A DNA stretch of 64,000 nt, taken from IMG/VR virus record IMGVR_UViG_3300008450_000005, positions 52,158 through 116,157 of that record. One strand, 5' to 3'. Positions within the stretch are counted from its first letter, which is position 1. Each line of letters begins with the position of its first letter. Origin of the DNA: a virus. Below the pieces are notes generated by a model. It was not told where the DNA came from. It was given only the letters and a program-made list of their open reading frames with translations, and searched no databases. Both the position numbers and the translations under genes were made by a program. Below, in pieces: positions 1-64,000 of this stretch.

Positions 1-1
1 T

Positions 2-2485
2 GACATTGGTCAGATTTTCTTTGGAATGGCTAAGGAAAGAAAAGTTTCTGCCATCCAAGGTTTAATCCCGAACACTCCAGTTGTTAATACCACAGACTTC
101 AAAGTTGTCCAGATCAATAAGCAATTAACGGATAACACAAGTACCACGCAACTGAATGATCTGCTGGCTCAGAAATCTCAATTAAAAAGCGAAATTTCAG
201 AGCTTGACCAGGCAATCAATAGAGTGAGATCTCAAGTGAATACCTTACAGGGTTCGGTTGGCGTTTCTTCGCTTCCAACAAGTGGATTATCTTTGACCAG
301 TCCGGTTTCAACGGTTCAAACGTCAGGTTTATCTTCTTTGGTGGCTATAACTCAGCCTTCCTTCAACCAGGTATCGGATCCTTCTCAGGTAAATTCTTTA
401 CAGTCACAATTAAATAGCTTAACAATTCAAAGGAATCAAAAATCTCAACTTTATGATTCCGTTGTTCAGTCTATCAGAACAACGTCTTTGGATGTACCTC
501 AGCTTTCTGAACCACCTAAATATCGTGTAAGAGGTTTTTGGCCTATTCCCGAGCCAAAGGAAAGTCCAGAAACGGGTCCACAGGCTGTTATTCAATTCCA
601 AATCCGTTACAGGTATAGAAGCCAATCGGGTGCGGTTCAACCAACCGAACAAATCGAATACCAAGATTTAAATGGCGAAAGAAAAACAGGAGCTTTTTCT
701 AACTGGGTAGTTATTAAAACTGAGGTTAGAAAAAAGATCTATAATATTGAATCGGGAACTTATGTTTGGGCGGATGAAAATCCAGATAATGCAGACGTTG
801 TCAACATCAATCAGCTAGATATTGCTATCACTAAAGGTGAGCAGTTAGAGATCCAGATCTTATCGATCTCAGAAGCTGGATGGCCAGACAATCCTCTCCT
901 TTCTCCATACTCTAATTCTGTTATTGTTACATTCCCAGAGAATTTAACAACTGAATCGCAATTAACTACAGTATTAAACAATAGCACGGATCAAGCATTG
1001 GTCATCATGAAGCAGGAATTATCTGCTCAAGGATTGAACTCTCACTTGTCCGAGCAATTTGAGACTAATAATAGAACCTTCTATCACACAGCAAACGGAA
1101 TTGCTTCCGGTTTCTTTGGTAATGATGGAACGGTTATTAATCTCTACCAAAAATTGGTCGACCTTCAGAATCAGGTTGACGCATTACGTGCACTTGTTAA
1201 CCAGCAGGTTGGGGAATTGGCAGTGGAGATCATCAGCTCAGATCTGCAGATCCCTGCGGGTTCTGTTGCTCCCGGATCGACAGTTTCATTGGAAGTTCAA
1301 CCATTTTCAAATGTTTACCAGAATCCTTTAACAACAGACGCAGGAAAGATCAGTACCACTACATTAAGCTTGAAGATTTCGAATGTAGCAGCAAGTCCTC
1401 TTGAATTATCTTCTTTGCTGCCAGGTTCTATGAGTGTTAAGGTTTCTGATTCTATCCCGCCGTTAATTGGTTATGCTCAGAATCTCAGATACGAGGATGT
1501 ACCTGTAAGCCAAAGATCTTTGGAACCAGCCGATATTATCGGTCCTACAGGAAGTCCTGACAACATGTCAACCTCACAAGCACCTCCATATGCTTCAGCA
1601 AACTTATACAGCCAATGGATGTATCCAAGATACAAATCCGTTGGAGGTGATAGAACACTCTATGTAATTAATGATGCCGCTTATGCATCAAATTATGATT
1701 ATGCGGGAGCGGTTCCTGTAAACGGTAACCAGCTAATTCCTCATGATCCTACCTTGATCAGTCCAAGTGGATCTTTAAGTGGCGGATCTAACGCTTCTGT
1801 TTGGTCAGGCGGATATACAGGTGGCACCGGGGCAAGAACACCTATCGGTAATGGTCCATTATCAGAATTCAGCGTGCATATTAATCATCCTTCACTTAAT
1901 AACGGGAATGGAACTGCATTCCAGGAATTAGTTAAGCCTAATTATGCAAACGGTACTATCGTTTATCCTGCGTTCAGACAATCTCTTTATTTCGAGACCG
2001 ACGTAAATCAGAATGATTACTACAAACAGCTAGGTTACAGACAGGTTAATACTCCTTTTGTTACCGGTCCTTCTGGTTCTAATAGAACAGATTCGATGTA
2101 TCCGATGAAATTGGGATTTGAACAGAATGACGAGTTCTTAATAGGTAAATACTCTTGTGGTTCTTATCTGTTCTTAGCACCAGCTACTAATTCGTCGATC
2201 CAAGTTCCTGGAACAACTTCTTTATCTACAACAATTATTGGGACTGGAATTTCCAATTCAATTATCATCCCAGTGATATTCCAATTCAGACCAGTGGACA
2301 AGCTTGGTTACATAGGAGGATTTAGATTAAATGGTAATTTAACTAATATTACTTATTCAAAAACTATCGGAATTGATATCAAACCCAGATATTCTGACGT
2401 TTTCTCTTTCGATGTAAAAGTAACAGGAAGATTCAAGACCGATGATTTACGCTCTCCATTAACAAATGTCTCACCGAGTCTATAA
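2..2485 (+). CDS. Large virion structural protein (partial; frame is open from the window edge)
   Basis: The frame is open from position 2 (DIGQIFFG-MAKE...). Coiled-coil stretches plus S/T/G/N-rich beta-type composition; first gene of the structural block. Confidence 0.6.
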   Translation, partial: DIGQIFFGMAKERKVSAIQGLIPNTPVVNTTDFKVVQINKQLTDNTSTTQLNDLLAQKSQLKSEISELDQAINRVRSQVNTLQGSVGVSSLPTSGLSLTSPVSTVQTSGLSSLVAITQPSFNQVSDPSQVNSLQSQLNSLTIQRNQKSQLYDSVVQSIRTTSLDVPQLSEPPKYRVRGFWPIPEPKESPETGPQAVIQFQIRYRYRSQSGAVQPTEQIEYQDLNGERKTGAFSNWVVIKTEVRKKIYNIESGTYVWADENPDNADVVNINQLDIAITKGEQLEIQILSISEAGWPDNPLLSPYSNSVIVTFPENLTTESQLTTVLNNSTDQALVIMKQELSAQGLNSHLSEQFETNNRTFYHTANGIASGFFGNDGTVINLYQKLVDLQNQVDALRALVNQQVGELAVEIISSDLQIPAGSVAPGSTVSLEVQPFSNVYQNPLTTDAGKISTTTLSLKISNVAASPLELSSLLPGSMSVKVSDSIPPLIGYAQNLRYEDVPVSQRSLEPADIIGPTGSPDNMSTSQAPPYASANLYSQWMYPRYKSVGGDRTLYVINDAAYASNYDYAGAVPVNGNQLIPHDPTLISPSGSLSGGSNASVWSGGYTGGTGARTPIGNGPLSEFSVHINHPSLNNGNGTAFQELVKPNYANGTIVYPAFRQSLYFETDVNQNDYYKQLGYRQVNTPFVTGPSGSNRTDSMYPMKLGFEQNDEFLIGKYSCGSYLFLAPATNSSIQVPGTTSLSTTIIGTGISNSIIIPVIFQFRPVDKLGYIGGFRLNGNLTNITYSKTIGIDIKPRYSDVFSFDVKVTGRFKTDDLRSPLTNVSPSL

Positions 2486-2503
2486 AACGTTATATAGAGC
2501 ATA

Positions 2504-5500
2504 ATGGCAGGAGAAAAATTATACGATAGTAATACTTCGTTTCAAATTCTTAGAACGAATCCTAAACTAACTGGGAATTTCCGCATCGCGGTGGATTCCC
2601 AGAATAAAGTTTGGCTGAATTCTTTGGATGTAAACACCACGCTATCAAATAATAGGTACAAAAAATTTGAGGTTACAGGTCAGCAATCTTATGCTACTGA
2701 TGTCTTCAATTTTTTTCAAAGAGGATCAACCCCTAACGAGGTTATCTTCGAGTCTGCCAGTCTAACAGACGGAAACCTACAGTCGAGCACCACCTTCAAC
2801 GATCAGTATGATTTTTTCTACGCGTCTGGTGCTTCAACTCTGGTTGATAAAAACTATCCGGAAAATTTCAGATACTTTGCTCCTTTATGGATTAAAGATG
2901 TTATTCCTGATTACTTTGTTATATTCAAAGTTCCAAACCCACTTTCTTTTCCTTACACAACAAACGTAACAAGTATTGTTGCTGGGAAAACATATAAAGT
3001 GATCCAAAACCCTACTTCTTCTGATGTATTTTCTGTTAGCTATGGAATCGATTTATCTGGTAATCCAGTAACTTACACAGCGGGACAGTTTATCACCGGT
3101 GTAGATTCTTATTCAACTTATACAATCATTTCTGGACAGGGTAACGTTGCGCTTTTTGACGAGCTTGCATTTTATCCTGAGGTTAGCGATGTTTCTGCGT
3201 ATTTCGAAGATCAGATACTTCCTAATTGTCAGAGTATTGCTACTTTTGATCTTAGAGAGGGAACAACAATCGGAAATTATATCCGTAATCTGTACCGAGA
3301 CCAGAATTATAACCAATCTCCGGTTACTTTCGGAATGGGCAATGCCTACACGTATTGGAATGGTGTAAACCTGACCTCCGGAGTGCTAGGACAAAAAGGA
3401 GAAATCCTTGATTCTTATTTTAGAAGCACGAGTTCGATCCCTATGATCGACTTCGAAGCCACAATGACTGGAGGATTTGAAAGAAATGGGATAGTTTGTG
3501 CCAATCTTTTGAATCTAGAATTCTATTTTGATGACGACGATTCTGATCTTTACACGATCAATCGTTACTTCGGAGCATACGTTTCTAGAAATGATACAGG
3601 ATCTTTTAAATTAAATGGTGATTTCTTCTGGGATTACAAAGATGAACCCGGAAATTTAAATCTACCCAAACCCACCAGAGACAATTTAGGATATTACTAT
3701 AACAATGTTAGTGCTTTCCAGAGTTCAACCGGCGGTGTTCGTCTCTATTACGAGGGAGCAACCGGATGGATTCCTGGTGCATTGGACATTAACCAGAATA
3801 ATCCAGATAAGCTTTTCTATATTACTGATAAGCTGGATAGATTATATTCTTTGAAAAGAACACCGGAAGCTTCCATTCCAGATTATGCTGAATTCGGACC
3901 TTGGCTGGGCATAACAGGAGGATTTGGTACCACAGGTTTTGTTGGTGCGACTTCTGGAAGTCTAGTTATTGGTGATCAGCAAGTAAATCTATTGGACTTC
4001 ACCGGTCCAGACGATAAGTTAGGATCATTCAACGGATCTACCCCTGTTGATGCAGGATGCTCTTATATCTCAATCACATTTAAGAATGAGATACCAGTTA
4101 GCAAAAAAATAGTTTTTAGAATTGCTTGGCCGGAAGGAAGCAGAGGAACGCTTCAAGAAAAATTCGATCTCGTAGAGAATGGGGATTTTTCCGGATCGCA
4201 AATACGCTGGATCCCTGGTGATTCTTATGCCGTTGGTAATGATTATTACTTCAATGGTTTAATTGGCCAAGGTGGAACCGGTGATATTGCTAAAAGTTTT
4301 TCCGGAGCAGCTGGAGAGATTACTTCGATTGGCTGGATTTCAGCACCATCTGGGACTGATTCAGTTATTCGCTTAGTCGTACCTGGAAGTTACGGAAACA
4401 AAACTTACAGAGTTTCTGTCCACGACGATTATCAAATTTTTGCTACAAGCTATGTGGGCGATTGGAATACAACCTCATTTTATCCCACCGGCGTAATTGT
4501 TTTATATGGAGGAGAGTATTGGCAATCGATCGCCTCTGTTCCCTCTACTATCACGGGAAATCTTACCCCCGATAGTGATCCAGTTTTTTGGCAAAAATAC
4601 TATTCATTAAGTGATACGTCACTTTCTGATACAATCTTTTTGGATGGTAAGGACGCTACTTCAATTTCAGGTCCTGTCCATTTTAGAGGAGGAACTGATT
4701 CTAACCAGATTAGAGTAGTTTTTGGCAAGGAGAATGATCTTTCCGTTGTAAAAGGTAATTGGATCGAAACCACCACAGGATTCTCAATAATCAAGCAGGT
4801 TGACAAATACGTTGACTCACCTTCATTCACGAACGGATTTCCTAGCGGATGGAATGGATACAATAGTTTATCTGTAGCGGTTTTGGCTGATCAAAATGCC
4901 ATCGTGAGTTTCGGTACCAATAGGCAATTCAACGCCTTTAAGATGACCGAACTTTCAACAGGTGTATTTACATTTTTTGACGTTAGAGATCTTGATTTCG
5001 ATTTCTATTCATCTGTTTATGCAACGACTCCAACACCGGAATTCTATAGATATTTCCAGCTTATTTCTAATCAGGCAGGAAACATCATTAATGGCGTAAA
5101 ATATCTGGTTCAGACTGGTTCTATCACTTACAATGGAACGGTTTATACACCTGGTAAAATATTCATAGGAACCAGCTCTGCAAATCTTTTCATAGATAAC
5201 ATTCAGAGCGGACCAAAATCAATTGTTGTACCGGCGGAATTTACTAAGCTTGTTTATAGTGATTCTTCGGCAACGTATAACGTTCCAGTTGATGCTGAGA
5301 ACAATATTGGGAAATTCCAAGGATTTATCGGGATTGAATCAATTTCTACCATAAATCGTGATCCCAATCTTACACCAAAAGAATATCAATTCGAAGGGAA
5401 TAAACTCACGAATGAGTATGATTATCTCGAAGAGAACTATACGACCGGCAGAGCCAATTTTTCTCGTATCGTTCCGATCGTAAATAAATGGGTTTATACA

Positions 5501-7975
5501 GGCGGTACGGATGCACGTGGAAACATGTACAGACTAAATCTGACACCTGCTTTCTCCACTACAAACTTTTCACCTAGTTTAGAGAAAGAAACACCAGATC
5601 CTAACTATTTAACCCACGAATGGTTTGTTTTAGAGGGATTACCACAGCAATACCCTCCTTCAGCTCTAGAAAATCAAAATAGCTATCTACCATATAAAGT
5701 AGATCTAGATACTTTGAGAAGCGCTGATCCTACTAATTCTCTGTATTTCAGCGATACCTTCACAGTCGAGGGAACAGACTATCTAGGGGCTTATTCGAAT
5801 TCGACTTTACCAACGAAAGAATTTTTCACTCCTCTATATTTCAATAAATCCAATGGTTTTTATGAAACACTATTCAGAGGGGTAAAGATCCAATTCAGAA
5901 AAAGATCAACCTTAACCAACCCGACTAACGATCTTGATCGGTATGTTCCTAATTATCGTGGATACGAAGGATATAAATTTTCAGCTATCTTACGGATAGT
6001 AGAAGAGGATAGCACCTCAATCCAAAGTCCGGTACAGTATGAGGTAATCGAAAATGCAACCCAGCAATTTGTTCTTCTGGTTTGCTACGTTACGATTAAT
6101 GACTACCGTGCTAATGTATTAGGACACACCGGTGCAACCGGTTTTTCACCGTATCTGGATTACCTCTTGATGTATTCTCTGATAGACAAGAAGAAAAATA
6201 GCGGTATAGGTTTAACCGCTAGCACACCTCAAGAACTTTATAAGATAGGAGACACAAAGCTCAGCGTAGCTCTTGATTTGAGCGTGACGTCTGGAAGCTC
6301 AGTTACTTCGTTCACTGATCCGGGTGTTATCTATTCGATTCCGAACCCAGATTATGATAGTGATTTGAGAGAAGAGATTAATCTTTTCTACCCACAAGGA
6401 GCAAATACTCTGATTGGATCAACCGGGGCTGGAAGTTTTTCGGTTCCTAGCAACACATCAACCTATCCTTGGCCAACCGGAAGATCTATTTCTTTTGTTA
6501 ATTTTGGACCAATTGATTCTCTCAATTATACTTTTAATATTCCGTTCTCACCAACCTCACCAGCGACAATCCCTCTCGGATCAAAGCTCACTTATGAGGA
6601 TAAACCGGTTTTCCAATTATCGGGCGGAGAGAACTACTTTGATTTCATTATAAAAAGGATATCCACTGCAGAGATTGCAAAAAGGTTTAATAACTTAAAC
6701 CCCTATATCTCATATAATTCGTACTATTGGGATTCAGCCACATCTTCTACTTTGGTAGATACCCAATCATTGAACATGAACTTCTTGAAGCCTAGTTATC
6801 TTTCAAGAAATACTGGTTTAAGACCGGCTCCATCAGTTCAAGGACCATCTACCCTGGGTGTTTCTACGATTACAACTTACGACATTGTTGATGGTGGAAT
6901 ACAATATGCTTCTGACCTAGCTCGTTATAATGGTGGGTATGAGCCTTTAACTCGCAAAAGCATTCTATTCAAAAACGATAAGACTGATACTATTGTTGGA
7001 TACACCGCTATAGATCTTTCTTTCAGAAATTGTACTTTCGCTCCTAACCAGAAGGGATTTGGACTAATCAAGAATTTGTGTTATACCAAGGTGAGCACGA
7101 ATAAGGGATTGCTGGACAAGGCCGCTAATCTCCCTCAGGGACCTGTTTATCCATTGGTTGGTTTAACCCCAGTGGCTAAAAAGGATTTCTCGATCTTCCA
7201 ATCCAATTGGGAATCTGGCTATTATAATTTATTCAGCGACGTTTTTTCTGAAACACCAGTTGCTGGAACCAGGTCTATGAAAGAATATAACTCTTTCTTT
7301 GGCTCGAAGATGATGAGAACCCCTGATAATATTTTGGCTTCTACATTCATCACATTGCCAGTTTCACGTTTGAGCGGTAATAGTAATGTTGATGAAATAA
7401 ATCTCGCTGCAGCAGCTGCAGTTACCCAGATCCAAAATATGCCTATCACATCCAGCGGGACTGGAATAGGACAATTGGACACTGCTTTTGTTTCAGTAGA
7501 TCTTCAGGTTCTTGATCTGAACATATATCCTGATGTTGAAGTATTCTATCAGCTTCTTGATTCGAACCAATTATTCGGTATTATCAGATTAGATAGAATT
7601 CTAAGAAGATTCTTGTTGAATGCTGGAGTAAAGAATGTTTTCCAGCAGAATATGATATCTGAATTTGGTGTGGGCAATCCAAACAGCATTGAAGATGATA
7701 TCAGAGAATATATCGCATTGAACGTAATTCCGATCTTCACTGCACAATCATTTAACCTCTATGTCAAGCAGGTTTCCGATCCATCCACAGATAATGGCGG
7801 TCTGCGTTACGTAGTAGGTGATATTTTAGGTAAGGATAGATACAAGGAAGGCTATAAACCGGAGGATGGTTTAAGCCTGGTTAAAATAAGTGAATTGGTT
7901 TACACGTTCACTTATGATGTACCAGCAACCTCTAATTGGTCTCTAAACTTCAGTTTTGGAATACAAAAAATTTAA
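2504..7975 (+). CDS. Very large (1823 aa) virion structural protein, probably baseplate/tail-associated
   Basis: Size, S/T/G/N/Y-rich composition, a carbohydrate-binding-like segment (YVGDWNTTSFYPTGVIVLYGGEYWQS), structural context. Confidence 0.6.
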   Translation: MAGEKLYDSNTSFQILRTNPKLTGNFRIAVDSQNKVWLNSLDVNTTLSNNRYKKFEVTGQQSYATDVFNFFQRGSTPNEVIFESASLTDGNLQSSTTFNDQYDFFYASGASTLVDKNYPENFRYFAPLWIKDVIPDYFVIFKVPNPLSFPYTTNVTSIVAGKTYKVIQNPTSSDVFSVSYGIDLSGNPVTYTAGQFITGVDSYSTYTIISGQGNVALFDELAFYPEVSDVSAYFEDQILPNCQSIATFDLREGTTIGNYIRNLYRDQNYNQSPVTFGMGNAYTYWNGVNLTSGVLGQKGEILDSYFRSTSSIPMIDFEATMTGGFERNGIVCANLLNLEFYFDDDDSDLYTINRYFGAYVSRNDTGSFKLNGDFFWDYKDEPGNLNLPKPTRDNLGYYYNNVSAFQSSTGGVRLYYEGATGWIPGALDINQNNPDKLFYITDKLDRLYSLKRTPEASIPDYAEFGPWLGITGGFGTTGFVGATSGSLVIGDQQVNLLDFTGPDDKLGSFNGSTPVDAGCSYISITFKNEIPVSKKIVFRIAWPEGSRGTLQEKFDLVENGDFSGSQIRWIPGDSYAVGNDYYFNGLIGQGGTGDIAKSFSGAAGEITSIGWISAPSGTDSVIRLVVPGSYGNKTYRVSVHDDYQIFATSYVGDWNTTSFYPTGVIVLYGGEYWQSIASVPSTITGNLTPDSDPVFWQKYYSLSDTSLSDTIFLDGKDATSISGPVHFRGGTDSNQIRVVFGKENDLSVVKGNWIETTTGFSIIKQVDKYVDSPSFTNGFPSGWNGYNSLSVAVLADQNAIVSFGTNRQFNAFKMTELSTGVFTFFDVRDLDFDFYSSVYATTPTPEFYRYFQLISNQAGNIINGVKYLVQTGSITYNGTVYTPGKIFIGTSSANLFIDNIQSGPKSIVVPAEFTKLVYSDSSATYNVPVDAENNIGKFQGFIGIESISTINRDPNLTPKEYQFEGNKLTNEYDYLEENYTTGRANFSRIVPIVNKWVYTGGTDARGNMYRLNLTPAFSTTNFSPSLEKETPDPNYLTHEWFVLEGLPQQYPPSALENQNSYLPYKVDLDTLRSADPTNSLYFSDTFTVEGTDYLGAYSNSTLPTKEFFTPLYFNKSNGFYETLFRGVKIQFRKRSTLTNPTNDLDRYVPNYRGYEGYKFSAILRIVEEDSTSIQSPVQYEVIENATQQFVLLVCYVTINDYRANVLGHTGATGFSPYLDYLLMYSLIDKKKNSGIGLTASTPQELYKIGDTKLSVALDLSVTSGSSVTSFTDPGVIYSIPNPDYDSDLREEINLFYPQGANTLIGSTGAGSFSVPSNTSTYPWPTGRSISFVNFGPIDSLNYTFNIPFSPTSPATIPLGSKLTYEDKPVFQLSGGENYFDFIIKRISTAEIAKRFNNLNPYISYNSYYWDSATSSTLVDTQSLNMNFLKPSYLSRNTGLRPAPSVQGPSTLGVSTITTYDIVDGGIQYASDLARYNGGYEPLTRKSILFKNDKTDTIVGYTAIDLSFRNCTFAPNQKGFGLIKNLCYTKVSTNKGLLDKAANLPQGPVYPLVGLTPVAKKDFSIFQSNWESGYYNLFSDVFSETPVAGTRSMKEYNSFFGSKMMRTPDNILASTFITLPVSRLSGNSNVDEINLAAAAAVTQIQNMPITSSGTGIGQLDTAFVSVDLQVLDLNIYPDVEVFYQLLDSNQLFGIIRLDRILRRFLLNAGVKNVFQQNMISEFGVGNPNSIEDDIREYIALNVIPIFTAQSFNLYVKQVSDPSTDNGGLRYVVGDILGKDRYKEGYKPEDGLSLVKISELVYTFTYDVPATSNWSLNFSFGIQKI

Positions 7976-7978
7976 CAG

Positions 7979-9505
7979 ATGGCTGAACCAAGTATACTAT
8001 CATTTAATTATTCCGACGATCAGTTAGAGATTGTAAGAAAATTAAATTACAATTTCGAGCAGATCTCCGCCGCAGATGGTGGGGTTCAAGGACCAATCGG
8101 CCCAACTGGTGCTACTGGATTAATAGGACAGATCGGTCCAATTGGTCCAACCGGTAATACCGGTCCGAGAGGAAGTAGATGGTTTGTAGGCGGGATTGAA
8201 GCACCGACTGGAGGATATGGAGATGTAACGGTTGAAGGAGACTACTGGATCGATACCGATGCTATAGAAAAAACTCTTTATGTTTTTGGTCCATCGGGAT
8301 GGCTTGATACAGGCTATGACTTGATACCCGAGGACGAGTTTAAGTTTATCCCTGATCTAATTACAGCCACTGGTGCAACTTCTAATTTTTTGGCAATTGT
8401 CCAGAACACTCTTTTACCATCGTCAAACACATTCGTTTTAAGCGACGGTAATCCATCTATTGAATTAACCAATCCCGATTATACAAATTTCCTGATCACG
8501 ACAGACCCTGGGGTTAATCAGTATCCGATCATGGAGTTCTCTCGCAGCGATGCGACTATAATTGGAGCTTCAGGTTATTTCAAAAGACCAATTTGGAGAT
8601 GGACTGGCGGGGATAATGACTATAACTTGGCTTTCGCTGTCCCTAGCGATAGGCTAACTATTTTGACCAAGTCGGGAATAACCGGAACCGTCACAAATAA
8701 GGCAAATTTCCAGGCGGATGATTCACTCTTTTTGACCAGCAAATCAACAATAGATTTCACTTCAGGAGGTCCTTCATTCTTCAATACTCCCGGATCTTTG
8801 GGTATTACAGCATCAAATTTATCACTAAATAGTACAAGGCTGGAAACTGATGTTGATTTGAAAATCCAGACTATACCTGGTAAATCTCCATCAAATGATC
8901 CAGTTTTCGGTAATTACTCTCTCTGGATAGACAACCCTTCAGGGACATCCTTATTCTTGGGAGCAACCGGTATTGCCACAGGTGGCAATCATTTAATGGT
9001 TGCAAAGAAGGATCAAACCAATTTACTCGAAGTTAGAAGCGATGGAGTATTTTACGCTAAGAAAAGAACCACATACAATAAAAGGCCGGTTTTCAATTCT
9101 TCAAATTCTATCTCAATAGATTATGGAAGTGGATTGATAATCTCCTGGTATTTCATAACTGCATCTAGCCTGTCCTACAATAATACATTCCTTATTGATG
9201 TAAATCCGGCCAACGATATCGGTGTGGCCGTTAACGTAAGATCTGGAGACGGTGATAACGTTATGAACTTGCTAGAAAAATACCAGTCCATGAAAATAAA
9301 CGTTCTAACTAGCACGAACGATCCGATGAAAAAAATCAAATATCTAGGATATTACACTGGTTCTCCACCATTGGTAGGCCAATATATAAAATTTGGCTCA
9401 GGATTGAACCAGGCTGAATTGGAAGTTCTCAGAGGAGACGGTATCACAGCAACTAGCAGTAGAATTCTTTATTCATCGAATCAGGGGTCGGGTAGATTGC
9501 TTTAA
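7979..9505 (+). CDS. Collagen-like tail fibre/appendage protein, paralogue 1
   Basis: N-terminal [11 protein letters not shown], then a Gly-X-Y run ([32 protein letters not shown]). Confidence 0.65.
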
Positions 9506-9516
9506 TAGATAAATTT

Positions 9517-9702
9517 ATGTTGACTTGCGGAAATTCATGCGACATCAAATGGGAAATCTCGGTCTTACATGAGACGAAAGATGGTTTACTAGTTATGACA
9601 CCAAACGGTGACCTGAACTGGATGAGCCATATAGATTATCAAAATTTTTTAAACCAAAGGAAGTTAAGATCCAAATCCGTGCTGGAAGAAGATGATAATT
9701 AA
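9517..9702 (+). CDS. Small hypothetical protein
   Basis: 61-aa ORF filling the intergenic gap. Confidence 0.45.
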   Translation: MLTCGNSCDIKWEISVLHETKDGLLVMTPNGDLNWMSHIDYQNFLNQRKLRSKSVLEEDDN

Positions 9703-9726
9703 TAATAGGGCCGTTTAGAGATTATC

Positions 9727-9734
9727 GATATATA
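9727..9734 (+). promoter_or_regulatory. GATATATA late-promoter-like motif (representative of about 20 copies)
   Basis: Recurs just upstream of start codons across the window; see findings for the list. Confidence 0.6.
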
Positions 9735-9739
9735 AATAC

Positions 9740-11347
9740 ATGGCCGATTTAAAGCTTGTTCGGATTACAAAAGGAGATACCCAAACGGTACTCATAAATA
9801 AATTAAATCAAAATTTCGGAAGGATACTTTCTTCCGGCGGAGGAACCTATGGAAGGACTGGACAGGCAGGAACAATTGGCAACCCTGGGCTAACAGGTCC
9901 AACTGGAGACTATGGATCACCTGGTATCAGAGGATCTAAATGGTTTGTCTCGAATCTAGAACCACCCACAGGACTAACCGGATATTATGATGGTGACCAT
10001 TGGGTAGTATCAACTGATGACTTCAAAGATTACATTTTAACTGGCGGGGTTTGGACTCCAAGCGGTTTATTTCTAACCGGAACTCAGTTTTTCACCAAAA
10101 TCGAAGACATCAAGGATAGAACCGGCGATCAGACTAAAAATGCAATCGTCGAATTCACATCTACCCCATCTTCAACAACCATGGTTTTGTCTGATACCAC
10201 CACGAGTACTTCGTATGGTAACAGTCAATATTCAAAATTCCAAATATCCACTATTGGATCAGCTGGTAGAAATGTCCTAGAATTCTCTAAATCTGAATTA
10301 CAGGACGGAACCGGTGCGGAAGCTTCGAAACATCCATATTTTGCATGGGAATTTGATGCAACACCGAATGATTACAGTCTAGTTTGGGGAATGACCGGCG
10401 GAGGATTCTTTTTGTCTGCTTCTGATTTGGCTATGATATCCCAAACTTCTGACTTTGAAATAGGAGTTACCGGAGCGATCATTTTTGATAATTCAAGTTC
10501 TCTGTTTCAATTTTCTAAAGAAAACATTGAGGTATCAACCGGGTCAGATTTTTATCTTTCATCAACAAGCACAAGTTTAGGAGCTACCGGTCTATCACTC
10601 TCCGGCAGTTTAAAGATTAACTCGGATTCAGCAACGGTTCCGGGAGTTACTTCAGATTCGTATATTACTGACGGTGGAAATGTTAGAATAACCTACACTA
10701 CACCAAGCTCACTCAATCTACAGGATTCTCAAATCTCCTTAGTTAACGTAGTCCACGATTCAATCACAAACCCACTGTTCTTAAGCACAGCAGACGGCGA
10801 AACGAGATTTGCAAATTTATCTGAATCATATAACCAGGACCTAACCGTTTTATCTGGCGCAACGGGAGCATATACCCGTGGTGGCACTGGATATTATATA
10901 AATTGGGCATCGGTTTCTCCAGCACCGGTCGGACCTACTGCCGATCGTTCTCTTGCATACTTTAACACCGTAATAGTAAGTCCTTCGGGATTAACAGGTG
11001 GTGGAACAGCGGGCAATCCATTTAATGGGGTCAGCTTTTTAGGCACTTACGGATCAGGAATGAATAATAACCCTCTTGCTAAGATGATCGAAGAAAATAG
11101 ATCATTCTCCCTCACTGTAACAGGGACTACGCAAGACCATTCATTTAAAGCTGTTGGGATTGGAACTTATTCTAATCCAGCATCTCCTTTCCCGAATCCG
11201 TCAGTTGGTTCCGAATGGCAGATTTTACCATTTGCGTCACCGGCTGTTACTTTCCATGTCATGAGATTACCAAACAACGGAGCAACTGGTAGCTGGAGGG
11301 TTTTCTTCGAGGCTAATAAATTTTCAGGATTACTTTACGAGGCATGA
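9740..11347 (+). CDS. Collagen-like tail fibre/appendage protein, paralogue 2
   Basis: GDTQTVLINKLNQNFGRI..GGG, Gly-X-Y run, GIRGSKWF; same architecture as 7979. Confidence 0.65.
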   Translation: MADLKLVRITKGDTQTVLINKLNQNFGRILSSGGGTYGRTGQAGTIGNPGLTGPTGDYGSPGIRGSKWFVSNLEPPTGLTGYYDGDHWVVSTDDFKDYILTGGVWTPSGLFLTGTQFFTKIEDIKDRTGDQTKNAIVEFTSTPSSTTMVLSDTTTSTSYGNSQYSKFQISTIGSAGRNVLEFSKSELQDGTGAEASKHPYFAWEFDATPNDYSLVWGMTGGGFFLSASDLAMISQTSDFEIGVTGAIIFDNSSSLFQFSKENIEVSTGSDFYLSSTSTSLGATGLSLSGSLKINSDSATVPGVTSDSYITDGGNVRITYTTPSSLNLQDSQISLVNVVHDSITNPLFLSTADGETRFANLSESYNQDLTVLSGATGAYTRGGTGYYINWASVSPAPVGPTADRSLAYFNTVIVSPSGLTGGGTAGNPFNGVSFLGTYGSGMNNNPLAKMIEENRSFSLTVTGTTQDHSFKAVGIGTYSNPASPFPNPSVGSEWQILPFASPAVTFHVMRLPNNGATGSWRVFFEANKFSGLLYEA

Positions 11348-12852
11348 AAATTAACAATAAATATATTAGAACAGGCGACCCTGCTTCTACAATCATCGAT
11401 AAATCGAATTTCAACTTCGATCAAATTCTAGCGAGTGGATTTGGTGGAACCGGCTTCAATGGAGTTAAGGGACCAACCGGCGTAATAGGAAAAATTGGGC
11501 CTGATGGACCACAAGGAGCTACAGGTGTAAGAGGTTCTAATTGGTATCAGCAGAACACTTCTCCTTCAACAGCAGGAGCAAGTCCTTATGATTACTGGAT
11601 AAATACTTCTAGCACGAATCAAGACCAGGTTTATTACTATGCCGGACCAACTTCTGGTTGGGTTGATTCGGGAGCATCTCTCAGAACTAATGGGGTCTTT
11701 GCTGGTGTTCAATCACTTTTGGGACCAGAAGGAGCTACAGGTTATTCCGCAATTGTTATTAACGGCACTGGCGGAAGCCAAGCCAGAACTACTTTTGTCT
11801 ATTCTGACACTGTATTTTCGGCTATCAACGCCAATCCCAATTTAGCGAAGGTTTTAATTAGTACTGATAGCGAATCGAACGATGGAGCGATCCTCGGATT
11901 TTCTAAGACAACCACGAATGCACCAGGTTATCCAAGTTTCTATTGGGCTTCTACCGGAACAGATTACAGTCTTTCGTTCGAAACCAATTCTGCTTTGAGC
12001 ATTACATCAGGCAAAGAATTTGGAATACATTCAGATTCAACTTTTTATCTTTCTTCTTCCGTCCTAGATTTTAAATCAGGAGGAGTTTTTTCTCTAGGAG
12101 CAACTGGAAACATTTCAATAACATCCGATCCTTCTATCCAGATAACTTCCACCGAATTAAGCTTTAGAGGAAATCAAAACACTTTGAACGTTCCTCTTAT
12201 CTTGAGCAAAGCAATAGGATCAACCGGCTCATACAAGATCGATGTCGAGGGCAGCCTATTCAAAAGTGGATTGATACTGACGTCAGCGGGTGCAACATCT
12301 AGCCCAGATTTATTAAAAATCAACAATACTGATGGCATAAACCTTCTTAAGACCAAGCAGAATTCACAGACTGTAATTGGGCTTACCGGGTCAACCGGTG
12401 CACACATCGTTGATGGCTTCAGAAGCATCGATTGCAAGTTTATCCCAACCGGATCAACTGGATCAATCACTTATGGTATTGTCGATTTGACAAGTCCCGA
12501 TTACTTCAACGTCAATAAAATCTATTTGGCTTTCCCGTCGAACATAAACACGTCATACGTCGATCCCAGATTTTACGTTTCACTTCCTTCACCATCTTTA
12601 GACATAAAGATATCCAATCCCGGACATGTTTCTGTTTATAAGATTTTTAATGGTGGGACCGGTTACAAATTGAATGGCATTGCATATCAGGAAAAGAAAA
12701 ACATTGGTAATAATGCTGTTATACTGGAAAGGAGAATAGATTTTCCAAATCCAGATGACGTAGAAATCCTAACTTTAACATATACAGGAGATCAATCCTC
12801 ATTCTTTTATAATATTGGAGCGACCGGTGCTTTTGTTAATATGAACGCTTAG
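11344..12852 (+). CDS. Collagen-like tail fibre/appendage protein, paralogue 3
   Basis: GDPASTIIDKSNFNFDQI, Gly-X-Y run, GVRGSNWY; ATGA overlap with the previous gene. Confidence 0.65.
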   Translation: MKINNKYIRTGDPASTIIDKSNFNFDQILASGFGGTGFNGVKGPTGVIGKIGPDGPQGATGVRGSNWYQQNTSPSTAGASPYDYWINTSSTNQDQVYYYAGPTSGWVDSGASLRTNGVFAGVQSLLGPEGATGYSAIVINGTGGSQARTTFVYSDTVFSAINANPNLAKVLISTDSESNDGAILGFSKTTTNAPGYPSFYWASTGTDYSLSFETNSALSITSGKEFGIHSDSTFYLSSSVLDFKSGGVFSLGATGNISITSDPSIQITSTELSFRGNQNTLNVPLILSKAIGSTGSYKIDVEGSLFKSGLILTSAGATSSPDLLKINNTDGINLLKTKQNSQTVIGLTGSTGAHIVDGFRSIDCKFIPTGSTGSITYGIVDLTSPDYFNVNKIYLAFPSNINTSYVDPRFYVSLPSPSLDIKISNPGHVSVYKIFNGGTGYKLNGIAYQEKKNIGNNAVILERRIDFPNPDDVEILTLTYTGDQSSFFYNIGATGAFVNMNA

Positions 12853-12886
12853 TGGAAACTAAATATTAGATAACTGGATACAATGG

Positions 12887-13168
12887 ATGAAAGATAAATA
12901 CATGGGACAAAAATTAGAAAAAGAAGATCTGGACAAAGTAAAATTATTGATGCTTAAATACAAAGAATGTCACGACGAGATTAAGGGGTTGGAGCAAAAA
13001 ATGGAGGAAATCTCGAATGACATGAATTTTAAACTAAGCGATCTCAATGGTTTGAGAGACGAAGAAAGAATTCTTTACGAAAAATTGGCTCAAACTCACG
13101 GATCGGGATATCTCGATACGCAAAATTTAGAATGGATAAACCAAAACGATGAAAACAGCATACACTAG
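12887..13168 (+). CDS. Small coiled-coil hypothetical protein
   Basis: Heptad-rich 93 aa ending in GYLDTQNLEW. Confidence 0.55.
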   Translation: MKDKYMGQKLEKEDLDKVKLLMLKYKECHDEIKGLEQKMEEISNDMNFKLSDLNGLRDEERILYEKLAQTHGSGYLDTQNLEWINQNDENSIH

Positions 13169-13940
13169 CTTATTATTCTTGGCTATAGGAATTTTAGCTT
13201 TCTTACTACTAAAACAATGTAACTCAAGTTCTGCGGCCGAGGAAGAATTGGCAAGATTGCAGAGAAATGCTCTGGCTATGTCTGACACTTTGAAGATTAT
13301 TAAATCTGAGAATGGCAGAATGGTTGTAGAAAAAAGTTCTTTAGAGCTCAAAGTTTCCGAACTCAATTCAGATCAAAAAGCTTTGATTAAAAGATTGGAA
13401 TTTTCCAATGCTAAGCAGCCTGAGATGATTATTCAGACTGAAGTGGTTTACAGAGACACCGGTATTAAGGCAACTTCTACCGTGGCGAAGACAACCGATT
13501 CGACAGGAAACTTTAAATTAGCTTACACACCAACACTTCCAGGCAAAAATAAATTTGCTATTTCAGGAGATGTACCTTATCTTCTCCGAAAATTGAGGGA
13601 TAGCGGATCATTATCAAAATATGCTGTGTTTCCAAACGGAGACGCCAAGCTAACAGTTGAACAAACCATCGATGTTGTTGCTGGGCTATACACAGATCCA
13701 GAAACTAAGCTTCTCAAAATCAGATTATCGACAGATTTCCCGGGCATCAGCTTCGCAAACGTCAACGGAATTAAAATAGTTGACAACGCTGAAAGCAGAA
13801 GAGCTCTGAGAGATAGTCGGAAAAATTTCGGAGTAGGATTCAATCTTGGATATGGCTTGGGCTTCACCCCAAGCGGCTATAATCTTGGCCCATATCTTGG
13901 AATTGGAATACACTATTCACCTAAAATCTTACAATTCTAA
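13149..13940 (+). CDS. Membrane-anchored coiled-coil protein with C-terminal amphipathic beta-hairpin (spanin-like)
   Basis: N-terminal hydrophobic segment ending in LKQC, coiled coil, C-terminal FGVGFNLGYG...GPYLGIGIHYSP. Confidence 0.5.
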   Translation: MKTAYTSLLFLAIGILAFLLLKQCNSSSAAEEELARLQRNALAMSDTLKIIKSENGRMVVEKSSLELKVSELNSDQKALIKRLEFSNAKQPEMIIQTEVVYRDTGIKATSTVAKTTDSTGNFKLAYTPTLPGKNKFAISGDVPYLLRKLRDSGSLSKYAVFPNGDAKLTVEQTIDVVAGLYTDPETKLLKIRLSTDFPGISFANVNGIKIVDNAESRRALRDSRKNFGVGFNLGYGLGFTPSGYNLGPYLGIGIHYSPKILQF

Positions 13941-16336
13941 TGGCAACATATTCAACGACATCTAAATACGTTCAGCTGACCTCCTGGTTGTTGATGGAGT
14001 ACATGTATGCGGACAATCCAAATCCCGAGGTGTACACAACAAATGACGTTGGATATAATAGAATCGTCAACGGGTACAGAGATAATGATGTCCAGGCTTT
14101 CAACCTGAATGGTGACTATACTCAAACCCAAAATACAGCTGCAGTTTCTGTAGTACAGGTCAGCGATCAGAGATTTGTTACACTTAACCAAGATCTGATT
14201 GTTCCTTATAACGATTACACATCACAGCTAACACCTTCGTCACAGATGACCGTGTCATTTCCTTCGAATCTATCAATAACTTACGATTCGGTAAGATATT
14301 GGATACTTGCAGGATATAACCTTTCAAACATCGATGGTGTTATCGTTCAGATACAAGCTCAGGACCAGGATTTAAGTTTCGTGACATTGTCACAGATTCT
14401 ACTTAGAAGAACTAGCGCTGATCTCTATACTTTTTCTCCTAGTCCTCTTTCAGTTGGATCGAGCATCTACGACAAATATTTCGAGATAAGCATTCCGAGT
14501 TTACCGTCCATGATGAACTCATACGAAGCGGCTCCGGCTGGTAGTAAGAGTGCTCAGTTAGCATCGAAGATCTCCAAGAGTGGCTTTGGATTTGTAACGA
14601 ATTCACCTCTTAGAATTACAGCTTTCCAGGTAGGTTCGATTCAAACCGTTGATGGTTATGATAACTATTTAACCCAAACAATTGATACCCTAAGTCTCGA
14701 AGCTGAAGATCCATTCTCAGAAGTTGCAGCTTACATTGCACCATCAGTTAATGGACAGTTTTTTGAATACTTTGCCACTTACGATGGCGGATTCATTGAA
14801 GATTTTATTCTCTTCCAGAATTCAATCGGAAACGCTTATGTGATTTCCCACCAGATTGAAGTTTTGGAGCAGATCGGAGCAGCTTTGATTGAAACTTCCA
14901 ATTTCACATCTCTTCAGACAACCGGATACGATATACCAAATCTTTACCGTCCGATCATCAGAAATGCAGCGGTTGCAGTTTCTTTCACATTAAAGTATAC
15001 TATGACCCTTGTCAATAACGCAAATCAACAGCGTGTTGTCAGAGTAAGCTCATACACCAGCACTGATCCACATTCATACGGTACCACAATTCAGCCAATA
15101 ACGCTGTCTAATGCACCTCAGGTTCAGAAAATCTATAATAAGATTCTTTCAGCACCTGCCATTCAGCTATCATCTGACGTGTTTAACTCTCAGCTGGGAG
15201 CTAGGGAGGTTATCCGTATCAATAACGTTTTTGTAGATAATACGAATGTTAATCTAGGCATAACCAATCTTGCGATTAATAATAATTCAATCACCCCTGA
15301 TCCATCTGGAAGTTCTACCTCGGCTAGAATTATCTATTATGGAAAGGGCAAATCAGAGATTGATATTTCTCCGTTCGATAATTACTTTAAGTTTACTGTC
15401 ATTCTTGGCTCAACAGGCACAACACCTAAAGCCATGAATTTCGACACTGGTGGTACTTATTACATCCAATTCATTGATAACAACGGAAAGAAATTATCAA
15501 TACCTAATATTTCGAATTCAAATATTGCTAATCCAGCCAAAGGTGAGTTGGCTTTTAAAATAGACGAGACTTTCTCGACAAAGATACTTCAGTTTACTGA
15601 TCGTACCTTCTATATCACAAATAGATCTCCGCAGCCAGGGGAAGATAATCAGGTTAAGGATAATACTGTCTCTACCGCGGTATCGATTCAAGATGTTCGT
15701 GCTACTACAACGTCTTCAAATAACATATCTCTAAATAATATCTTCGGCATCCCCGCTTCTTCAGTGGTTTATTGGGGATATTGGAAATCTGAAAAAGAAT
15801 CTTCAAGATTTATTGGAGCAACCGGAGCAACCGGTCCGATCAGAAGTACTAGACCATTCGGTCCTACAGGACCTATAGCTGCTTCCAATCAGCCCGACGG
15901 TGTTAATCTATTAAGAAATACACCTCCTGTCGCTGCAGCCGGTTTAACTGGTGGTTCAGCAATAGGCAGATCCGGTGGAAGCCGTCCTCTTAACACATCC
16001 AATCTAACTCTCGATGAAAAACTCTCTGCAGTTTCTGCTTCAGTTGAAGGATTTGTAGACAAGGGGTGGACAATAGAACGCATAATTGCATACTTCTTGA
16101 AGCCAGGTGAAATTGGATATCGCTTATACAACTTATCCAAAGAGGACTTCAAATTAGCTGTTGTGGGGATTTTCTCTGCTGCTGATCTAGGTCTAATCGA
16201 TAACTTTGGCAACACGCAGAGCGGAAGAACAAATGGTGGACAGGCAGCAAATAAAGGGAGAGTAACTCAAACCGGTGGTGGAAATACATCAAATGATCTT
16301 GAAAATAGAGCAACAAAGGGAGGTAGAATGCTATGA
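13940..16336 (+). CDS. Virion structural protein
   Basis: 798 aa, S/T/N-rich, GATGATGP segment, structural context. Confidence 0.55.
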   Translation: MATYSTTSKYVQLTSWLLMEYMYADNPNPEVYTTNDVGYNRIVNGYRDNDVQAFNLNGDYTQTQNTAAVSVVQVSDQRFVTLNQDLIVPYNDYTSQLTPSSQMTVSFPSNLSITYDSVRYWILAGYNLSNIDGVIVQIQAQDQDLSFVTLSQILLRRTSADLYTFSPSPLSVGSSIYDKYFEISIPSLPSMMNSYEAAPAGSKSAQLASKISKSGFGFVTNSPLRITAFQVGSIQTVDGYDNYLTQTIDTLSLEAEDPFSEVAAYIAPSVNGQFFEYFATYDGGFIEDFILFQNSIGNAYVISHQIEVLEQIGAALIETSNFTSLQTTGYDIPNLYRPIIRNAAVAVSFTLKYTMTLVNNANQQRVVRVSSYTSTDPHSYGTTIQPITLSNAPQVQKIYNKILSAPAIQLSSDVFNSQLGAREVIRINNVFVDNTNVNLGITNLAINNNSITPDPSGSSTSARIIYYGKGKSEIDISPFDNYFKFTVILGSTGTTPKAMNFDTGGTYYIQFIDNNGKKLSIPNISNSNIANPAKGELAFKIDETFSTKILQFTDRTFYITNRSPQPGEDNQVKDNTVSTAVSIQDVRATTTSSNNISLNNIFGIPASSVVYWGYWKSEKESSRFIGATGATGPIRSTRPFGPTGPIAASNQPDGVNLLRNTPPVAAAGLTGGSAIGRSGGSRPLNTSNLTLDEKLSAVSASVEGFVDKGWTIERIIAYFLKPGEIGYRLYNLSKEDFKLAVVGIFSAADLGLIDNFGNTQSGRTNGGQAANKGRVTQTGGGNTSNDLENRATKGGRML

Positions 16337-16896
16337 TTTTAAATTCTAGAGCCAGTAGTTTCTACTTTGTTTTCCCTAAGGGATTTTTTCCGGAGGTCGT
16401 TGTTGAGAAATATATGCCCTATGTTAAGAGCTTGCAAACTCCGTTTGATACCTTGACGCAGTTCATGAATTCTACTATTCAGAGTATAAATTTTCCAGGC
16501 ATGAGCATGGGATCAACCCAGCAGGTTAGATATCTTGGCAAAAAGGTGGTTTATAAGGACGCAACCCCGGTTCAGGATCTATTCAATCAGGAATTTTCTG
16601 TTAGCTTTAGAATGACTGATGGATTTGTAAATTATTGGATTATGCTAGATACGATTTTGAATTTCCAAAATTTCAAAAACGAGCAGCTCTATGTTCCAAC
16701 TTTGCCACTCCGTTTTTTGAACACAAATGGTGATATTTTGGTTACGAACAACTTCGAAAACGTTATAATTAGCTCCATTTCGGACGTTCAGCTCAATTAC
16801 ACACAGAATTCACCCCAGGTCAGCACATTCAGTGTCGGCTTCAAAAGTAATTTCATGCACATCCAACTTCACATGGATCAAAAAGTTACTGGGTAA
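16333..16896 (+). CDS. Tail tube-fold protein (T4 gp3/gp19-like tail completion protein)
   Basis: IQSINFPG...EFSVSFRMTDGFVNYWIM...F.NV.ISSISDVQLNY...FSVGF pattern and size resemble the T4-like gp3 family. Confidence 0.55.
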   Translation: MILNSRASSFYFVFPKGFFPEVVVEKYMPYVKSLQTPFDTLTQFMNSTIQSINFPGMSMGSTQQVRYLGKKVVYKDATPVQDLFNQEFSVSFRMTDGFVNYWIMLDTILNFQNFKNEQLYVPTLPLRFLNTNGDILVTNNFENVIISSISDVQLNYTQNSPQVSTFSVGFKSNFMHIQLHMDQKVTG

Positions 16897-16939
16897 GAGT
16901 TTAGATATATAGTAAACAAATAGAAATAAAAGCAAGACA

Positions 16940-17173
16940 ATGAAAACGTTTTCCCAAATACAGAGACTTAATGAAATGAAGTACGGACAACCTTTGTACG
17001 ACGAGAAGGATCTGATGAAAAACCATCTTATCACTGCAGCAGGAAACGATGTAAGAGTATTGAACGACATCGTAGCTTGTTTAAGTGAGGATCAGATGAA
17101 GAAGTGTTACGATAAACTTGTTAAAGAATACGCTTTCACTGGCAAACAAGGTGAAAACGTACCAAGCAAATAA
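16940..17173 (+). CDS. Small protein with capsid-targeting-like leader (putative internal head protein)
   Basis: Starts MKTFSQIQRLNE; GATATATA motif upstream. Confidence 0.5.
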   Translation: MKTFSQIQRLNEMKYGQPLYDEKDLMKNHLITAAGNDVRVLNDIVACLSEDQMKKCYDKLVKEYAFTGKQGENVPSK

Positions 17174-17176
17174 TGA

Positions 17177-17518
17177 ATGTCTGGTCTCGTTGGAATAATC
17201 TATGGCTGGGATAGCTCCGGTAAGACCCTATCGGTTTTAATTAATCCCGATTTGGTTACAACCACGGAATCTACTTCTACGACTTTCTCTATCGTTTCTA
17301 AAGCTGTTAACTCCACGGTTGATCTATCTGTGACCAACCCCGGTCATGAAGCTTATGGTACTGCTTATAATTTTACTGGTCCGGCGGGAAGCGGTGATTT
17401 TATGAATTCATCATGGCAAAAAGCTGTTAACAATACAACATCAACACAAACGTTCATCTTTTTAGATTTCGCTTCTCAAGGTTACATCACGCAGAAAAGA
17501 ATTTTAATATATCCCTAA
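17177..17518 (+). CDS. Hypothetical (likely virion) protein
   Basis: S/T-rich 113-aa ORF in the structural block. Confidence 0.5.
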   Translation: MSGLVGIIYGWDSSGKTLSVLINPDLVTTTESTSTTFSIVSKAVNSTVDLSVTNPGHEAYGTAYNFTGPAGSGDFMNSSWQKAVNNTTSTQTFIFLDFASQGYITQKRILIYP

Positions 17519-17522
17519 GATA

Positions 17523-18347
17523 ATGGAATATGTTCAATTCATACTGAATACAAATAGTTCGGGACAGAACACTACCCAATCATTCCCGCTGGAAGCAATT
17601 TCGGAGATATATTCAACCGAGGATGCTGTGGTTCTATTTTTCGATTCAGTTTCTGCAACTTTAGCTGGTGAGATAAACAGTAGAAAATACTATTACGGAA
17701 CTAGAATTACCCTTTTCAAAACTGGAAATGGCAACAATATTCTTGGTGGTTTATTAAACGCTCTATCTAAAGCTTATTGGTCCGATGCTGTTTTCCCTAC
17801 CATTATAAATTTAACACAACTTACAAATACCATAACCGTTGAAGATATTGTTGGTTCTAGCTATCCTGCGGGAGGAACCGGCGCATTCATGCCATGCGGG
17901 TCATTTTATGATACAACATCACAGCTGAGCGGTGGTATAACTGCTGCTAATATTATTACATTTAACACCACGACTATAACCAATGGCGTTTATGTGACTG
18001 GCGGATCCAGGATGACCGTACAGTATCCCGGAATTTATAATATCCAATTCTCCGCACAAATAGACAAAACGGATAGCGGTATCGATTTCGTAGATCTTTG
18101 GCTCTCTAAAAATGGAGCAAACCTCCCCGATAGTAACACCTCCCTGTACCTTCCTGGAAATAACGCTAAAGTGGTTGCCGCATGGAACTTCGTGATCGCG
18201 GCTTCGGGCGGAGATTATTTTGAATTAGTTTGGTCTTCGACCGACGAAGATGTTTTATTGTATTATCAAGGACCTACCTCAGGTCCATTACGTCCGGCAA
18301 TCCCCTCTGTCATTGCATCGGTGACCTGGGCGGGAGCTACAGCTTAA
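17523..18347 (+). CDS. Putative fibre/decoration protein with C1q/TNF-like C-terminal beta domain
   Basis: FYDTTSQ...ITFNT...PGIYNIQFSAQ...DYFELVW pattern typical of phage fibre tip domains. Confidence 0.45.
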   Translation: MEYVQFILNTNSSGQNTTQSFPLEAISEIYSTEDAVVLFFDSVSATLAGEINSRKYYYGTRITLFKTGNGNNILGGLLNALSKAYWSDAVFPTIINLTQLTNTITVEDIVGSSYPAGGTGAFMPCGSFYDTTSQLSGGITAANIITFNTTTITNGVYVTGGSRMTVQYPGIYNIQFSAQIDKTDSGIDFVDLWLSKNGANLPDSNTSLYLPGNNAKVVAAWNFVIAASGGDYFELVWSSTDEDVLLYYQGPTSGPLRPAIPSVIASVTWAGATA

Positions 18348-18362
18348 ATTGTAAAAATTCGC

Positions 18363-19097
18363 ATGAACAACACCTGCTATATAGGAATAGATTTTTCACT
18401 CAACTCCCCAGCTTTTTGTATAATTACTGAAAAAGAAACAATGTGGGGCAGTTTGACCCGCACGGATAGGACCTCCGAATCTCTAAAAAAATCTAAGGAC
18501 AAGCCCTATGCCATTTTGGATGGATTTGAACAGTTCGATCTTTTCTTTCTTGATAAGAAGGAATTGCCGGATGATTACAGTCAGAAGGAAAGGGTTAAAA
18601 TCGCATACTTTCAGGAGCTTGTTGAAGTTTTCTGGAATAAAATACTAAGCCATGTAGACGTAACCAACGCTTACGTAGCTATGGAAGGACTAAGTTTTAT
18701 GTCGGCTGGAAATGCTCTGATAGACATTTCCATGGCCACCGCTTTGATCCGAAAAAAAATCATTGACTCTATAGATAGCGAGAGGTTCCACGTTTTTTCG
18801 CCAACAGAAATAAAAAAATTCGCCGGAAAGGGCAACTTTAAGAAGGATGAGATGTATGATTCTCTAATAGCTTCCAAAAGAATTCCCTTGCTCTGCGACA
18901 TACTTGAAAAAAATCGAAACAATTGGATAACCCCATCTCTACAGATTAATAAACCGGTAGACGATTTAGTTGATGCCACATGGATATCACTCTTTTTAAA
19001 AGACATCGTTGAAGGAAATTTTGAACAAATTGAAACCAAAAAGAAAAAAACAATTAAAAAGAAAACAACAAAAACAAAAAAAATTGAGAAATTATGA
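18363..19097 (+). CDS. RuvC-like Holliday junction resolvase
   Basis: YIGIDFSLNSPA, AMEG, PTEIKKFAGKGNFKKDEM and DDLVDA motifs. Confidence 0.8.
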   Translation: MNNTCYIGIDFSLNSPAFCIITEKETMWGSLTRTDRTSESLKKSKDKPYAILDGFEQFDLFFLDKKELPDDYSQKERVKIAYFQELVEVFWNKILSHVDVTNAYVAMEGLSFMSAGNALIDISMATALIRKKIIDSIDSERFHVFSPTEIKKFAGKGNFKKDEMYDSLIASKRIPLLCDILEKNRNNWITPSLQINKPVDDLVDATWISLFLKDIVEGNFEQIETKKKKTIKKKTTKTKKIEKL

Positions 19098-20092
19098 GTA
19101 ATTTAAATGACATCTTCAATCTGAGCAACGACATGTTCGTTACCCAAACACAACAAAAAGAATCAAGAGATCTTGAATTTTACAAACCCTATGCTGAAAA
19201 TGGCAAAGATGGCGTGTACAAATCCCTGATCAGATTCGTTCCGAATCCTGTTGAACCTGCTAAAAGCAAAATCCACAAGTACTATGTGTATTTGAAAGAT
19301 CCCGTTACCGGAGACGCTTTTTCAGTTGATTGTCCTAGCACAGTAGGAAAGAAAAGTGTCTTGAAAGATCTTTTCTGGAAGCTAAAGCAATCCCATTCGG
19401 CAGCAGATCAAGAATTATCAAAAAGCTTCTCACGTAAAGAAGATTTTTATTCTTTGATCCAAATCGTGAAGGATCCTAATAAACCCGAATTGGAAGGCAA
19501 AGTGATGCTTTGGAAATTCGGTAAGAAAGTAAATGATATGATCGAATCTCAGTTAAAGCCTGAGTATGGAGAAGCTTGCAATCCTTACGATCTTTTTGAT
19601 GGTAAACTTTTCGCTGTCCATGTAAGAAAGGTTGGCGATTGGAACAACTACGATCTTTGCCAATTTATCGGCGAAAGAACTTCAATCGAAGTTGAGGGTC
19701 AAAAAATGCAGAAAAAACAGGACGACATGGAAAAGATCGTTGAGTATCTTAAGACCGGTCCTTCTAACCTAACAAGTTTCGATTATAAAGATTGGGATGA
19801 CGAATTGACCGAGAAAGTTATGACGGTTATTCGTAACACAGTCCCAGACGGTAGGTTGATCAACGAGATCACAAGCGGAGCAAGCAGTCAAAAATCTAGC
19901 TCTTCGTCTTATTCCCAGCCTAAACAAAATACATCTCCATCAGCACCCGCTAAAAATGAGACTAAGGAAACCGGCATTGACGATTTCTTTAACTCTTCAG
20001 AAACACCAGCGGCAAAGTCACAGCCATCTAATTCAGGCTCGAACAGCGATGATAAGATGTCTTCTCTCGAGGATTTATACGCTGATTTATAA
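19094..20092 (+). CDS. Single-stranded DNA-binding protein (T4 gp32-like)
   Basis: KDG...LIRFVP, IVKDPNKPELEGKVMLWKFGKK, NYD, acidic tail SSLEDLYADL. Confidence 0.8.
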   Translation: MSNLNDIFNLSNDMFVTQTQQKESRDLEFYKPYAENGKDGVYKSLIRFVPNPVEPAKSKIHKYYVYLKDPVTGDAFSVDCPSTVGKKSVLKDLFWKLKQSHSAADQELSKSFSRKEDFYSLIQIVKDPNKPELEGKVMLWKFGKKVNDMIESQLKPEYGEACNPYDLFDGKLFAVHVRKVGDWNNYDLCQFIGERTSIEVEGQKMQKKQDDMEKIVEYLKTGPSNLTSFDYKDWDDELTEKVMTVIRNTVPDGRLINEITSGASSQKSSSSSYSQPKQNTSPSAPAKNETKETGIDDFFNSSETPAAKSQPSNSGSNSDDKMSSLEDLYADL

Positions 20093-20108
20093 TTCTGATT
20101 GTTCATCG

Positions 20109-20140
20109 AAAAGCCTGCCCTTCAGGGTGGGCTTTTTTTT
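20109..20140 (+). terminator. Rho-independent terminator after SSB
   Basis: AAAAGCCTGCCC-TTCA-GGGTGGGC followed by a T run. Confidence 0.75.
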
Positions 20141-20146
20141 CCCCTA

Positions 20147-21217
20147 ATGATGGATATTAACAGAGTTCAATCGCTCGTACAGGATATTCTAGCCAGCGAA
20201 TTTCCTAATGATGCGAGAAGGCAAAAGGTCTATGTCTCCGGAAATAGACTAAACTTCTCCTGTCCTTATTGTGGAGATTCAAAATCAGGTCACAAGAAAA
20301 GGGGTAATTTCTATCTGGATACGCTTAGTTTCAAGTGCTACAATGGTGGATGCTCTATATTCAAGGATGGCATAACTTTCCTGAAGGATTTTAGAAAATT
20401 TGATAATCTTAATTCTGGTGAAAAGACGGATATACTTTTCCAGATACGTGAGAACAAAGAAAAGAGGGTAACCAGATATGGTGATTTTGATGTTTTTGAG
20501 GTATTGGATGGTGATTTTAGCGATATTGTAATTCCTAGATCTTTCCTGATGAAAAAACTTTCTCTCGTTTCCGTCATAGGAACAGAGATTGAAGGGTATA
20601 TCAGATCCAGAAATCAAGTTCCAGATGATAGGTTCCTATGGGATGCATACGGAAAGAGAATATTCATTCTGAATCTCACAAAGGATAAAAACATACTGGG
20701 TCTCCAGACAAGAAACATGGAAAGCAGATATCCCGGATCTTCCAAATATCTGACCTATAAGCTTTCTGGAATCTGGACTAAAATGCTAAAAGCAACGGAT
20801 AGTGAATTCATAGAAAAAACTTATCGGCTAGATCCCATTTCGAGTATCTTTGGGATAGGTACTGTTAATCTATCACTACCGGTTACAGTGTTTGAAGGAC
20901 CTCTCGATTCTTTCCTTTATCCAAACTCGATTGCAACATGCTCTGTAGAAAACAAGGTTCCTTTCGAGATGGATGGACTCCGATTCTGGGATGACTGGGA
21001 CGACGCGGGAAGAAGTAAATCAACCGAAAGATTAATGAATGGCGAATTTGTATTCAATTGGGGGAAATTCTTAGCTGACCATTCCATATCGACTAATGGG
21101 AAATGGGATTTGAATGATCTGGTGAATTATTTAAGATCCACCGGGACTAAGATAAAAAGATTCGAAGGATACTTCACAAACGATAAATTGGATATTAGAT
21201 GGTTTATAGAAGGATAA
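20147..21217 (+). CDS. DNA primase (T4 gp61-like)
   Basis: Zn ribbon NFSCPYCGDS...FKCYNGGC and TOPRIM VFEGPLDS...DDWDDAG. Start moved to the ATG after the terminator. Confidence 0.8.
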   Translation: MMDINRVQSLVQDILASEFPNDARRQKVYVSGNRLNFSCPYCGDSKSGHKKRGNFYLDTLSFKCYNGGCSIFKDGITFLKDFRKFDNLNSGEKTDILFQIRENKEKRVTRYGDFDVFEVLDGDFSDIVIPRSFLMKKLSLVSVIGTEIEGYIRSRNQVPDDRFLWDAYGKRIFILNLTKDKNILGLQTRNMESRYPGSSKYLTYKLSGIWTKMLKATDSEFIEKTYRLDPISSIFGIGTVNLSLPVTVFEGPLDSFLYPNSIATCSVENKVPFEMDGLRFWDDWDDAGRSKSTERLMNGEFVFNWGKFLADHSISTNGKWDLNDLVNYLRSTGTKIKRFEGYFTNDKLDIRWFIEG

Positions 21218-21237
21218 ATAGAAGAATAGTTTCTGTA

Positions 21238-21459
21238 ATGGAACACGAAGGAATAGATGCTCAGAACAATTGGGAGGATTCGCTTGAGAAAGATTCTAAG
21301 CCGAAGTTCAGATTCCCACTTTTTTTCAGCGAAGAAAAATTTGACAACATTAAATTAGAATTTCCGGTCCCTGAAATTAGAGAGCCGGAGAAGCCACGTA
21401 ATATGAACAAAGTAAAAACCATACAGTTGGGTAAAAAAGGTAAAGGAGGATTATTCTGA
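21238..21459 (+). CDS. Small hypothetical protein
   Basis: Likely start MEHEG downstream of GATAAATA; ends in GGLF. Confidence 0.5.
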   Translation: MEHEGIDAQNNWEDSLEKDSKPKFRFPLFFSEEKFDNIKLEFPVPEIREPEKPRNMNKVKTIQLGKKGKGGLF

Positions 21460-21902
21460 TGACCGAAATAAAAGAGGATTTTTCTAAAATTTTTGATGAT
21501 GAAAGAGCTGAGTGGACTGAGAAGATCAAAGTCTATGCTCTTCACCTGAAAGATATAAGGACCGTAGCGACAGCCCAGGTTGATCTGTTCGGAGCCCGCC
21601 AAATACTGCTGGAGTATTCGTACAAATTGGCTAAAATATATTCCAGGCTGAATACCAAATACAAAACTGACAAAGCAAGAAAACTCCGTGAGATCAGCGA
21701 GAATGCGGATTATAAATACGGGAGTAATGAAAAAACAATGATCCTCGACGGCTTACTCAGCGAGATAGTTTCCAAGATGGAACTAGTTGATGGTCATAGA
21801 AAATTTATAGATCAAACAGTACAAACTGTTGATCACATGCTATACGGCATACGTCAAAGAATCGCTCTGGAGGAATACCTCCGCGGCAGCACAGTAAAGT
21901 AA
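21459..21902 (+). CDS. UvsY-like recombination mediator
   Basis: All-helical 147-aa protein directly upstream of UvsW, matching T4-like synteny. Confidence 0.55.
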   Translation: MTEIKEDFSKIFDDERAEWTEKIKVYALHLKDIRTVATAQVDLFGARQILLEYSYKLAKIYSRLNTKYKTDKARKLREISENADYKYGSNEKTMILDGLLSEIVSKMELVDGHRKFIDQTVQTVDHMLYGIRQRIALEEYLRGSTVK

Positions 21903-21906
21903 TTTT

Positions 21907-23430
21907 ATGCTGAAATTCGTAGTAACAGATGATAGAAAATGGTTGCAGCTCGTTCACTTCGACGAAGAAGTGGAGAGGAAGCAGATTGAGCTTTCTTTAA
22001 CTAAAAAAATACACAATCACTTTTTTCATCCCCTTGTGAAGAAAAAATTGTGGGACGGGGCTATTTGCTTCGTCGATAAGAAGGGACCGCAGTGGCGTGT
22101 TCCGATTGGTCTATGGAGGGAGATCCTACAGATTGCAGAAGACTATTCTTTAACTATTGAGGTTGAAGGTAAAAGCAGAATATTTCACAACGAATTGACC
22201 CTGGAGCATTTTACGAATTGGGTAAACAAATTTTTTGAGGACTCCACTTATAAGCCTAGAGACTATCAAATAGATTCCGCATGGAGAATATTGAAATATA
22301 GGTATTCGGTCAGCGAGATCGCTACCTCCTCTGGAAAGACATTGATCTCTTTTCTTGTTCTGGCTTATCTAAAGTCGAACAATCTGATCAGAAAATTCCT
22401 GATGATCGTACCTAATACAAACCTCGTAATCCAAGGAACAGAGGATTTCGTAGATTTCGGTTTACATAAATTGGGATGCAAAATCCAGCAAATAGGTGGT
22501 GGAGCAAAGCAGCGTGGTGACTGCGATATTATCATAGGAACATATCAATCACTTGTTAAATTTGATGAGGAATTTTTCACCGAGATTGATGCGGTTTTTG
22601 TCGATGAGGCACACGGTACATCATCAATGTCGATCAAGAAGATAATATCAAAATGCTTGGACTCCGGATGGCGTTTCGGATTAACCGGTACCCTAACTAA
22701 AAGAGGATCTGCTGAATACCTAACTATCCAGCAATTTCTGGGTCCATTGGTTATGGAGATTACACCTAAATTTCTTTTCGATAACAATTATGCAACTCCG
22801 GTTTCGGTGAAAGTTGTGATTATGGACTGGCTAGATGACGAGATCAAAAATAAATTAGCCGATCTAAAATTAAACTCGAATAACATTGAGGGAAATGAAG
22901 TTTACAATCTCGAACGAAAACTGGTGATCGAATCTAAGAAAAGACTTGATTTCATTGTTGATTTTATAATTAAGGCCAACAAGAATTCGTTGGTTCTTTT
23001 CCAGTCGGTTATGAATGAATACGGTAAGCAGATATTTCACAAGATAAGAGAATCTAGCCAAGGCAAGGAAGTATTCTATGTGGATGGAGATACGGAGGAG
23101 AAAATACGGGAAGAATATAAATCAAGGATGGAGAAAGGCGACAACAAGATACTGATTGCCACCTATGGTACTTTTTCAACTGGTATTTCGATTAAAAACA
23201 TCCATAACATCTTTCTGGTAGAATCATACAAGAGCGAAGTGCTAATTAAGCAGTCTTTGGGAAGAGGTATGCGTCAGATGGAAGGCAAGGAGAAAGTTAA
23301 TGTAATCGATTTCGTTGATGATTTCTCTAGCGGCAAGTATGAGAATTATCTGATGAGACATTCCAAGGCAAGGATAGACATTTACAAGAGGGAAAGATTT
23401 GAATACAAGATATTCAATGTGAAATTGTAA
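21907..23430 (+). CDS. uvsW: UvsW-like SF2 DNA helicase
   Basis: WDG, PRDYQ, ATSSGKT, VDEAH, GLTGT, TFSTGISIKNIHN, QSLGRGMR. Confidence 0.88.
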   Translation: MLKFVVTDDRKWLQLVHFDEEVERKQIELSLTKKIHNHFFHPLVKKKLWDGAICFVDKKGPQWRVPIGLWREILQIAEDYSLTIEVEGKSRIFHNELTLEHFTNWVNKFFEDSTYKPRDYQIDSAWRILKYRYSVSEIATSSGKTLISFLVLAYLKSNNLIRKFLMIVPNTNLVIQGTEDFVDFGLHKLGCKIQQIGGGAKQRGDCDIIIGTYQSLVKFDEEFFTEIDAVFVDEAHGTSSMSIKKIISKCLDSGWRFGLTGTLTKRGSAEYLTIQQFLGPLVMEITPKFLFDNNYATPVSVKVVIMDWLDDEIKNKLADLKLNSNNIEGNEVYNLERKLVIESKKRLDFIVDFIIKANKNSLVLFQSVMNEYGKQIFHKIRESSQGKEVFYVDGDTEEKIREEYKSRMEKGDNKILIATYGTFSTGISIKNIHNIFLVESYKSEVLIKQSLGRGMRQMEGKEKVNVIDFVDDFSSGKYENYLMRHSKARIDIYKRERFEYKIFNVKL

Positions 23431-23481
23431 AATCCGATATATAAGTCTACCCAGATTATAAAAATCTTGAAGACTCATACA

Positions 23482-23937
23482 ATGGAAAATCAATCACTAG
23501 CACATATTAATCCTCAGGAGATGATTTTTGGAAGCATTGTATTTTTCAGTGGAGAAGTTCCTTCGAAAATCCTAAATGGCGAAGAAGGGGTTATCTTCCT
23601 CACCAAAGAAGAGGAGATCGGTGAATTCATCAGGAATGACAAGTCTTGGGAAATGTGGATCGGCGGTGAGCTTCAGTATAAACTTGAACCAGCGATCTAT
23701 GATTTTATTACCAGAGAGATTAAAATCTCTTCTTTATCTGATTCTAAGCAAACAATAAAGGAACTTCTTTTGAATCCAAATATACAATATAAATCTAAAA
23801 TATTTCTTTCCATAATTTACGATCAACTCCTCAGAATGATAATATTTGGTAACAATAACGGGATTCATAAAATGGATACTCTTCCATTTGCTATAGCTAA
23901 AACTAAATGTGGGATTTTCATATCTTGCTTAAATTAA
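23482..23937 (+). CDS. Hypothetical protein
   Basis: ORF downstream of GATATATA; ATG start chosen at MENQ. Confidence 0.5.
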   Translation: MENQSLAHINPQEMIFGSIVFFSGEVPSKILNGEEGVIFLTKEEEIGEFIRNDKSWEMWIGGELQYKLEPAIYDFITREIKISSLSDSKQTIKELLLNPNIQYKSKIFLSIIYDQLLRMIIFGNNNGIHKMDTLPFAIAKTKCGIFISCLN

Positions 23938-23938
23938 T

Positions 23939-25834
23939 ATGTCTGGGATAAATCACTTATACGATATCTACAAAAAGAAAGGTGAGGATTTCCTCAAGGA
24001 ATTATTCAACTCTGAAGTTACCATCAACGAAAAGATGGATGGATCATGCTTCAGCTTTGAAAAAACACCATCCGGAAAATTCCTATTTTTCAAAAGAGAC
24101 CAAAGCAGCCCTATAACTCTGGTTGATCGTACTTTAATGAAGTACTACGAGAAACCGATTCGCTATGTCGAATCTCTTCCACCTTATGTGATTTCTAAAA
24201 TCCCAGTTGGCTGGAGATTTGGTACCGAGTATTTCTCATCATCCAAACCGCAGGAGATTGAATATGACGAGCTTCCTAAGAATAATCTAATTCTTTCTTA
24301 CATTCATAAGAGAGATCAGAATGGGAATATCGTTGAGACCATCCACGACAAGGAAAAACTCGATCTTTGGGCTGAGGTCTTAGGTATATCTAAACCTCCG
24401 ATTGTTTTCCAAGGTAAATTGAGCGAGGATCAAAAACAATCCATTTTGGAATTTGTTAATACCCCTCTTTCCGATCTCGTTGAAGAATTTCAAACCAAAA
24501 GTTTCGTGAGATTCATTCTTTCGATCCTCAATCCGGAAATGGAGAAAAGCACACTTAACAGCGATTTGGATAAACCCATAGAAGGATTGGTTTTTAGATT
24601 CGGAAACGAGGAAAAAGATCCGGTAGTAGCCAAAATGGTAGATCCTGTTTTTTCAGAAATTGCCCGGTCAAAAGAACCCATCGGTGGACACAAGAAATCA
24701 AATGATATCCTGGCTATAGTGGTTTTGGATGTGATGAATTTTATACTCAGTAAAGGATTAAAATCATTTTCCATTGAAGGTGAAACCGACGACGAAAGAT
24801 ACGTTAGCTTCATCTCTGATGTTTTTGTGAAATTCATGAATGAGTATTCCGATCGCTACCAAGGTATGGATCTCAATGAGCCAGAGCATCTGAAAAAAGA
24901 GGAATTCGGACTTAATTCAGAAATGCTAAAATCCAGAGCAGCAAGAAAATGGGTTCAGGAAGACGATTCTTTTGAAAGCCTATTCAAGCTGATCTTAAAT
25001 TCTTTCCGCAAAATCAGAAAGAAGCCCGGCAGCATTGTTACACCAGACATGCTGGGTCAATTCAACATTTTGGTTAAGGATATTGAAAAATACGTAAGAA
25101 CTCCTGAAAAAGCTATCACCGAATCTGAAATAGAGTTCACAGATTTCTTGAGCTTCAGACAGAAGTATATTAATGAGAAAGTAGATTACCTGACAGAGGA
25201 AGACGATGAAAATTCTACTTCCGATAAATTTATCGATGCGATAGAAAGTCAGGATAAAGAGAAGACCAAAATTTTACCGATGAAGAAGCCTTCATCCGAG
25301 AATGAGGTGAATCTTATCATCGGGAAATTCCAGCCGTTCGATAATTTAGATCTGAAGATAATCGATCATCTCTACGAACAAAATGGGTTGAAAACAATTA
25401 TCTGTATCGTTCATCCTGGATTTGACCACGAAGGCGAATTCCCTATTTCATACCCAACGATTAAGGATTCTATAGATTCTCTAGCATCATCAAATGATAA
25501 GATTCAGGGCGTAATTAGGACTAAGAAGCATCTTTTGACTAATGCACTAGAAGATTGCTATGAAAAAAATCTGCATCCTAAGTTGATTGGAACAGAGACG
25601 AAAAATCTAGAAGATTTCAAGAAGCAGTTGGAATACTTCAATAAATTATATTCTTTCCCTGACGGTGTAGAAAAACCAGAGATCGCAGACCTCAAATTAC
25701 CAACGAGGGACGAAAGCATTTTGAAACTGATTAAAGAGGGTAACTATACACTATTTAAGAAGCTGGTTCCAAAAGCTATCCATGTTAATTTCTTCGAAAA
25801 GTTCAAGCAAGAGCTTGATTCGAAAGAAAGTTAA
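23939..25834 (+). CDS. ATP-dependent RNA-ligase-like domain fused to a degenerate cytidylyltransferase-like domain
   Basis: Ligase motifs EKMDGS (I), TEYF (III), IEGLVF (IV), AKMV (V); C-terminal VNLIIGKFQPFDNLD (HxGH-type fold with the histidines lost). Confidence 0.6.
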   Translation: MSGINHLYDIYKKKGEDFLKELFNSEVTINEKMDGSCFSFEKTPSGKFLFFKRDQSSPITLVDRTLMKYYEKPIRYVESLPPYVISKIPVGWRFGTEYFSSSKPQEIEYDELPKNNLILSYIHKRDQNGNIVETIHDKEKLDLWAEVLGISKPPIVFQGKLSEDQKQSILEFVNTPLSDLVEEFQTKSFVRFILSILNPEMEKSTLNSDLDKPIEGLVFRFGNEEKDPVVAKMVDPVFSEIARSKEPIGGHKKSNDILAIVVLDVMNFILSKGLKSFSIEGETDDERYVSFISDVFVKFMNEYSDRYQGMDLNEPEHLKKEEFGLNSEMLKSRAARKWVQEDDSFESLFKLILNSFRKIRKKPGSIVTPDMLGQFNILVKDIEKYVRTPEKAITESEIEFTDFLSFRQKYINEKVDYLTEEDDENSTSDKFIDAIESQDKEKTKILPMKKPSSENEVNLIIGKFQPFDNLDLKIIDHLYEQNGLKTIICIVHPGFDHEGEFPISYPTIKDSIDSLASSNDKIQGVIRTKKHLLTNALEDCYEKNLHPKLIGTETKNLEDFKKQLEYFNKLYSFPDGVEKPEIADLKLPTRDESILKLIKEGNYTLFKKLVPKAIHVNFFEKFKQELDSKES

Positions 25835-25916
25835 CTCATTGAAAATGAAATTTTTCTAAGTTTTTTACTAAGAATAGTAACCGATTTAACGATCGGATAA
25901 ATATCTTATTCAATTT

Positions 25917-27419
25917 ATGGCAAAAGTTATTCTACCAGCTCTGGTTGGAAAGTACTCCGATGAAATTTTAGATCTGAACGAAAAAGGTTACTCCTCATCA
26001 CAGATTGCTAAAATCTTAGTTTCCGAATTCGATATAGATTTAGGAAATTATCAAATTGACTCGCTCCGAAGAGCTATTAGTTCGTATGTTAAATCAATCG
26101 AGGATGGCAAATTCGTAGAAGCACTAATCGATGAAACACTTGAGAGCGAATTAGATCCTGATGATTTGGACGAAAAATATTCTCCTTCATACCAGCATCA
26201 CAGTTCTTACTACTACGACGATGCAAAAGATCTCTACATAGTTTACATTAAATCGAAGCCTTACAAATTCACAGGAACGATAATCCGTGATATGAAGTCT
26301 AGATACTCAAACATGGACGGTTCTCCGGAATCAATCAACCAGATTTGTAGGAACTTCGAAATACCCAGAAACATCTTTACCCAACTGAAAACCATCCTTG
26401 GATGGAGCCATGATTCAGAACCTTTCACTGACGAGGAAATGATGAATCGTGACGAGGAGGAAATGGTGAGAGATGCCTTGCAAAAGAGAAAGTTTTCTTT
26501 CTTCCAGAAATACACTAGGAAGGAAGAGAAGATGATCCGGGACGCTGCTAACAATTGGTGGGCTTTCAAGGGATTAACTCTAAACCCTTTGATCGAGAAG
26601 CTGGAGGAAACCCTGGCAAGTCCTATCGTTCCGAAACTCCAATTGCCTCCGGGCGAAAAACATGCTGTAGTCATCAGTCCTTTCGACCTACACTACGGCA
26701 AGTATGCTTGGGGAGGTGAAGTCATGGAGGAATACAATCGTCAAATTGCGCGTGATCTCCTCATCTCAAAAACTAACGAGTTAATTAGCGACATCGTGAA
26801 ATATGATGTTGATAAAGTGATCATTCCAGTAGGGTCCGATTTTTTTCATATCGATACACTTTCGGGCACCACAACAAAAGGAACACCACAGGACTGCGAC
26901 GGAACATTTATCCAAATCATGGTCGAAGGACAAAAATTGATGATAGAGTTCATTGAGATGATGAGAAAAATTGCTGACGTTGAGATCATTCTCACCGCAG
27001 GAAATCACGATTTCACATTATCACACGTTCTGCTCGAGCATTTAGCCGCTTATTACAGACAGTGCACCGATGTAACTGTTACCAAGTGTCATAGATTCAG
27101 ACAATACTTCAACTACGGAAACACCTTGATGGGATTCACGCACGGGGATTCTACGAAATTAACCGATCTTCCATATAGAATGGCAGCGGAAGCACCAGAA
27201 CTTTGGTCCAAAGCCAAATACAAAGCGTTCTTCACAGGTCATTTACATCACGAGATGGTTAAAGATATCAACGGTGTTAAAGTGTTCCAGATGCCAAGTT
27301 TATCAGGATCTGATAGATGGCACCACAATAATGGATACGAAGGATCAACAAGATCTTTACATGCTTATGTCGTCCACAAGGAAAAAGGAATTAGATCTAC
27401 CCTGATGGCAAATGTCTAG
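25917..27419 (+). CDS. Calcineurin-like metallophosphoesterase with N-terminal HTH-like region
   Basis: DLHYG, GSDFFH, GNHD, THGD, GHLHH; N-terminal GYSSSQIAKIL. Confidence 0.8.
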   Translation: MAKVILPALVGKYSDEILDLNEKGYSSSQIAKILVSEFDIDLGNYQIDSLRRAISSYVKSIEDGKFVEALIDETLESELDPDDLDEKYSPSYQHHSSYYYDDAKDLYIVYIKSKPYKFTGTIIRDMKSRYSNMDGSPESINQICRNFEIPRNIFTQLKTILGWSHDSEPFTDEEMMNRDEEEMVRDALQKRKFSFFQKYTRKEEKMIRDAANNWWAFKGLTLNPLIEKLEETLASPIVPKLQLPPGEKHAVVISPFDLHYGKYAWGGEVMEEYNRQIARDLLISKTNELISDIVKYDVDKVIIPVGSDFFHIDTLSGTTTKGTPQDCDGTFIQIMVEGQKLMIEFIEMMRKIADVEIILTAGNHDFTLSHVLLEHLAAYYRQCTDVTVTKCHRFRQYFNYGNTLMGFTHGDSTKLTDLPYRMAAEAPELWSKAKYKAFFTGHLHHEMVKDINGVKVFQMPSLSGSDRWHHNNGYEGSTRSLHAYVVHKEKGIRSTLMANV

Positions 27420-27446
27420 ATCGATGATATATAGAGAATACGTTTT

Positions 27447-27989
27447 ATGACAAAGCACATTCTTTCTTACGATTCTTTCCTCACCAACGGGGTGAATGAG
27501 TCCGATGGGTTCGGAACTCTCCCATTTTTGGAGAAAAGAACCGGCAACATCTACAACTACTTTTTCAAGGTTGAAGATGAGGATCAGAGCGAGAATTGCT
27601 TCTTCCTGTCATTGGGTAAATACTCGGAATTCCAAGACACACCCGGTCCTAAAAACTCTTATACTGTTATGAGATTGAACAAGATCTCTGAGCAATTATT
27701 AGAGGACCTAGCAATAGATAAAGCCGATGTGCCTCTATTGAATAAGGAGAAATTTGTGGTTAAAGGAATGATGGCTACGAGATTATTGGAAACTTGCGCA
27801 CAAGCTTTGCTCGATTACCTCCAGAATAATCCTCAGGTTATCAGAATTTTCGATGAAATGCAGGTCAATGCTGATTTCCCAGATCGTGACTATATAGATG
27901 ACATGAAGGTAACCGCATCACAATTTCTTGGTGATGAGTGGTCAGTACAGCAGGGTCCAAACCCTGAAAGTTTGATAATCAGTCGTTGA
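27447..27989 (+). CDS. Hypothetical protein with capsid-targeting-like leader
   Basis: MTKHILSYDSFLTNGVNE; GATATATA upstream. Confidence 0.55.
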   Translation: MTKHILSYDSFLTNGVNESDGFGTLPFLEKRTGNIYNYFFKVEDEDQSENCFFLSLGKYSEFQDTPGPKNSYTVMRLNKISEQLLEDLAIDKADVPLLNKEKFVVKGMMATRLLETCAQALLDYLQNNPQVIRIFDEMQVNADFPDRDYIDDMKVTASQFLGDEWSVQQGPNPESLIISR

Positions 27990-28043
27990 TTTTTGAAACT
28001 TTTCGGTTATTTTTGCTAAAGTAATCAAATAAATTACAAACAG

Positions 28044-28223
28044 ATGGAGAAATTCAATCAATTAAAAGCGTTGTTGGAATCTGCAGAGCAGGATGCTATC
28101 AAGTTCTACGACAAGGGTAACAGCAGCGCAGGCACACGTCTTCGCACTTCTTTGCAACAGATCAAAAAGCTTTCGCAGGATCTGCGTTTGGAAGTACAAG
28201 AAATTAAGAACAAAGTAGCTTAG
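28044..28223 (+). CDS. Histone H1-like (Hc1 family) small protein; not in the ORF track
   Basis: Translated by hand: MEKFNQLKALLESAEQDAIKFYDKGNSSAGTRLRTSLQQIKKLSQDLRLEVQEIKNKVA; KGNxxAGTRxR is the Hc1 signature. Confidence 0.8.
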   Translation: MEKFNQLKALLESAEQDAIKFYDKGNSSAGTRLRTSLQQIKKLSQDLRLEVQEIKNKVA

Positions 28224-28247
28224 GTTTAGTCACAAGTTCTTATTCTC

Positions 28248-28276
28248 AAAAAAAGCAGTCTTCGGACTGCTTTTTT
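28248..28276 (+). terminator. Rho-independent terminator
   Basis: AAAAAAAGCAGTC-TTCG-GACTGCTTTTTT. Confidence 0.85.
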
Positions 28277-28296
28277 GTTGTGGATATATAGCAAGT

Positions 28297-28503
28297 ATGG
28301 CTTATTACAACACAAAAGTAAACATTGACACAGGCGAGTTAAATCGCAAAGGAGAACCGGCTTACACCAAAGCTGAATTTTTAGTGGTAGCTGAATCTGT
28401 TCTAGAAGTAGAAACGAAAGTTGCCGAGCATTTTAGAGAAACAACGATGTCTTATGAGGTCGTGAATGTAGCAAAGAGTAAAATAGAAGCAGTACTAGAT
28501 TAA
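28297..28503 (+). CDS. DUF4494-like small protein
   Basis: YYNTKV...EFLVVAESVLEVETKV...YEVVNVAKSKIEAVL resembles the Bacteroidota DUF4494 pattern. Confidence 0.55.
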   Translation: MAYYNTKVNIDTGELNRKGEPAYTKAEFLVVAESVLEVETKVAEHFRETTMSYEVVNVAKSKIEAVLD

Positions 28504-28505
28504 TC

Positions 28506-29459
28506 ATGAGTGATAAATCTTATCTCCCACCACAGTCTCCAATCCTTATCCAGCCAGGAGATAAAGGATTTGAAACAGTTGGTAAAGCATACAACCGTAT
28601 GATCTGGACCTATGGAGATTGGGCAAAACGAAAGAAAAAGATCGTTAACCCTAATAAACTCTGGGACAAATACGGTAAGAAAATGACCAAAAAGGAGATG
28701 GATGCTGTTCTTAAGAATGCTTACCTCGAATCGGCTAATCCCGATGGAATCAATGAATCATCAGAAAACAAAAATTACACTAACAACATGTATCAAATGA
28801 ATGAAAAGTCCGTTTCATCAGCTCAGCAAAGATTGATGGGACAAGCTTGGGCTTTAAGAACAGGAGAAATTGATGCTGAAGACATCAATCCAATCTATCG
28901 CGATGCTATTGAAAAGATTGCATTCGGAGATATGACCGATAAAGAACTGAAGAAATTCGCTCAGACCAAGACTAAAGCTCTCCCACATCACGTGAGAGAT
29001 AATGGGCCTCAGCCCGGTCCTGCTGGTGTTGAAGAAACAGCATCACCTAAGCAGATTCCTTCTAATTACATTGGAGCAGTTCCAGGCGGATCCTCTGATC
29101 TACAAACAACACCTAATTTCAATTGGGACGCGGGGAAGGGAAAATCCTGGTGGGAAAACACCGGAAAAAAAGCTCCTTCGAGAATGAAGTTTATCAAAGA
29201 GTTTGATAATTTTTTAAATACCCACGGGGTCAACGAAATGCGCATGTCAGAAAGAGATAAGGTTGATGCTTTAATTGACCACTTAAAAGAAGTTCTTGAT
29301 CCATTCAGCTTCAGAGTAGCTTATGATAAAATGTTAGGATTGGTTATTGATCTAATGATCCCCGATTACGAAACGTTTTTCAATCGCTTCAAAAGCGTAC
29401 TTACCCGCGACGTTATTGAAGGTATTCCTGGATCCCTTAAACCAAGCACTGCAAAATGA
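28506..29459 (+). CDS. Hypothetical head-associated protein (DUF3008-like SxAQQRLMG segment)
   Basis: EKSVSSAQQRLMGQA...KELKKFAQTK; several (I/M/V)NE sites and an internal MKFIKEFDNFL. Confidence 0.5.
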   Translation: MSDKSYLPPQSPILIQPGDKGFETVGKAYNRMIWTYGDWAKRKKKIVNPNKLWDKYGKKMTKKEMDAVLKNAYLESANPDGINESSENKNYTNNMYQMNEKSVSSAQQRLMGQAWALRTGEIDAEDINPIYRDAIEKIAFGDMTDKELKKFAQTKTKALPHHVRDNGPQPGPAGVEETASPKQIPSNYIGAVPGGSSDLQTTPNFNWDAGKGKSWWENTGKKAPSRMKFIKEFDNFLNTHGVNEMRMSERDKVDALIDHLKEVLDPFSFRVAYDKMLGLVIDLMIPDYETFFNRFKSVLTRDVIEGIPGSLKPSTAK

Positions 29460-29866
29460 GACATCTGAGGGTCTTCGAAAAATATAGCCCATTTAAAGAA
29501 TATAAGGCCGATAGTCGTCGTTCATTGGATCTTGAAAAAGTCCGTTCGATGCAGGAGTATCGGGACATTATTGATTTGGGATTCAAAGAAGACACCTCGT
29601 TTCAGCAAGAGTTGAATAACACCATCAAGTTTGTTCGTTCGAGACATAAACAGTCAGAGGACGGATTTGGTGAGGTGTTTTACACTATCCATCCATCTGG
29701 TTCTATTAGAAGATACAACCCGCCGAAAAGCGAGGAAACCCCTGCAGGTAGCGGAAATGTATTATTCAAATATCCAAAATTTAAGGACGAATCGGATTAT
29801 AGAAGAGCTTTTTTGTTCCTATGGCAATACCTTAGGCGCAAAGCAAACCTTGGCGATTTCAGATAA
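29456..29866 (+). CDS. Hypothetical protein with capsid-targeting-like leader
   Basis: MRHLRVFEKY start; ATGA overlap with the previous gene. Confidence 0.55.
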   Translation: MRHLRVFEKYSPFKEYKADSRRSLDLEKVRSMQEYRDIIDLGFKEDTSFQQELNNTIKFVRSRHKQSEDGFGEVFYTIHPSGSIRRYNPPKSEETPAGSGNVLFKYPKFKDESDYRRAFLFLWQYLRRKANLGDFR

Positions 29867-30093
29867 TGTGTAATTGTAATAGACGGGCACAGGAATATTC
29901 AAAAGCGGATCATGCAAAATACGCTGAGCCATTTCGCTTGGAAAAAAAGACCGTGATCGACTATAAAGGGAATGAGCTTTTGATACTAGAGGCAATTAGA
30001 GATTCATATCGAGACATCGTGGGATATATAGCAATAGATAAAGGCGGTCAAACAGTTAGGATCGCCCAGAACTTAATCACAAAAATTCTATAA
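29866..30093 (+). CDS. Hypothetical protein
   Basis: Coupled 75-aa ORF starting MCNC. Confidence 0.5.
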   Translation: MCNCNRRAQEYSKADHAKYAEPFRLEKKTVIDYKGNELLILEAIRDSYRDIVGYIAIDKGGQTVRIAQNLITKIL

Positions 30094-30094
30094 T

Positions 30095-30775
30095 ATGTTC
30101 TATCCAACAGGAAAAACAACAGGAGGAAGAATCATCGTTTGCAAATGCTGTAACGAAGATGAGATGGCCCCAATTAAATCAAATGATACAATAGCTCTTC
30201 ATGAGCTTAACAAATGGTTAGATGAGAACAACTACTGCATGGAAACATGGCAGGTCAAGGAGTATCTCAACGAGATGGGTATTGCTTCGGAAGAGGTTAA
30301 CGAGACCATGAATGAATATGAAGAGGAAGTAAGATTTAGATTCTTGAATAAGTCAGCTGAGGAGTCTTTCGAAGGCTCTGATCTGTATTCTATGGCTGAT
30401 CTTAATGAGGAAGGTGATTTCGTTGCAGACAAAAAGACTTTTAATGCTATCAGCACATACCTTCAGCAGGAAGGATATAATTCATCAGATTATGAGGTTT
30501 TAGTTGGAGAGGATTCTGCTTCTGCAGCAGCTCCTGGAGCGCCCGCTGCTGGATATGCAACAGTAGCAACAGTTCAAGGTATGGGAGACGTTGTTTCTCC
30601 TACTAATACAGGAACAAACGCATCTTTTTACGATCCCTCAGCAGTTGGATCAGGTGATAGATTAGATGCCAGAGGAATGTATAAATTGCCTAAGGGCAAA
30701 AAGGACAAGCCAAAAAAATATCTTGCAATAAAGAACTTTGATGATTTCATCGCTACAATGAAGAAAATGCAATAA
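30095..30775 (+). CDS. Acidic hypothetical protein
   Basis: 226 aa; repeated LNE/MNE sites; C-terminal IKNFDDFI. Confidence 0.55.
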   Translation: MFYPTGKTTGGRIIVCKCCNEDEMAPIKSNDTIALHELNKWLDENNYCMETWQVKEYLNEMGIASEEVNETMNEYEEEVRFRFLNKSAEESFEGSDLYSMADLNEEGDFVADKKTFNAISTYLQQEGYNSSDYEVLVGEDSASAAAPGAPAAGYATVATVQGMGDVVSPTNTGTNASFYDPSAVGSGDRLDARGMYKLPKGKKDKPKKYLAIKNFDDFIATMKKMQ

Positions 30776-30784
30776 TTTTCATTG

Positions 30785-31036
30785 ATGGCAGAATTCAGCA
30801 AACAGTACGACGAAGCTTTTGGCTTCGGCTTAAATGATTTCGATTACCAGGAAATCTTCAATACTTTAGAAAACAATCATTACCAATCCCAAATTTGTGA
30901 GGGGCTTGGAACTTATGCTGTTGCTAAATCAACAGAAGGTAAAATGCTTCTTGCAGTTGATTCTCAAGAAGACTCGGATATGTTTGAATGGGTTTCCCTA
31001 GAGGAAGCAATCTCCCGAGCAACCGATCATTCTTAA
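30785..31036 (+). CDS. Hypothetical protein
   Basis: MAEFSKQY...QICEGLG. Confidence 0.55.
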   Translation: MAEFSKQYDEAFGFGLNDFDYQEIFNTLENNHYQSQICEGLGTYAVAKSTEGKMLLAVDSQEDSDMFEWVSLEEAISRATDHS

Positions 31037-31044
31037 TTTAAGAA

Positions 31045-31144
31045 ATTTTGTCACCTCAAGATTTCAAAAATCTTGATTTCTAAGAGATTTTGTCACCTTT
31101 TTGGGACGAAATTTCTAATATTTCCTGGTGGCACAAATTTTTCA
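31045..31144 (+). promoter_or_regulatory. Putative dnaK regulatory region: direct repeats, inverted repeat and sigma54-like element
   Basis: ATTTTGTCACCT at 31045 and 31087; TCAAGATTT/AAATCTTGA inverted repeat between them; TGGCAC-N5-TTTCA at 31129-31144. Confidence 0.45.
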
Positions 31145-31172
31145 ATAAGCTTATTAAAAATTAGAAAAAATT

Positions 31173-33071
31173 ATGAGTAATAAAATTATCGGTATTGATT
31201 TAGGAACAACAAATTCTTGTGTTTCCGTCTTAGAGGGTGGAAAACCTGTAGTAATCGTTAACAACGAAGGAAAGAGAACAACTCCAAGTATTGTGAGTTT
31301 TAAAAATGGAGAAATTAAAATCGGCGATCCAGCAAAACGTCAGGCCGTGACCAACCCAACTGAAACATTATTTTCTGTAAAAAGATTTATCGGGTCTAAA
31401 TTCTCTGAGCTGAAGAAGGAAGCTCAAAGAATGCCTTACAAGGTTAAAAAAGGAACTGGTGATAAAGTTTTGATCGAAGCAAACCAGAAGGAGTATATCC
31501 CTCAAGAGATTTCTGCTATGGTTTTACAGAATCTGAAAAAGACTGCGGAAGATTACCTGGGAGAAACAGTTTCCAAAGCAGTGATCACCGTGCCTGCTTA
31601 TTTCAACGACAGTCAGAGACAGGCAACAAAAGAAGCGGGCGAAATTGCTGGATTGGAAGTTTTGAGAATTATCAACGAGCCAACCGCTGCAGCACTAGCC
31701 TATGGATTGGACAGAAAAGACAAAGACCAAAAGGTAGTTGTTTTTGACATCGGCGGAGGTACCCACGACGTTTCAATTCTAGAAATTGGTTCTGGTGTAT
31801 TCGAGGTTCTTTCAACCAGCGGGGATACTCATTTGGGTGGTGATGATTTTGACGAGAGAATTGTTGACTGGATCATATCAGAATTTAAAAACGAAAGCGG
31901 GATCGATATTGGTCAGGATGCAATGGCTTTACAGAGGGTTAGAGAATCAGCGGAGAAGGCAAAGGTTGAACTTTCCTCTTCTGTTGAAGCTGAGATCAAT
32001 TTACCATACCTTTCAGCAGGAAGCGAAGGTCCTAAACACTTCGTCTCTAAATTAACAAGAGTAAAATTTGAGCAGATGATAGATGATCTAATTAAGCGAT
32101 CATTGGCTCCTTGCTCAACAGCAATGGTAGAAGCAGGATTGTTAAATTCGGATATTGATGAAGTGATCCTGGTTGGTGGAACAAGTAGAATCCCTAAGAT
32201 CCAGGAGGAGGTCGAAAAATTCTTTGGTAAAAAACCAAGTAAGAGCGTAAATCCAGATGAAGTGGTTAGTCTCGGTGCAGCAATTCAAGGAGGAGTTTTA
32301 GGTGGAGAGGTTAAAGACGTACTACTTCTTGACGTTACACCATTAAGCTTGGGTATTGAAACTATGGGTGGTGTATTTACAAAACTAATTGAATCTAATA
32401 CAACAATCCCAACGAAGAAAAGCCAAATGTTCTCAACCGCTGTGGATAATCAGCCAGCAGTTGATATCCACGTTCTACAGGGAGAACGCCCCATGGCATC
32501 AGACAACCGAACACTAGGAAGATTTCAGCTTACAGATATCCCACCTTCAATGAGAGGAATCCCTCAGATCGAGGTTACCTTCGATATTGACTCCAATGGT
32601 ATTTTGAGCGTGACTGCTTTGGACAAAGGAACTGGAAAAAAACAAAACGTGAGGATCGAATCAGGATCAAAGCTTTCTGAAGAGGAAATCGAAAGACTAA
32701 AAAACGAGGCAAGAGAAAACGAGGAGGAAGATAAGAAAAGACTGAGAAAATCCCAGATTATTAATGATGCTGAGAATGCTTGCATGCAGTCGGAAAAGGC
32801 TTTGGATGATTTCGGGAACAAAGTTTCCGATGACGAAAAATCAAAAATCAATGACAAGATATCCGAAATCAGGAAATTGAAAGATGCCGAGAATATCGAT
32901 ATGTTAGAAAAAGAAATTGATGAGTGTATGAAATTGATGAACGCGATTTCTGCTAGTATCTACTCAACTCCAAATTCTGAAAGCGAAAGCACGAGTACAA
33001 CCGGGACCCAAGAGGGTCAAGAGAATTTCGAGGATGTAGAATTCGAAGAAGTAGGCTCCAAATCAAAATAA
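31173..33071 (+). CDS. dnaK: Molecular chaperone DnaK (Hsp70)
   Basis: [50 protein letters not shown]. Confidence 0.97.
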
Positions 33072-33096
33072 TCGGATCACTCATACAAGCAAGTTC

Positions 33097-33125
33097 AAAA
33101 GTCGGCTTAATGCCGACTTTTTTTT
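33097..33125 (+). terminator. Rho-independent terminator after dnaK
   Basis: AAAAGTCGGC-TTAAT-GCCGACTTTTTTTT. Confidence 0.85.
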
Positions 33126-33135
33126 AGTAAATTCT

Positions 33136-33143
33136 GATATATA
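33136..33143 (+). promoter_or_regulatory. GATATATA late-promoter-like motif before ferritin
   Basis: Lies between the dnaK terminator and the ferritin ATG. Confidence 0.6.
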
Positions 33144-33161
33144 GATAAAACAAGGAAATTC

Positions 33162-33725
33162 ATGGAATCATTTAAGCACTTCAAAGGTAATAATAACGAG
33201 GCAATCGAATTGAGTATGGTGGCTATGCCCGAAATTACAAAGCCTAAAACTTTACCTGCGGACATCGTAACAGAGATCGAAAAAAGAATTGCAGGAGAAT
33301 ATAACGCACATTATACCTACAGAAATGCAGCTAACTGGTGCAAGAATATGAACTACAAAAAGGCTGCGGCATTCTTCGAAGCTGAGGCAGCTTACGAATT
33401 GGAGCATGCTAACATGTTGATGGATTACCTTACCCAATGGAATATCATTCCTAAGATGATGCCTGTAGATCCAAACATTCAATTCAAATCATTGGTTGGA
33501 ATCGTTGATGTAGCTTACGATGTTGAATATAATCTATTGCTTAATTATTCAGCGATGCAGAGTGCATTGTCTGATACACATCCAGCAACTTTCAATTTCA
33601 TTCAGAAATTCGTTGATATCCAAAACGAATCAGTAGCAGAATATTCTGATCTATTGAATGCTCTCGAGCTTGTGAATATCAATAACAAATTCGAGATCCT
33701 TTACTTCGAACAAACTTATTTCTAA
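33162..33725 (+). CDS. ftn: Ferritin (non-haem) with N-terminal extension
   Basis: EYNAHYTY..AANW, FFEAEAAYELEHA, YDVE, FIQKFVDIQNE ferroxidase pattern. Confidence 0.8.
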   Translation: MESFKHFKGNNNEAIELSMVAMPEITKPKTLPADIVTEIEKRIAGEYNAHYTYRNAANWCKNMNYKKAAAFFEAEAAYELEHANMLMDYLTQWNIIPKMMPVDPNIQFKSLVGIVDVAYDVEYNLLLNYSAMQSALSDTHPATFNFIQKFVDIQNESVAEYSDLLNALELVNINNKFEILYFEQTYF

Positions 33726-33747
33726 TTCTAAATACTTTTTATTAAAG

Positions 33748-33783
33748 AAAGATTTCCATAATTTCGTGGAAATCTTTTTTTTT
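33748..33783 (+). terminator. Rho-independent terminator after ferritin
   Basis: AAAGATTTCCA...TGGAAATCTTT followed by a T run. Confidence 0.7.
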
Positions 33784-33785
33784 GT

Positions 33786-34199
33786 ATGCAGGATTTTTTT
33801 GAAACGGAAAGGCTAATTCAGGAAGAATACATCCATGATAAATGGAAGATGGTCGTTGTCTGCATACTATTAAATCAAACCAACAATAAACAGGTTAGGC
33901 CTATACTCGAAGATCTGTTTAAGCTCATCCCAGATGCTGGAAAGGCATCAGCAACGGGTATCCAACAGATAGCTGAAATAATCAGACCGACAGGATTTCA
34001 AAATGTGAAAGCCGACCGCATCGTAAAGATGAGTAAAAAGTGGGCATCGGGTGATCAAGAAATTTCAAAACTTCCTGGTGTTGGTAAATATGCACTAGAG
34101 TCCTGGAGAATTTTTGTTGACAGGGACTTTGGATTCACTCCAACCGATAAAAAATTAAATATTTTTTTGCAGGAAGGTGGTAACGATCGGTTACCTTAA
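33786..34199 (+). CDS. MBD4-like HhH-GPD DNA glycosylase (standalone catalytic domain)
   Basis: LIQEEYIHDKWKMVVVCILLNQT, HhH LPGVGKYALESWRIF and PTDKKL resemble the MBD4 glycosylase domain. Confidence 0.75.
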   Translation: MQDFFETERLIQEEYIHDKWKMVVVCILLNQTNNKQVRPILEDLFKLIPDAGKASATGIQQIAEIIRPTGFQNVKADRIVKMSKKWASGDQEISKLPGVGKYALESWRIFVDRDFGFTPTDKKLNIFLQEGGNDRLP

Positions 34200-34498
34200 G
34201 AGAGGTGCTTGGTGTAAAGCCAATCTTTAATAAATTCGATAACCTTCTTAGCACCCAATCCTTCTGAGCGTAAAAGATTGACGAAGTCCTCGTTAGTTGA
34301 TAACTCATCGAGGTGGATATAGATTTTATCCTTTTCAAACATGGGGTCAATTACCATCGGAAGAGGCTGTTTCTTATCTACATAATTAACAGAATTTACA
34401 TTGTCTTTATACCATTCGCCAGGGACTACAACCGATCCAGGCGATGCTGAAATGTAATATTCTGCAACATAATTTTCGAAACTTTCGACTATCCTCAT
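34196..34498 (-). CDS. Hypothetical protein with capsid-targeting-like leader
   Basis: MRIVESFENYVAE; GATACATA variant upstream on the minus strand; fills the gap between + genes. Confidence 0.55.
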   Translation of the reverse strand: MRIVESFENYVAEYYISASPGSVVVPGEWYKDNVNSVNYVDKKQPLPMVIDPMFEKDKIYIHLDELSTNEDFVNLLRSEGLGAKKVIEFIKDWLYTKHLS

Positions 34499-34506
34499 AA
34501 TAATGT

Positions 34507-35922
34507 ATGTATCCAGATATGATAGTTGATATTGAAGCTAAGAAAGACCACCTGCACATTTCTACTTTTACCGAAGAGGGGGAACCAACATTCATCAACG
34601 TTCCAATCCCAGAAGAGGAAAGGTTCGTCTGGGAGAAGTGCCCGCATAATGACGCCAAGAAAGATCCTGTTTGGAGATCTTGGGACGGCGGCCATGTCAA
34701 AAAAGTAAAGTCTAACAAATTAGACAAATACCGCATTGCACAAATACTCGAGGAAGCTGATCGGGAATTAACTGCTCCACTATGGGCACACCAAAATCCT
34801 CGCAAATACTTTGTCGATATTGAGGTTGAGATTACTGAGGAGATGAAAGATGCATTGGACACAGAAAACGCCAAAAATCGAGTTCTCAGTATCGGTATAG
34901 CAACGGACAAGAACAAGATGATTGTCTTGGGTCTCGATGATCTATCAAGCGAGCAGATCGGATCGATTCATAAAAAGCTTAACACGCATTTTGAAAAGTT
35001 CGGAGAGGAATGGAGTTTCAAATACAGAAAGTTCGTTTCAGAATTCGACATGCTCTATACGTTCTTTAAAGATCTAGCTCCCAAAATGGCTTTGATTACT
35101 GGATGGAACTGGTTCGGATATGACTGGCCCTATTTGGTTAATAGAGCAAAAAGACTCAATATCGACCCTGCTATTATTTCAGCTTCCAGATATCTAATTG
35201 GAAAGAATCAATTACCCCAACACTTACTAATGGTCGATTATCTCGATATCTATAAAAAGTGGGACAGGGTGATCAAGATCAAAGAAAGCAATCGATTGGA
35301 CTACGTTGGAGAAAAAGCTATCGGTCTGAAGAAGATTGAATACAGCGGAAGTCTTAGAGATCTTTATCAATCGGACTTCGAAAAATTCATTTTCTATAAC
35401 GCGGTTGACTGTGTTCTTCTGCACTACATCGATCAGAAGCTGAAAACAATGCTGACGTATTTTAAGATTGCCGGAGTAACTGGAGTGGAGATATCCCGTG
35501 CACTTTCGCCAGTCTGGTCAACGGAGGTAATGATGCTGAGAAAATTTTTAGAGAGAAAACAGGTTTTGCTGAATATCCCTAAAGATGATAATCACGTCAA
35601 GTTCGCTGGTGGTTACGTAAAGGAACCAACTGTAGGATTACATGAATGGGTAGCTTGTTACGATTTTGCATCACTTTATCCTAACGCTATCGTGCAGTGG
35701 GGGATTTCGCCGGAAGCATATAAGGGAAAGAATGTAGCGGATCCAAAAGAAGAATGGGTAAGAACTGCTTCAGGAGCATATTTTGGAGGGGAGGAAGAAA
35801 AACCTATTCTCCGCACGATTGTAAAAGATCTATACTCAAAAAGAAGAAAAACCAAGGATCAAATGTTAGCACTTCAGTTAGAAATTGACAAATTACAAAA
35901 AGAATTGGAAAATTTCAAATAG
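34507..35922 (+). CDS. DNA polymerase family B, N-terminal subunit (exonuclease, palm motif A, first finger helix)
   Basis: ExoI DIEVE, ExoII GWNWFGYDWPY, ExoIII YNAVD, motif A YDFASLYPN; ends before motif B. Confidence 0.88.
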   Translation: MYPDMIVDIEAKKDHLHISTFTEEGEPTFINVPIPEEERFVWEKCPHNDAKKDPVWRSWDGGHVKKVKSNKLDKYRIAQILEEADRELTAPLWAHQNPRKYFVDIEVEITEEMKDALDTENAKNRVLSIGIATDKNKMIVLGLDDLSSEQIGSIHKKLNTHFEKFGEEWSFKYRKFVSEFDMLYTFFKDLAPKMALITGWNWFGYDWPYLVNRAKRLNIDPAIISASRYLIGKNQLPQHLLMVDYLDIYKKWDRVIKIKESNRLDYVGEKAIGLKKIEYSGSLRDLYQSDFEKFIFYNAVDCVLLHYIDQKLKTMLTYFKIAGVTGVEISRALSPVWSTEVMMLRKFLERKQVLLNIPKDDNHVKFAGGYVKEPTVGLHEWVACYDFASLYPNAIVQWGISPEAYKGKNVADPKEEWVRTASGAYFGGEEEKPILRTIVKDLYSKRRKTKDQMLALQLEIDKLQKELENFK

Positions 35923-36008
35923 GGGTGGGGACAAAAAAATGGGGTTGATATATAATCATCCCAAACGATTCTCACATCATTTTTAAAACAAAGAAAACGG
36001 AAAATAAG

Positions 36009-36494
36009 ATGGAACAAAATTTAACAAATTTTCAAGAGTGCTCTCATTTAGAGATCGAGGATCACTATTCAAACAGCACCGACACGCTGAACGAATTATT
36101 AACTATGCAAAAGAATATTCAGGAGGGTGTGTACGGTTACGACTTTGAAAAAATCAGAGAAACTTTGGGGTCATTGAAATCATTTTGTGATATGAATTAT
36201 CACGCAGATCAGGACGAGTGGAGAGAATTTTTCAACGCTCTAGGAGGTGTTCACTCACACGGTGCAGCAATTTGGAAACCCTGGAAGAGTAAACACAAAG
36301 AGGCACAAGAAAAAAAGTTTACAGACCTAACTCCTGAAGAATTAAAAGAATTGCAAATGGAAGTAGTCGACCGTTGGCATTTCTTATTTAACGTAACTCT
36401 TGCGGTCGGCTTAGACGCAAAAACTCTTTTCAATTATTATGTTGCTAAAAACAAGCACAACATAGAAAGACAGCAAAGACCAGGGGGTTACTAA
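36009..36494 (+). CDS. All-alpha (MazG-like) dCTP/dUTP pyrophosphatase, T4 gp56-like
   Basis: DEWRE, WKPWK, ELQMEVVDRWHF, YVAKNKHNIERQ..GY. Confidence 0.75.
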   Translation: MEQNLTNFQECSHLEIEDHYSNSTDTLNELLTMQKNIQEGVYGYDFEKIRETLGSLKSFCDMNYHADQDEWREFFNALGGVHSHGAAIWKPWKSKHKEAQEKKFTDLTPEELKELQMEVVDRWHFLFNVTLAVGLDAKTLFNYYVAKNKHNIERQQRPGGY

Positions 36495-36521
36495 TCCAAA
36501 AAAATTTAATATAAAAAAGAT

Positions 36522-37493
36522 ATGACGGAACAGAGTTATTCAGGGACCGAGCCCATTCTTGTCGAGAATCCGCACCGGTTTGTTATTTTCCCAATCCAAT
36601 ACGATGATATTTGGGAATTCTATAAACAGCACCAAGCTGCCTTTTGGACTGCGGAGGAGATTGACTTAACTAACGATTTGAAAGACTGGGATTCCCTTTC
36701 TGACAACGAAAGATTTTTCATCAAGAACGTTTTGAGTTTCTTTGCTGCTAGTGATGGAATTGTTAACGAGAATCTGGCTGAGAATTTTTATCGAGAGGTC
36801 CAATACCCAGAAGCTAAATTCTTCTACGGATTCCAGCTGGCGATGGAAAATATCCATTCGCTTATGTACAGTCTTTTGATTGACACATACATCTCTAACC
36901 ACAAAGAAAAATTGGAATGCTTCACAGCTATTGAGCATTTACCTGCGGTTCAAAAGAAAGCTAGTTGGGCTTTGAATTGGATTGAGAATGCATCCTTCCA
37001 AGAAAGATTAGTTGCATTTGCTGCAGTTGAAGGTATTTTCTTTTCAGGATCTTTTTGCTCCATCTTCTGGTTGAAAAATAGAGGTTTGATGCCCGGTCTT
37101 TGCAACGCAAACTCGCTGATTTTCAAAGACGAAAATTTGCATTGCGATTTTGCGATCCATCTTCTGAATAACCATTGTGTCACCAGGCCCAGCGAAAAAA
37201 GGATCAAAGAGATTCTACTTTCTGCTTTGGAGATTGAAAAAGAATTTATTACAGAGAGTTTGCCTGTGTCCCTAATAGGAATGAATTCCAATCTGATGAA
37301 ACAGTATTTGGAATTTGTCGTTGATGGATTGCTCGTAAAATTCAACTGTTCAAAAGAGTTTAAAGTGGAGAATCCTTTCAAATTCATGGAACAGATTGCT
37401 GTTGAAACTAAAGGAAATTTCTTTGAAGGTCGCACCGTTGAATATCAGAAGGTGAAACTGAACGAAGGATTTTCAATCGATGAGGATTTCTAA
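36522..37493 (+). CDS. nrdB: Ribonucleotide reductase class Ia beta subunit
   Basis: [41 protein letters not shown]. Confidence 0.95.
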
Positions 37494-37511
37494 AAAAAAT
37501 TATTAAGCACT

Positions 37512-39932
37512 ATGTTTTTGAAAATTATCAAAAGAAACGGAGAAGAGACATCATTCAACCCACAAAAAATTTATACTAGAATTAAGAGATCGTCGAAAGG
37601 ATTATCTGTTAACCCAGACGAGATTTTTATCGCCGTCATCACCTCGGTTCCGACAGAGGGTGAGATCACCACAAAGCAATTGGATAAATTGATTGCCGAC
37701 ATTTCAGCCTCGTACACTGGTACACACCATGACTATTCGAGATTAGCGGCACAAACATCGATTTCTTCATTCCACAAAGAAACACTTCCTAGTTTTTCTG
37801 AGACTATGAAAGTCCTCTTTGAAGAAGGTATCATTAATGCTACCTTCCACGAAAGAATTCAAAGCTATGGACCGGAAAAAATCGATGCTTTGGTAAACCA
37901 CGAGAACGATTTCAATTTTGATTACTTTGCATGGAGATCTCTGTACGAGATGTACCTGCTAAAGAAATCTAATGGGCAAGTTTTCGAAAGACCCCAGCAC
38001 ATGTATATGAGAGTTGCTCTTTGGGTTACAGATTCCTTTGAGAGCGCAGCGGATTATTACAATTCATTATCTAATCAGCTCATCTCACCTGCGACTCCTA
38101 TTATGATCAACTCAGGAACAAAGATTCCTCAGCTTTCATCTTGTGTTCTCCATTATAATGATGGCGATTCACGTGAAGGTTTGTTGAACACAATGAGAGA
38201 CATTTCAACCTATTCATCTGACGCAGCTGGAATTGGTCTTTGCATGTCGAACATTCGAAGCAAAGAAAGCAGAATCGCTGGTTCGGGAGGTTATGCAGGA
38301 GGTCTTTTGAAGTATCTAAAGATCGTCAACGAATCACTGAGATTCTTCAATCAGCAGGGTAGAAGACCTGGCTCGGCTGCGATTTACATCGAGCCTTGGC
38401 ACAAGGATATTTTCGACCTTCTTGAGATCAAGAAAAATACCGGTGCTGATGAATTGAGAGCACGTGATCTGTTCACCGCATTATGGATTCCTGATAACTT
38501 CATGGAAGCTGTTAAGGACGGTGGGGATTGGTACCTATTCTGTCCTAACGATATTCTAAAGGCTGGTATCAAGCCACTTCAGGAATGCTACGGTTCAGAA
38601 TACGAATCCAACTACAACAAGGCTGTTGAAATGGGATTGGGTAAAAAAGTGAAAGCTCAGGACGTTTGGTTCAAGATCATCGAATCTCAGGTAGAAACAG
38701 GAGTTCCTTACTTGGCATCAAAAGATAGTGCCAACAGGAAAACCAACCACCAAAACATCGGTGTTATCCGTCAATCCAATCTTTGCATCGAAATCTTCCA
38801 AGCAACTGATGAAAAAACCACAGCCATCTGCACACTTTCATCTTTAGTTCTGAAGAATTTTGTAGATAAAACCAGAGGGTCTTTCAACTTAACAAAATTG
38901 TTTGAAGAAACCAGAAAGATCGTCAGAGCTCTTAATATTGTAATCGATGTAAACTCCTATTCAACCAAGAAAGGTGAGAAAGGAGGATTTGAACAAAGAG
39001 CTATTGGAATTGGTACTCAAGGTCTAGCTGATGTATTCTTCCTCATGGATGTAATCTTTGATTCAGAAGAGGCAAAAAGTTTGAACAAGAATATCTTTGA
39101 AACGATCTATTATGCTGCTCTTTTCGAATCTAACGAATTGGTTAAGGGTGGCAAATACAAACCATATGATTACTTCAAAGGATCACCTGTTTCCGAAGGC
39201 GTATTCCAGTTCAACATGTGGGGATTGAGTAGTTCAGATCTTTGCGGCCTGTGGGATTGGGAAAGCTTGAAAAATGATATTGCAGAATACGGAATTTGTA
39301 ATAGCTTGGTAACTGCCCAGATGCCCGTCGCATCTTCTGCTAAGGTTACAGGATCTTTCGAAATGACTGAACCAGCACACTCAGCTCTTTTTAACCGAAG
39401 AGTGGTTGGCGGTGAAATCATGATAGTGAATAAATATCTGATTCAGGATTTTGAAAAGATCGGAATATGGTGCGAGGATCTGAAAAACGAGATTATCATG
39501 AATGATGGATCGGTCCAAAATATCAATTTCAACAATTACCTGGATTCGGAGGATAAGAACTACAACAAAAGAGTTCAAAGAATAGAATTCTTGATTCAGA
39601 AGTACAGAACCATTTGGGAAATACCTCAGAGATCTTTGATCGATATGGCAGCCGACCGTGCACCTTTCATAGACCAATCACAGTCGATGAACCTGTACAT
39701 GGCAAATCCAAGTGTTTCGAAGATATCTTCCGCTCACTTCTATTCATGGAGCAAGGGACTGAAAACTCTCTCCTATTACATCAGAACCAAAGCTATCTCA
39801 ACAGGAGCTAAGCATTTGGCGATGGATATCGAGAAGAAAGAAAAACCCAAAGCGATTGAGAGCAAGCCCGAAATAGTGCAAAACTCCAGACCGGAGAATA
39901 GCGATTTCGAATGCTTCGGTTGCTCTGCTTAA
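37512..39932 (+). CDS. nrdA: Ribonucleotide reductase class Ia alpha subunit (with ATP cone)
   Basis: IIKRNG cone, QLSSC, SNLCIE, C-terminal CFGCSA; no intein seen. Confidence 0.95.
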   Translation: MFLKIIKRNGEETSFNPQKIYTRIKRSSKGLSVNPDEIFIAVITSVPTEGEITTKQLDKLIADISASYTGTHHDYSRLAAQTSISSFHKETLPSFSETMKVLFEEGIINATFHERIQSYGPEKIDALVNHENDFNFDYFAWRSLYEMYLLKKSNGQVFERPQHMYMRVALWVTDSFESAADYYNSLSNQLISPATPIMINSGTKIPQLSSCVLHYNDGDSREGLLNTMRDISTYSSDAAGIGLCMSNIRSKESRIAGSGGYAGGLLKYLKIVNESLRFFNQQGRRPGSAAIYIEPWHKDIFDLLEIKKNTGADELRARDLFTALWIPDNFMEAVKDGGDWYLFCPNDILKAGIKPLQECYGSEYESNYNKAVEMGLGKKVKAQDVWFKIIESQVETGVPYLASKDSANRKTNHQNIGVIRQSNLCIEIFQATDEKTTAICTLSSLVLKNFVDKTRGSFNLTKLFEETRKIVRALNIVIDVNSYSTKKGEKGGFEQRAIGIGTQGLADVFFLMDVIFDSEEAKSLNKNIFETIYYAALFESNELVKGGKYKPYDYFKGSPVSEGVFQFNMWGLSSSDLCGLWDWESLKNDIAEYGICNSLVTAQMPVASSAKVTGSFEMTEPAHSALFNRRVVGGEIMIVNKYLIQDFEKIGIWCEDLKNEIIMNDGSVQNINFNNYLDSEDKNYNKRVQRIEFLIQKYRTIWEIPQRSLIDMAADRAPFIDQSQSMNLYMANPSVSKISSAHFYSWSKGLKTLSYYIRTKAISTGAKHLAMDIEKKEKPKAIESKPEIVQNSRPENSDFECFGCSA

Positions 39933-39939
39933 AATACAC

Positions 39940-39971
39940 AAATCCCCCTTCTTTTCAGGAGGGGGATTTTT
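39940..39971 (+). terminator. Rho-independent terminator after nrdA
   Basis: AAATCCCCCTTC...GGAGGGGGATTTTT. Confidence 0.8.
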
Positions 39972-39974
39972 GTG

Positions 39975-39982
39975 GATATATA
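39975..39982 (+). promoter_or_regulatory. GATATATA late-promoter-like motif before the NMP kinase
   Basis: Directly after the nrdA terminator, 8 nt before the ATG. Confidence 0.6.
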
Positions 39983-39990
39983 GATTGGAT

Positions 39991-40626
39991 ATGAAAAATA
40001 TATTGGACTTTTCATCATTTCTTTTTGAGAGAGAATTACCTGATTCACAGGGAAAAATTATAGTGATTTTAGGCCCTCCAGGATCTGGTAAAGGAACAGT
40101 CACAAAAATTCTGAAAAACGATTACGAATTTCAGGAGGTCAAAGTGAAAGAGCTGATGACCAGCGATCCTACGAAAGCTTCCAAAGACAACGTGGTAACA
40201 GAAAGAGGAATGATGGATCTTTTGAAAGAGAGAATCAAATCATTGGATCTTAGCAAAAATATAGTTTTTGACGGATTTCCTAGAACCAGAAAGCAATCGG
40301 TTATTCTGGATAAGGTTTTGGGGGAAATGGGGATAGGCTTAAATCATGCAGTTTTCCTTGATATAGAAAAAGACGTTGCTGTGAATCGTCTAAGAAAGAA
40401 AGCTGAGAAAGATGGAAAGAAATTTGATTCCGCAGCTGTAGAAGAAAAATTCCAAGATTACGAAGTTCGTACCCTTCCGGTAATAGACCAATATAAGAAG
40501 AGCAGGAAAATGATCGAGATTAAAGATCTCGGTGATGCTGAAAAGGTTTCCGAAAAGATTGTCAAAAGACTGAAGATCAAAAAGATCGCAAGCGAAAAAC
40601 CGGAAGCCGAAAACAAGAAGGCCTAA
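39991..40626 (+). CDS. adk: Adenylate kinase-family NMP kinase with capsid-targeting-like leader
   Basis: ILGPPGSGKGT, DGFPRT, TLPVIDQY; ATG at 39991 gives MKNILDFSSFLFE. Confidence 0.75.
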   Translation: MKNILDFSSFLFERELPDSQGKIIVILGPPGSGKGTVTKILKNDYEFQEVKVKELMTSDPTKASKDNVVTERGMMDLLKERIKSLDLSKNIVFDGFPRTRKQSVILDKVLGEMGIGLNHAVFLDIEKDVAVNRLRKKAEKDGKKFDSAAVEEKFQDYEVRTLPVIDQYKKSRKMIEIKDLGDAEKVSEKIVKRLKIKKIASEKPEAENKKA

Positions 40627-40644
40627 ACTTTTCTGAGTACACAC

Positions 40645-40673
40645 GAAAACATTTCTAATTTGTTCGGTATAAT
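40645..40673 (+). promoter_or_regulatory. Putative GAAAAY-N17-TATAAT promoter
   Basis: GAAAAC-17 nt-TATAAT; same arrangement at 48686 and 56966. Confidence 0.5.
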
Positions 40674-40694
40674 CTGTGTTTCAATACATTCTAT

Positions 40695-41921
40695 ATGTCT
40701 TTAGCACCCAACCAAACAGATTCAATCGTTATCACGGAACACGTCGTTCCGACAAACAGTTCAAAACAAGAAATCGAACTTTGCTTAGTGATGATAGTAA
40801 AGGACGAAGAAGACAGCATTGAAAAATGCTTGAAGTCAGTTGCTCCTTACATTTCATACTGGGTGATTGTTGATACAGGATCTTCCGATGATACGCTCAA
40901 CGTAATCAAGAAGGTAACTGAAGAATTGGGCATCCCTGGCGAATTGCACGAAAGACCATGGGTAAATTTCGAAGTAAATAGAACTGAATCGCTGGAACTT
41001 GCAAAAGGCAAGTGCGATTTCAGATGGATCATCGATGCGGATGATGAATTTATAGTGGAGGATGGCGTTAAAAATCCTTTTGCTGGATTAAGTGGAGAAG
41101 GTATTGACTGCTTCCAGTTGAAGTACAAATTGAGCGGACTCCAATATTACCGAGCACAGATCGTTGAATCCGGTCAGGAATGGTGCTACAAAGGTGTTTT
41201 ACATGAATATTTGCATTCCGACAAGGAACAGCAGAATCATGCTCAGGTCAAAGGATGCTACGTTAAGGCTGATATCTCCCCGCTCAAAAGAGCTTCTTCT
41301 GTCGAGGAAAAATATGCAAATGACGCAAAAATTCTCGAGAAAGCTTTAGATGCAGAGCCTGAAAATCACAGATACATGTTCTATCTTGCTCAAAGCTACC
41401 GCGATTCACAGCAAGACGATAAAGCTTACGCTGCTTACAAAAAAAGAGCAGAGGCTGGAGGATGGGAAGAGGAAGTTTATTATTCACTTTATATGATGGC
41501 CAAGATTAAAGAAAAATTGAAGGCATCATCTGATGATATTATTACGCATTATTCAAAAGCATGGGAATATAGACCGCAAAGATTAGAGGCTGCATTTCAT
41601 ACGATGCGAAAGCTGCGTGAGCAAAAAAGATTTGTCCTAGCATTTGCATACGGAAACGTTGCTACGAAGAGCCCAGGATGCTCCGATATCTTGTTCGTAG
41701 AGCCTGAAATGTGGCAATGGAGACTTCTTGATGAATATGCTCTAGCTGCATATTACACAGGAAATCCAGAGATTTCGATTGAGAAAACCACAGCTATAGT
41801 TGAGTCGGATTTTTTCAAAACTCTGAACCCTAAGGAGCAAGAAAGACTCACCAGAAATTTAGATCTTTATAAAAGAGGTTTTGATGCGAAAAAAAGTAAG
41901 GTAGGATCATTGAAAAGTTAA
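40695..41921 (+). CDS. Glycosyltransferase family 2 with C-terminal TPR repeats
   Basis: LCLVMIVKDEE, IVDTGSSD, IIDADD, GVLHE; TPR-like FYLAQSYRD, EEVYYS. Confidence 0.85.
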   Translation: MSLAPNQTDSIVITEHVVPTNSSKQEIELCLVMIVKDEEDSIEKCLKSVAPYISYWVIVDTGSSDDTLNVIKKVTEELGIPGELHERPWVNFEVNRTESLELAKGKCDFRWIIDADDEFIVEDGVKNPFAGLSGEGIDCFQLKYKLSGLQYYRAQIVESGQEWCYKGVLHEYLHSDKEQQNHAQVKGCYVKADISPLKRASSVEEKYANDAKILEKALDAEPENHRYMFYLAQSYRDSQQDDKAYAAYKKRAEAGGWEEEVYYSLYMMAKIKEKLKASSDDIITHYSKAWEYRPQRLEAAFHTMRKLREQKRFVLAFAYGNVATKSPGCSDILFVEPEMWQWRLLDEYALAAYYTGNPEISIEKTTAIVESDFFKTLNPKEQERLTRNLDLYKRGFDAKKSKVGSLKS

Positions 41922-42014
41922 ACATTTTTATTATATTTGCTTTTCTCTCGTTTAATTTTTAAACGAAGATATATAAAGATAGAAAAACCTAAGCTAATCT
42001 AAAATATAAAGAGA

Positions 42015-42539
42015 ATGAGACACTTAACCCTTTACGAAAATTTTTCTGTCAAAGAGGTATTCGAAGCCGCTATTCCAGTTTACAATGAATTGGAAGTGTC
42101 AGCATCGGGTGCTGCTGAGCCAGATTTCACCGCCAAGTATTCTGAACTGATCGACATCATCGAAGAATTCTTGGAAAGAAAGAAAGCCGGAGAGATCGAA
42201 GAGATCACCGTTGTTGCTGATGTCCCCACACAGGGAAAAGGTGCACCTGACTACGTTCAGGACATCATCAGAAAAGAAAGAGAAAGAATTGCTACACAAA
42301 TGCGTTCACAGGGCTACGATCCTGAAGAAGACGACATCGACATCGACCGTTTCGGCGATAAGAGAAATATCTTCTTCGATTCAGAATTCGTAGTTGATTC
42401 AGTTGAAAAAGATGCTGATGGAAAAGGTGGAAAAATTATTGCAATTCCATATTCTTTCTACAAAAAAGGTGACTACACCAAGAAAGCTCACATCGATCCA
42501 TTGAAAATAGACGAGGTATTCTACAAGCCAAAAGCTTAA
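42015..42539 (+). CDS. Hypothetical protein with capsid-targeting-like leader
   Basis: MRHLTLYENF...VFEA; GATATATA upstream; followed by its own terminator. Confidence 0.6.
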   Translation: MRHLTLYENFSVKEVFEAAIPVYNELEVSASGAAEPDFTAKYSELIDIIEEFLERKKAGEIEEITVVADVPTQGKGAPDYVQDIIRKERERIATQMRSQGYDPEEDDIDIDRFGDKRNIFFDSEFVVDSVEKDADGKGGKIIAIPYSFYKKGDYTKKAHIDPLKIDEVFYKPKA

Positions 42540-42562
42540 TACCTTATAACTTCATTATTTTT

Positions 42563-42585
42563 AAAAGGCCGGCAACGGCCTTTTT
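42563..42585 (+). terminator. Rho-independent terminator
   Basis: AAAAGGCCG-GCAA-CGGCCTTTTT. Confidence 0.8.
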
Positions 42586-42625
42586 CTTTGAAATAAAATC
42601 GTGATATCACAATAAAATATTTGGA

Positions 42626-44401
42626 ATGAAGAAAGCATCGAAAGAAATTAAAGTTTTATCAGATTTTGAACACATCGTTACCAGACCCACCTTATATGTT
42701 GGATCGGTGAAAATCAGCGAGGAAACTATTCCTATACTGAAAGGATCCCGGATACATCTTGAGGATAGAAAAGTCTCGGTTGGGATGTACAAATTATTCG
42801 ATGAGATTTTTTCGAACTGCGTGGATGAGGCCAAGAGAATGACTAAGCAGATGAAATCTATTGATGTGTCTGTGAATTCAGCAACTAACATGATTGAAAT
42901 CTGTGATTCTGGCGACGGCTTTCAGAATGGATCAGCGATTAATTCAAAGAGCGGGATGAGCAACGTTGCTACCGCTGTATCGATGTTGAGAGCAGGATCA
43001 AATTTTGATAATGACGGTATTGAAGAAACATTGATCGGTACAAATGGACTTGGTGTTTCGTTGGTGAATGCGTTGAGCGAGACATTCAAAATCTGCACTA
43101 GCAATTCATCCGAAACGTATGAGCAGGAATGGAAACGATTTGAATCCACCCAACCTAAGATTAAGAAGAGAAAAAATTCTTCCACCGGGACAGCAGTTTC
43201 GTTCGTTCCCAGATCGGATGTATTTGATAACTGCTCTTGGGAGAAGGAGATTATTTACACAACTCTCGTTCTGAAGAAAAGAGTTTTACAGAGTGATCCT
43301 AAGACTTCCAAGATCAAAATAAATTTCACATGGGATGGCGATCCAATTGAAATAGATACAAACCTTCCCGATTACATAGCTTATCCTCACGAGCTTGGCG
43401 AATTATTGCTAGCAAAGTCTTTCGAAGGTTCTGGCACAATCTCCTTCGTAAATTCGGCGATCTGTACCGGTGTCCATATTAAGATCGTGCAGGATCAAAT
43501 CAATAGAGTATTGGATGATTCTTTAGGACACCACTTTTATGATATGATTCTTATTCTTAACCTGCCACCGATTATGGTTAGATTTGGTGATCAGAATAAG
43601 ACAAAATTTGTCACTAAAAGGGAAGAGATTGAAACCACCATCTTGCACTCGCTCGGAAACAAGCTTTCCCAATTCTACAAGACCCCTCTGTTTAAAGAAA
43701 TAAAACAAGAGGTAGATCAGAGAAAAAAATCGGAGGAGATAAAGAAGATTAGGAAGGAAAGGAAGAATATCAATGTGAAATTTTCGCATAAGTATTTTCC
43801 TGCCTCGACAAAATCACCAGAAAATCTTTTTATCGTAGAAGGCCTTTCTGCCAGCGGATCAATCCTTCAGAAAAGGCAACCGCATAAAGACGCTGTCTAT
43901 GCACTAAAGGGTAAAATAAAGAATGCCAGATCTCTCGGCGATCTTTCAACGAACAAGGAAATTCTGGAACTGATGCAGATCTTAAATTTGGACCCGGAGA
44001 ACTCTAAATTGGAGTGTCCTTTCCAAAAGATTGTTATAGCTACAGATGCTGACTATGATGGTTACCACATCAGATCCTTGATCATTAATTTGTTTACTGC
44101 CTGGTTCCCCTGGATTGTGGAGCAGGGAAAAATCTATATTATGGAAACACCCATTATAACGATCGGGGATCGAACTAAAAAGTATTTCTATTCCGTAGAC
44201 GAATTTCTCAATTTCAAGGGTCAGAAATCATCGGTTAGATACTTAAAAGGACTGGGTTCTCTTTCTATCCAAGACTGGGATTACGTGATGGCTGATAAGC
44301 TACTCATCCAAATTAAGAAGGATGCTAAGGGAACGAAGAATCTGGATATGGCTTTTGGTAAGTTCTCTTCACTCAGAAAAGATTGGTTATCCTCGAAATA
44401 A
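42626..44401 (+). CDS. Type II topoisomerase ATPase/TOPRIM subunit (T4 gp39+60 / GyrB-like)
   Basis: RPTLYVGS, EIFSNCVDE, GTNGLG, VEGLSA, ATDADYDG, RYLKGLGS. Confidence 0.9.
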   Translation: MKKASKEIKVLSDFEHIVTRPTLYVGSVKISEETIPILKGSRIHLEDRKVSVGMYKLFDEIFSNCVDEAKRMTKQMKSIDVSVNSATNMIEICDSGDGFQNGSAINSKSGMSNVATAVSMLRAGSNFDNDGIEETLIGTNGLGVSLVNALSETFKICTSNSSETYEQEWKRFESTQPKIKKRKNSSTGTAVSFVPRSDVFDNCSWEKEIIYTTLVLKKRVLQSDPKTSKIKINFTWDGDPIEIDTNLPDYIAYPHELGELLLAKSFEGSGTISFVNSAICTGVHIKIVQDQINRVLDDSLGHHFYDMILILNLPPIMVRFGDQNKTKFVTKREEIETTILHSLGNKLSQFYKTPLFKEIKQEVDQRKKSEEIKKIRKERKNINVKFSHKYFPASTKSPENLFIVEGLSASGSILQKRQPHKDAVYALKGKIKNARSLGDLSTNKEILELMQILNLDPENSKLECPFQKIVIATDADYDGYHIRSLIINLFTAWFPWIVEQGKIYIMETPIITIGDRTKKYFYSVDEFLNFKGQKSSVRYLKGLGSLSIQDWDYVMADKLLIQIKKDAKGTKNLDMAFGKFSSLRKDWLSSK

Positions 44402-44436
44402 TTTTTCCTATCGCGATTTTTAATTATTTTTGACAT

Positions 44437-45360
44437 ATGAGATATGGGTACTGCTGCATCAATCTTTCCATTAACGAAGGGAAAAAAGATTCTGAAAGAA
44501 TTTACACCAACCGGTCGCTCACAAAAAAGACCTTTCTTGAAGGCGGATTGAAGAAAGCTTCTGAGCTTGCTTTAAAGAACGTTCAAGATCTGGAACATAT
44601 CATAGAGTGGAACAGGGACAATGGAATAATGATGTTCCGGATGAGCTCTGATCTATTCCCGTGGTGCTCGGAATATGAGCTTTCGGATCTTCCCGACTTC
44701 GAGGAGATCAAGAAAGCACTCATGTGGTGTGGGGCAAAATCTAAAATATACAAACAGAGATTAACATTCCACCCGTCTCACTTTTGTGTTATTTCTTCTC
44801 TACGGGAAGACGTTGTAAAAAACTCAATTAAAGAATTGAGACAACATGCTGAGATTATGGATCTGATGGGACTTGAACAGAATTTCAACTATCCGATTAA
44901 TATCCATATAAATACCACCAAGCCTGATAAGGAATCTGCAGCAGCTAGATTCTGTGAAGCCTATTCACAGCTTCCAGAGAATGTTAGAAAAAGATTGGTT
45001 CTGGAAAACGACGATAAGCCTAGCGAATTTAACCCTTTCGATCTGTATGAATTGGTTCACCAGAAAGTAGGGATACCATTGACGTTTGATTATCTGCACT
45101 ACTTCTGTAACCCTCGAGATGGACATTCCGAAAAAGAAGCATTGCAGGTTTCAATATCTACATGGCCGGAGGGGATTACACCAATCACTCATTATTCAGA
45201 ATCCCGTAAATTGAACGAGGACGAAAGCAGCAAATTGCTTGCACACACCGATTGGATTTGGAGCCGAAATATCGAAACTTATGGGTTTGAAATAGATATA
45301 GAATTCGAGGTCAAAATGAAAGATCTCGCATTATTAAAATATCTTAAAAACCAAGCATGA
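44437..45360 (+). CDS. uvsE: UV-damage endonuclease (UvsE/UVDE)
   Basis: RYGYCCIN, FRMSSDLFP, HPSHF, LENDD, FDYLH, HYSES, EVKMKD. Confidence 0.9.
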   Translation: MRYGYCCINLSINEGKKDSERIYTNRSLTKKTFLEGGLKKASELALKNVQDLEHIIEWNRDNGIMMFRMSSDLFPWCSEYELSDLPDFEEIKKALMWCGAKSKIYKQRLTFHPSHFCVISSLREDVVKNSIKELRQHAEIMDLMGLEQNFNYPINIHINTTKPDKESAAARFCEAYSQLPENVRKRLVLENDDKPSEFNPFDLYELVHQKVGIPLTFDYLHYFCNPRDGHSEKEALQVSISTWPEGITPITHYSESRKLNEDESSKLLAHTDWIWSRNIETYGFEIDIEFEVKMKDLALLKYLKNQA

Positions 45361-45602
45361 GCGACGAAAAAATCCAAGAAGCATATCAGAGATTTGACGA
45401 TTTCGAAAAACAACTCCTAGGTGTTAAAGAGGTAACTTGGACACCCGACGAGGAGATCACTTCAAAAATCCATTACGATATCTTATCAGAGAATTTTGGG
45501 GAGGAAGAGGTGCAGAAAACTTTAGAAACCAACGGCATAGAAATCAAATACCTCTCAAACCACGATACATTTCTGAAAATTTTTGAAATGTTGAAGCAAT
45601 GA
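45357..45602 (+). CDS. Hypothetical protein
   Basis: Coupled 81-aa ORF. Confidence 0.55.
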   Translation: MSDEKIQEAYQRFDDFEKQLLGVKEVTWTPDEEITSKIHYDILSENFGEEEVQKTLETNGIEIKYLSNHDTFLKIFEMLKQ

Positions 45603-45940
45603 GTTTGCCGTTTCTCAATAGTCCATTCTCGAGGTTCCCATCGGACCATCCACAAATTGAGCTGATCAAATCTCATCTTGTGCGTGCGATGCAGGACCTA
45701 TTTCTGATCAGCATTAGAAATCTAGACGATGAATTCATGCTGATATTCGACTCAGAGGAAGAGATCGACGAATTCTGTGACGGAATAATCAAGTACAGAG
45801 AAAGTATAGAAGAGTATGAGGTATGTAACGAGATCCTGGATACCAAGCCACAGCTTCTTGAAAAATGGAAGAAATTCAATTCTAAACCACTCAAAAAAGG
45901 TTTTGACGACATCAAAGCCTGGTTAAAATCAACTATCTAA
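45599..45940 (+). CDS. Small protein with UVR-like EEYExC motif
   Basis: YRESIEEYEVCNEI. Confidence 0.55.
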   Translation: MSLPFLNSPFSRFPSDHPQIELIKSHLVRAMQDLFLISIRNLDDEFMLIFDSEEEIDEFCDGIIKYRESIEEYEVCNEILDTKPQLLEKWKKFNSKPLKKGFDDIKAWLKSTI

Positions 45941-45942
45941 TA

Positions 45943-46962
45943 ATGAAGGACTATTACGCAACATTAGGGGTAGATCGGAACGCAACTCCGGAGCAGATCA
46001 AAAAGGCATACCGTAAGCTAGCCATCCAATACCACCCGGATAAAACTGGTGGAGACCCTGAGTTAAATCAAAAATTTACTGACCTGACAGAGGCTTACGA
46101 TACTCTTTCGGATCCAGCTAAAAAACAAAAATACGATAATCCCGTTAGTGGATGGGGTCCATTCCAAGGGATGGAAGACATCTTCAATTTCAATATGGGA
46201 GATATTTTCAGTGGTGGAAATCGAAGATCTAAATCTGTTAAAGGTCCTAACCTGATGATCATGGTTAATCTGACTTTGGAAGAAATGGCCACCGGTTCAA
46301 AAAAGGAAATCGAACTCCGAAAAAGAACGATGTGCGTTCCGTGCAGCGGAACGGGAGCTGATAATGGACAAGCTCAAACTTGTAACCAGTGTATGGGATT
46401 AGGATTCAGAAGGAAGTCTATTAATTCGGGTTTTGGTCAGATCACTATGGACGAGGCATGCCCACATTGCGCAGGTGAAGGAAAAATAGTTACCAACGCT
46501 TGTATCTCTTGCTTTGGAAACGGATTCGTGCACGCCAATGAAAGAATAGAGGTTAAAATACCAGCTGGATTTGTCCCAGGTATGAACTTCATCTTGACTG
46601 GCAAGGGAGAATGGGTTAGAGGTTGCACAATTCCAGGCGACGTAACTGTCAAAATAGAAGAATATGCTCACCCAACTTTCGAGAGATCAAATTTAGATTT
46701 GATCTGCAATAAGAAAGTATCATTTACTAAAGCTTGCCTTGGCGGGGATCTGGAAATACCAAATCTTCTTGGCGGGTCTTTTAAATTCAACATCCCTGAA
46801 TTAACTGCACCAGGAAGAATTTTTAGACTGCAAGGCAAGGGATTGCCAAATCACTCCAATGGAGTTAAAGGCGATATAATTGTTAAGATAGTTCTTGAAA
46901 TGCCAAAGGAACTTAACGAAGAAAAAATCTCAAAATTGAGAGAACTAGAAGAAATTTTATGA
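45943..46962 (+). CDS. dnaJ: Chaperone DnaJ (class A)
   Basis: J domain with HPD, G/F region, four CxxCxGxG repeats. Confidence 0.93.
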   Translation: MKDYYATLGVDRNATPEQIKKAYRKLAIQYHPDKTGGDPELNQKFTDLTEAYDTLSDPAKKQKYDNPVSGWGPFQGMEDIFNFNMGDIFSGGNRRSKSVKGPNLMIMVNLTLEEMATGSKKEIELRKRTMCVPCSGTGADNGQAQTCNQCMGLGFRRKSINSGFGQITMDEACPHCAGEGKIVTNACISCFGNGFVHANERIEVKIPAGFVPGMNFILTGKGEWVRGCTIPGDVTVKIEEYAHPTFERSNLDLICNKKVSFTKACLGGDLEIPNLLGGSFKFNIPELTAPGRIFRLQGKGLPNHSNGVKGDIIVKIVLEMPKELNEEKISKLRELEEIL

Positions 46963-47270
46963 TTTTACTAATACTATTATTTAACGCCTGGTCGATCGCT
47001 AATATCATTGTGCATGGCTCGATTTTTTCAGGGGCGAGAAAATTCTTGCTTTTGAATTCACCATTTTGGGGAAGCATGGTAACCTGTATGATGTGCGCTT
47101 CAGTTTATGTAGGACTGGCCCAGGCATTAATACTCAACTTTTCCGATGTCCTAATTATTTTTCCAGATAGTCCATGGTTGGATATTTTCATCCTTACATT
47201 CTGCAGCAGCGGATTTTCGTACATCGCAGACATGATCATTTGGAAATTTTTCATAAGTGATAAAATATAA
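46959..47270 (+). CDS. Membrane protein (DUF1360-like)
   Basis: IF..AR...CMMCASVY.G; several hydrophobic segments. Confidence 0.5.
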   Translation: MILLILLFNAWSIANIIVHGSIFSGARKFLLLNSPFWGSMVTCMMCASVYVGLAQALILNFSDVLIIFPDSPWLDIFILTFCSSGFSYIADMIIWKFFISDKI

Positions 47271-47290
47271 ACCATCATAATTGCAAATAG

Positions 47291-48697
47291 GTGGAAAAAT
47301 ATATTACTATCACAGATCAGATCAACAGTCAGTATAGAAGCTATGCTCTGTATGTTCTACAATCAAGAGGAATTCCTAATTTTTACGACGGTCTAACCCC
47401 GGTTCAGAGACTGATCGTTCAGCACGCTCCCAAAACATTTAACAAAACGCTAGGACTAGTAGGTGAGGTAATCAGAACTGGATTATACCACCACTCAGAT
47501 TCATCGTTAGCAGGTGCAGTATCCAAGCTTGCAAGGCCATTCGGATGCTCTCACCAAATTCTGGAAGGAGATGGATTTTTCGGATCCCCAGTGAACCCGA
47601 ACCCTTCTGCTCCAAGATACACATCGGTTAGGGTTAACCCCAGATCTTCGGAAATTCTTTTCAGACATCTGGATCTTAACGAAAAAAACAAAGAGGGAGG
47701 ATACGATTGGCTTCATACTGAACTTCCCATCGGTCTAGTTACACATGTTGTTGGAATCGCTGTCGGATACAGATCAAATATACTTCCCAGAAAATTAGAG
47801 GATGTGGTGGAATACATTCAAGGGCAGAATAAGCTGCTCAAGCCACACTTTAAAGATTTTAGCGGAAAGATTACTAAACTGCAGGGATCTGAGAAATGCT
47901 GGCTATTGGAGGGGAATTTTAAGGAAGATAAATCCAGGAAGGCAGTAGAGATTCAGGATTTACCTCCGCTCATGAGATATGATAACTTTATCATTAAGCT
48001 CACAACGAAGCTGGAAATGATGGGATATGAGTACACTATCCGCAACAAATCCCAATCGACCGTTAACATTGAAATCCTTTTCAAGAAGATAACTCCAAAG
48101 GAATTTGATTACGTTTCTGCCCAAATCAAAAAATTGACTCAGATCGTAGTCAATGAAAATATAGTGCTGATCAAAGATGGAGGTGTCAAAGAGTATGATT
48201 CAATCAAGGAATATCTCGACGAGTTCAAGGAGCACTACAATCGTGTTCTATTGAAAAGAATTCTGAAGGATCTCGATGATGCCACTAACGAAATCTCTTA
48301 CCTCAAAGCCAAACTTGAATTTCTAGTATTCATGTCTGGTCCAAAAAGAACATCGAAAGAAATTACAGACTTTATTTCTAAATATCCTGATTGGATTGCT
48401 AGAAGACTTTCTAAAATTGAATTGGTTAGACTCTCCAATGACACCATCAACGAGGTTAAAAAACAGATACAGGAGCTTGAAGGCCAGAAGAAGAAATTAA
48501 CCAAAGAAGCAAAAGATCAGGAAAAAATTTGGAAGTCATTCACGGTAAAACCCACTGTTGCACTTAAAAAGGCCATGGCTTTATTTGGAGAGGAAGATTA
48601 CACAGAGAAAACAGTAACAGATGACGGAATCGAGATTTACCAGCCTGAGGTAGAAGCAGAGGAAGAATCTTTCCCTGAAGAAGATGAAAATATTTAA
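47291..48697 (+). CDS. Type II topoisomerase cleavage subunit (T4 gp52 / GyrA-like)
   Basis: RGIPNFYDGLTPVQR, YHHSD, GFFGS, SAPRY (catalytic Tyr), GIAVG. Confidence 0.9.
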   Translation: MEKYITITDQINSQYRSYALYVLQSRGIPNFYDGLTPVQRLIVQHAPKTFNKTLGLVGEVIRTGLYHHSDSSLAGAVSKLARPFGCSHQILEGDGFFGSPVNPNPSAPRYTSVRVNPRSSEILFRHLDLNEKNKEGGYDWLHTELPIGLVTHVVGIAVGYRSNILPRKLEDVVEYIQGQNKLLKPHFKDFSGKITKLQGSEKCWLLEGNFKEDKSRKAVEIQDLPPLMRYDNFIIKLTTKLEMMGYEYTIRNKSQSTVNIEILFKKITPKEFDYVSAQIKKLTQIVVNENIVLIKDGGVKEYDSIKEYLDEFKEHYNRVLLKRILKDLDDATNEISYLKAKLEFLVFMSGPKRTSKEITDFISKYPDWIARRLSKIELVRLSNDTINEVKKQIQELEGQKKKLTKEAKDQEKIWKSFTVKPTVALKKAMALFGEEDYTEKTVTDDGIEIYQPEVEAEEESFPEEDENI

Positions 48698-48714
48698 AAC
48701 CTTATAGCTATAAT
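48686..48714 (+). promoter_or_regulatory. Putative GAAAAY-N17-TATAAT promoter
   Basis: GAAAAT-17 nt-TATAAT upstream of the clamp gene. Confidence 0.5.
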
Positions 48715-48722
48715 TAAAAAAT

Positions 48723-49478
48723 ATGAATTTACGCATCACTAGCATTCCGAATCTTATCGAGTTTTTAAGAAAACTTAAAGCAGTTGATAAGAGTGTATTA
48801 TTGGAGATGAACACCCAAGATCTTTTCTCCAAGATTCACACACCAGATAAATCAGTCATGAAGTCTGTTAAAACCCCAATATCACAGGTTTTTGACGGAG
48901 TTATTGATACGGGCAATTACGATCGTATTAAGATCGGTATGGTTGACGTTTCAAGATTCATTGATTGCTTCAAAAATTTCAAGCCAACAGACATCGTTCA
49001 TCTGGAGATTGTAACTTCCGAAGCCGATGGAGAATTCGTGGCCACTTCATTGAAGGTGTATACCGACATGATGAAGATCAATTTCGTTTGCGCTGATTTA
49101 GCTCTCATGTCTTACGTTGAAGATGCTATCGTAGCAATGGTTCACGGAACTGAAGAATCGCTCGGTAATTTCCGACTTTACAGATCAGATTTTGAAACGC
49201 TTGGTTCTCTATGCGGATTAGAAAATAATTCGGAAGAACTCTTGGAATTCACAATCAATTCAGAAAGCGTAACTACATCCGGTCAGTCATTCGAATATAA
49301 ACTAAACATCGGAACATCGGACATATCAGCTGAAGAAGATATGGTTGTCTATATTTACAAGAAGCAGCTTGGCTATGTAGACTTAGAGCAATCGGTTATC
49401 TACATCCACGAAAACAGAATGATCTTTAAATCTGAAGAAAAATCAAACACCATTGCTATTGGGTTAATCCAGAAGTAA
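48723..49478 (+). CDS. DNA sliding clamp (gp45/PCNA-like)
   Basis: About 250 aa, acidic, repeated alpha/beta pattern, adjacent to the polymerase subunit. Confidence 0.55.
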   Translation: MNLRITSIPNLIEFLRKLKAVDKSVLLEMNTQDLFSKIHTPDKSVMKSVKTPISQVFDGVIDTGNYDRIKIGMVDVSRFIDCFKNFKPTDIVHLEIVTSEADGEFVATSLKVYTDMMKINFVCADLALMSYVEDAIVAMVHGTEESLGNFRLYRSDFETLGSLCGLENNSEELLEFTINSESVTTSGQSFEYKLNIGTSDISAEEDMVVYIYKKQLGYVDLEQSVIYIHENRMIFKSEEKSNTIAIGLIQK

Positions 49479-49500
49479 TTTGTATGATATCATAGATGGG

Positions 49501-49527
49501 AAAGCCTCTTATAGAGGCTTTTCTTTT
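49501..49527 (+). terminator. Rho-independent terminator
   Basis: AAAGCCTCT-TAT-AGAGGCTTTTCTTTT. Confidence 0.75.
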
Positions 49528-49575
49528 GAAAAATGATCAAGTGGAGGAACATAAAAAGTAATTGGTATAAAATAC

Positions 49576-50733
49576 ATGATGGAGATGGAAACAAAAACAA
49601 AGGATGATCTCAGAAAAGAAATAGAACGTCTAACCAATCTTAAGAATGAACTGAAGAACGAAGAGCAGGCGGTTAAGCTAACGATGAATTCGATTTATGG
49701 AGCTGTAGGAAACTCGTTTTTCGTTTGTCAGAATCCCGATGTGGCGGAAGCTGTAACATTGCAGGGACAAGACTTGATTAAGTTTGCGGAGAAGATTATC
49801 AATAGGTATTTCAATGAACATTGGCATATAGACAAGGAGTTACACGAGAAGATTGGTCTGACAGAGGTTCGAAGAATTGCTAGACCTCTAGTAATATACA
49901 TTGACACTGATTCGAACTATGTTTCTTTTGAGGAGGTTGTCAAATCGTGTGATTGGAATGGAACTCCAATGGATTTGATCTTAAAAATAAACGAGTACCG
50001 TATAAACGATTATCTCAAGAATTGCTTGAATATCTACGCTAAAAAATGGGGCACAGAAAACTGCCAGGATTTTGAGCTTGAGACATTATCACACAATGCT
50101 ATCTTCTTAGGAAAAAAGAAATACGTTGTCAACCTCGCTTATGACTCTGGGATAACTATCCAGAGTTTGAAAGAATTGAAATTCACTGGTGTTGAGATGG
50201 TAAAGGGCGGTACGCCTCCTTTTGTTCGGGAGAAGCTGATTTACTTAACCAAATACATCTTTACTCATGGTTCAAAATTTGAGTTAAAGAATTTCGTTAA
50301 AGAGATCAAAGATATCAAGAAGGAATTCAAGATTCAAGAACCCGATAGAATTTCTGCAGGTATCACATCTAATAACTACGAGAAGTTTATACTCAACGAT
50401 TCGACCTCTCTCGAGGTAGCAGGCAGCTGTCCTATCCACGTAAGAGCTTCGGGATTCCACAATTTCCTTCTGAATAATTCTAAATACAAAAGTAAATACC
50501 CGCTAATACAGAGTGGAGAAAAGGTCAGATGGTATTTCGTTAAAACCAAAAAAGTCACAGACTGCAATGTTTTTGCTTATTCACAAGGAACATACCCATA
50601 CGAATTTGCACCGGCGATTGACTATGATATGCAATTCACCAAAACGATTCTAGATCCGATAAATAGATTCATTGAAGCAATGGGTCATAATCCTATCAGT
50701 CCTAATTTATTTACCATAACAGCCTTATTCTAA
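49576..50733 (+). CDS. DNA polymerase family B, C-terminal subunit (second finger helix, motifs B and C, thumb)
   Basis: KLTMNSIYG (B), YIDTDS (C), KKKY, TGVE; hydrophobic tail TITALF. Confidence 0.88.
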   Translation: MMEMETKTKDDLRKEIERLTNLKNELKNEEQAVKLTMNSIYGAVGNSFFVCQNPDVAEAVTLQGQDLIKFAEKIINRYFNEHWHIDKELHEKIGLTEVRRIARPLVIYIDTDSNYVSFEEVVKSCDWNGTPMDLILKINEYRINDYLKNCLNIYAKKWGTENCQDFELETLSHNAIFLGKKKYVVNLAYDSGITIQSLKELKFTGVEMVKGGTPPFVREKLIYLTKYIFTHGSKFELKNFVKEIKDIKKEFKIQEPDRISAGITSNNYEKFILNDSTSLEVAGSCPIHVRASGFHNFLLNNSKYKSKYPLIQSGEKVRWYFVKTKKVTDCNVFAYSQGTYPYEFAPAIDYDMQFTKTILDPINRFIEAMGHNPISPNLFTITALF

Positions 50734-50930
50734 TGTCATTTAATCGCAGAATACTTCCAGAAGTTGAAAAACTTGTCAAGCTGAGAGAGAAAGCTCAAAA
50801 TGATGAGGAATTCATCAAGAGCTTGTATAGAGGTGCAGATGCACTACAAGGTTCCACCGAATCATTCAACTACGTAGCACAGGTCAAGTACGAAATAGAA
50901 AATAAGATAAATAAGAGGGATGAAAATTAA
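50733..50930 (+). CDS. Hypothetical protein
   Basis: MSFNRRILP; coupled to the polymerase subunit gene. Confidence 0.55.
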   Translation: MSFNRRILPEVEKLVKLREKAQNDEEFIKSLYRGADALQGSTESFNYVAQVKYEIENKINKRDEN

Positions 50931-51195
50931 TTTGCTCAATACAGACGATCTCAACATCGAGGATTTTGAAGCTTATTGCGAAAATATGTACGATGGATTT
51001 GATATCATCCAGAAGAATCACTATTCATTCGTTAAATATCGTGGTATAGACGAAACCCTCAAAATGCATCTTCTTCAGGAGATGTTCGATTTTTTTTACT
51101 TGGAGGAAGATTATGATCGCTGCGGGGAGCTCAACAAATGGATGAGTCTCGTCTACACCCAAGAATGGATTAGATCCTGGATATATAAGAAATAA
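50920..51195 (+). CDS. Small protein with UVR-like EDYDxC motif
   Basis: FFYLEEDYDRCGEL. Confidence 0.55.
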   Translation: MKINLLNTDDLNIEDFEAYCENMYDGFDIIQKNHYSFVKYRGIDETLKMHLLQEMFDFFYLEEDYDRCGELNKWMSLVYTQEWIRSWIYKK

Positions 51196-51211
51196 AATTA
51201 ATCTTAACGAC

Positions 51212-51397
51212 ATGTCTTCAGAACAAGAAAAAACCGAAAAAATCCAGGTATTGCTGAGCAGATCAGATCTGAACGATTTGAGCAAAAGAATCGCAAAAGA
51301 GTCTATCACTACAGGTGAGCCTCCAGTAAGTATCTCCCACTATGTAAGAAAGCTGATCCGTAGAAATCTAGGTAAGTCAACTTCTGCTGGAGAATAA
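51212..51397 (+). CDS. Ribbon-helix-helix DNA-binding protein
   Basis: KIQVLLS strand, helix, SISHYVRKLI. Confidence 0.55.
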   Translation: MSSEQEKTEKIQVLLSRSDLNDLSKRIAKESITTGEPPVSISHYVRKLIRRNLGKSTSAGE

Positions 51398-51432
51398 TTT
51401 ATCAACTAACCGGCATTTTAATCCGAAAATAC

Positions 51433-51819
51433 ATGAGTGAAACAGTAAGCCCCGTCCTAGAGGGGGATAAAAAAAACTATTTGATCGATATCGACGGAAC
51501 AATCACGGATGATGTTCCGAACGAGGAACCGGAAAGAATGAAGCACTGTCTTCCCTACCCGGGATCAAATGAGATTATCAACCAATGGTATGAAGAGGGA
51601 CACGTTATAACCTTTTTCACATCCAGAACCGAAGATCTAAGAGGGATCACGGAAACCTGGTTAAATGGAAACGGGTATAAATATCACCATCTACTGATGA
51701 ATAAACCCAGAGGAGGAAATTATCATTGGATAGATAACCATATTGTGAGAGCGACGACATATAAAGGAAAATGGACACCGCTGGTAACAAAGGAAATGAA
51801 AATACAAGTCTTCGAATGA
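51433..51819 (+). CDS. HAD-superfamily phosphatase (LNS2-like)
   Basis: IDIDGT, FFTSR, KPRGG, WIDN. Confidence 0.75.
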   Translation: MSETVSPVLEGDKKNYLIDIDGTITDDVPNEEPERMKHCLPYPGSNEIINQWYEEGHVITFFTSRTEDLRGITETWLNGNGYKYHHLLMNKPRGGNYHWIDNHIVRATTYKGKWTPLVTKEMKIQVFE

Positions 51820-52148
51820 AACACATGAAAGAATACACCGACTACATTTTGAATTTAGAGCTGTCAAACCTCGACAGATCAAAGATTGATAGTTGGCTGG
51901 ATCAGAACGAAAAAGCATACCAGTTTTCTGGTGATGTACAACTAGATCAGTCCTTGGATTCGATTGTTCAAAATTTAATGCAAGAATTGAATTTTCCGGC
52001 TGATAAAAAAGACGAGATCACATCTTATGTTTCTGATCGAATGGCGATCAAGGATGATGAAGCATTTCCCATGCTCATCATGAGTCCTAATGCCATGCTG
52101 AAGTATTCCGACTTTGTTGACGGATTATCAAGATACGAAATCAACTAA
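51816..52148 (+). CDS. Hypothetical protein with capsid-targeting-like leader
   Basis: Probable start MKHMKEYTDY (ATGA overlap). Confidence 0.5.
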   Translation: MKHMKEYTDYILNLELSNLDRSKIDSWLDQNEKAYQFSGDVQLDQSLDSIVQNLMQELNFPADKKDEITSYVSDRMAIKDDEAFPMLIMSPNAMLKYSDFVDGLSRYEIN

Positions 52149-52480
52149 TGAACGCTAGGAAGAAACTTCTAGAGCATCTTATGATGCTTCACCAAAACCG
52201 AGATTTAAGCGGAATTAACTTTTCGCATCCGGTAGAAACCGAGGAAGGAAGATTCAGTTTGATTTGTTGTGTAACAGAGCCTGATAAATCCTTTTGCAAG
52301 ATTGTCTGCAAAGTAATTGACGAAAATAAAATAGGGGTTAACTTCTTACCGCTTCATAAGATCAACGAGACTGGCGGTTACGTTCCGGTTCCAACAAACG
52401 TGAAAGATATCTATTCACAATATTTTCAGCCTATTCAGGTTCAAACAATGATGGCAAACGACCGGATGATGGTCGGGTAA
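52148..52480 (+). CDS. Hypothetical protein
   Basis: Coupled 110-aa ORF. Confidence 0.5.
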   Translation: MNARKKLLEHLMMLHQNRDLSGINFSHPVETEEGRFSLICCVTEPDKSFCKIVCKVIDENKIGVNFLPLHKINETGGYVPVPTNVKDIYSQYFQPIQVQTMMANDRMMVG

Positions 52481-52482
52481 TT

Positions 52483-52761
52483 TTAGCTATTTTTATAGAT
52501 AAAATCGTCCAATGCTTTTTCAGCACCAACCGTTAGACCTTTCTTTGCAAGAAATCTCAAAGCATTCTCCTTAAAACTGTTTCCAGTTCTGGCTGAAGTC
52601 CAAAGTGCAGAGGCTATAGTTGAGGTAATCTCGTCAGAATCCATCCACACATTCGAAAGAAACTCTTTCTCTTCTTCAGGCATCTTTTTGATACGCTCTA
52701 AAAACGATTCATATTTGTCGCTCTCGTTGAGAAAATCTTCGAATATCTTAAGGTTCTTCAT
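52483..52761 (-). CDS. Hypothetical protein with capsid-targeting-like leader
   Basis: MKNLKIFEDFLNES; GATATATA on the minus strand at 52768-52775. Confidence 0.65.
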   Translation of the reverse strand: MKNLKIFEDFLNESDKYESFLERIKKMPEEEKEFLSNVWMDSDEITSTIASALWTSARTGNSFKENALRFLAKKGLTVGAEKALDDFIYKNS

Positions 52762-52767
52762 AGCTAT

Positions 52768-52810
52768 TATATATCCAGTTTTGACTGAAGCGTTTTGGCA
52801 GAGATAAATA
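52768..52810. promoter_or_regulatory. Divergent pair of late-promoter-like motifs
   Basis: GATATATA on - (52768-52775) and GATAAATA on + (52803-52810), each before a leader-bearing gene. Confidence 0.65.
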
Positions 52811-52814
52811 GAGT

Positions 52815-53216
52815 ATGAATATGATGAATTTTGAATCTTGGAACACTCTAAACGAAAAACTTTCCCCCGAGGAAATCAAAACTGTCGAGACTTACGCTGA
52901 TAAATTATTTTCGGATGTTGGCTTGGACGTTGAGTTTAGTAAGCATTTTAAGGACAGGATCAACGACGAGAGAAATAAGAAACCAATTACATCAGCAGAA
53001 CTAATAGGTCTATTTAAACGTGCATATTCCAAGTCAGGAAAAAAGATCGCTCAGCTGCCAGTTAAAGCGGAAGCGGTTATTCAAGATATGAGAACTGACA
53101 TCAATACTCCATTCGTTATAGAGTATGATCCTAGGAGTAAAGAACTTGATCTCAAAATGAAAACAATCATGAGAAAAAAGGATTTTCAAACAACAAATCC
53201 TAAGATCAGTATTTAA
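52815..53216 (+). CDS. Conserved T4-like phage protein (HFxDRxNDxRN motif) with capsid-targeting-like leader
   Basis: MNMMNFESWNTLNE; FSKHFKDRINDERN...KTIMRKKDF. Confidence 0.55.
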   Translation: MNMMNFESWNTLNEKLSPEEIKTVETYADKLFSDVGLDVEFSKHFKDRINDERNKKPITSAELIGLFKRAYSKSGKKIAQLPVKAEAVIQDMRTDINTPFVIEYDPRSKELDLKMKTIMRKKDFQTTNPKISI

Positions 53217-53300
53217 TTATAGAAAAAAACTTCCCTCTTTTTTAATTCACGGCCCATTTTTTGATATTTGTTATAGTTAATAATTAAATATCAAGAATTT

Positions 53301-53642
53301 ATGGAACAGAACCAACAATTTTTCCCTGGATTGAGCATCAAGGCTCGAGCCAAAAAATCTTTCTTAGCCGGTCTTAATAAGACCTGGAATCTGGTTATTC
53401 TTATTGCGTCTATGACCATTGCGTTCTACGCTGGACTTAATTACGATAAGGTTTCCGATGGTTTAAACCCCAAGAAAGACAAGTTCCCCCAGACCAAAGG
53501 TAGAACAACAGTTTCCGTGTCTGTCAACGACAGAGGGGAATTGGTTTTTATGGATAGGGAAGAAAACAAAATAACTATCTATAATGATACGATAGGAATG
53601 ATAATCTACGATTATTATTCTTTACATTTTCCTAAGAAATGA
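53301..53642 (+). CDS. Single-pass membrane protein
   Basis: Hydrophobic LVILIASMTIAFYAG; overlaps the SLT gene. Confidence 0.55.
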   Translation: MEQNQQFFPGLSIKARAKKSFLAGLNKTWNLVILIASMTIAFYAGLNYDKVSDGLNPKKDKFPQTKGRTTVSVSVNDRGELVFMDREENKITIYNDTIGMIIYDYYSLHFPKK

Positions 53643-54151
53643 AATTTGTTAAAATAATCATATTATTCTTCGCTGTGATCTTCGCTTCTTTCGTATGGAA
53701 AGTCCGTGCGGAAAAGGACATTATTAGTATTAACGATCCCACTTCTATCGATTGGAAATCTCCTTCAGTTAGAATGTATTTCGCACTGAAGACATATTCC
53801 GAAAAATACAATGTCCCGGAAGAAATTGCATTTGCATTTGCATACCGGGAAACAGGATATCGAGGTCCCAATCATAGAAATTATGAATGGAGATTGGTTT
53901 CTTCTGCCGGAGCTCTTGGAGCTATGCAGATCATGCCGGGGTCTGCCCGTAAATTTGCTCCAAAGAAATATTCAGATTCTCTTCTTTTGAACGACATAGA
54001 TTATAACGTCGAAACATCGATGAGGATCTTGAAATACCTCAAGAAGAGATTTGGAAGATGGGATCTTGCTGCAGGAGCTTACAATACGGGACGTCCAGTC
54101 GTGAACGAATATGCGAGGCAGGTGGCTTCACTTAGCTATGATTGGCTGTGA
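53639..54151 (+). CDS. Lytic transglycosylase (SLT domain) with signal/anchor
   Basis: RET catalytic Glu, SSAGALGAMQIMP, AYNTG. Confidence 0.88.
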   Translation: MKFVKIIILFFAVIFASFVWKVRAEKDIISINDPTSIDWKSPSVRMYFALKTYSEKYNVPEEIAFAFAYRETGYRGPNHRNYEWRLVSSAGALGAMQIMPGSARKFAPKKYSDSLLLNDIDYNVETSMRILKYLKKRFGRWDLAAGAYNTGRPVVNEYARQVASLSYDWL

Positions 54152-54164
54152 TATATAATTCACG

Positions 54165-54968
54165 ATGAAGAACCTAATGCTTTTTGAGGATTTCTCCTTG
54201 ATACCGAAGAATAATATTCTATCCAAGATATTGGACGAAATTGATCCTGATATTCATGATCTTGTTGAAAAAATAAAGAAACAATTTCAGAAAAAATTTG
54301 AAAAACCAATGTCTAAATACGACGAGGAATTAACACGTTTGACAGTTATCAGTGACCTCGTTAAATCGATTGGTAACCACACTAAGCCAGATGATAAACT
54401 CAAAGAAATTGGCACCAGTGTTTCACCTAAAGGTAATTTGGAAATTGACGCTATAATTGTTAGAGACGAAAAAGAGTATCCTTTAAGTACTGAGGTGATT
54501 TACGCAGGTGGTCACAACATCCAAAGGTTACACTATCGATACATCACCAAAACTAGATTACCCAAATCCGTGAAGAACGAGCTAGCAGAAGAGTACCAGA
54601 AGAAAATCAAAAAAATGACAGCTGCTGAAAAACTTCGCAATGAGATTGAGAGTTTTGAAAAAAGAATTGAATCAAATGATAAAAGGGTAAAAGATTCGAA
54701 GACCTATAAAGATGATGAGATATTTGCGCTAAAGCAAAAAGAGAAAGATGCTTTCGTTTGGCCAAGCTGGGAAGAGCTTGTTTCAAGGGGTGCAGATAAG
54801 AACTACGATTACAGTGAGGAGAAGTTCAATAAGGAGAAAGAAGAGAGCAGAATAAGATCGATTAATTTCTGGAAAACACAAAATATTGAATGGCCGGAGA
54901 AAAATAGCGTTGCTCTTCGGAAAGAAGTTGATAAATTAGCGAAAAAATTAGCTGCTATCGAGCAGTAA
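54165..54968 (+). CDS. Hypothetical protein with capsid-targeting-like leader
   Basis: MKNLMLFEDF; IYAGGHNIQRLHYRY; GATATATA upstream. Confidence 0.6.
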   Translation: MKNLMLFEDFSLIPKNNILSKILDEIDPDIHDLVEKIKKQFQKKFEKPMSKYDEELTRLTVISDLVKSIGNHTKPDDKLKEIGTSVSPKGNLEIDAIIVRDEKEYPLSTEVIYAGGHNIQRLHYRYITKTRLPKSVKNELAEEYQKKIKKMTAAEKLRNEIESFEKRIESNDKRVKDSKTYKDDEIFALKQKEKDAFVWPSWEELVSRGADKNYDYSEEKFNKEKEESRIRSINFWKTQNIEWPEKNSVALRKEVDKLAKKLAAIEQ

Positions 54969-54982
54969 GTTCTTTAACATAT

Positions 54983-55357
54983 GGGTCCGAATTGGAATCG
55001 ATTGGCGATATCTAGTTTGGAGAAGCAGGCAGAGTTAGTATCGGAAACTCTTTAATCACCTATACAAAAATTTAAATGGCGAAACGTCAACAATGACCTT
55101 CGAAGATGCAATGTCTTTCGTTGGTGCTGAAGCTCTCGTAGCATAAGCAAAGGGCCGGTGGTTGCCCAGGAACAGAAATCCACCAAGAGGTGCTATTCTA
55201 ACCCAATAGAATGCAGAAGATTAGTTCTCAGTAAACCGAACTGCTAAAATAAGGGAATTGTGAAGTTTGCCGATTTAGAAAAATCGTCTAAGCCTGTGAA
55301 TGATTCTTCAGATGGAGTCGAGCAAGACCGGGGAGTCGGAGCCCCGCGGATCCACCA
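54983..55357 (+). ncRNA. ssrA: tmRNA (transfer-messenger RNA)
   Basis: 5' GGGTCCG pairs with 3' CGGATCC-ACCA, including the G3:U alanine wobble; 375 nt; tag ORF 55078-55146 GETSTMTFEDAMSFVGAEALVA-stop after TAAAT. Confidence 0.9.
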
Positions 55358-55389
55358 CTAGGATATCCCGTATTTCGGATATATAAATT

Positions 55390-56064
55390 ATGAAATACGG
55401 GATTCTTACATTATTCTTATTACCGCTGGCGTTATTTTCCCAGCACGCTTTGAACATGACTTACTCACAGGGAAGTAACGTTAAAAATTTTAATCAGTTC
55501 TCAGCTCTTTACAATTTTCAATACACAGACACCATCTCTAAAAACACTTTTGAAACTAACATCAATTTCGATTATGGTAGTCAGGATAAAGTTGTCAACT
55601 CGAGAGACTTTTCGATTTCACTCAGAGAACGATTGTACTGGGGTCCTGTGGAAGGATTTATGAACATCCAAAATGATCAATCTTTAGCTCGTGGTATCGA
55701 TAATAGAATCATGGGAGGAGTTGGATTAGAAAAACAATTAGTCAAAAAAGGAGGGTTATCCCTTTCAGTAAGCGACGGAGGTTTGTTTGAGCTTACGAAA
55801 TTTACTACCAGAGGTGAATTTTCAAAAGTTAGAAATTCTTTCAGAGTTCAGGTTAAAAACAAGGGCAAGGTTAAATTCAAAAGTAATCTGATGGTCCAAC
55901 ACAACATTAAAGATCTGAGTGATTACATCGTTATCTCCAATACTACACTAGGCATGCCTTTGAGTTCAATGATTGATTTTACCGCAAGATATTCATACAT
56001 CCAGGAAACCTTCGTAAATAAATCTACAGACTTCTTAACTTTCGGTGTGGAGATAAATTTCTAA
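55390..56064 (+). CDS. Outer-membrane beta-barrel protein (DUF481-like)
   Basis: Signal peptide, amphipathic strands, RGIDNR..GGVG, RNSFR, C-terminal GVEINF. Confidence 0.65.
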   Translation: MKYGILTLFLLPLALFSQHALNMTYSQGSNVKNFNQFSALYNFQYTDTISKNTFETNINFDYGSQDKVVNSRDFSISLRERLYWGPVEGFMNIQNDQSLARGIDNRIMGGVGLEKQLVKKGGLSLSVSDGGLFELTKFTTRGEFSKVRNSFRVQVKNKGKVKFKSNLMVQHNIKDLSDYIVISNTTLGMPLSSMIDFTARYSYIQETFVNKSTDFLTFGVEINF

Positions 56065-56100
56065 ATTTTTTAGATAAATAACAGAAAAAATAAATTAATT

Positions 56101-56364
56101 ATGCCTGACATTAGTAAATTTTCCTTTGCAGAAATGTGTTCTAACGAGAACGGAAAAACATCCGGAAGCGGAACCGTTGGAATCGTGGTTTCTCTTATTG
56201 GAACCTTGTGTTTCTTGCTGGGATCACTCGATAAAATGTTCTTCAGCGGAACAGTAGATATTTTGACCCAATCCATCTTGGTTATCACGATTGGAGTTGG
56301 TCTTTTGGGATATAGAAAGTCTATACCTGGTAAACCAGCTGATGATTCAGCTAAAGAAAAATAA
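56101..56364 (+). CDS. Small two-TM protein (holin-like)
   Basis: NGKTS motif followed by two hydrophobic helices and a charged tail. Confidence 0.45.
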   Translation: MPDISKFSFAEMCSNENGKTSGSGTVGIVVSLIGTLCFLLGSLDKMFFSGTVDILTQSILVITIGVGLLGYRKSIPGKPADDSAKEK

Positions 56365-56382
56365 AACAAATTAAATTAACTT

Positions 56383-56964
56383 ATGAGAAACCTATTTTTT
56401 ATCGTGGGGATGCTGTTGCATCTTCAACTATTCGCACAGAAAGACACATTTGTAGTAAGACCATCATTCGAGGTTGTCTACAGCCAAAAGAAAAAGCAAC
56501 CTTTGGTTCTAACCTACAAGGTAGAGTCTCTCCCGTGTAATGCAACCCGTAAGGGAATGGATTTTTTCCCAGAGAAGGGTATCATCACTTCATTGGATCC
56601 AGACTATGCTAATAATGATTATGATAAAGGGCATTTTGCTCCTGCTGCTAGCTTTTGCCAATCAAGAGATTTAATGCTTTCAACTTTTTCTTATTTAAAT
56701 TGCGCACTCCAACACTATAAATTGAATCGTGGATCATGGAAAGAATTAGAGGAGCAGGAAAGAACTTGGGCTCAAACCGAAGTTATCAAAGTTAAAATTG
56801 AATCCTTTTATGATGCTACTCCAAACCTTTTACCAACCGGTGCAGATATTCCAGACGGCTTTACAAAAACTATTACTTTTACTAAGACTGGTCAGGTGAG
56901 AAAATACTATTTCCCCAATAAAGAATGCCCTGGAAATTTTGATCTATATAGAATAGCCAATTAA
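56383..56964 (+). CDS. Secreted DNA/RNA non-specific endonuclease (NucA/EndoG family)
   Basis: Signal peptide; YDKGHFAPAA, TFSYLN..LQ..LNRGSWKELE. Confidence 0.85.
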   Translation: MRNLFFIVGMLLHLQLFAQKDTFVVRPSFEVVYSQKKKQPLVLTYKVESLPCNATRKGMDFFPEKGIITSLDPDYANNDYDKGHFAPAASFCQSRDLMLSTFSYLNCALQHYKLNRGSWKELEEQERTWAQTEVIKVKIESFYDATPNLLPTGADIPDGFTKTITFTKTGQVRKYYFPNKECPGNFDLYRIAN

Positions 56965-56965
56965 A

Positions 56966-56994
56966 GAAAACTTTTATCAACTTTTTTATATAAT
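56966..56994 (+). promoter_or_regulatory. Putative GAAAAY-N17-TATAAT promoter
   Basis: GAAAAC-17 nt-TATAAT upstream of the trx-mgsA-TS-like operon. Confidence 0.5.
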
Positions 56995-57001
56995 ACTTGA
57001 A

Positions 57002-57280
57002 ATGAACAATAATTTTGAAATTTTGAAAATGTCGGCCGACTGGTGTGGACCGTGTCAGGCAACAAAACCTACTTTTGCATCTTTCGCTACAAGCCATCCC
57101 GCTATCGCCTGTAAAGAGGTTAACGTTGATACAGAGGGCGATTTGGCAAGAAGCTATAATGTCAGGGGAATTCCTGCATTGATCTTTTTGAAAGATGGTG
57201 AAGTTGTAAATCGTCACGTCGGAGCATTTTCTTTAGCACAATTGGAGGAGTTATCCTCTGCTGCCTTTGGCACTTTATGA
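57002..57280 (+). CDS. trxA: Thioredoxin
   Basis: ADWCGPC, VRGIP, FLKDG. Confidence 0.9.
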   Translation: MNNNFEILKMSADWCGPCQATKPTFASFATSHPAIACKEVNVDTEGDLARSYNVRGIPALIFLKDGEVVNRHVGAFSLAQLEELSSAAFGTL

Positions 57281-57648
57281 AAATTGCTATTATAGCACAC
57301 GATGGCATGAAAGCTCAAATGGTGAGCTTTCTTATGCACAACAGAAAATTAATTAAAAGCAGCGGAACAGAGATTGTTGCCACTGGCACCACCGGTAAGT
57401 TCGTAAAAGAAGCCGGACTGGATGTCCAGTGCGTAAAATCTGGTCCTCTGGGAGGTGATGCACAGATAGCGTCGATGATGGTAGAGGGAAAGATCGATAT
57501 GATTTTCTTTTTTCGAGATCCATTAGGGAAACATCCTCATGAGCCTGATGTACAAATGTTATTAAGGCTTTGCGATGTTCATAATGTACCATTGGCAACA
57601 AACCCAGCAACTGCCGAAAGATTAATTAAGACGCTAGAACAAATATGA
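57277..57648 (+). CDS. mgsA: Methylglyoxal synthase
   Basis: IAHDGMK, ATGTTG, SGPLGGDAQI, FFRDPL..HPHEPD, ATNPATA. Confidence 0.92.
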   Translation: MKIAIIAHDGMKAQMVSFLMHNRKLIKSSGTEIVATGTTGKFVKEAGLDVQCVKSGPLGGDAQIASMMVEGKIDMIFFFRDPLGKHPHEPDVQMLLRLCDVHNVPLATNPATAERLIKTLEQI

Positions 57649-58451
57649 CCAAAACATTCCAGAAACCGTCAGATGCAATTACCTGGACAAAAAAATCCAT
57701 GTATGATTACGGTTATGAAGTAAGAACCGAAAAATGGCAAAGCGTTGATGCTCCAGATTCGATGTGGGAGAAGCTAAATCACTCTTTTGCATTTGTGGTT
57801 CCTGAGACTATTGATGAATTGGTCAAAGAGGTACGTCCAAATCTGCCATGGGCGGATGATCACTTCGCTGAAAGAGTTAGCGGGATTCCTTACAATCCTC
57901 CTCCGTCCAATGAATGGTGGCCATTCAACCAAAAGAAGAATGCTGAATTTAAGAAGGATGAAAAATTCTCACACACATATCCCGAAAGGATCTGGCCGAA
58001 ATTCGGCGGAGAGAAATTTTCAGAATCTTTAATGAGCGATCATATCGAGCAGCCACACAATGGAATCAGATTCGCTTATGGCGACTTTTACGATGTATTA
58101 GATCTATTAGAGAAAGAACCTTATACCAGGCAAGCTTATCTCCCCATGTGGTTCCCTGAGGACACTGGATCTGTCCACGGAGAAAGGGTTCCTTGCTCAC
58201 TTGGATGGCACTTTATTCGGAGAGGAGATCACTTGCACATTAACTATTACATCAGATCATGTGATTTCATCAGACACTTCCGTGATGACATCTATTTAGC
58301 CTGCCGCAAACTTCATTGGGCTTTGGATATCCTTAGGGATAAGGACCCAGAAAAGTGGAAAGATGTAAAACCAGGATGGTTTACCATGCATATTACCTCT
58401 CTGCATTGCTTTAATTCGGAGAAAGGATTATTAAAATTAGCCAAAACGTGA
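57645..58451 (+). CDS. Thymidylate-synthase-fold enzyme, probable dCMP C5-modifying enzyme (methyl/hydroxymethyl transferase-like)
   Basis: TRQA, catalytic PC, RSCDFIRHFRDD (Asp at the position equivalent to E. coli TS Asn177), SLHCF. Confidence 0.65.
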   Translation: MTKTFQKPSDAITWTKKSMYDYGYEVRTEKWQSVDAPDSMWEKLNHSFAFVVPETIDELVKEVRPNLPWADDHFAERVSGIPYNPPPSNEWWPFNQKKNAEFKKDEKFSHTYPERIWPKFGGEKFSESLMSDHIEQPHNGIRFAYGDFYDVLDLLEKEPYTRQAYLPMWFPEDTGSVHGERVPCSLGWHFIRRGDHLHINYYIRSCDFIRHFRDDIYLACRKLHWALDILRDKDPEKWKDVKPGWFTMHITSLHCFNSEKGLLKLAKT

Positions 58452-58452
58452 C

Positions 58453-58590
58453 ATGAAAGACTCTAAATTACCCACAGAAAAAAAATTAGAACTATTCGAA
58501 AAGATCTACAATCTTATGATGGAGAAACCTAATGATTATGAACTGGGACATGAAATAAGGATGCTATTCATTAAAAACATTAAGAAGTAA
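58453..58590 (+). CDS. Small hypothetical protein; not in the ORF track
   Basis: Translated by hand: MKDSKLPTEKKLELFEKIYNLMMEKPNDYELGHEIRMLFIKNIKK; fills the gap exactly. Confidence 0.55.
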   Translation: MKDSKLPTEKKLELFEKIYNLMMEKPNDYELGHEIRMLFIKNIKK

Positions 58591-58592
58591 AT

Positions 58593-58871
58593 ATGACAGA
58601 AGAAAAAAATTACCCCGGTCGTAAATTTAAAAAACCCTCGGATGGAATGCTGAAGTACTACGCCGACCTCTTTCTTAGGAATCAAAACAAATGGATCAGA
58701 AAGTCGATGATCAAGCCAGAACAGCTAGGGTCTAAATTCGTCCATGACGGCGTTGAGTATGAACTAGTCGGGTCAGTATCTCCCAAAGAATTCTTGATTA
58801 GAGATGCATCCGATGATTTTTTCCTTGTTTTAACGAGTATCGTAGATCCGTATCTACTACCCAAAGAATGA
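58593..58871 (+). CDS. Hypothetical protein
   Basis: 92-aa ORF in an operon. Confidence 0.55.
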   Translation: MTEEKNYPGRKFKKPSDGMLKYYADLFLRNQNKWIRKSMIKPEQLGSKFVHDGVEYELVGSVSPKEFLIRDASDDFFLVLTSIVDPYLLPKE

Positions 58872-59089
58872 ACTTTTACATTTTTTCCCATACCCCGTTC
58901 CACCATCTTCAGCTTTGTCAGATTCTAGCTAACTCTGAATGCGATATAATTGAGGATAAAATTCTGGGATTGGGGAATTTACCTTATGGGAAGTTTTTAA
59001 TTGAATCCACTGAGGATCTATATGAAGTATTAGAAGGTCTCCCAGGGATTTCAGTCCAAGATGCTGACAAGGAAATCGAGGATATATAA
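58868..59089 (+). CDS. Hypothetical protein
   Basis: Coupled 73-aa ORF. Confidence 0.5.
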   Translation: MNFYIFSHTPFHHLQLCQILANSECDIIEDKILGLGNLPYGKFLIESTEDLYEVLEGLPGISVQDADKEIEDI

Positions 59090-59115
59090 GGACATCTACA
59101 AATAACATTTCCTAG

Positions 59116-59493
59116 ATGGAGAATTTTTCGACCACATTAGAGCACATCCTTGAAGAGCTAAAAACCATGAAGGGCAAATTGCCTAATGGTGAATTGGAAT
59201 CTATGAGCAATCAGATCAAGTATGTGAAGGAATCCCAGCAAGACTTAAAGTCTGACATCTCGGAAATAAAAAAGAAACTTTTCAATCCTGAAGACGGTAT
59301 CATAGTGAAGGTTAATGAAGCCAGAAAATATATCGTTAAACAGGAAGAGAAGGAGGACGAATACGACAGAATATTAATGGATATTGATTCATTAAAAAAA
59401 TGGCAGAGCGGGGTTAATAAAGCACTTTGGATTCTGTTCGGTGCATTAACCGGGTTAACCATTGAATTACTCATGATCTTATTTTCAAAATAA
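59116..59493 (+). CDS. Coiled-coil protein with C-terminal TM helix
   Basis: Heptads then ALWILFGALTGLTIELLMILF; GATATATA upstream. Confidence 0.55.
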   Translation: MENFSTTLEHILEELKTMKGKLPNGELESMSNQIKYVKESQQDLKSDISEIKKKLFNPEDGIIVKVNEARKYIVKQEEKEDEYDRILMDIDSLKKWQSGVNKALWILFGALTGLTIELLMILFSK

Positions 59494-59494
59494 A

Positions 59495-59740
59495 ATGGAA
59501 GAAACAAATAACACACAAGAAGAGAATAAAGGATACGAATCCGATTATTCTAAAGCAGGAGAGGGCAACCATCCTCACAGTGATCACATGACCGATGACG
59601 GATTCGTTAAATGGTACGATCAGAAAAATTTCGGTACAAAAAGAGGTTCTTTCGGACTTCCACAACAAACCAATGGTAAAGCGATGACTTACACAGATTT
59701 CGTTGCTACCATTAAAAACTCGAAACTGCAAGGAGAATAA
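59495..59740 (+). CDS. Hypothetical protein
   Basis: 81 aa; C-terminal MTYTDFV. Confidence 0.5.
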   Translation: MEETNNTQEENKGYESDYSKAGEGNHPHSDHMTDDGFVKWYDQKNFGTKRGSFGLPQQTNGKAMTYTDFVATIKNSKLQGE

Positions 59741-59741
59741 A

Positions 59742-60065
59742 ATGTTTGATGATCTAGATGACGACGATTCTCCTGAATTAGAATTCGGACCAGAGTTATC
59801 CGATGAGGAACAGGGAGAATTATGGGAATCCATATATTCCAAGATCTCAACAGCAGTTATCAACGATCACAATTTTGCAATCCTCTTTAACATGGTTCCG
59901 CCTGATTCTAATCCAGAAGAAGGCTCATCAGCCATTATCGAAAAAAATCAATTCGAAATCTTATTGACCAATTATCTAAAATGGTGCGAATTGAAAGAAA
60001 TGTTTGAGAGGTGCGCAGAAGTAAAGAAGCTATTACATAAACTTAAACCTACTAAACCTTTATAA
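59742..60065 (+). CDS. Small acidic protein with UVR-like EMFExC motif
   Basis: Start MFDDL; WCELKEMFERCAEVKKLL. Confidence 0.55.
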   Translation: MFDDLDDDDSPELEFGPELSDEEQGELWESIYSKISTAVINDHNFAILFNMVPPDSNPEEGSSAIIEKNQFEILLTNYLKWCELKEMFERCAEVKKLLHKLKPTKPL

Positions 60066-60066
60066 A

Positions 60067-60288
60067 ATGCAAGATTTTTTTAATCTACAGCAAGTAACCG
60101 TAGCTCCGATGGGTGCGTTCAGTATCCAAAAGGGAGACAGATTGAGAGACATTTTTTCCCGTAAGACCTATTACGTAGAAGGGGTATTCTTGAATGAGAA
60201 GAAGGAGCACCTTTTATTGGGCCATTATGATGATGTTCCAGGGGAGAAACTATATCTTCCGGTTAGGAATTTCGAAATGCTCAGATAA
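60067..60288 (+). CDS. Hypothetical protein
   Basis: 73-aa ORF. Confidence 0.5.
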   Translation: MQDFFNLQQVTVAPMGAFSIQKGDRLRDIFSRKTYYVEGVFLNEKKEHLLLGHYDDVPGEKLYLPVRNFEMLR

Positions 60289-60360
60289 AATTCTGATTTC
60301 TAAATTTTCCGATAAATAGCATAGAATCTCCGGAACCTGGAGACCGAATAAATTGTAGAT

Positions 60361-61044
60361 ATGGCTGTACCAACTTCGGATATTAAACTTAGTGATATTT
60401 GGGCTGAAGCCAATGGGGCATACAGCTCAGGAGCTCTGAGTTTACTCGACATCTCTTTTTTCTCCTATTTTGCCGGACCCAATGGATCTAATTCCAGATC
60501 AGACAACAACTGGGGGGTACAAGAGGGAAGCGGTGATAACCGGATTTATGGAACAAACTATAAGACGGATAATTACGAAATGGGTGATTATTCGGGTCTT
60601 ACCTATTTTTACGATCAGGGAACATTTCAGGTCAATATTCAGATCACGAATAATTTAACCGTACCAACCACACCTCCAGATCCTCCGGATCTCAATGATG
60701 TGAATGTGAACATTGAACTGTGGGATTCTACTTTTTCCTACCAGTATTTAGCAGGAGGTGGGCAGGCAATGTCTGGAGGAGGGCAATACGGTCCGAGTGA
60801 CGTGAGTTCTTCCGCCGACCCCATCATATTTCGCGGATATTGGAAAGTTGTTATCTCAGGATCAAATCCTATGTTTGCCGGGTGCCTTGCGGACCTTACC
60901 ATCAATGGTAATACTATTTTTACGGGTCAGGCCGTTTCGGGAGGTCCCGGCGGAACGACCTTTGATTCCACCGGATTCAGTACAGAGGACGTTGCCCCAT
61001 TCGGCGGTGTCACTGGCTTGTGGTTTAATGTAACGGTTTACTAA
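60361..61044 (+). CDS. Gly-rich putative virion protein
   Basis: MAVPTSDIKLSDIWAE start; G/S/T-rich; GATAAATA upstream. Confidence 0.5.
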   Translation: MAVPTSDIKLSDIWAEANGAYSSGALSLLDISFFSYFAGPNGSNSRSDNNWGVQEGSGDNRIYGTNYKTDNYEMGDYSGLTYFYDQGTFQVNIQITNNLTVPTTPPDPPDLNDVNVNIELWDSTFSYQYLAGGGQAMSGGGQYGPSDVSSSADPIIFRGYWKVVISGSNPMFAGCLADLTINGNTIFTGQAVSGGPGGTTFDSTGFSTEDVAPFGGVTGLWFNVTVY

Positions 61045-61045
61045 A

Positions 61046-61264
61046 ATGATAATTATAGATTGGATAGAAACTTACATTTTTTTAGGATATCCACCCAGTC
61101 ATCAGCTTGAGGAAGAAATTTTCAGTAAGGCTAAACAGGTTGGTTCAAGCTGGAAAAGGGGGAATCCCAAAGACCCGAATTCCTACCCATTTCTATCAAA
61201 AATATCATTCTATCCGAAGCCTTTTCTAGAGAAATATTTCCAGGACAGAGTCGGTAGTCAGTAG
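61046..61264 (+). CDS. Hypothetical protein
   Basis: 72-aa ORF. Confidence 0.45.
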   Translation: MIIIDWIETYIFLGYPPSHQLEEEIFSKAKQVGSSWKRGNPKDPNSYPFLSKISFYPKPFLEKYFQDRVGSQ

Positions 61265-61294
61265 ATAAATATCCAACATAAAGATAATGATAGC

Positions 61295-61489
61295 ATGGTC
61301 AAACCTGAGGAGAGAGAAATATACGAGGATGCTATTGACATTTATATCGATTTGGTAAAGTCACAGGAGACCAGTGCATATTTAGAAAATGCCAATCAAT
61401 GTTTGCATATGTTGGAATACTTTGAAGAGTTTGAAAAGTGTAAAGAACTGATTAGCATTTTCCCACATCTTAAATACAAAAATGGATAA
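61295..61489 (+). CDS. Small protein with UVR-like EEFExC motif
   Basis: MLEYFEEFEKCKEL. Confidence 0.55.
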   Translation: MVKPEEREIYEDAIDIYIDLVKSQETSAYLENANQCLHMLEYFEEFEKCKELISIFPHLKYKNG

Positions 61490-61709
61490 CGTCGATATTT
61501 TTGAAGATGCTTTAGCTAAGCTGAGATCCGAAGGGATCAAAATTTGGATGCACCCGGTTATCCAACCTTATGCGGAAAAGATTTTTTATATGATGATTAC
61601 CCATTACGAGGAAAGAGAAGAATATGAAAATTGTTCGTTTCTAAAAACAACTTGGGAGAAATATCAGAAATGTTTAACTATCTCAAAAATTATTGGCAAT
61701 TTGAGATAA
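61482..61709 (+). CDS. Small protein with UVR-like EEYExC motif
   Basis: MITHYEEREEYENCSFLK. Confidence 0.55.
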   Translation: MDNVDIFEDALAKLRSEGIKIWMHPVIQPYAEKIFYMMITHYEEREEYENCSFLKTTWEKYQKCLTISKIIGNLR

Positions 61710-61768
61710 TTTTTTTGCCGTATGGGTGCAAAACGAGGAACTTTGTGGATAGATAAAATAAAAAAAAT

Positions 61769-61942
61769 ATGTCCAAAAAATCTTCGCCTAAGTCAAACCA
61801 TTCGATCGTCGAAAACCTGAAGAGGATTCTCGCTGAAATGAAATCCAGACAATCAGTTGCTAAAAAGAAACAAGTTTTTGATGAATTTTTAAAATCCGAA
61901 TTGGAAAGATATCAGAAAGATGATATTCATATCGGGATTTAA
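61769..61942 (+). CDS. Small basic hypothetical protein; not in the ORF track
   Basis: Translated by hand, 57 aa: MSKKSSPKSNHSIVENLKG...DIHIGI. Confidence 0.45.
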   Translation: MSKKSSPKSNHSIVENLKRILAEMKSRQSVAKKKQVFDEFLKSELERYQKDDIHIGI

Positions 61943-61979
61943 AAATTGAAAATTTTTTCTGAGATAGATAGTGGTAATT

Positions 61980-62378
61980 ATGCCACTTGACTATTCAATT
62001 TCTTTAGATCTAATAAGCAAAAATAACATAGACGAAGAAAAATTAATCTCTGTAAAGAAGCTAGTATCCCTTAAACCGATACCAACCGAATTAAAAGAAT
62101 CTCTTGTTGAGATTTTAGAAAACCAAAAAGGGAAAAAACTAGAAATTTACATCGAGGACCTTGAAATCTCCGAGGATGCAGAAGACGATCTTCAAGATTT
62201 CATAGCAGAATTGGATGAGGAAATTATCCAATTAGCGGATGAATCGCTGTTCATTTGGGCTAGTTCTTATCCTGCTTGCCTGAAAATTTTTAAGAAGAAC
62301 GGATTTACCTGGGATTATACGGAAGAATCCGATGAGGAGTACGATTTAGACTTGCCTATTTGGGAAGACTATGAATAA
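61980..62378 (+). CDS. Highly acidic hypothetical protein
   Basis: D/E-rich; probable start MPLDY after GATAGATA. Confidence 0.5.
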   Translation: MPLDYSISLDLISKNNIDEEKLISVKKLVSLKPIPTELKESLVEILENQKGKKLEIYIEDLEISEDAEDDLQDFIAELDEEIIQLADESLFIWASSYPACLKIFKKNGFTWDYTEESDEEYDLDLPIWEDYE

Positions 62379-63126
62379 TCCGTTAGCTGTCGGATCACCC
62401 GATTATAGACGGCTCTCCGAACTAAATAGAGCAACAGACGAACTTGATATCTCTAGGCTCGACACGAAGCAAATTCCTAATAGTAAGAGCTACCCACGGA
62501 AAATCTATGTTTTGAATCTCCCAGAGAGAGAAGACAGATGGATTCGTTTCCAAAGCATGAATCAAGAACTGTTTGAGATATTTGACGTGGTCAGATTTGA
62601 TGCACTTAAAACCTCAGATGTCCAGGATGCTATTTTCAAAAGTTTCAAAACTTGTATAGGAAAAGCAGAAGATGAGACCTTTATCGTGATGGAGGATGAT
62701 GCATTTTTGGTTGAAGGAGCAATCCAGCATCTCCACAAGATATGGGAGCAAATCCCAGGAGATTGGGATGTTTTATTTGGAAACCATTATTTCTATTCCA
62801 AGCTGGAAATTATCAACGATGTGGTAGCGAAGCCAATAGGACGGGCGTCTACAGCTAATTTCGGGATTTATTCGAAATCACTATTGCCGAAGCTAGATGA
62901 CTTATCAATGAGAGAGGACAGATCACTCAGTGAATGGGATCATTTCTTAACCGGCAATCCCTCCATTAATAACTATGTCTTGTGGCCGATGGTTTCTCGT
63001 GAGGTTGCAGGATTTTCTGATCATAGGGGAAGGGAAATGAATATTAATCTCCGATTGAGAGAACACAGATATAGGTTCAATTTTCTCGATAATGAGAAAT
63101 TCTATGAAGCAATCTGGAAAACGTAG
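62371..63126 (+). CDS. Glycosyltransferase family 25-like
   Basis: IYVLNLPEREDRW, RFDA, IVMEDDA, DWDVLF. Confidence 0.7.
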   Translation: MNNPLAVGSPDYRRLSELNRATDELDISRLDTKQIPNSKSYPRKIYVLNLPEREDRWIRFQSMNQELFEIFDVVRFDALKTSDVQDAIFKSFKTCIGKAEDETFIVMEDDAFLVEGAIQHLHKIWEQIPGDWDVLFGNHYFYSKLEIINDVVAKPIGRASTANFGIYSKSLLPKLDDLSMREDRSLSEWDHFLTGNPSINNYVLWPMVSREVAGFSDHRGREMNINLRLREHRYRFNFLDNEKFYEAIWKT

Positions 63127-63150
63127 GATATAAGATGTAATTTTACAACA

Positions 63151-63414
63151 ATGAGGAAATTTAATTTTATTGAGACTGTAATCATTGGCACGATCACATG
63201 TCTTATCGGATTGATGATTGGTTCTAAAACTTGTACTAATGATGTAACAAGGGACTGTATGGGGCGAGTTCAAAAACTTTCTTACCAGGTTGATTCTCTT
63301 TCAAACGAAAATCTGGGTCTGAAAATAGAATTGGGCAGGTATGAGATAATTCACACCAGATTGTTAGATGAGTTTCCAGAAGTTGAGGGAGAGGTAACCA
63401 AAAATTTGGAATAG
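63151..63414 (+). CDS. Membrane-anchored coiled-coil hypothetical protein
   Basis: N-terminal TM helix, [15 protein letters not shown]. Confidence 0.55.
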
Positions 63415-63415
63415 C

Positions 63416-64000
63416 ATGAGTAATAACCTAGACAAACAGTATTTGGATCTCCTTCAAGATATCCTCGATAAAGGAGTTAAAAAGGAGGACAGAACAGGTA
63501 CGGGTACGATTTCTGTTTTCGGCAGGCAAATAAGACACAAGATGTCTGAAGGATTTCCATTGCTTACAACCAAGAAAATAGCTTGGAAGACAATGGTTAC
63601 TGAGTTACTTTGGTTCTTAAGAGGCGATACAAACATCAAATACCTTGTTGATAATGATTGTCATATTTGGGATGGTGATGCGTTCAAGTACTACACAAAA
63701 AAAGTTAATGAAATTATTGATGGATATAAATGTGGTGATATCATGGGAATGCAAGACCACATTGAAAAGTTATTTAGTGACTCTGATAAATTAACACCAT
63801 TAACAATGGATGAGTTCATCAACAAAATCAAAACAGACGATGAGTTTGCTAAAGAGTGGGGTGAATTAGGACCAATTTATGGTAAGCAATGGAGAAGTTG
63901 GAGCCGAAATGCAACCCGTGATGAGAAAATAGTTGACCCTGGTGTTTATACAAAACAAATAGACCAAATCCAAAACCTAATCAACGACCTTAAAACAAAT
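63416..64000 (+). CDS. thyA: Thymidylate synthase ThyA (truncated by window end; not in the ORF track)
   Basis: Translated by hand: [36 protein letters not shown]...FPLLTTKK...[11 protein letters not shown]...[10 protein letters not shown]. Confidence 0.93.

Follow-up and report, generated by a model that had tools for sequence, protein, structure and literature searches.

Genes of a putative cytosine-modification and mismatch-repair pathway in a jumbo-phage genome fragment

The window analysed here, 64 kb in length, forms the end of a 116 kb jumbo-phage fragment whose relatives with complete genomes measure 250–373 kb. The open reading frames and starts given in the original prediction for this DNA agreed in their coordinates with a fresh ORF check. 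The genes of interest are:

33786..34199, + strand, MBD4-like HhH-GPD DNA glycosylase, 137 aa (MBD4 domain match, Asp121)
36009..36494, + strand, homologue of T4 gp56, all-alpha dCTPase/dUTPase (34% identity, phrog_173)
36522..39932, + strand, class I ribonucleotide reductase (RNR), small then large subunit (dNTP-supply context)
39991..40626, + strand, NMP kinase of the adenylate/UMP-CMP kinase family, candidate kinase for modified dCMP (ADK and UMP_CMP_kin_fam profiles)
44437..45360, + strand, UvdE-type endonuclease (UvdE, 4.8e-50)
56383..56964, + strand, DNA/RNA non-specific endonuclease (Endonuclease_NS, 4e-23)
57002..57280, + strand, thioredoxin, first gene of a three-gene run with 4-base overlaps (Thioredoxin profile, 1.6e-17)
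57277..57648, + strand, methylglyoxal synthase homologue (MgsA structures at 2e-36)
57645..58451, + strand, divergent thymidylate synthase (TS)-fold enzyme of the RHFRDD clade, candidate dCMP C5-modifying enzyme, 268 aa (residues, profiles, AF2/Foldseek)
63416..64000, + strand, canonical thymidylate synthase ThyA, N-terminal 195 aa, gene cut at the contig end (Pfam Thymidylat_synt)

The window had been predicted to carry a second TS-fold gene besides a canonical ThyA, and both assignments were borne out, with a confident TS fold at 57645–58451 and a ThyA start at 63416. The AF2 model of the TS homologue (pLDDT 91.7) retrieved only TS-family structures with Foldseek, the top match being the CMP hydroxymethylase MilA (TM 0.68). 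MilA was also the best PDB profile match (2.7e-10), and the HY126 hydroxylase, TS N229D and T4 gp42 were recovered as well. The ThyA fragment matched positions 1–122 of Pfam Thymidylat_synt at 8e-45; since the contig end cuts the gene, its Cys and Asn177 lie outside the visible part. Complete ThyA orthologues in related contigs contain PCH and either RSVDTFLGLPFN or RSQDVPLGTPFN, with Asn177 present. With a separate canonical ThyA present, dTMP synthesis does not depend on the TS homologue.

The TS homologue includes the sequence ...ERVPCSLGWHF...YYIRSCDFIRHFRDD; the same motif region reads RSCDVFLGLPFN in the retrieved E. coli ThyA record and RSNDVVFGFRND in that of T4 gp42. Its catalytic residue is Cys184, followed by Arg204-Ser205-x-Asp207 and by Asp215 at the position of ThyA Asn177. 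This last match, part of the original prediction, was reproduced by profile alignments to MilA, the HY126 hydroxylase, L. casei TS N229D, T4 gp42 and PaMx74 TS, and in every profile alignment Asp215 fell on ThyA Asn177, the T4 gp42 Asp, the MilA Asp and L. casei N229D. Among 58 diverse clade homologues, C184, R181, R204, D215 and H254 are invariant, and Ser205 and Asp207 are each kept in 57. The Asn177 position is the dUMP/dCMP switch of ThyA, where an Asn177Asp change redirects TS towards dCMP and is a marker of contigs with modified cytosine (PMC13326640, PMC8670742). Applying this rule to the TS homologue is an extrapolation; its Pfam score (18.9 bits) lies under the 24.3-bit cut-off and the nearest characterised enzyme, of the Xp12 type, is only ∼26% identical.

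The likely product is less clearly indicated. The ThyA L143 position correlates with a methyl or a hydroxymethyl product (PMC13326640); in the clade it is an invariant Arg, a residue that all the characterised enzymes in the comparison lack there, and this counts against cytosine replacement. Since the clade lacks the C-terminal tail of four aligned methyl-forming enzymes (the TS homologue ends 14 residues past the conserved His), we lean slightly towards a hydroxymethyl rather than a methyl product, while the company kept by the MBD4-like glycosylase would favour methyl. The flavin-dependent 5-hydroxy-dCMP synthases (RB69 gp48, DLP3 gp80 and HY126; PDB 9iqu) share the TS fold and the Asp at the Asn177 position and give the second-best profile match (4e-9). 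Their diagnostic D169N (PMC13326640) is absent from the clade, and a 5-hydroxy product is unlikely since Asp207, at the ThyA D169 position, is retained.

The RHFRDD clade is large, with Asp invariant at the dCMP-specifying position, and includes gp46 of mycobacteriophage Muddy; a literature search found no published activity for it. The unrelated small phages Muddy, Zuko, Serbin and P744 carry it within one gene block, which comprises a kinase, an all-alpha dUTPase-like pyrophosphatase, the unknown protein X, the TS itself, a dCMP deaminase and PolA; many Gordonia phages have the clade too. In its predicted gene content this block resembles the neighbourhood of dCMP deaminases on modified-cytosine contigs, which comprises TS, a MafB19-type deaminase, NTP pyrophosphatase and PolA (bioRxiv 10.1101/2024.12.05.627091). 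Against cytosine replacement, literature searches gave no report of modified cytosine in the Muddy or Gordonia phages with the clade, and a search of phage records found the MBD4-like glycosylase absent from the small phages that carry it.

The remaining nucleotide-metabolism genes were identified as predicted. The gene at 36009, directly 3' of the PolB N-terminal gene, aligns along its full length with T4 gp56 (34% identity, E 6e-31), and its 1,388 near-full-length matches (at least 80% of the query) are all to T4-like phages. Profiles place the gene at 39991, whose start is likely the ATG at that position, in the adenylate/UMP-CMP kinase family (ADK, 3e-22; UMP_CMP_kin_fam, 1.6e-22; every match under curated cut-offs); it is syntenic in 22 of 31 related loci. 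A dCMP deaminase is present in the complete jumbo-phage relatives, far from the TS homologue, and DHFR was not found in this lineage. All 10 related contigs tested, one of them a 373 kb genome bearing terminal repeats, carried the three key genes together (TS homologue, gp56 homologue and glycosylase), as expected from the original prediction, although these contigs form one syntenic lineage and are not independent. Canonical ThyA was found in the five of these contigs tested for it.

The best solved-structure matches of the glycosylase are MBD4 glycosylase domains (2e-17), which upholds its predicted MBD4-like identity. Some 120 residues align, with the HhH motif and the catalytic Asp kept (tptDkkLN with hpeDhkLN), and Asp121 is invariant among the phage homologues. 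The two domains are similar in size, but the phage protein lacks the methyl-CpG-binding domain of mammalian MBD4 and has LNQTNNK in place of the MBD4 segment LNRTSGK. Since the protein holds a single Cys, it has no four-Cys iron–sulfur cluster of the endonuclease III type. MBD4 removes T, U and 5hmU opposite G (PMC3458566); its context is CpG cytosines, whereas the phage enzyme would act in a genome where every cytosine may be modified.

Of 50,697 phage records, just 14 hold a homologue of the glycosylase; they belong to the Xp12 group (AXL1 among them), the Janthinobacterium phage Donnerlittchen and the cyanophage S-TIM54. The TS of Xp12, that of Donnerlittchen and the sole TS of S-TIM54 all share the Asp at the position of ThyA Asn177. 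The glycosylase gene directly precedes those for pyrophosphatase, TS, deaminase and DHFR in Xp12, Donnerlittchen and AXL1, and in Xp12 all of them form one same-strand block. Xp12 is the classical phage with 5mC in its DNA; AXL1 DNA is resistant to enzymes with G/C in their sites. That cultured phages have homologues only in groups with an Asp-type TS provides independent, comparative support for a tie between the glycosylase and modified cytosine, and we consider this distribution the best new evidence suggesting that cytosine is replaced.

Compared to the T4 pathway (gp42, gp56, gp1, td, cd), the window phage likewise has an Asp-type TS-fold enzyme, a gp56 homologue, an NMP kinase, a separate ThyA, RNR and thioredoxin, with dCMP deaminase in its relatives. 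Together, the gp56 homologue, kinase, ThyA and the relatives' deaminase match an enzyme set of the T4 type, in support of the original prediction. T4 gp42 and the TS homologue are not orthologues (gp42 scores 30 bits against the clade profile); they differ in the residue after the catalytic Cys (Thr in gp42, Ser here) and at the L143 position (Asp and Arg, respectively), and both have short C-termini (30 and 14 residues after the conserved His). The kinase is of adenylate-kinase rather than gp1 type, and the MBD4-like glycosylase was absent from T4 in the phage-record search. No alpha/beta-glucosyltransferase homologue or other clear DNA glycosyltransferase was seen in the window phage, its GT2-TPR gene being akin to the protein glycosyltransferase SunS, which speaks against replacement.

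The dCMP methyltransferases of Xp12 and PaMx74 (5mC genomes) are the best non-clade BLAST match of the TS homologue (26.6% identity, 3e-8) and share with it the Asp, the VPC motif and a similar insertion before the Cys. An NTP pyrophosphatase is common to both systems, and the glycosylase family links the window phage to the Xp12 group (Xp12 and AXL1, 32–34% identity) but not to PaMx74. Unlike the TS homologue, Xp12-type enzymes retain a tail like that of ThyA (63 residues) and carry Asn at the L143 position, and their genes lie in one block with deaminase and DHFR with no second canonical TS nearby.

From the gene identities, folds, active-site residues and co-occurrence patterns observed, we infer a substrate and product for the TS homologue, an extent of cytosine replacement and a glycosylase specificity that would together make one pathway. 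The phage would form a C5-modified deoxycytidine nucleotide ahead of replication and build its DNA from it, as T4 and Xp12 do. The gp56 homologue would convert dCTP (and dUTP) to the monophosphate; Cys184 of the TS homologue would attack C6 of dCMP while Asp215 reads the N3/N4 edge of cytosine, and a one-carbon unit from methylene-tetrahydrofolate would be placed on C5. The adenylate/UMP-CMP-type kinase would pass modified dCMP to the triphosphate pool for incorporation by the phage's split B-family polymerase, with dTMP made separately by ThyA, plus dCMP deaminase in the relatives. Deamination of the modified base in DNA would yield T:G or 5-hydroxymethyl-U:G mispairs, which the glycosylase would remove to start base-excision repair. 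We consider it reasonably probable that cytosine is replaced at the nucleotide level and deamination repaired in this way, as originally proposed; the enzyme set, the Asp-type TS clade, the co-occurrence and the glycosylase–TS company support the proposal, while palindromes, also cited in its favour as common rather than avoided, add little. Counted over the 116 kb contig, observed/expected ratios are indeed near 1 for GATC (0.96), GAATTC (1.04), AAGCTT (1.02) and AGATCT (0.98), but CGCG (0.53), GCGC (0.57), GGCC (0.77), GTAC (0.81) and CTAG (0.83) are under-represented, and such statistics are weak evidence either way.

The same genes could instead serve thymidylate and dNTP supply only, with ordinary cytosine in the DNA: the gp56 homologue would be a dUTPase, and the TS homologue would make 5-methyl-dCMP for a deaminase leading to dTMP/dTTP (an Xp12-type bypass) or be a redundant TS. 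Gene 56 is also known from T4 relatives without gene 42, where it supplies dUMP (PMC2993671), so that the gp56 homologue is not diagnostic of cytosine modification; as neither a trimeric nor any other dUTPase was found in the complete relatives, it may be the phage's sole one. In the small phages the clade gene adjoins dCMP deaminase, with no other TS annotation in the regions that were inspected, a deaminase route from 5mC to T has been described, and modified DNA went unreported for Muddy-type phages in the literature searched. We nevertheless regard a supply function alone as unlikely, since the bypass is unnecessary where the window phage and its relatives retain a canonical Asn177 ThyA, the relatives' deaminase is distant from the TS homologue, and no special role is left for a glycosylase found elsewhere only in phages with an Asp-type TS.

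The glycosylase might also be untied to the phage's own base, acting in general uracil/mismatch repair or as a weapon or counter-defence on host DNA. Its gene stands by PolB in the replication block, away from the TS homologue, MBD4 itself also removes U opposite G (PMC3458566), and the altered LNQTNNK segment means that DNA handling may differ; we find this quite improbable in view of the restriction of cultured-phage homologues to Asp-type-TS lineages and their place inside the modification block in Xp12, Donnerlittchen and AXL1. It appears very unlikely that the TS homologue has a substrate other than dCMP bound for DNA, such as CMP or some other pyrimidine nucleotide, and yields a small-molecule or RNA-related product in the manner of MilA in mildiomycin synthesis. 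MilA (PDB 5b6d, 5jnh) is the top profile and structural match, with Asp at the Asn177 position and, like the clade consensus, CTL after its catalytic Cys; the RHFRDD active-site loop and invariant Arg181 have no parallel among characterised dCMP enzymes, and a 4-base overlap joins the gene to that of methylglyoxal synthase. Yet the MilA match is weak (13–15% identity, TM 0.68), the clade sits amid kinase, NTP pyrophosphatase, dCMP deaminase and DNA polymerase genes in four other phage lineages, and the gp56 homologue accompanies the TS homologue in 10 of 10 relatives. MilA itself takes a ribonucleotide substrate, for the synthesis of an antibiotic, and differs from the TS homologue in its Asp at the L143 position.

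Across 41 related loci, methylglyoxal synthase adjoins the TS homologue in 5 and an Endonuclease_NS gene lies near it in 10. The latter's product could possibly degrade unmodified DNA, and the UvdE-type endonuclease might conceivably supply the incision step that follows base excision. The thioredoxin at 57002 probably serves RNR.

Nucleotide-level replacement of cytosine is a known phage strategy, used by T4, Xp12 and RB69. The original prediction held that this jumbo phage swaps C for a C5-modified C and repairs the deamination damage with an MBD4-like glycosylase; a modified-cytosine genome with its own mismatch repair is the best available reading, and on the sequence we consider it somewhat more probable than its alternatives combined. 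Its pathway logic would be that of T4 and Xp12. The thymidylate synthase (TS) clade and the coupled MBD4-like glycosylase both appear to be uncharacterised and undescribed in the literature searched. The genes considered here are listed below, with coordinates in the window.

33786-34199: glycosylase, 137 aa
34507-35922: PolB N-part
36009-36494: gp56 homologue
39991-40626: kinase
40695-41921: GT2-TPR gene
57277-57648: methylglyoxal synthase (MgsA) homologue
57645-58451 (+ strand): TS homologue, 268 aa
63416-64000: canonical ThyA

The TS homologue contains ERVPCSLGWHF and YYIRSCDFIRHFRDD; the database records of E. coli ThyA and T4 gp42 read MALAPCH...RSCDVFLGLPFN and SDFMCT...RSNDVVFGFRND, respectively. 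Its Pfam PF00303 score of 18.9 bits is below the gathering cut-off of 24.3, and the match is limited to the central 60 residues. A PDB search with the single sequence gave no significant match, NCBIfam returned no informative name and cluster look-ups returned only 'hypothetical protein'. Relatives numbered >5,900 in a 5.8-billion-protein collection, and the exhaustive search gave 555 clusters at 50% identity; we refer to this TS-fold family as the RHFRDD clade. When 58 diverse members were aligned, Cys184, Arg181, Arg204, Asp215 and His254 (TS homologue numbering) were invariant, while Ser205 and Asp207 were each kept in 57/58. The catalytic Cys (C146 in E. coli ThyA) and the Arg-Ser-x-Asp motif (R166, S167 and D169) are present in the TS homologue by alignment, and the clade profile matches T4 gp42, the HY126 dCMP hydroxylase, the N229D form of L. 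casei TS and the CMP hydroxymethylase MilA, the last at 2.7e-10. An AlphaFold (AF2) model had a pLDDT of 91.7, and Foldseek gave 396 PDB matches at E<=0.001, TS-family throughout among the matches listed, with MilA at the top (TM 0.68).

The gene at 57645 had been proposed as a second TS-fold gene with a dCMP-type Asp, and this was borne out by the fold model, the profile alignments and the invariance of D215. Every alignment to the TS and dCMP-enzyme families, the check suggested for this gene, set Asp215 on the residue equivalent to ThyA Asn177, in register with the Asp of gp42, the PaMx74 and Xp12 TS, MilA and L. casei N229D. The clade profile alignments, the invariant residues and the confident model identify the product as a genuine but distant TS-fold enzyme with a predicted cytosine-type specificity residue; judging from the aligned members, this Asp is a property of the whole clade and not of a single sequence. 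Insertions are present in some clade members (P0150, P0155, P0190, P0200 and P0248, all homologues of the 57645 product). The ~355 extra residues of P0150 (636 aa) start exactly at the catalytic Cys (GRVP followed by CFTAGT...) and look like an intein, and several members of ~400 aa have a ~130-residue insertion near profile position 105.

As for the product, N177D in this fold points to dCMP as substrate, L143D/E points to hydroxymethyl rather than methyl, the acidic residue admitting water as in T4-type dCMP hydroxymethylases, and D169N marks the flavin-dependent 5-hydroxy-dCMP synthases (PMC13326640). Since the TS homologue, in contrast to the 5-hydroxy-dCMP synthases, keeps Asp207 (ThyA Asp169) and has no Asn there, it would be unlikely to belong to that type. 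It also differs from the T4-type dCMP hydroxymethylases, as the acidic residue at the L143 position is absent: Arg181 stands there instead and is invariant in the clade, the residue being Leu in ThyA, Asn in Xp12/PaMx74 and Asp in gp42 and MilA, so that the L143 marker favours neither methyl nor hydroxymethyl. On the other hand, the residue after the catalytic Cys is Ser or Thr in the clade, likewise in gp42 and MilA, and the TS homologue, like the T4-type enzyme, is without the C-terminal tail with which ThyA closes over the folate. Only 14 residues lie beyond the conserved His (14-21 in the clade), compared with 57 in ThyA, 63 in the Xp12-type dCMP methylases and 30 in gp42. This tail is required for the reductive, methyl-forming step of TS, and its absence makes us lean towards a hydroxymethylase-like or other non-reductive outcome as the predicted product of the clade.

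Compared with the Xp12-type dCMP methyltransferase, the TS homologue has neither clear sequence kinship nor a ThyA-like C-terminal tail. Two points count against a non-reductive product, however: outside the clade, BLAST matches the Xp12 enzyme best (26.6% identity over 128 residues, 3e-8), and the glycosylase is one that 5mC phages also have. Alternatively, the C5 chemistry of the RHFRDD clade on dCMP would be neither methylation, hydroxymethylation nor hydroxylation, and the jumbo phages would contain a cytosine derivative not yet described, with the MBD4-like glycosylase dedicated to its repair. In the clade, the L143 position is always Arg, the active-site loop is basic and the C-terminal tail is missing; we regard a new chemistry as improbable.

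Of the new results, the one on the glycosylase is the strongest. The assignment of the 33786-34199 product as MBD4-like held up, with a match to the MBD4 domain at 2e-17 compared with 9e-4 for endonuclease III and with the catalytic Asp aligned. Pfam HhH-GPD matched at 2.7e-8, the catalytic Asp (D121) is invariant among the phage homologues, and the segment LNRTSGK of MBD4 corresponds to LNQTNNK in the phage protein. A tblastn search of 50,697 phage records found homologues in 14, namely Xp12 and close relatives including AXL1, Janthinobacterium phage Donnerlittchen and cyanophage S-TIM54; none was found in the same records for the small phages with the TS clade. In Xp12, the classical example, 5mC replaces all C. 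AXL1 DNA is resistant to enzymes with G/C in their sites, and the AXL1 authors described the gene as an ENDO3c protein, common to Xp12, of unclear activity (PMC9206674). Our literature search found no paper connecting Xp12 with MBD4 or a glycosylase.

Immediately downstream of the glycosylase gene in Xp12, Donnerlittchen and AXL1 are genes for a pyrophosphatase, TS, dCMP deaminase and DHFR, and in Xp12, Donnerlittchen and PaMx74 the Asn177 position of TS is occupied by Asp. The sole TS of S-TIM54 (locus L064, 145421-146233 of the record) reads PPCH...RSNDMATGVPLD, with Asp at the same position, and we consider S-TIM54 a candidate modified-cytosine cyanophage; a gp56 homologue was not found in it, although the MBD4-like glycosylase is present. 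Hence three unrelated phage lineages, each with a different TS subfamily, combine an MBD4-like glycosylase with an Asp-type TS. MBD4 excises T, U and 5hmU opposite G (PMC3458566), and with such a substrate range the predicted function of the phage glycosylase would be compatible with 5mC as well as with 5hmC in the genome. The glycosylase would then represent a virus repairing the specific deamination damage that arises from its own non-canonical base, and phage enzymes of this kind could provide compact glycosylases for T:G or hmU:G with no CpG restriction.

The co-occurrence expected under the proposal was found in the uncultured jumbo-phage relatives, the TS homologue, gp56 homologue and glycosylase being present together in 10/10 related contigs. 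Since these belong to one lineage with conserved synteny, the 10/10 amounts to one observation only. In 21-28 of 31 related loci, synteny is maintained for the glycosylase, PolB N-part, gp56 homologue, RNR beta, RNR alpha, kinase and GT2-TPR genes, and canonical ThyA was present in 5/5 related contigs tested. Compared with T4, the lineage reproduces the enzyme set. The claim of a gp56-type pyrophosphatase at 36009-36494 was upheld by an end-to-end alignment with T4 gp56 (34% identity, 55% positives, 161/171 residues, E 6e-31). This protein may simply be the phage's only dUTPase: four near-complete relatives (92-100% complete) each have one dCMP deaminase and neither a PF00186 DHFR nor a trimeric dUTPase, and gene 56 homologues are present in T4 relatives without gene 42 (PMC2993671).

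The predicted NMP kinase at 39991 proved to be of the adenylate/UMP-CMP kinase family, with scores below every curated cut-off; the ATG at 39991, downstream of a terminator-like hairpin, is its probable start. The gene at 63416 is canonical ThyA as proposed (Pfam Thymidylat_synt, 8e-45), cut by the contig end after 195 residues; PCH, Asn177 and a tail of the ThyA type are all seen in the complete orthologues of two relatives. In two related contigs (G003:C1:43968-46073 and G004:C1:220086-222191), canonical ThyA is in two pieces, at profile positions 1-90 and 76-265 and ~1.1 kb apart, which suggests an intervening element like the T4 td intron.

The thioredoxin, MgsA homologue and TS homologue genes are linked by 4-base overlaps. 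The MgsA homologue, which matches solved MgsA structures at 2e-36 and was called a true homologue, adjoins the TS homologue in 5/41 related loci (65-71% identity), and a non-specific endonuclease gene lies just upstream of the three-gene run here and near the TS homologue in 10/41. The GT2-TPR gene, found directly after the kinase in 21/31 related loci (66% median identity), was rejected as a DNA glycosyltransferase; its product is more likely a protein-modifying than a DNA-modifying enzyme because, among solved structures, it best matches SunS and GmaR, both protein glycosyltransferases. No clear DNA glycosyltransferase was seen. A 251-aa protein with no Pfam hit, encoded between the TS homologue and ThyA (62371-63126), has language-model features and a predicted structure (TM 0.68) similar to those of viral GT25-family glycosyltransferases, as well as a weak match to a PHROG 'glucosyltransferase' family; as a DNA glycosyltransferase, it is only a lead.

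Two separate genes encode the B-family DNA polymerase, the N-terminal (exonuclease) part at 34507-35922 and the C-terminal (polymerase) part at 49576-50733. The 13.6 kb that separates them contains genes for RNR, kinase, topoisomerase II, UvdE and DnaJ. Full-length Hsp70/DnaK (31173-33071, 4e-250), a zinc-finger DnaJ (45943-46962) and a ferritin/Dps-like protein (33162-33725) are encoded beside replication genes.

The RHFRDD clade is widely distributed and also occurs in small siphophages of very different hosts. The therapeutic mycobacteriophage Muddy (gp46) is among its carriers, as are many phages of Gordonia, Streptomyces, Serratia and Clostridium. In Muddy, Zuko, Serbin and Yersinia P744, the gene is found within a conserved block that encodes a kinase, a dimeric-dUTPase-like pyrophosphatase, an unknown protein, the TS, a dCMP deaminase and PolA. 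This block resembles the dCMP-deaminase neighbourhood of predicted modified-cytosine contigs, where TS, MafB19-type deaminase, NTP pyrophosphatase and PolA surround the dCMP deaminases (bioRxiv 10.1101/2024.12.05.627091). The IMG/VR screen in the same study required a PF00303 hit of ~1e-7; considering that the clade scores ~1e-3, it may have been overlooked by published PF00303-based screens such as this one. The RHFRDD motif is named in no paper found by our literature search, nor in the eLife 2021 supplements, and that search found no modified-DNA reports for Muddy-type phages, nor for GTE2, PMBT14 and others. If the clade modifies cytosine, this would bear on restriction evasion, sequencing and engineering of Muddy and of the Gordonia, Streptomyces, Serratia and Clostridium phages.

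The unknown protein of the Muddy-type block is unannotated, 270-350 aa long and always encoded between the dUTPase-like and TS-clade genes (Muddy, L051:5033-5926; Zuko, L052:4868-5929; P744, L005:6214-7047; Serbin, L006:6183-6992). It has no Pfam hit and no homologue in the jumbo-phage contig; the P744 protein, labelled 'pyrimidine hmase synthase', bears a faint likeness to the active-site segment of TS.

Palindromes had been described as common rather than avoided. This stood for GATC, GAATTC, AAGCTT and AGATCT, but CGCG, GCGC, GGCC, GTAC and CTAG are depleted, and the counts neither support nor refute protection of the DNA. Over the whole contig, CGCG and GCGC reach about 50% of the count expected under the Markov model (z about -4), and GATC is at an estimated ~1.9x the expectation from contig base composition, with no excess after Markov correction.

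The window is the final 64 kb of a 116,157-base IMG/VR virus contig of 39% GC, with nearly all genes on the + strand. Megablast of the region against phage records gave no match. The N-terminal part of PolB is 29-37% identical to proteins of huge uncultured phages and Lak megaphages, and the related contigs span 218-373 kb, one of them, with terminal repeats, being rated complete. A scan of genome contigs yielded only two, both from MAGs, labelled Saprospirales (L003, CALAZP010000032.1) and Promethearchaeota (L004, JAEORV010000306.1); these have TS-gene homologues 62-63% identical and the same flanking genes, and are probably phage DNA in bins. Judging from the Saprospirales bin and from the likeness of the polymerase to those of phages of Prevotella and Chryseobacterium, the host may belong to the Bacteroidota.

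Follow-up and report, generated by a model that had tools for sequence, protein, structure and literature searches.

Do two genes that each encode only one part of a family-B DNA polymerase (PolB), and that lie far from each other, together make one enzyme? This question is raised by a 64,000-nucleotide stretch of viral DNA (IMG/VR record IMGVR_UViG_3300008450_000005, positions 52,158 to 116,157; hereafter the window), in which an N half and a C half of PolB are encoded by separate open reading frames (ORFs). It is very probable that the two ORFs encode two subunits of one replicative PolB of the T4 gp43/RB69 type, whose gene is broken at the fingertip loop, in a jumbo phage of ~290 kb.

The N half (471 aa; 34507..35922, + strand) runs from the N-terminal domain through the 3'-5' exonuclease and the beginning of the palm to the first finger helix. 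The C half (385 aa; 49576..50733, + strand) starts with the second finger helix, which leads into motif B, and contains the remaining palm with motif C, and the thumb. The coordinates and termini of both ORFs match those in the preliminary description of this DNA. Its assignment of Exo I-III and motif A to the first ORF, and of motifs B and C and the thumb to the second, was confirmed by Pfam, PHROGs and the alignments. The N half matches PF03104 and positions 16-142 of PF00136, and the C half matches positions 133-452 of PF00136. The halves tile the full-length PHROGs profile phrog_262 end to end (112-496 for the N half and 494-840 for the C half). Exo I (D104/E106), Exo II (N201/D206) and Exo III (Y297/D301) of the N half are at least 90% conserved among 80 sequences (alignment A1), in which motif A of the DxxSLYPS type (D386...S389, Y391, P392) is invariant. 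Motif B of the KxxxNSxYG type (K34...N38 S39 Y41 G42) and motif C, DTDS (D110 T111 D112 S113), are likewise invariant in the C half, and its KKxY motif (K181) is invariant or nearly so (alignment A2). In T4 and RB69, the C-terminus of gp43 binds the clamp, gp45. The C half ends in a hydrophobic C-terminal tail (50701..50730, + strand) that is conserved clade-wide in the consensus of alignment A2, and by analogy this tail may be a clamp-binding peptide.

Predicted structures locate the break. The AF2 model of the N half has a pLDDT of 92.9, and its residues 1-471 were placed by VIA-align on about residues 1-507 of RB69 gp43 (Z 29.4); the fit covers 437 residues, against RB69 5-507, at an rmsd of 4.3 A. 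The model of the C half has a pLDDT of 83.3 and, when modelled alone, a pTM of 0.49; its residues 1-375 were placed on RB69 527-893 with a Z of ~18 and an rmsd of ~14 A, the latter reflecting the lack of a fixed domain arrangement in the lone model. Thus, only the fingertip loop, corresponding to RB69 508-526, is missing between the halves. DSSP on the models assigns the first finger helix to residues 434-470 of the N half (35806..35916, + strand), including the invariant R446 and K450, and the second to residues 9-45 of the C half (49600..49710, + strand), continuing into motif B (K34-G42). The terminal helix is therefore 37 residues long on either side of the break. R446 is invariant in the 80 sequences of alignment A1, and the N-half ORF stops 25 residues past it. 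The conserved finger lysines are separated by 54 residues here and by 73 in RB69. When aligned on T4 and intact relatives, the break coincides with those of the Acj133 and 44RR polymerases, which are known to be active in split form. A split between the two finger helices, as had been proposed, is borne out by the missing RB69 segment and by this shared position.

In the preliminary description, both ends were regarded as heptad-like extensions that join the halves by an antiparallel coiled coil. They are not additions. The finger helices of the intact P0007 and T4 enzymes are found at the same place with similar length and align with both ends, which rules out an added coiled-coil zipper. What remains of the proposal is that these native helices are antiparallel; they are unlikely to be the sole joint, however, because the palm is also divided. 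With motif A on one protein and motif C on the other, each chain contributes part of the palm, and the interface should be much larger than the finger helices.

The same break is found in many relatives. At least 21 independent assemblies from different samples keep the split with the same strand and gene order at 53-82% identity, the halves being 12.8-21.5 kb apart, so the split position and gene distance, which the preliminary description suggested checking in relatives, both recur. Among the 150 nearest protein clusters at 50% identity, 116 are N-half-only with the same tail; stand-alone C halves make up 1,424 clusters; and megaphages have 100-280 kb between the two halves. Far from being a peculiarity of this genome, the arrangement is common and well conserved.

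If the halves were decaying remnants, a separate intact polymerase would have to replicate the genome. Only these two PolB matches are present on the window's own contig, but that contig is only ~42% complete and the rest of the genome is unseen, which leaves room for such an enzyme. However, the catalytic motifs are all intact and invariant, and in more than 20 lineages, at 53-82% identity, both halves are conserved and free of stop codons. Moreover, the CheckV-complete 290-kb relative G026 (72-74% identical) has no PolB match other than the same two. Decayed pseudogenes were therefore rejected, and we consider a hidden intact polymerase highly improbable. As the sequence is a metagenomic contig, the separation might instead be an assembly artefact or a chimera, and the sister assemblies G019 and G031 do continue differently past the GT2-TPR gene. 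Against this, order and orientation are repeated in the at least 21 assemblies mentioned above, the interval is collinear gene by gene, and the N half has a clean stop at the same residue across the clade, with a tail of 25 residues after R446 in 17 of the 18 paired relatives. An artefact was rejected because so many independent assemblies keep the split and the gene order, and its probability is negligible.

Two halves of this kind could also be joined covalently after expression, by a split intein, a trans-splicing RNA or ribosomal bypass. Members of this PolB family do carry split inteins, at motif C in LR756500, G012 and Lak-A2, and a 'fractured gene' type with split inteins was reportedly described by Dassa et al. 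in 2009. In LR756500 and G012, the Pfam search recovers PF14890 at motif C, spread over two ORFs; therefore intein detection works, and these relatives serve as a positive control. In the window halves, however, no match of Pfam to PF14890 or another intein was obtained at E 0.01 or better, and no intein block was found. Rfam gave no match in the whole window, so neither an intron nor a ribozyme was detected there. Both ORFs have their own start and stop, with no intein or intron at the break. The N tail and the C head are plain amphipathic helices that align with the finger helices of intact enzymes, and the known fingertip splits function without a covalent join (PMC2988022). A split intein at the fingertip was rejected since no N- or C-intein blocks flank the break, in agreement with the initial observation that intein termini are absent, and we regard covalent joining by any of the three routes as very unlikely.

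The halves are 13.6 kb apart, and the genes between them, from an NTP pyrophosphatase through a clamp-like ORF, are ordinary genes on the + strand by Pfam and PHROGs, as the preliminary description had stated. The N half is immediately followed by a gene for an all-alpha NTP pyrophosphatase, dUTPase/dCTPase-like (36009..36494, + strand; phrog_173, E 2e-18). Its product is 36% identical (E 5e-35) to PAU gp106, annotated 'dUTPase', which has the same position in PAU. The gene had been called a dCTPase; its membership in the all-alpha NTP pyrophosphatases stands, and the specificity for dCTP is putative. The intervening module that follows (36522..48697, + strand) contains nrdB, nrdA, a kinase gene, GT2-TPR, orf174, the topo II large subunit gene, UvdE, two small ORFs, DnaJ, orf103 and the topo II A-type subunit gene, and it is collinear in G026, G007, G016 and G005.

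The ORF directly upstream of the C half (48723..49478, + strand) probably encodes a gp45/PCNA-type sliding clamp, because a profile of its homologues (A3) matches only PCNA clamps in PDB (5 of 5 matches, E 0.002). Its position points in the same direction, and Atlas gave a lead to PF09116. Pfam, PHROGs and single-sequence PDB searches yielded nothing useful for this ORF, so that only the homologue profile worked, and pairwise BLASTP of the ORF with PAU gp109 and with the MA9V-1 neighbour was not significant. The clamp position is likewise filled in PAU (by gp109, named a clamp in PMC4889955), in the clade relatives and in LR756500. The proposed location of the C half beside a clamp gene is thus probably correct.

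Three stable terminator-like hairpins with a U-run are present on the + strand between the halves: after nrdA (39937..39972; -20.7 kcal/mol, z -4.7), after orf174 (42563..42590; -14.1 kcal/mol, z -3.75) and in the gap between the clamp gene and the C half (49498..49530; -16.2 kcal/mol, z -4.15). They are consistent with the suggestion that the halves may belong to different transcription units. These are individual intergenic hairpins verified by folding; the terminator total in the scan was at chance (13 vs 12.3). The third hairpin is probably not conserved, since relatives have at most 40 nt between the clamp gene and the C half. The region just downstream of the N half folds no better than shuffles (z -0.7), and a sigma-70 promoter scan gave 37 sites, fewer than in shuffled sequence (49 +/- 7).

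The hairpins may also suggest that the halves have partly independent roles besides the polymerase, for example with the N half serving by itself as a proofreading exonuclease, or that their stoichiometry is set by separate expression. This idea would fit the megaphage halves at unrelated loci and on opposite strands, the AF2 result that the N half folds confidently alone and the C half does not, and the finding that the N fragment of Pfu polymerase is soluble by itself (PMC3061061). However, nothing points to a separate activity, the C half, which lacks motif A, cannot be catalytic by itself, and exactly one copy of each half is found in every record having both. Such independent roles are unlikely in our judgement.

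We prefer a two-subunit polymerase, which would operate as follows. Each half would be translated separately. The N half would contribute its N-terminal domain and proofreading exonuclease, the palm portion that carries motif A, and the first of the two finger helices. From the C half would come the other finger helix, together with motif B, the palm portion that carries motif C, the thumb and the tail that binds the clamp. We infer that the halves assemble into an active enzyme without a covalent join. The native finger helices would pair as the usual antiparallel hairpin minus its connecting loop, and the palm portions would complete each other, so that both chains supply catalytic aspartates, D386 from the N half and D110/D112 from the C half. 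Within the clade the split is old and stable, with the halves bracketing a conserved replication and nucleotide-metabolism module, and in more distant megaphages the halves have drifted to any distance and orientation.

A FastTree tree of 149 N regions, built from metagenome cluster representatives and carrying no support values, with eight fragments of <430 aa left out and seven ambiguous rows unscored, places T4, Acj133 and 44RR in a separate clade and implies that the split or intact state changed ~19 times. A wider reading, which we consider less likely than not, is that the two-chain fingertip-split enzyme is the ancestral and prevailing form in a very large PolB clade that spans jumbo phages and megaphages and takes in this freshwater-type clade and the LR7565xx megaphages as well as Lak phages, PAU and MA9V. 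The halves would be independent genes drifting from 2 kb to >250 kb apart and onto opposite strands, and the ~19 changes would represent repeated re-fusion into intact genes or repeated breakage. If this were true, covalent continuity of the fingers would be dispensable over long evolutionary time, and an open fingertip or separate expression would possibly be selected, for instance for regulated assembly or in connection with modified dNTPs.

The cut is real and many relatives share it, but splits of this kind are already known; therefore the main new point is the distance between the two genes, and no new mechanism is revealed. An essential replicative polymerase can remain split at the fingertip over long evolutionary periods, and its two genes may bracket a whole module or be dispersed in the genome of a megaphage. 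Annotation pipelines and polB phylogenies of jumbo phages must seek two genes, because a 'DNA polymerase' of ~470 aa that stands alone is no fragment.

Fingertip-split, bicistronic gp43 is known in Aeromonas phages 25, 31, 44RR and 65 and in Acinetobacter phage 133 (Petrov & Karam 2004; Petrov et al. 2006, as cited in PMC2988022 and PMC3061061), and gp43A and gp43B of phage 25 co-purify and are active (PMC2988022). This precedent, T4-like polymerases split in the fingers as nearby cistrons, was correctly given in the preliminary description. The enzyme family, the break between the finger helices, the lack of an intein and the two independently translated chains are the same as here, and the N halves of Acj133 and 44RR stop 26-30 residues past the conserved finger Arg, compared with 25 here. 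However, the Aeromonas and Acinetobacter halves are 2 bp to ~3 kb apart, with an untranslated spacer or a homing endonuclease gene between them, whereas at least 13 conserved housekeeping genes separate the halves in the window. The fingertip kept before motif B in the C half is also shorter, 28-35 residues here versus 46 in the Aeromonas/Acinetobacter type, and the lineage may differ from that of T4, Acj133 and 44RR.

Closer in arrangement are Sphingomonas phage PAU (gp105/gp110) and Chryseobacterium phages MA9V-1 and MA9V-2, whose GenBank annotations reveal the same split with ordinary genes in between; our literature search found no paper on the split in these three phages. The frame in PAU is like that in the window, with the N half followed by the homologous 'dUTPase' and the cryptic clamp gp109 preceding the C half. 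In PAU and MA9V, however, the halves are just 2.2-3.6 kb and 2-4 genes apart, and their identity to the window proteins is ~28-30%.

PhiKZ gp82 and gp50, the N and C parts of the chimallivirus DNAP, form a stable 1:1 PolB resembling RB69 (PMC13648687). As in the window, a jumbo-phage PolB is made from two distant genes, with motif A and motif C in separate chains. The PhiKZ enzyme is broken inside a large palm insertion, so that the fingers are wholly in the C subunit, and it incorporates a clamp-derived subunit and belongs to a different, very divergent PolB clade (PMC13648687). A split of the PhiKZ type was ruled out here, as the N half includes the first finger helix. Among archaea, the Methanothermobacter PolB is split in the palm with its genes 85 kb apart, and the Nanoarchaeum equitans PolB is split with a split intein, its halves being re-ligated by protein trans-splicing (both as cited in PMC3061061 and PMC2677866). 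According to these citations, both are family-B enzymes encoded at two distant loci as here, but they are archaeal and are broken at other sites.

An engineered Pfu polymerase split at the fingertip is fully active and behaves like the wild type when reconstituted (PMC3061061). It shares the fingertip cut with the enzyme described here and differs in being artificial, bicistronic and archaeal, with a short fingertip. The present family provides many natural sequence pairs for studying how the finger helices and the shared palm hold a split polymerase together, which is relevant to engineered split polymerases such as Pfu. The C fragment of Pfu folds only with the N fragment (PMC3061061), in line with the low confidence of our model for the C half alone.

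A family-B DNA polymerase is encoded in the window by two plus-strand ORFs, the N half (34507-35922, 471 aa) and the C half (49576-50733, 385 aa), both of which are present with exactly the termini that the preliminary description quoted. In Pfam, the N-half ORF matches an exonuclease domain and positions 16-142 of the PolB model, and the C-half ORF matches positions 133-452. One full-length polymerase profile of 856 in PHROGs is covered consecutively (N half, 112-496; C half, 494-840). Individual halves also have families of their own, phrog_2062 and phrog_1918, indicating that split forms are already numerous in phage databases. No catalytic motif is damaged: the N half carries Exo I-III together with motif A (D386), and motifs B (K34...YG42), C (D110-S113) and KKxY lie in the C half. 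Across alignments of 80 and 32 sequences, all of them are invariant or nearly so.

The break lies in the fingertip. AlphaFold2 models of both halves are confident (pLDDT 92.9 for the N half and 83.3 for the C half); a 37-residue helix (434-470) closes the N half and another (9-45) opens the C half. RB69 and T4 gp43 are the top structural matches for both. Since N-half residues 1-471 superimpose on RB69 1-507 (Z 29.4, VIA-align) and C-half residues 1-375 on RB69 527-893 (Z about 18), the missing segment is the fingertip loop only, about 508-526 in RB69. From the conserved finger lysine K450 to the motif B lysine K34 there are 54 residues, versus 73 in RB69. Alignment of the halves with T4 and a further 15 intact relatives put the break at the position seen in Acinetobacter phage 133 and in Aeromonas phage 44RR. 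The ends had been described as heptad-like extensions; they are, however, native finger helices and not additions, because P0007, an intact protein of 877 aa that is the closest such relative (42% identity), shows both helices as well, connected by a tip of about 30 residues.

The split is neither an assembly artefact nor a decayed copy. N halves at 53-82% identity were found at 70 IMG/VR loci. Comparison of split position and gene distance, which had been proposed as a check, gave the same N-half stop position in all 30 long IMG/VR records, with the C half downstream on the same strand at 12.8-21.5 kb in 21 of them. Among these 21, G026 is rated complete by CheckV (289,651 bp), and its whole genome has no PF00136 match beyond the two halves. 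The parent of the window, a 116-kb IMG/VR contig about 42% complete, likewise has only the two PolB pieces, so the intact polB elsewhere that would have made these decayed copies was not found in either. Of 18 paired relatives, 17 have an N tail of 25 residues past an invariant Arg, and the C head places 28-35 residues ahead of motif B.

Similar splits are widespread. The nearest deposited genomes by tblastn are megaphages LR756500-504 and LR745206 (33-38% identity), together with Lak phages, Chryseobacterium phages MA9V-1 and MA9V-2, Sphingomonas phage PAU and Flavobacterium phage MaF61, the last with an intact gene (994 aa). Two genes separate the halves in MA9V-1, and four in PAU (gp105 and gp110). 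Megaphage halves are far apart, often on opposite strands: about 10 kb in LR756500, 100 kb in LR745206, 132 kb in LR756502 and 280 kb in LR756504, and about 221 kb in Lak-A2. When 1.84 billion cluster representatives were searched exhaustively with HMMER, 116 of the best 150 matches were N-half-only proteins (430-560 aa) with the same tail architecture and 15 were of intact size. Stand-alone C halves of about 380 aa accounted for 1,424 clusters at an E-value of 1e-10 or lower. Both window halves share 47% identity with one intact form, P0002. Because intact forms are scattered among split ones on an N-region FastTree tree, with about 19 state changes by parsimony, the fingertip is a place where breakage, re-joining or both have recurred.

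The interval between the halves is collinear gene by gene throughout the clade: PolB-N, NTP pyrophosphatase, nrdB, nrdA, kinase, GT2-TPR, orf174, topoisomerase II large subunit, UvdE, small ORFs, DnaJ, orf103, topoisomerase II A-type subunit, clamp and PolB-C. Insertions and deletions account for the variation in distance; nrdAB and UvdE are missing from G007, and G005 carries additional inserts. The T4-style two-gene type II topoisomerase consists of a GyrB-like large subunit (42626-44401, phrog_543) and a GyrA-like subunit (47291-48697, PF00521, phrog_551), 2.9 kb apart with UvdE, small ORFs and DnaJ between them. The nrdA gene (37512-39932) is only 39-43% identical in relatives whose nrdB (36522-37493) is 65-67% identical, and is 80% identical in the closest relative, L003; judging from these identities, nrdA looks to have been swapped for a different allele or lineage within the conserved module. 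Two IMG/VR relatives with N halves 71-72% identical, G019 (L054, L148) and G031 (L062), are syntenic from PolB-N to GT2-TPR, past which the 27-55 kb left in the records contain no topoisomerase II, UvdE, DnaJ, clamp or PolB-C. This continuation is common to two assemblies from sister samples, which suggests a real rearrangement placing the C half much further off in an otherwise syntenic clade, a chimera formed repeatedly being a possible alternative. In G023 (L119, L121, L122; IMG/VR 3300012983_000031; 35% identity) the two halves share a strand but stand in reverse order: the C half comes first, about 18 kb upstream of the N half, and its 603-aa frame contains insertions.

The statement that the halves lack intein termini holds: no intein domain was found in either, and no Rfam family anywhere in the window. 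Detection had a positive control within the family. The C half of LR756500, G012 and Lak-A2 has a further break, at motif C (DTD|S). Pfam finds its intein splicing profile there in two parts, about 7-87 on the first piece and 119-155 on the second, and the pieces flank a free-standing ORF, nuclease-like in LR756500 (575 aa, DUF7487 and REase-like domain). These C halves are at L141 (LR756500.1 246500-265500) 2287-5699 on the minus strand, L120/L118 (G012) and L140 (Lak-A2). This is the 'fractured gene' type of Dassa et al. 2009 (PMC2677866). With a fingertip break plus a split intein at motif C, these polymerases are in three pieces, with what would be a non-covalent fingertip joint and a trans-splicing motif C joint. 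In some other C halves, P0156 among them, the intein is contiguous. At motif C the window's C half is unbroken, and no intein arrangement of the motif C type was found at the fingertip break.

The two chains would assemble without a covalent join, the amphipathic finger helices pairing in the normal antiparallel manner. Because motif A and motif C are on different proteins, the palm would be rebuilt from both chains. Such assembly is consistent with the AlphaFold2 model of the lone C half, whose domain arrangement is not fixed (pTM 0.49), with fingertip-split Pfu, which is fully active and whose C fragment needs the N fragment present to fold (PMC3061061), and with phage 25 gp43A and gp43B, which co-purify and are active (PMC2988022).

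The gene adjoining the N half downstream, homologous to the PAU 'dUTPase' in the same position, is by sequence an all-alpha NTP pyrophosphatase. The gene preceding the C half is probably a sliding clamp, since the only PDB matches of its profile (21 homologues) are PCNA clamps (5/5, E 0.002), ESM Atlas gave a lead to gp45-slide_C, and its position matches that of PAU gp109, a cryptic clamp according to Kazlauskas et al. (PMC4889955). Clamp/PolB-C adjacency is kept from the window's clade to LR756500 and PAU, which fits a putative clamp-binding tail at the C-terminus of the C half. Intergenic gaps between the halves include three stable hairpins, each with a U-run after it (-20.7, -14.1 and -16.2 kcal/mol; z from -3.75 to -4.7), so it is plausible that the halves belong to separate transcription units. 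In relatives the gap immediately ahead of the C half is 40 nt or less, so the hairpin in that gap is probably not a conserved feature. Promoter scans were uninformative. The motif GATATATA occurs at about 33135-33150, 35945-35960 and 41985-42000, in the gaps upstream of 33162, 36009 and 42015, and was not seen directly upstream of either half. Also encoded near the polymerase genes (31173-33071, 45943-46962, 33162-33725 and 33786-34199) are a full-length DnaK/Hsp70, a three-domain DnaJ, a ferritin/Dps-like protein and a small HhH-GPD glycosylase.

Our literature search found no paper on a long-distance fingertip split or its prevalence; in huge gut phages, according to a recent paper, endonucleases often split the polymerase genes (PMC12880540). 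For PAU and MA9V, deposited sequences already show the polymerase as two genes with ordinary genes in between. Family-B polymerases from distant genes are also known in PhiKZ and Methanothermobacter, but their break sites differ from the window's; in PhiKZ, where the break is in the palm, gp82 and gp50 form a stable 1:1 RB69-like enzyme (PMC13648687). The window's polymerase is the known fingertip split of T4-like Aeromonas and Acinetobacter phages, occurring in another, much larger lineage, where a conserved module of 13-21 kb separates the halves in the window's clade, whereas they are 3 kb or less apart in those T4-like phages.
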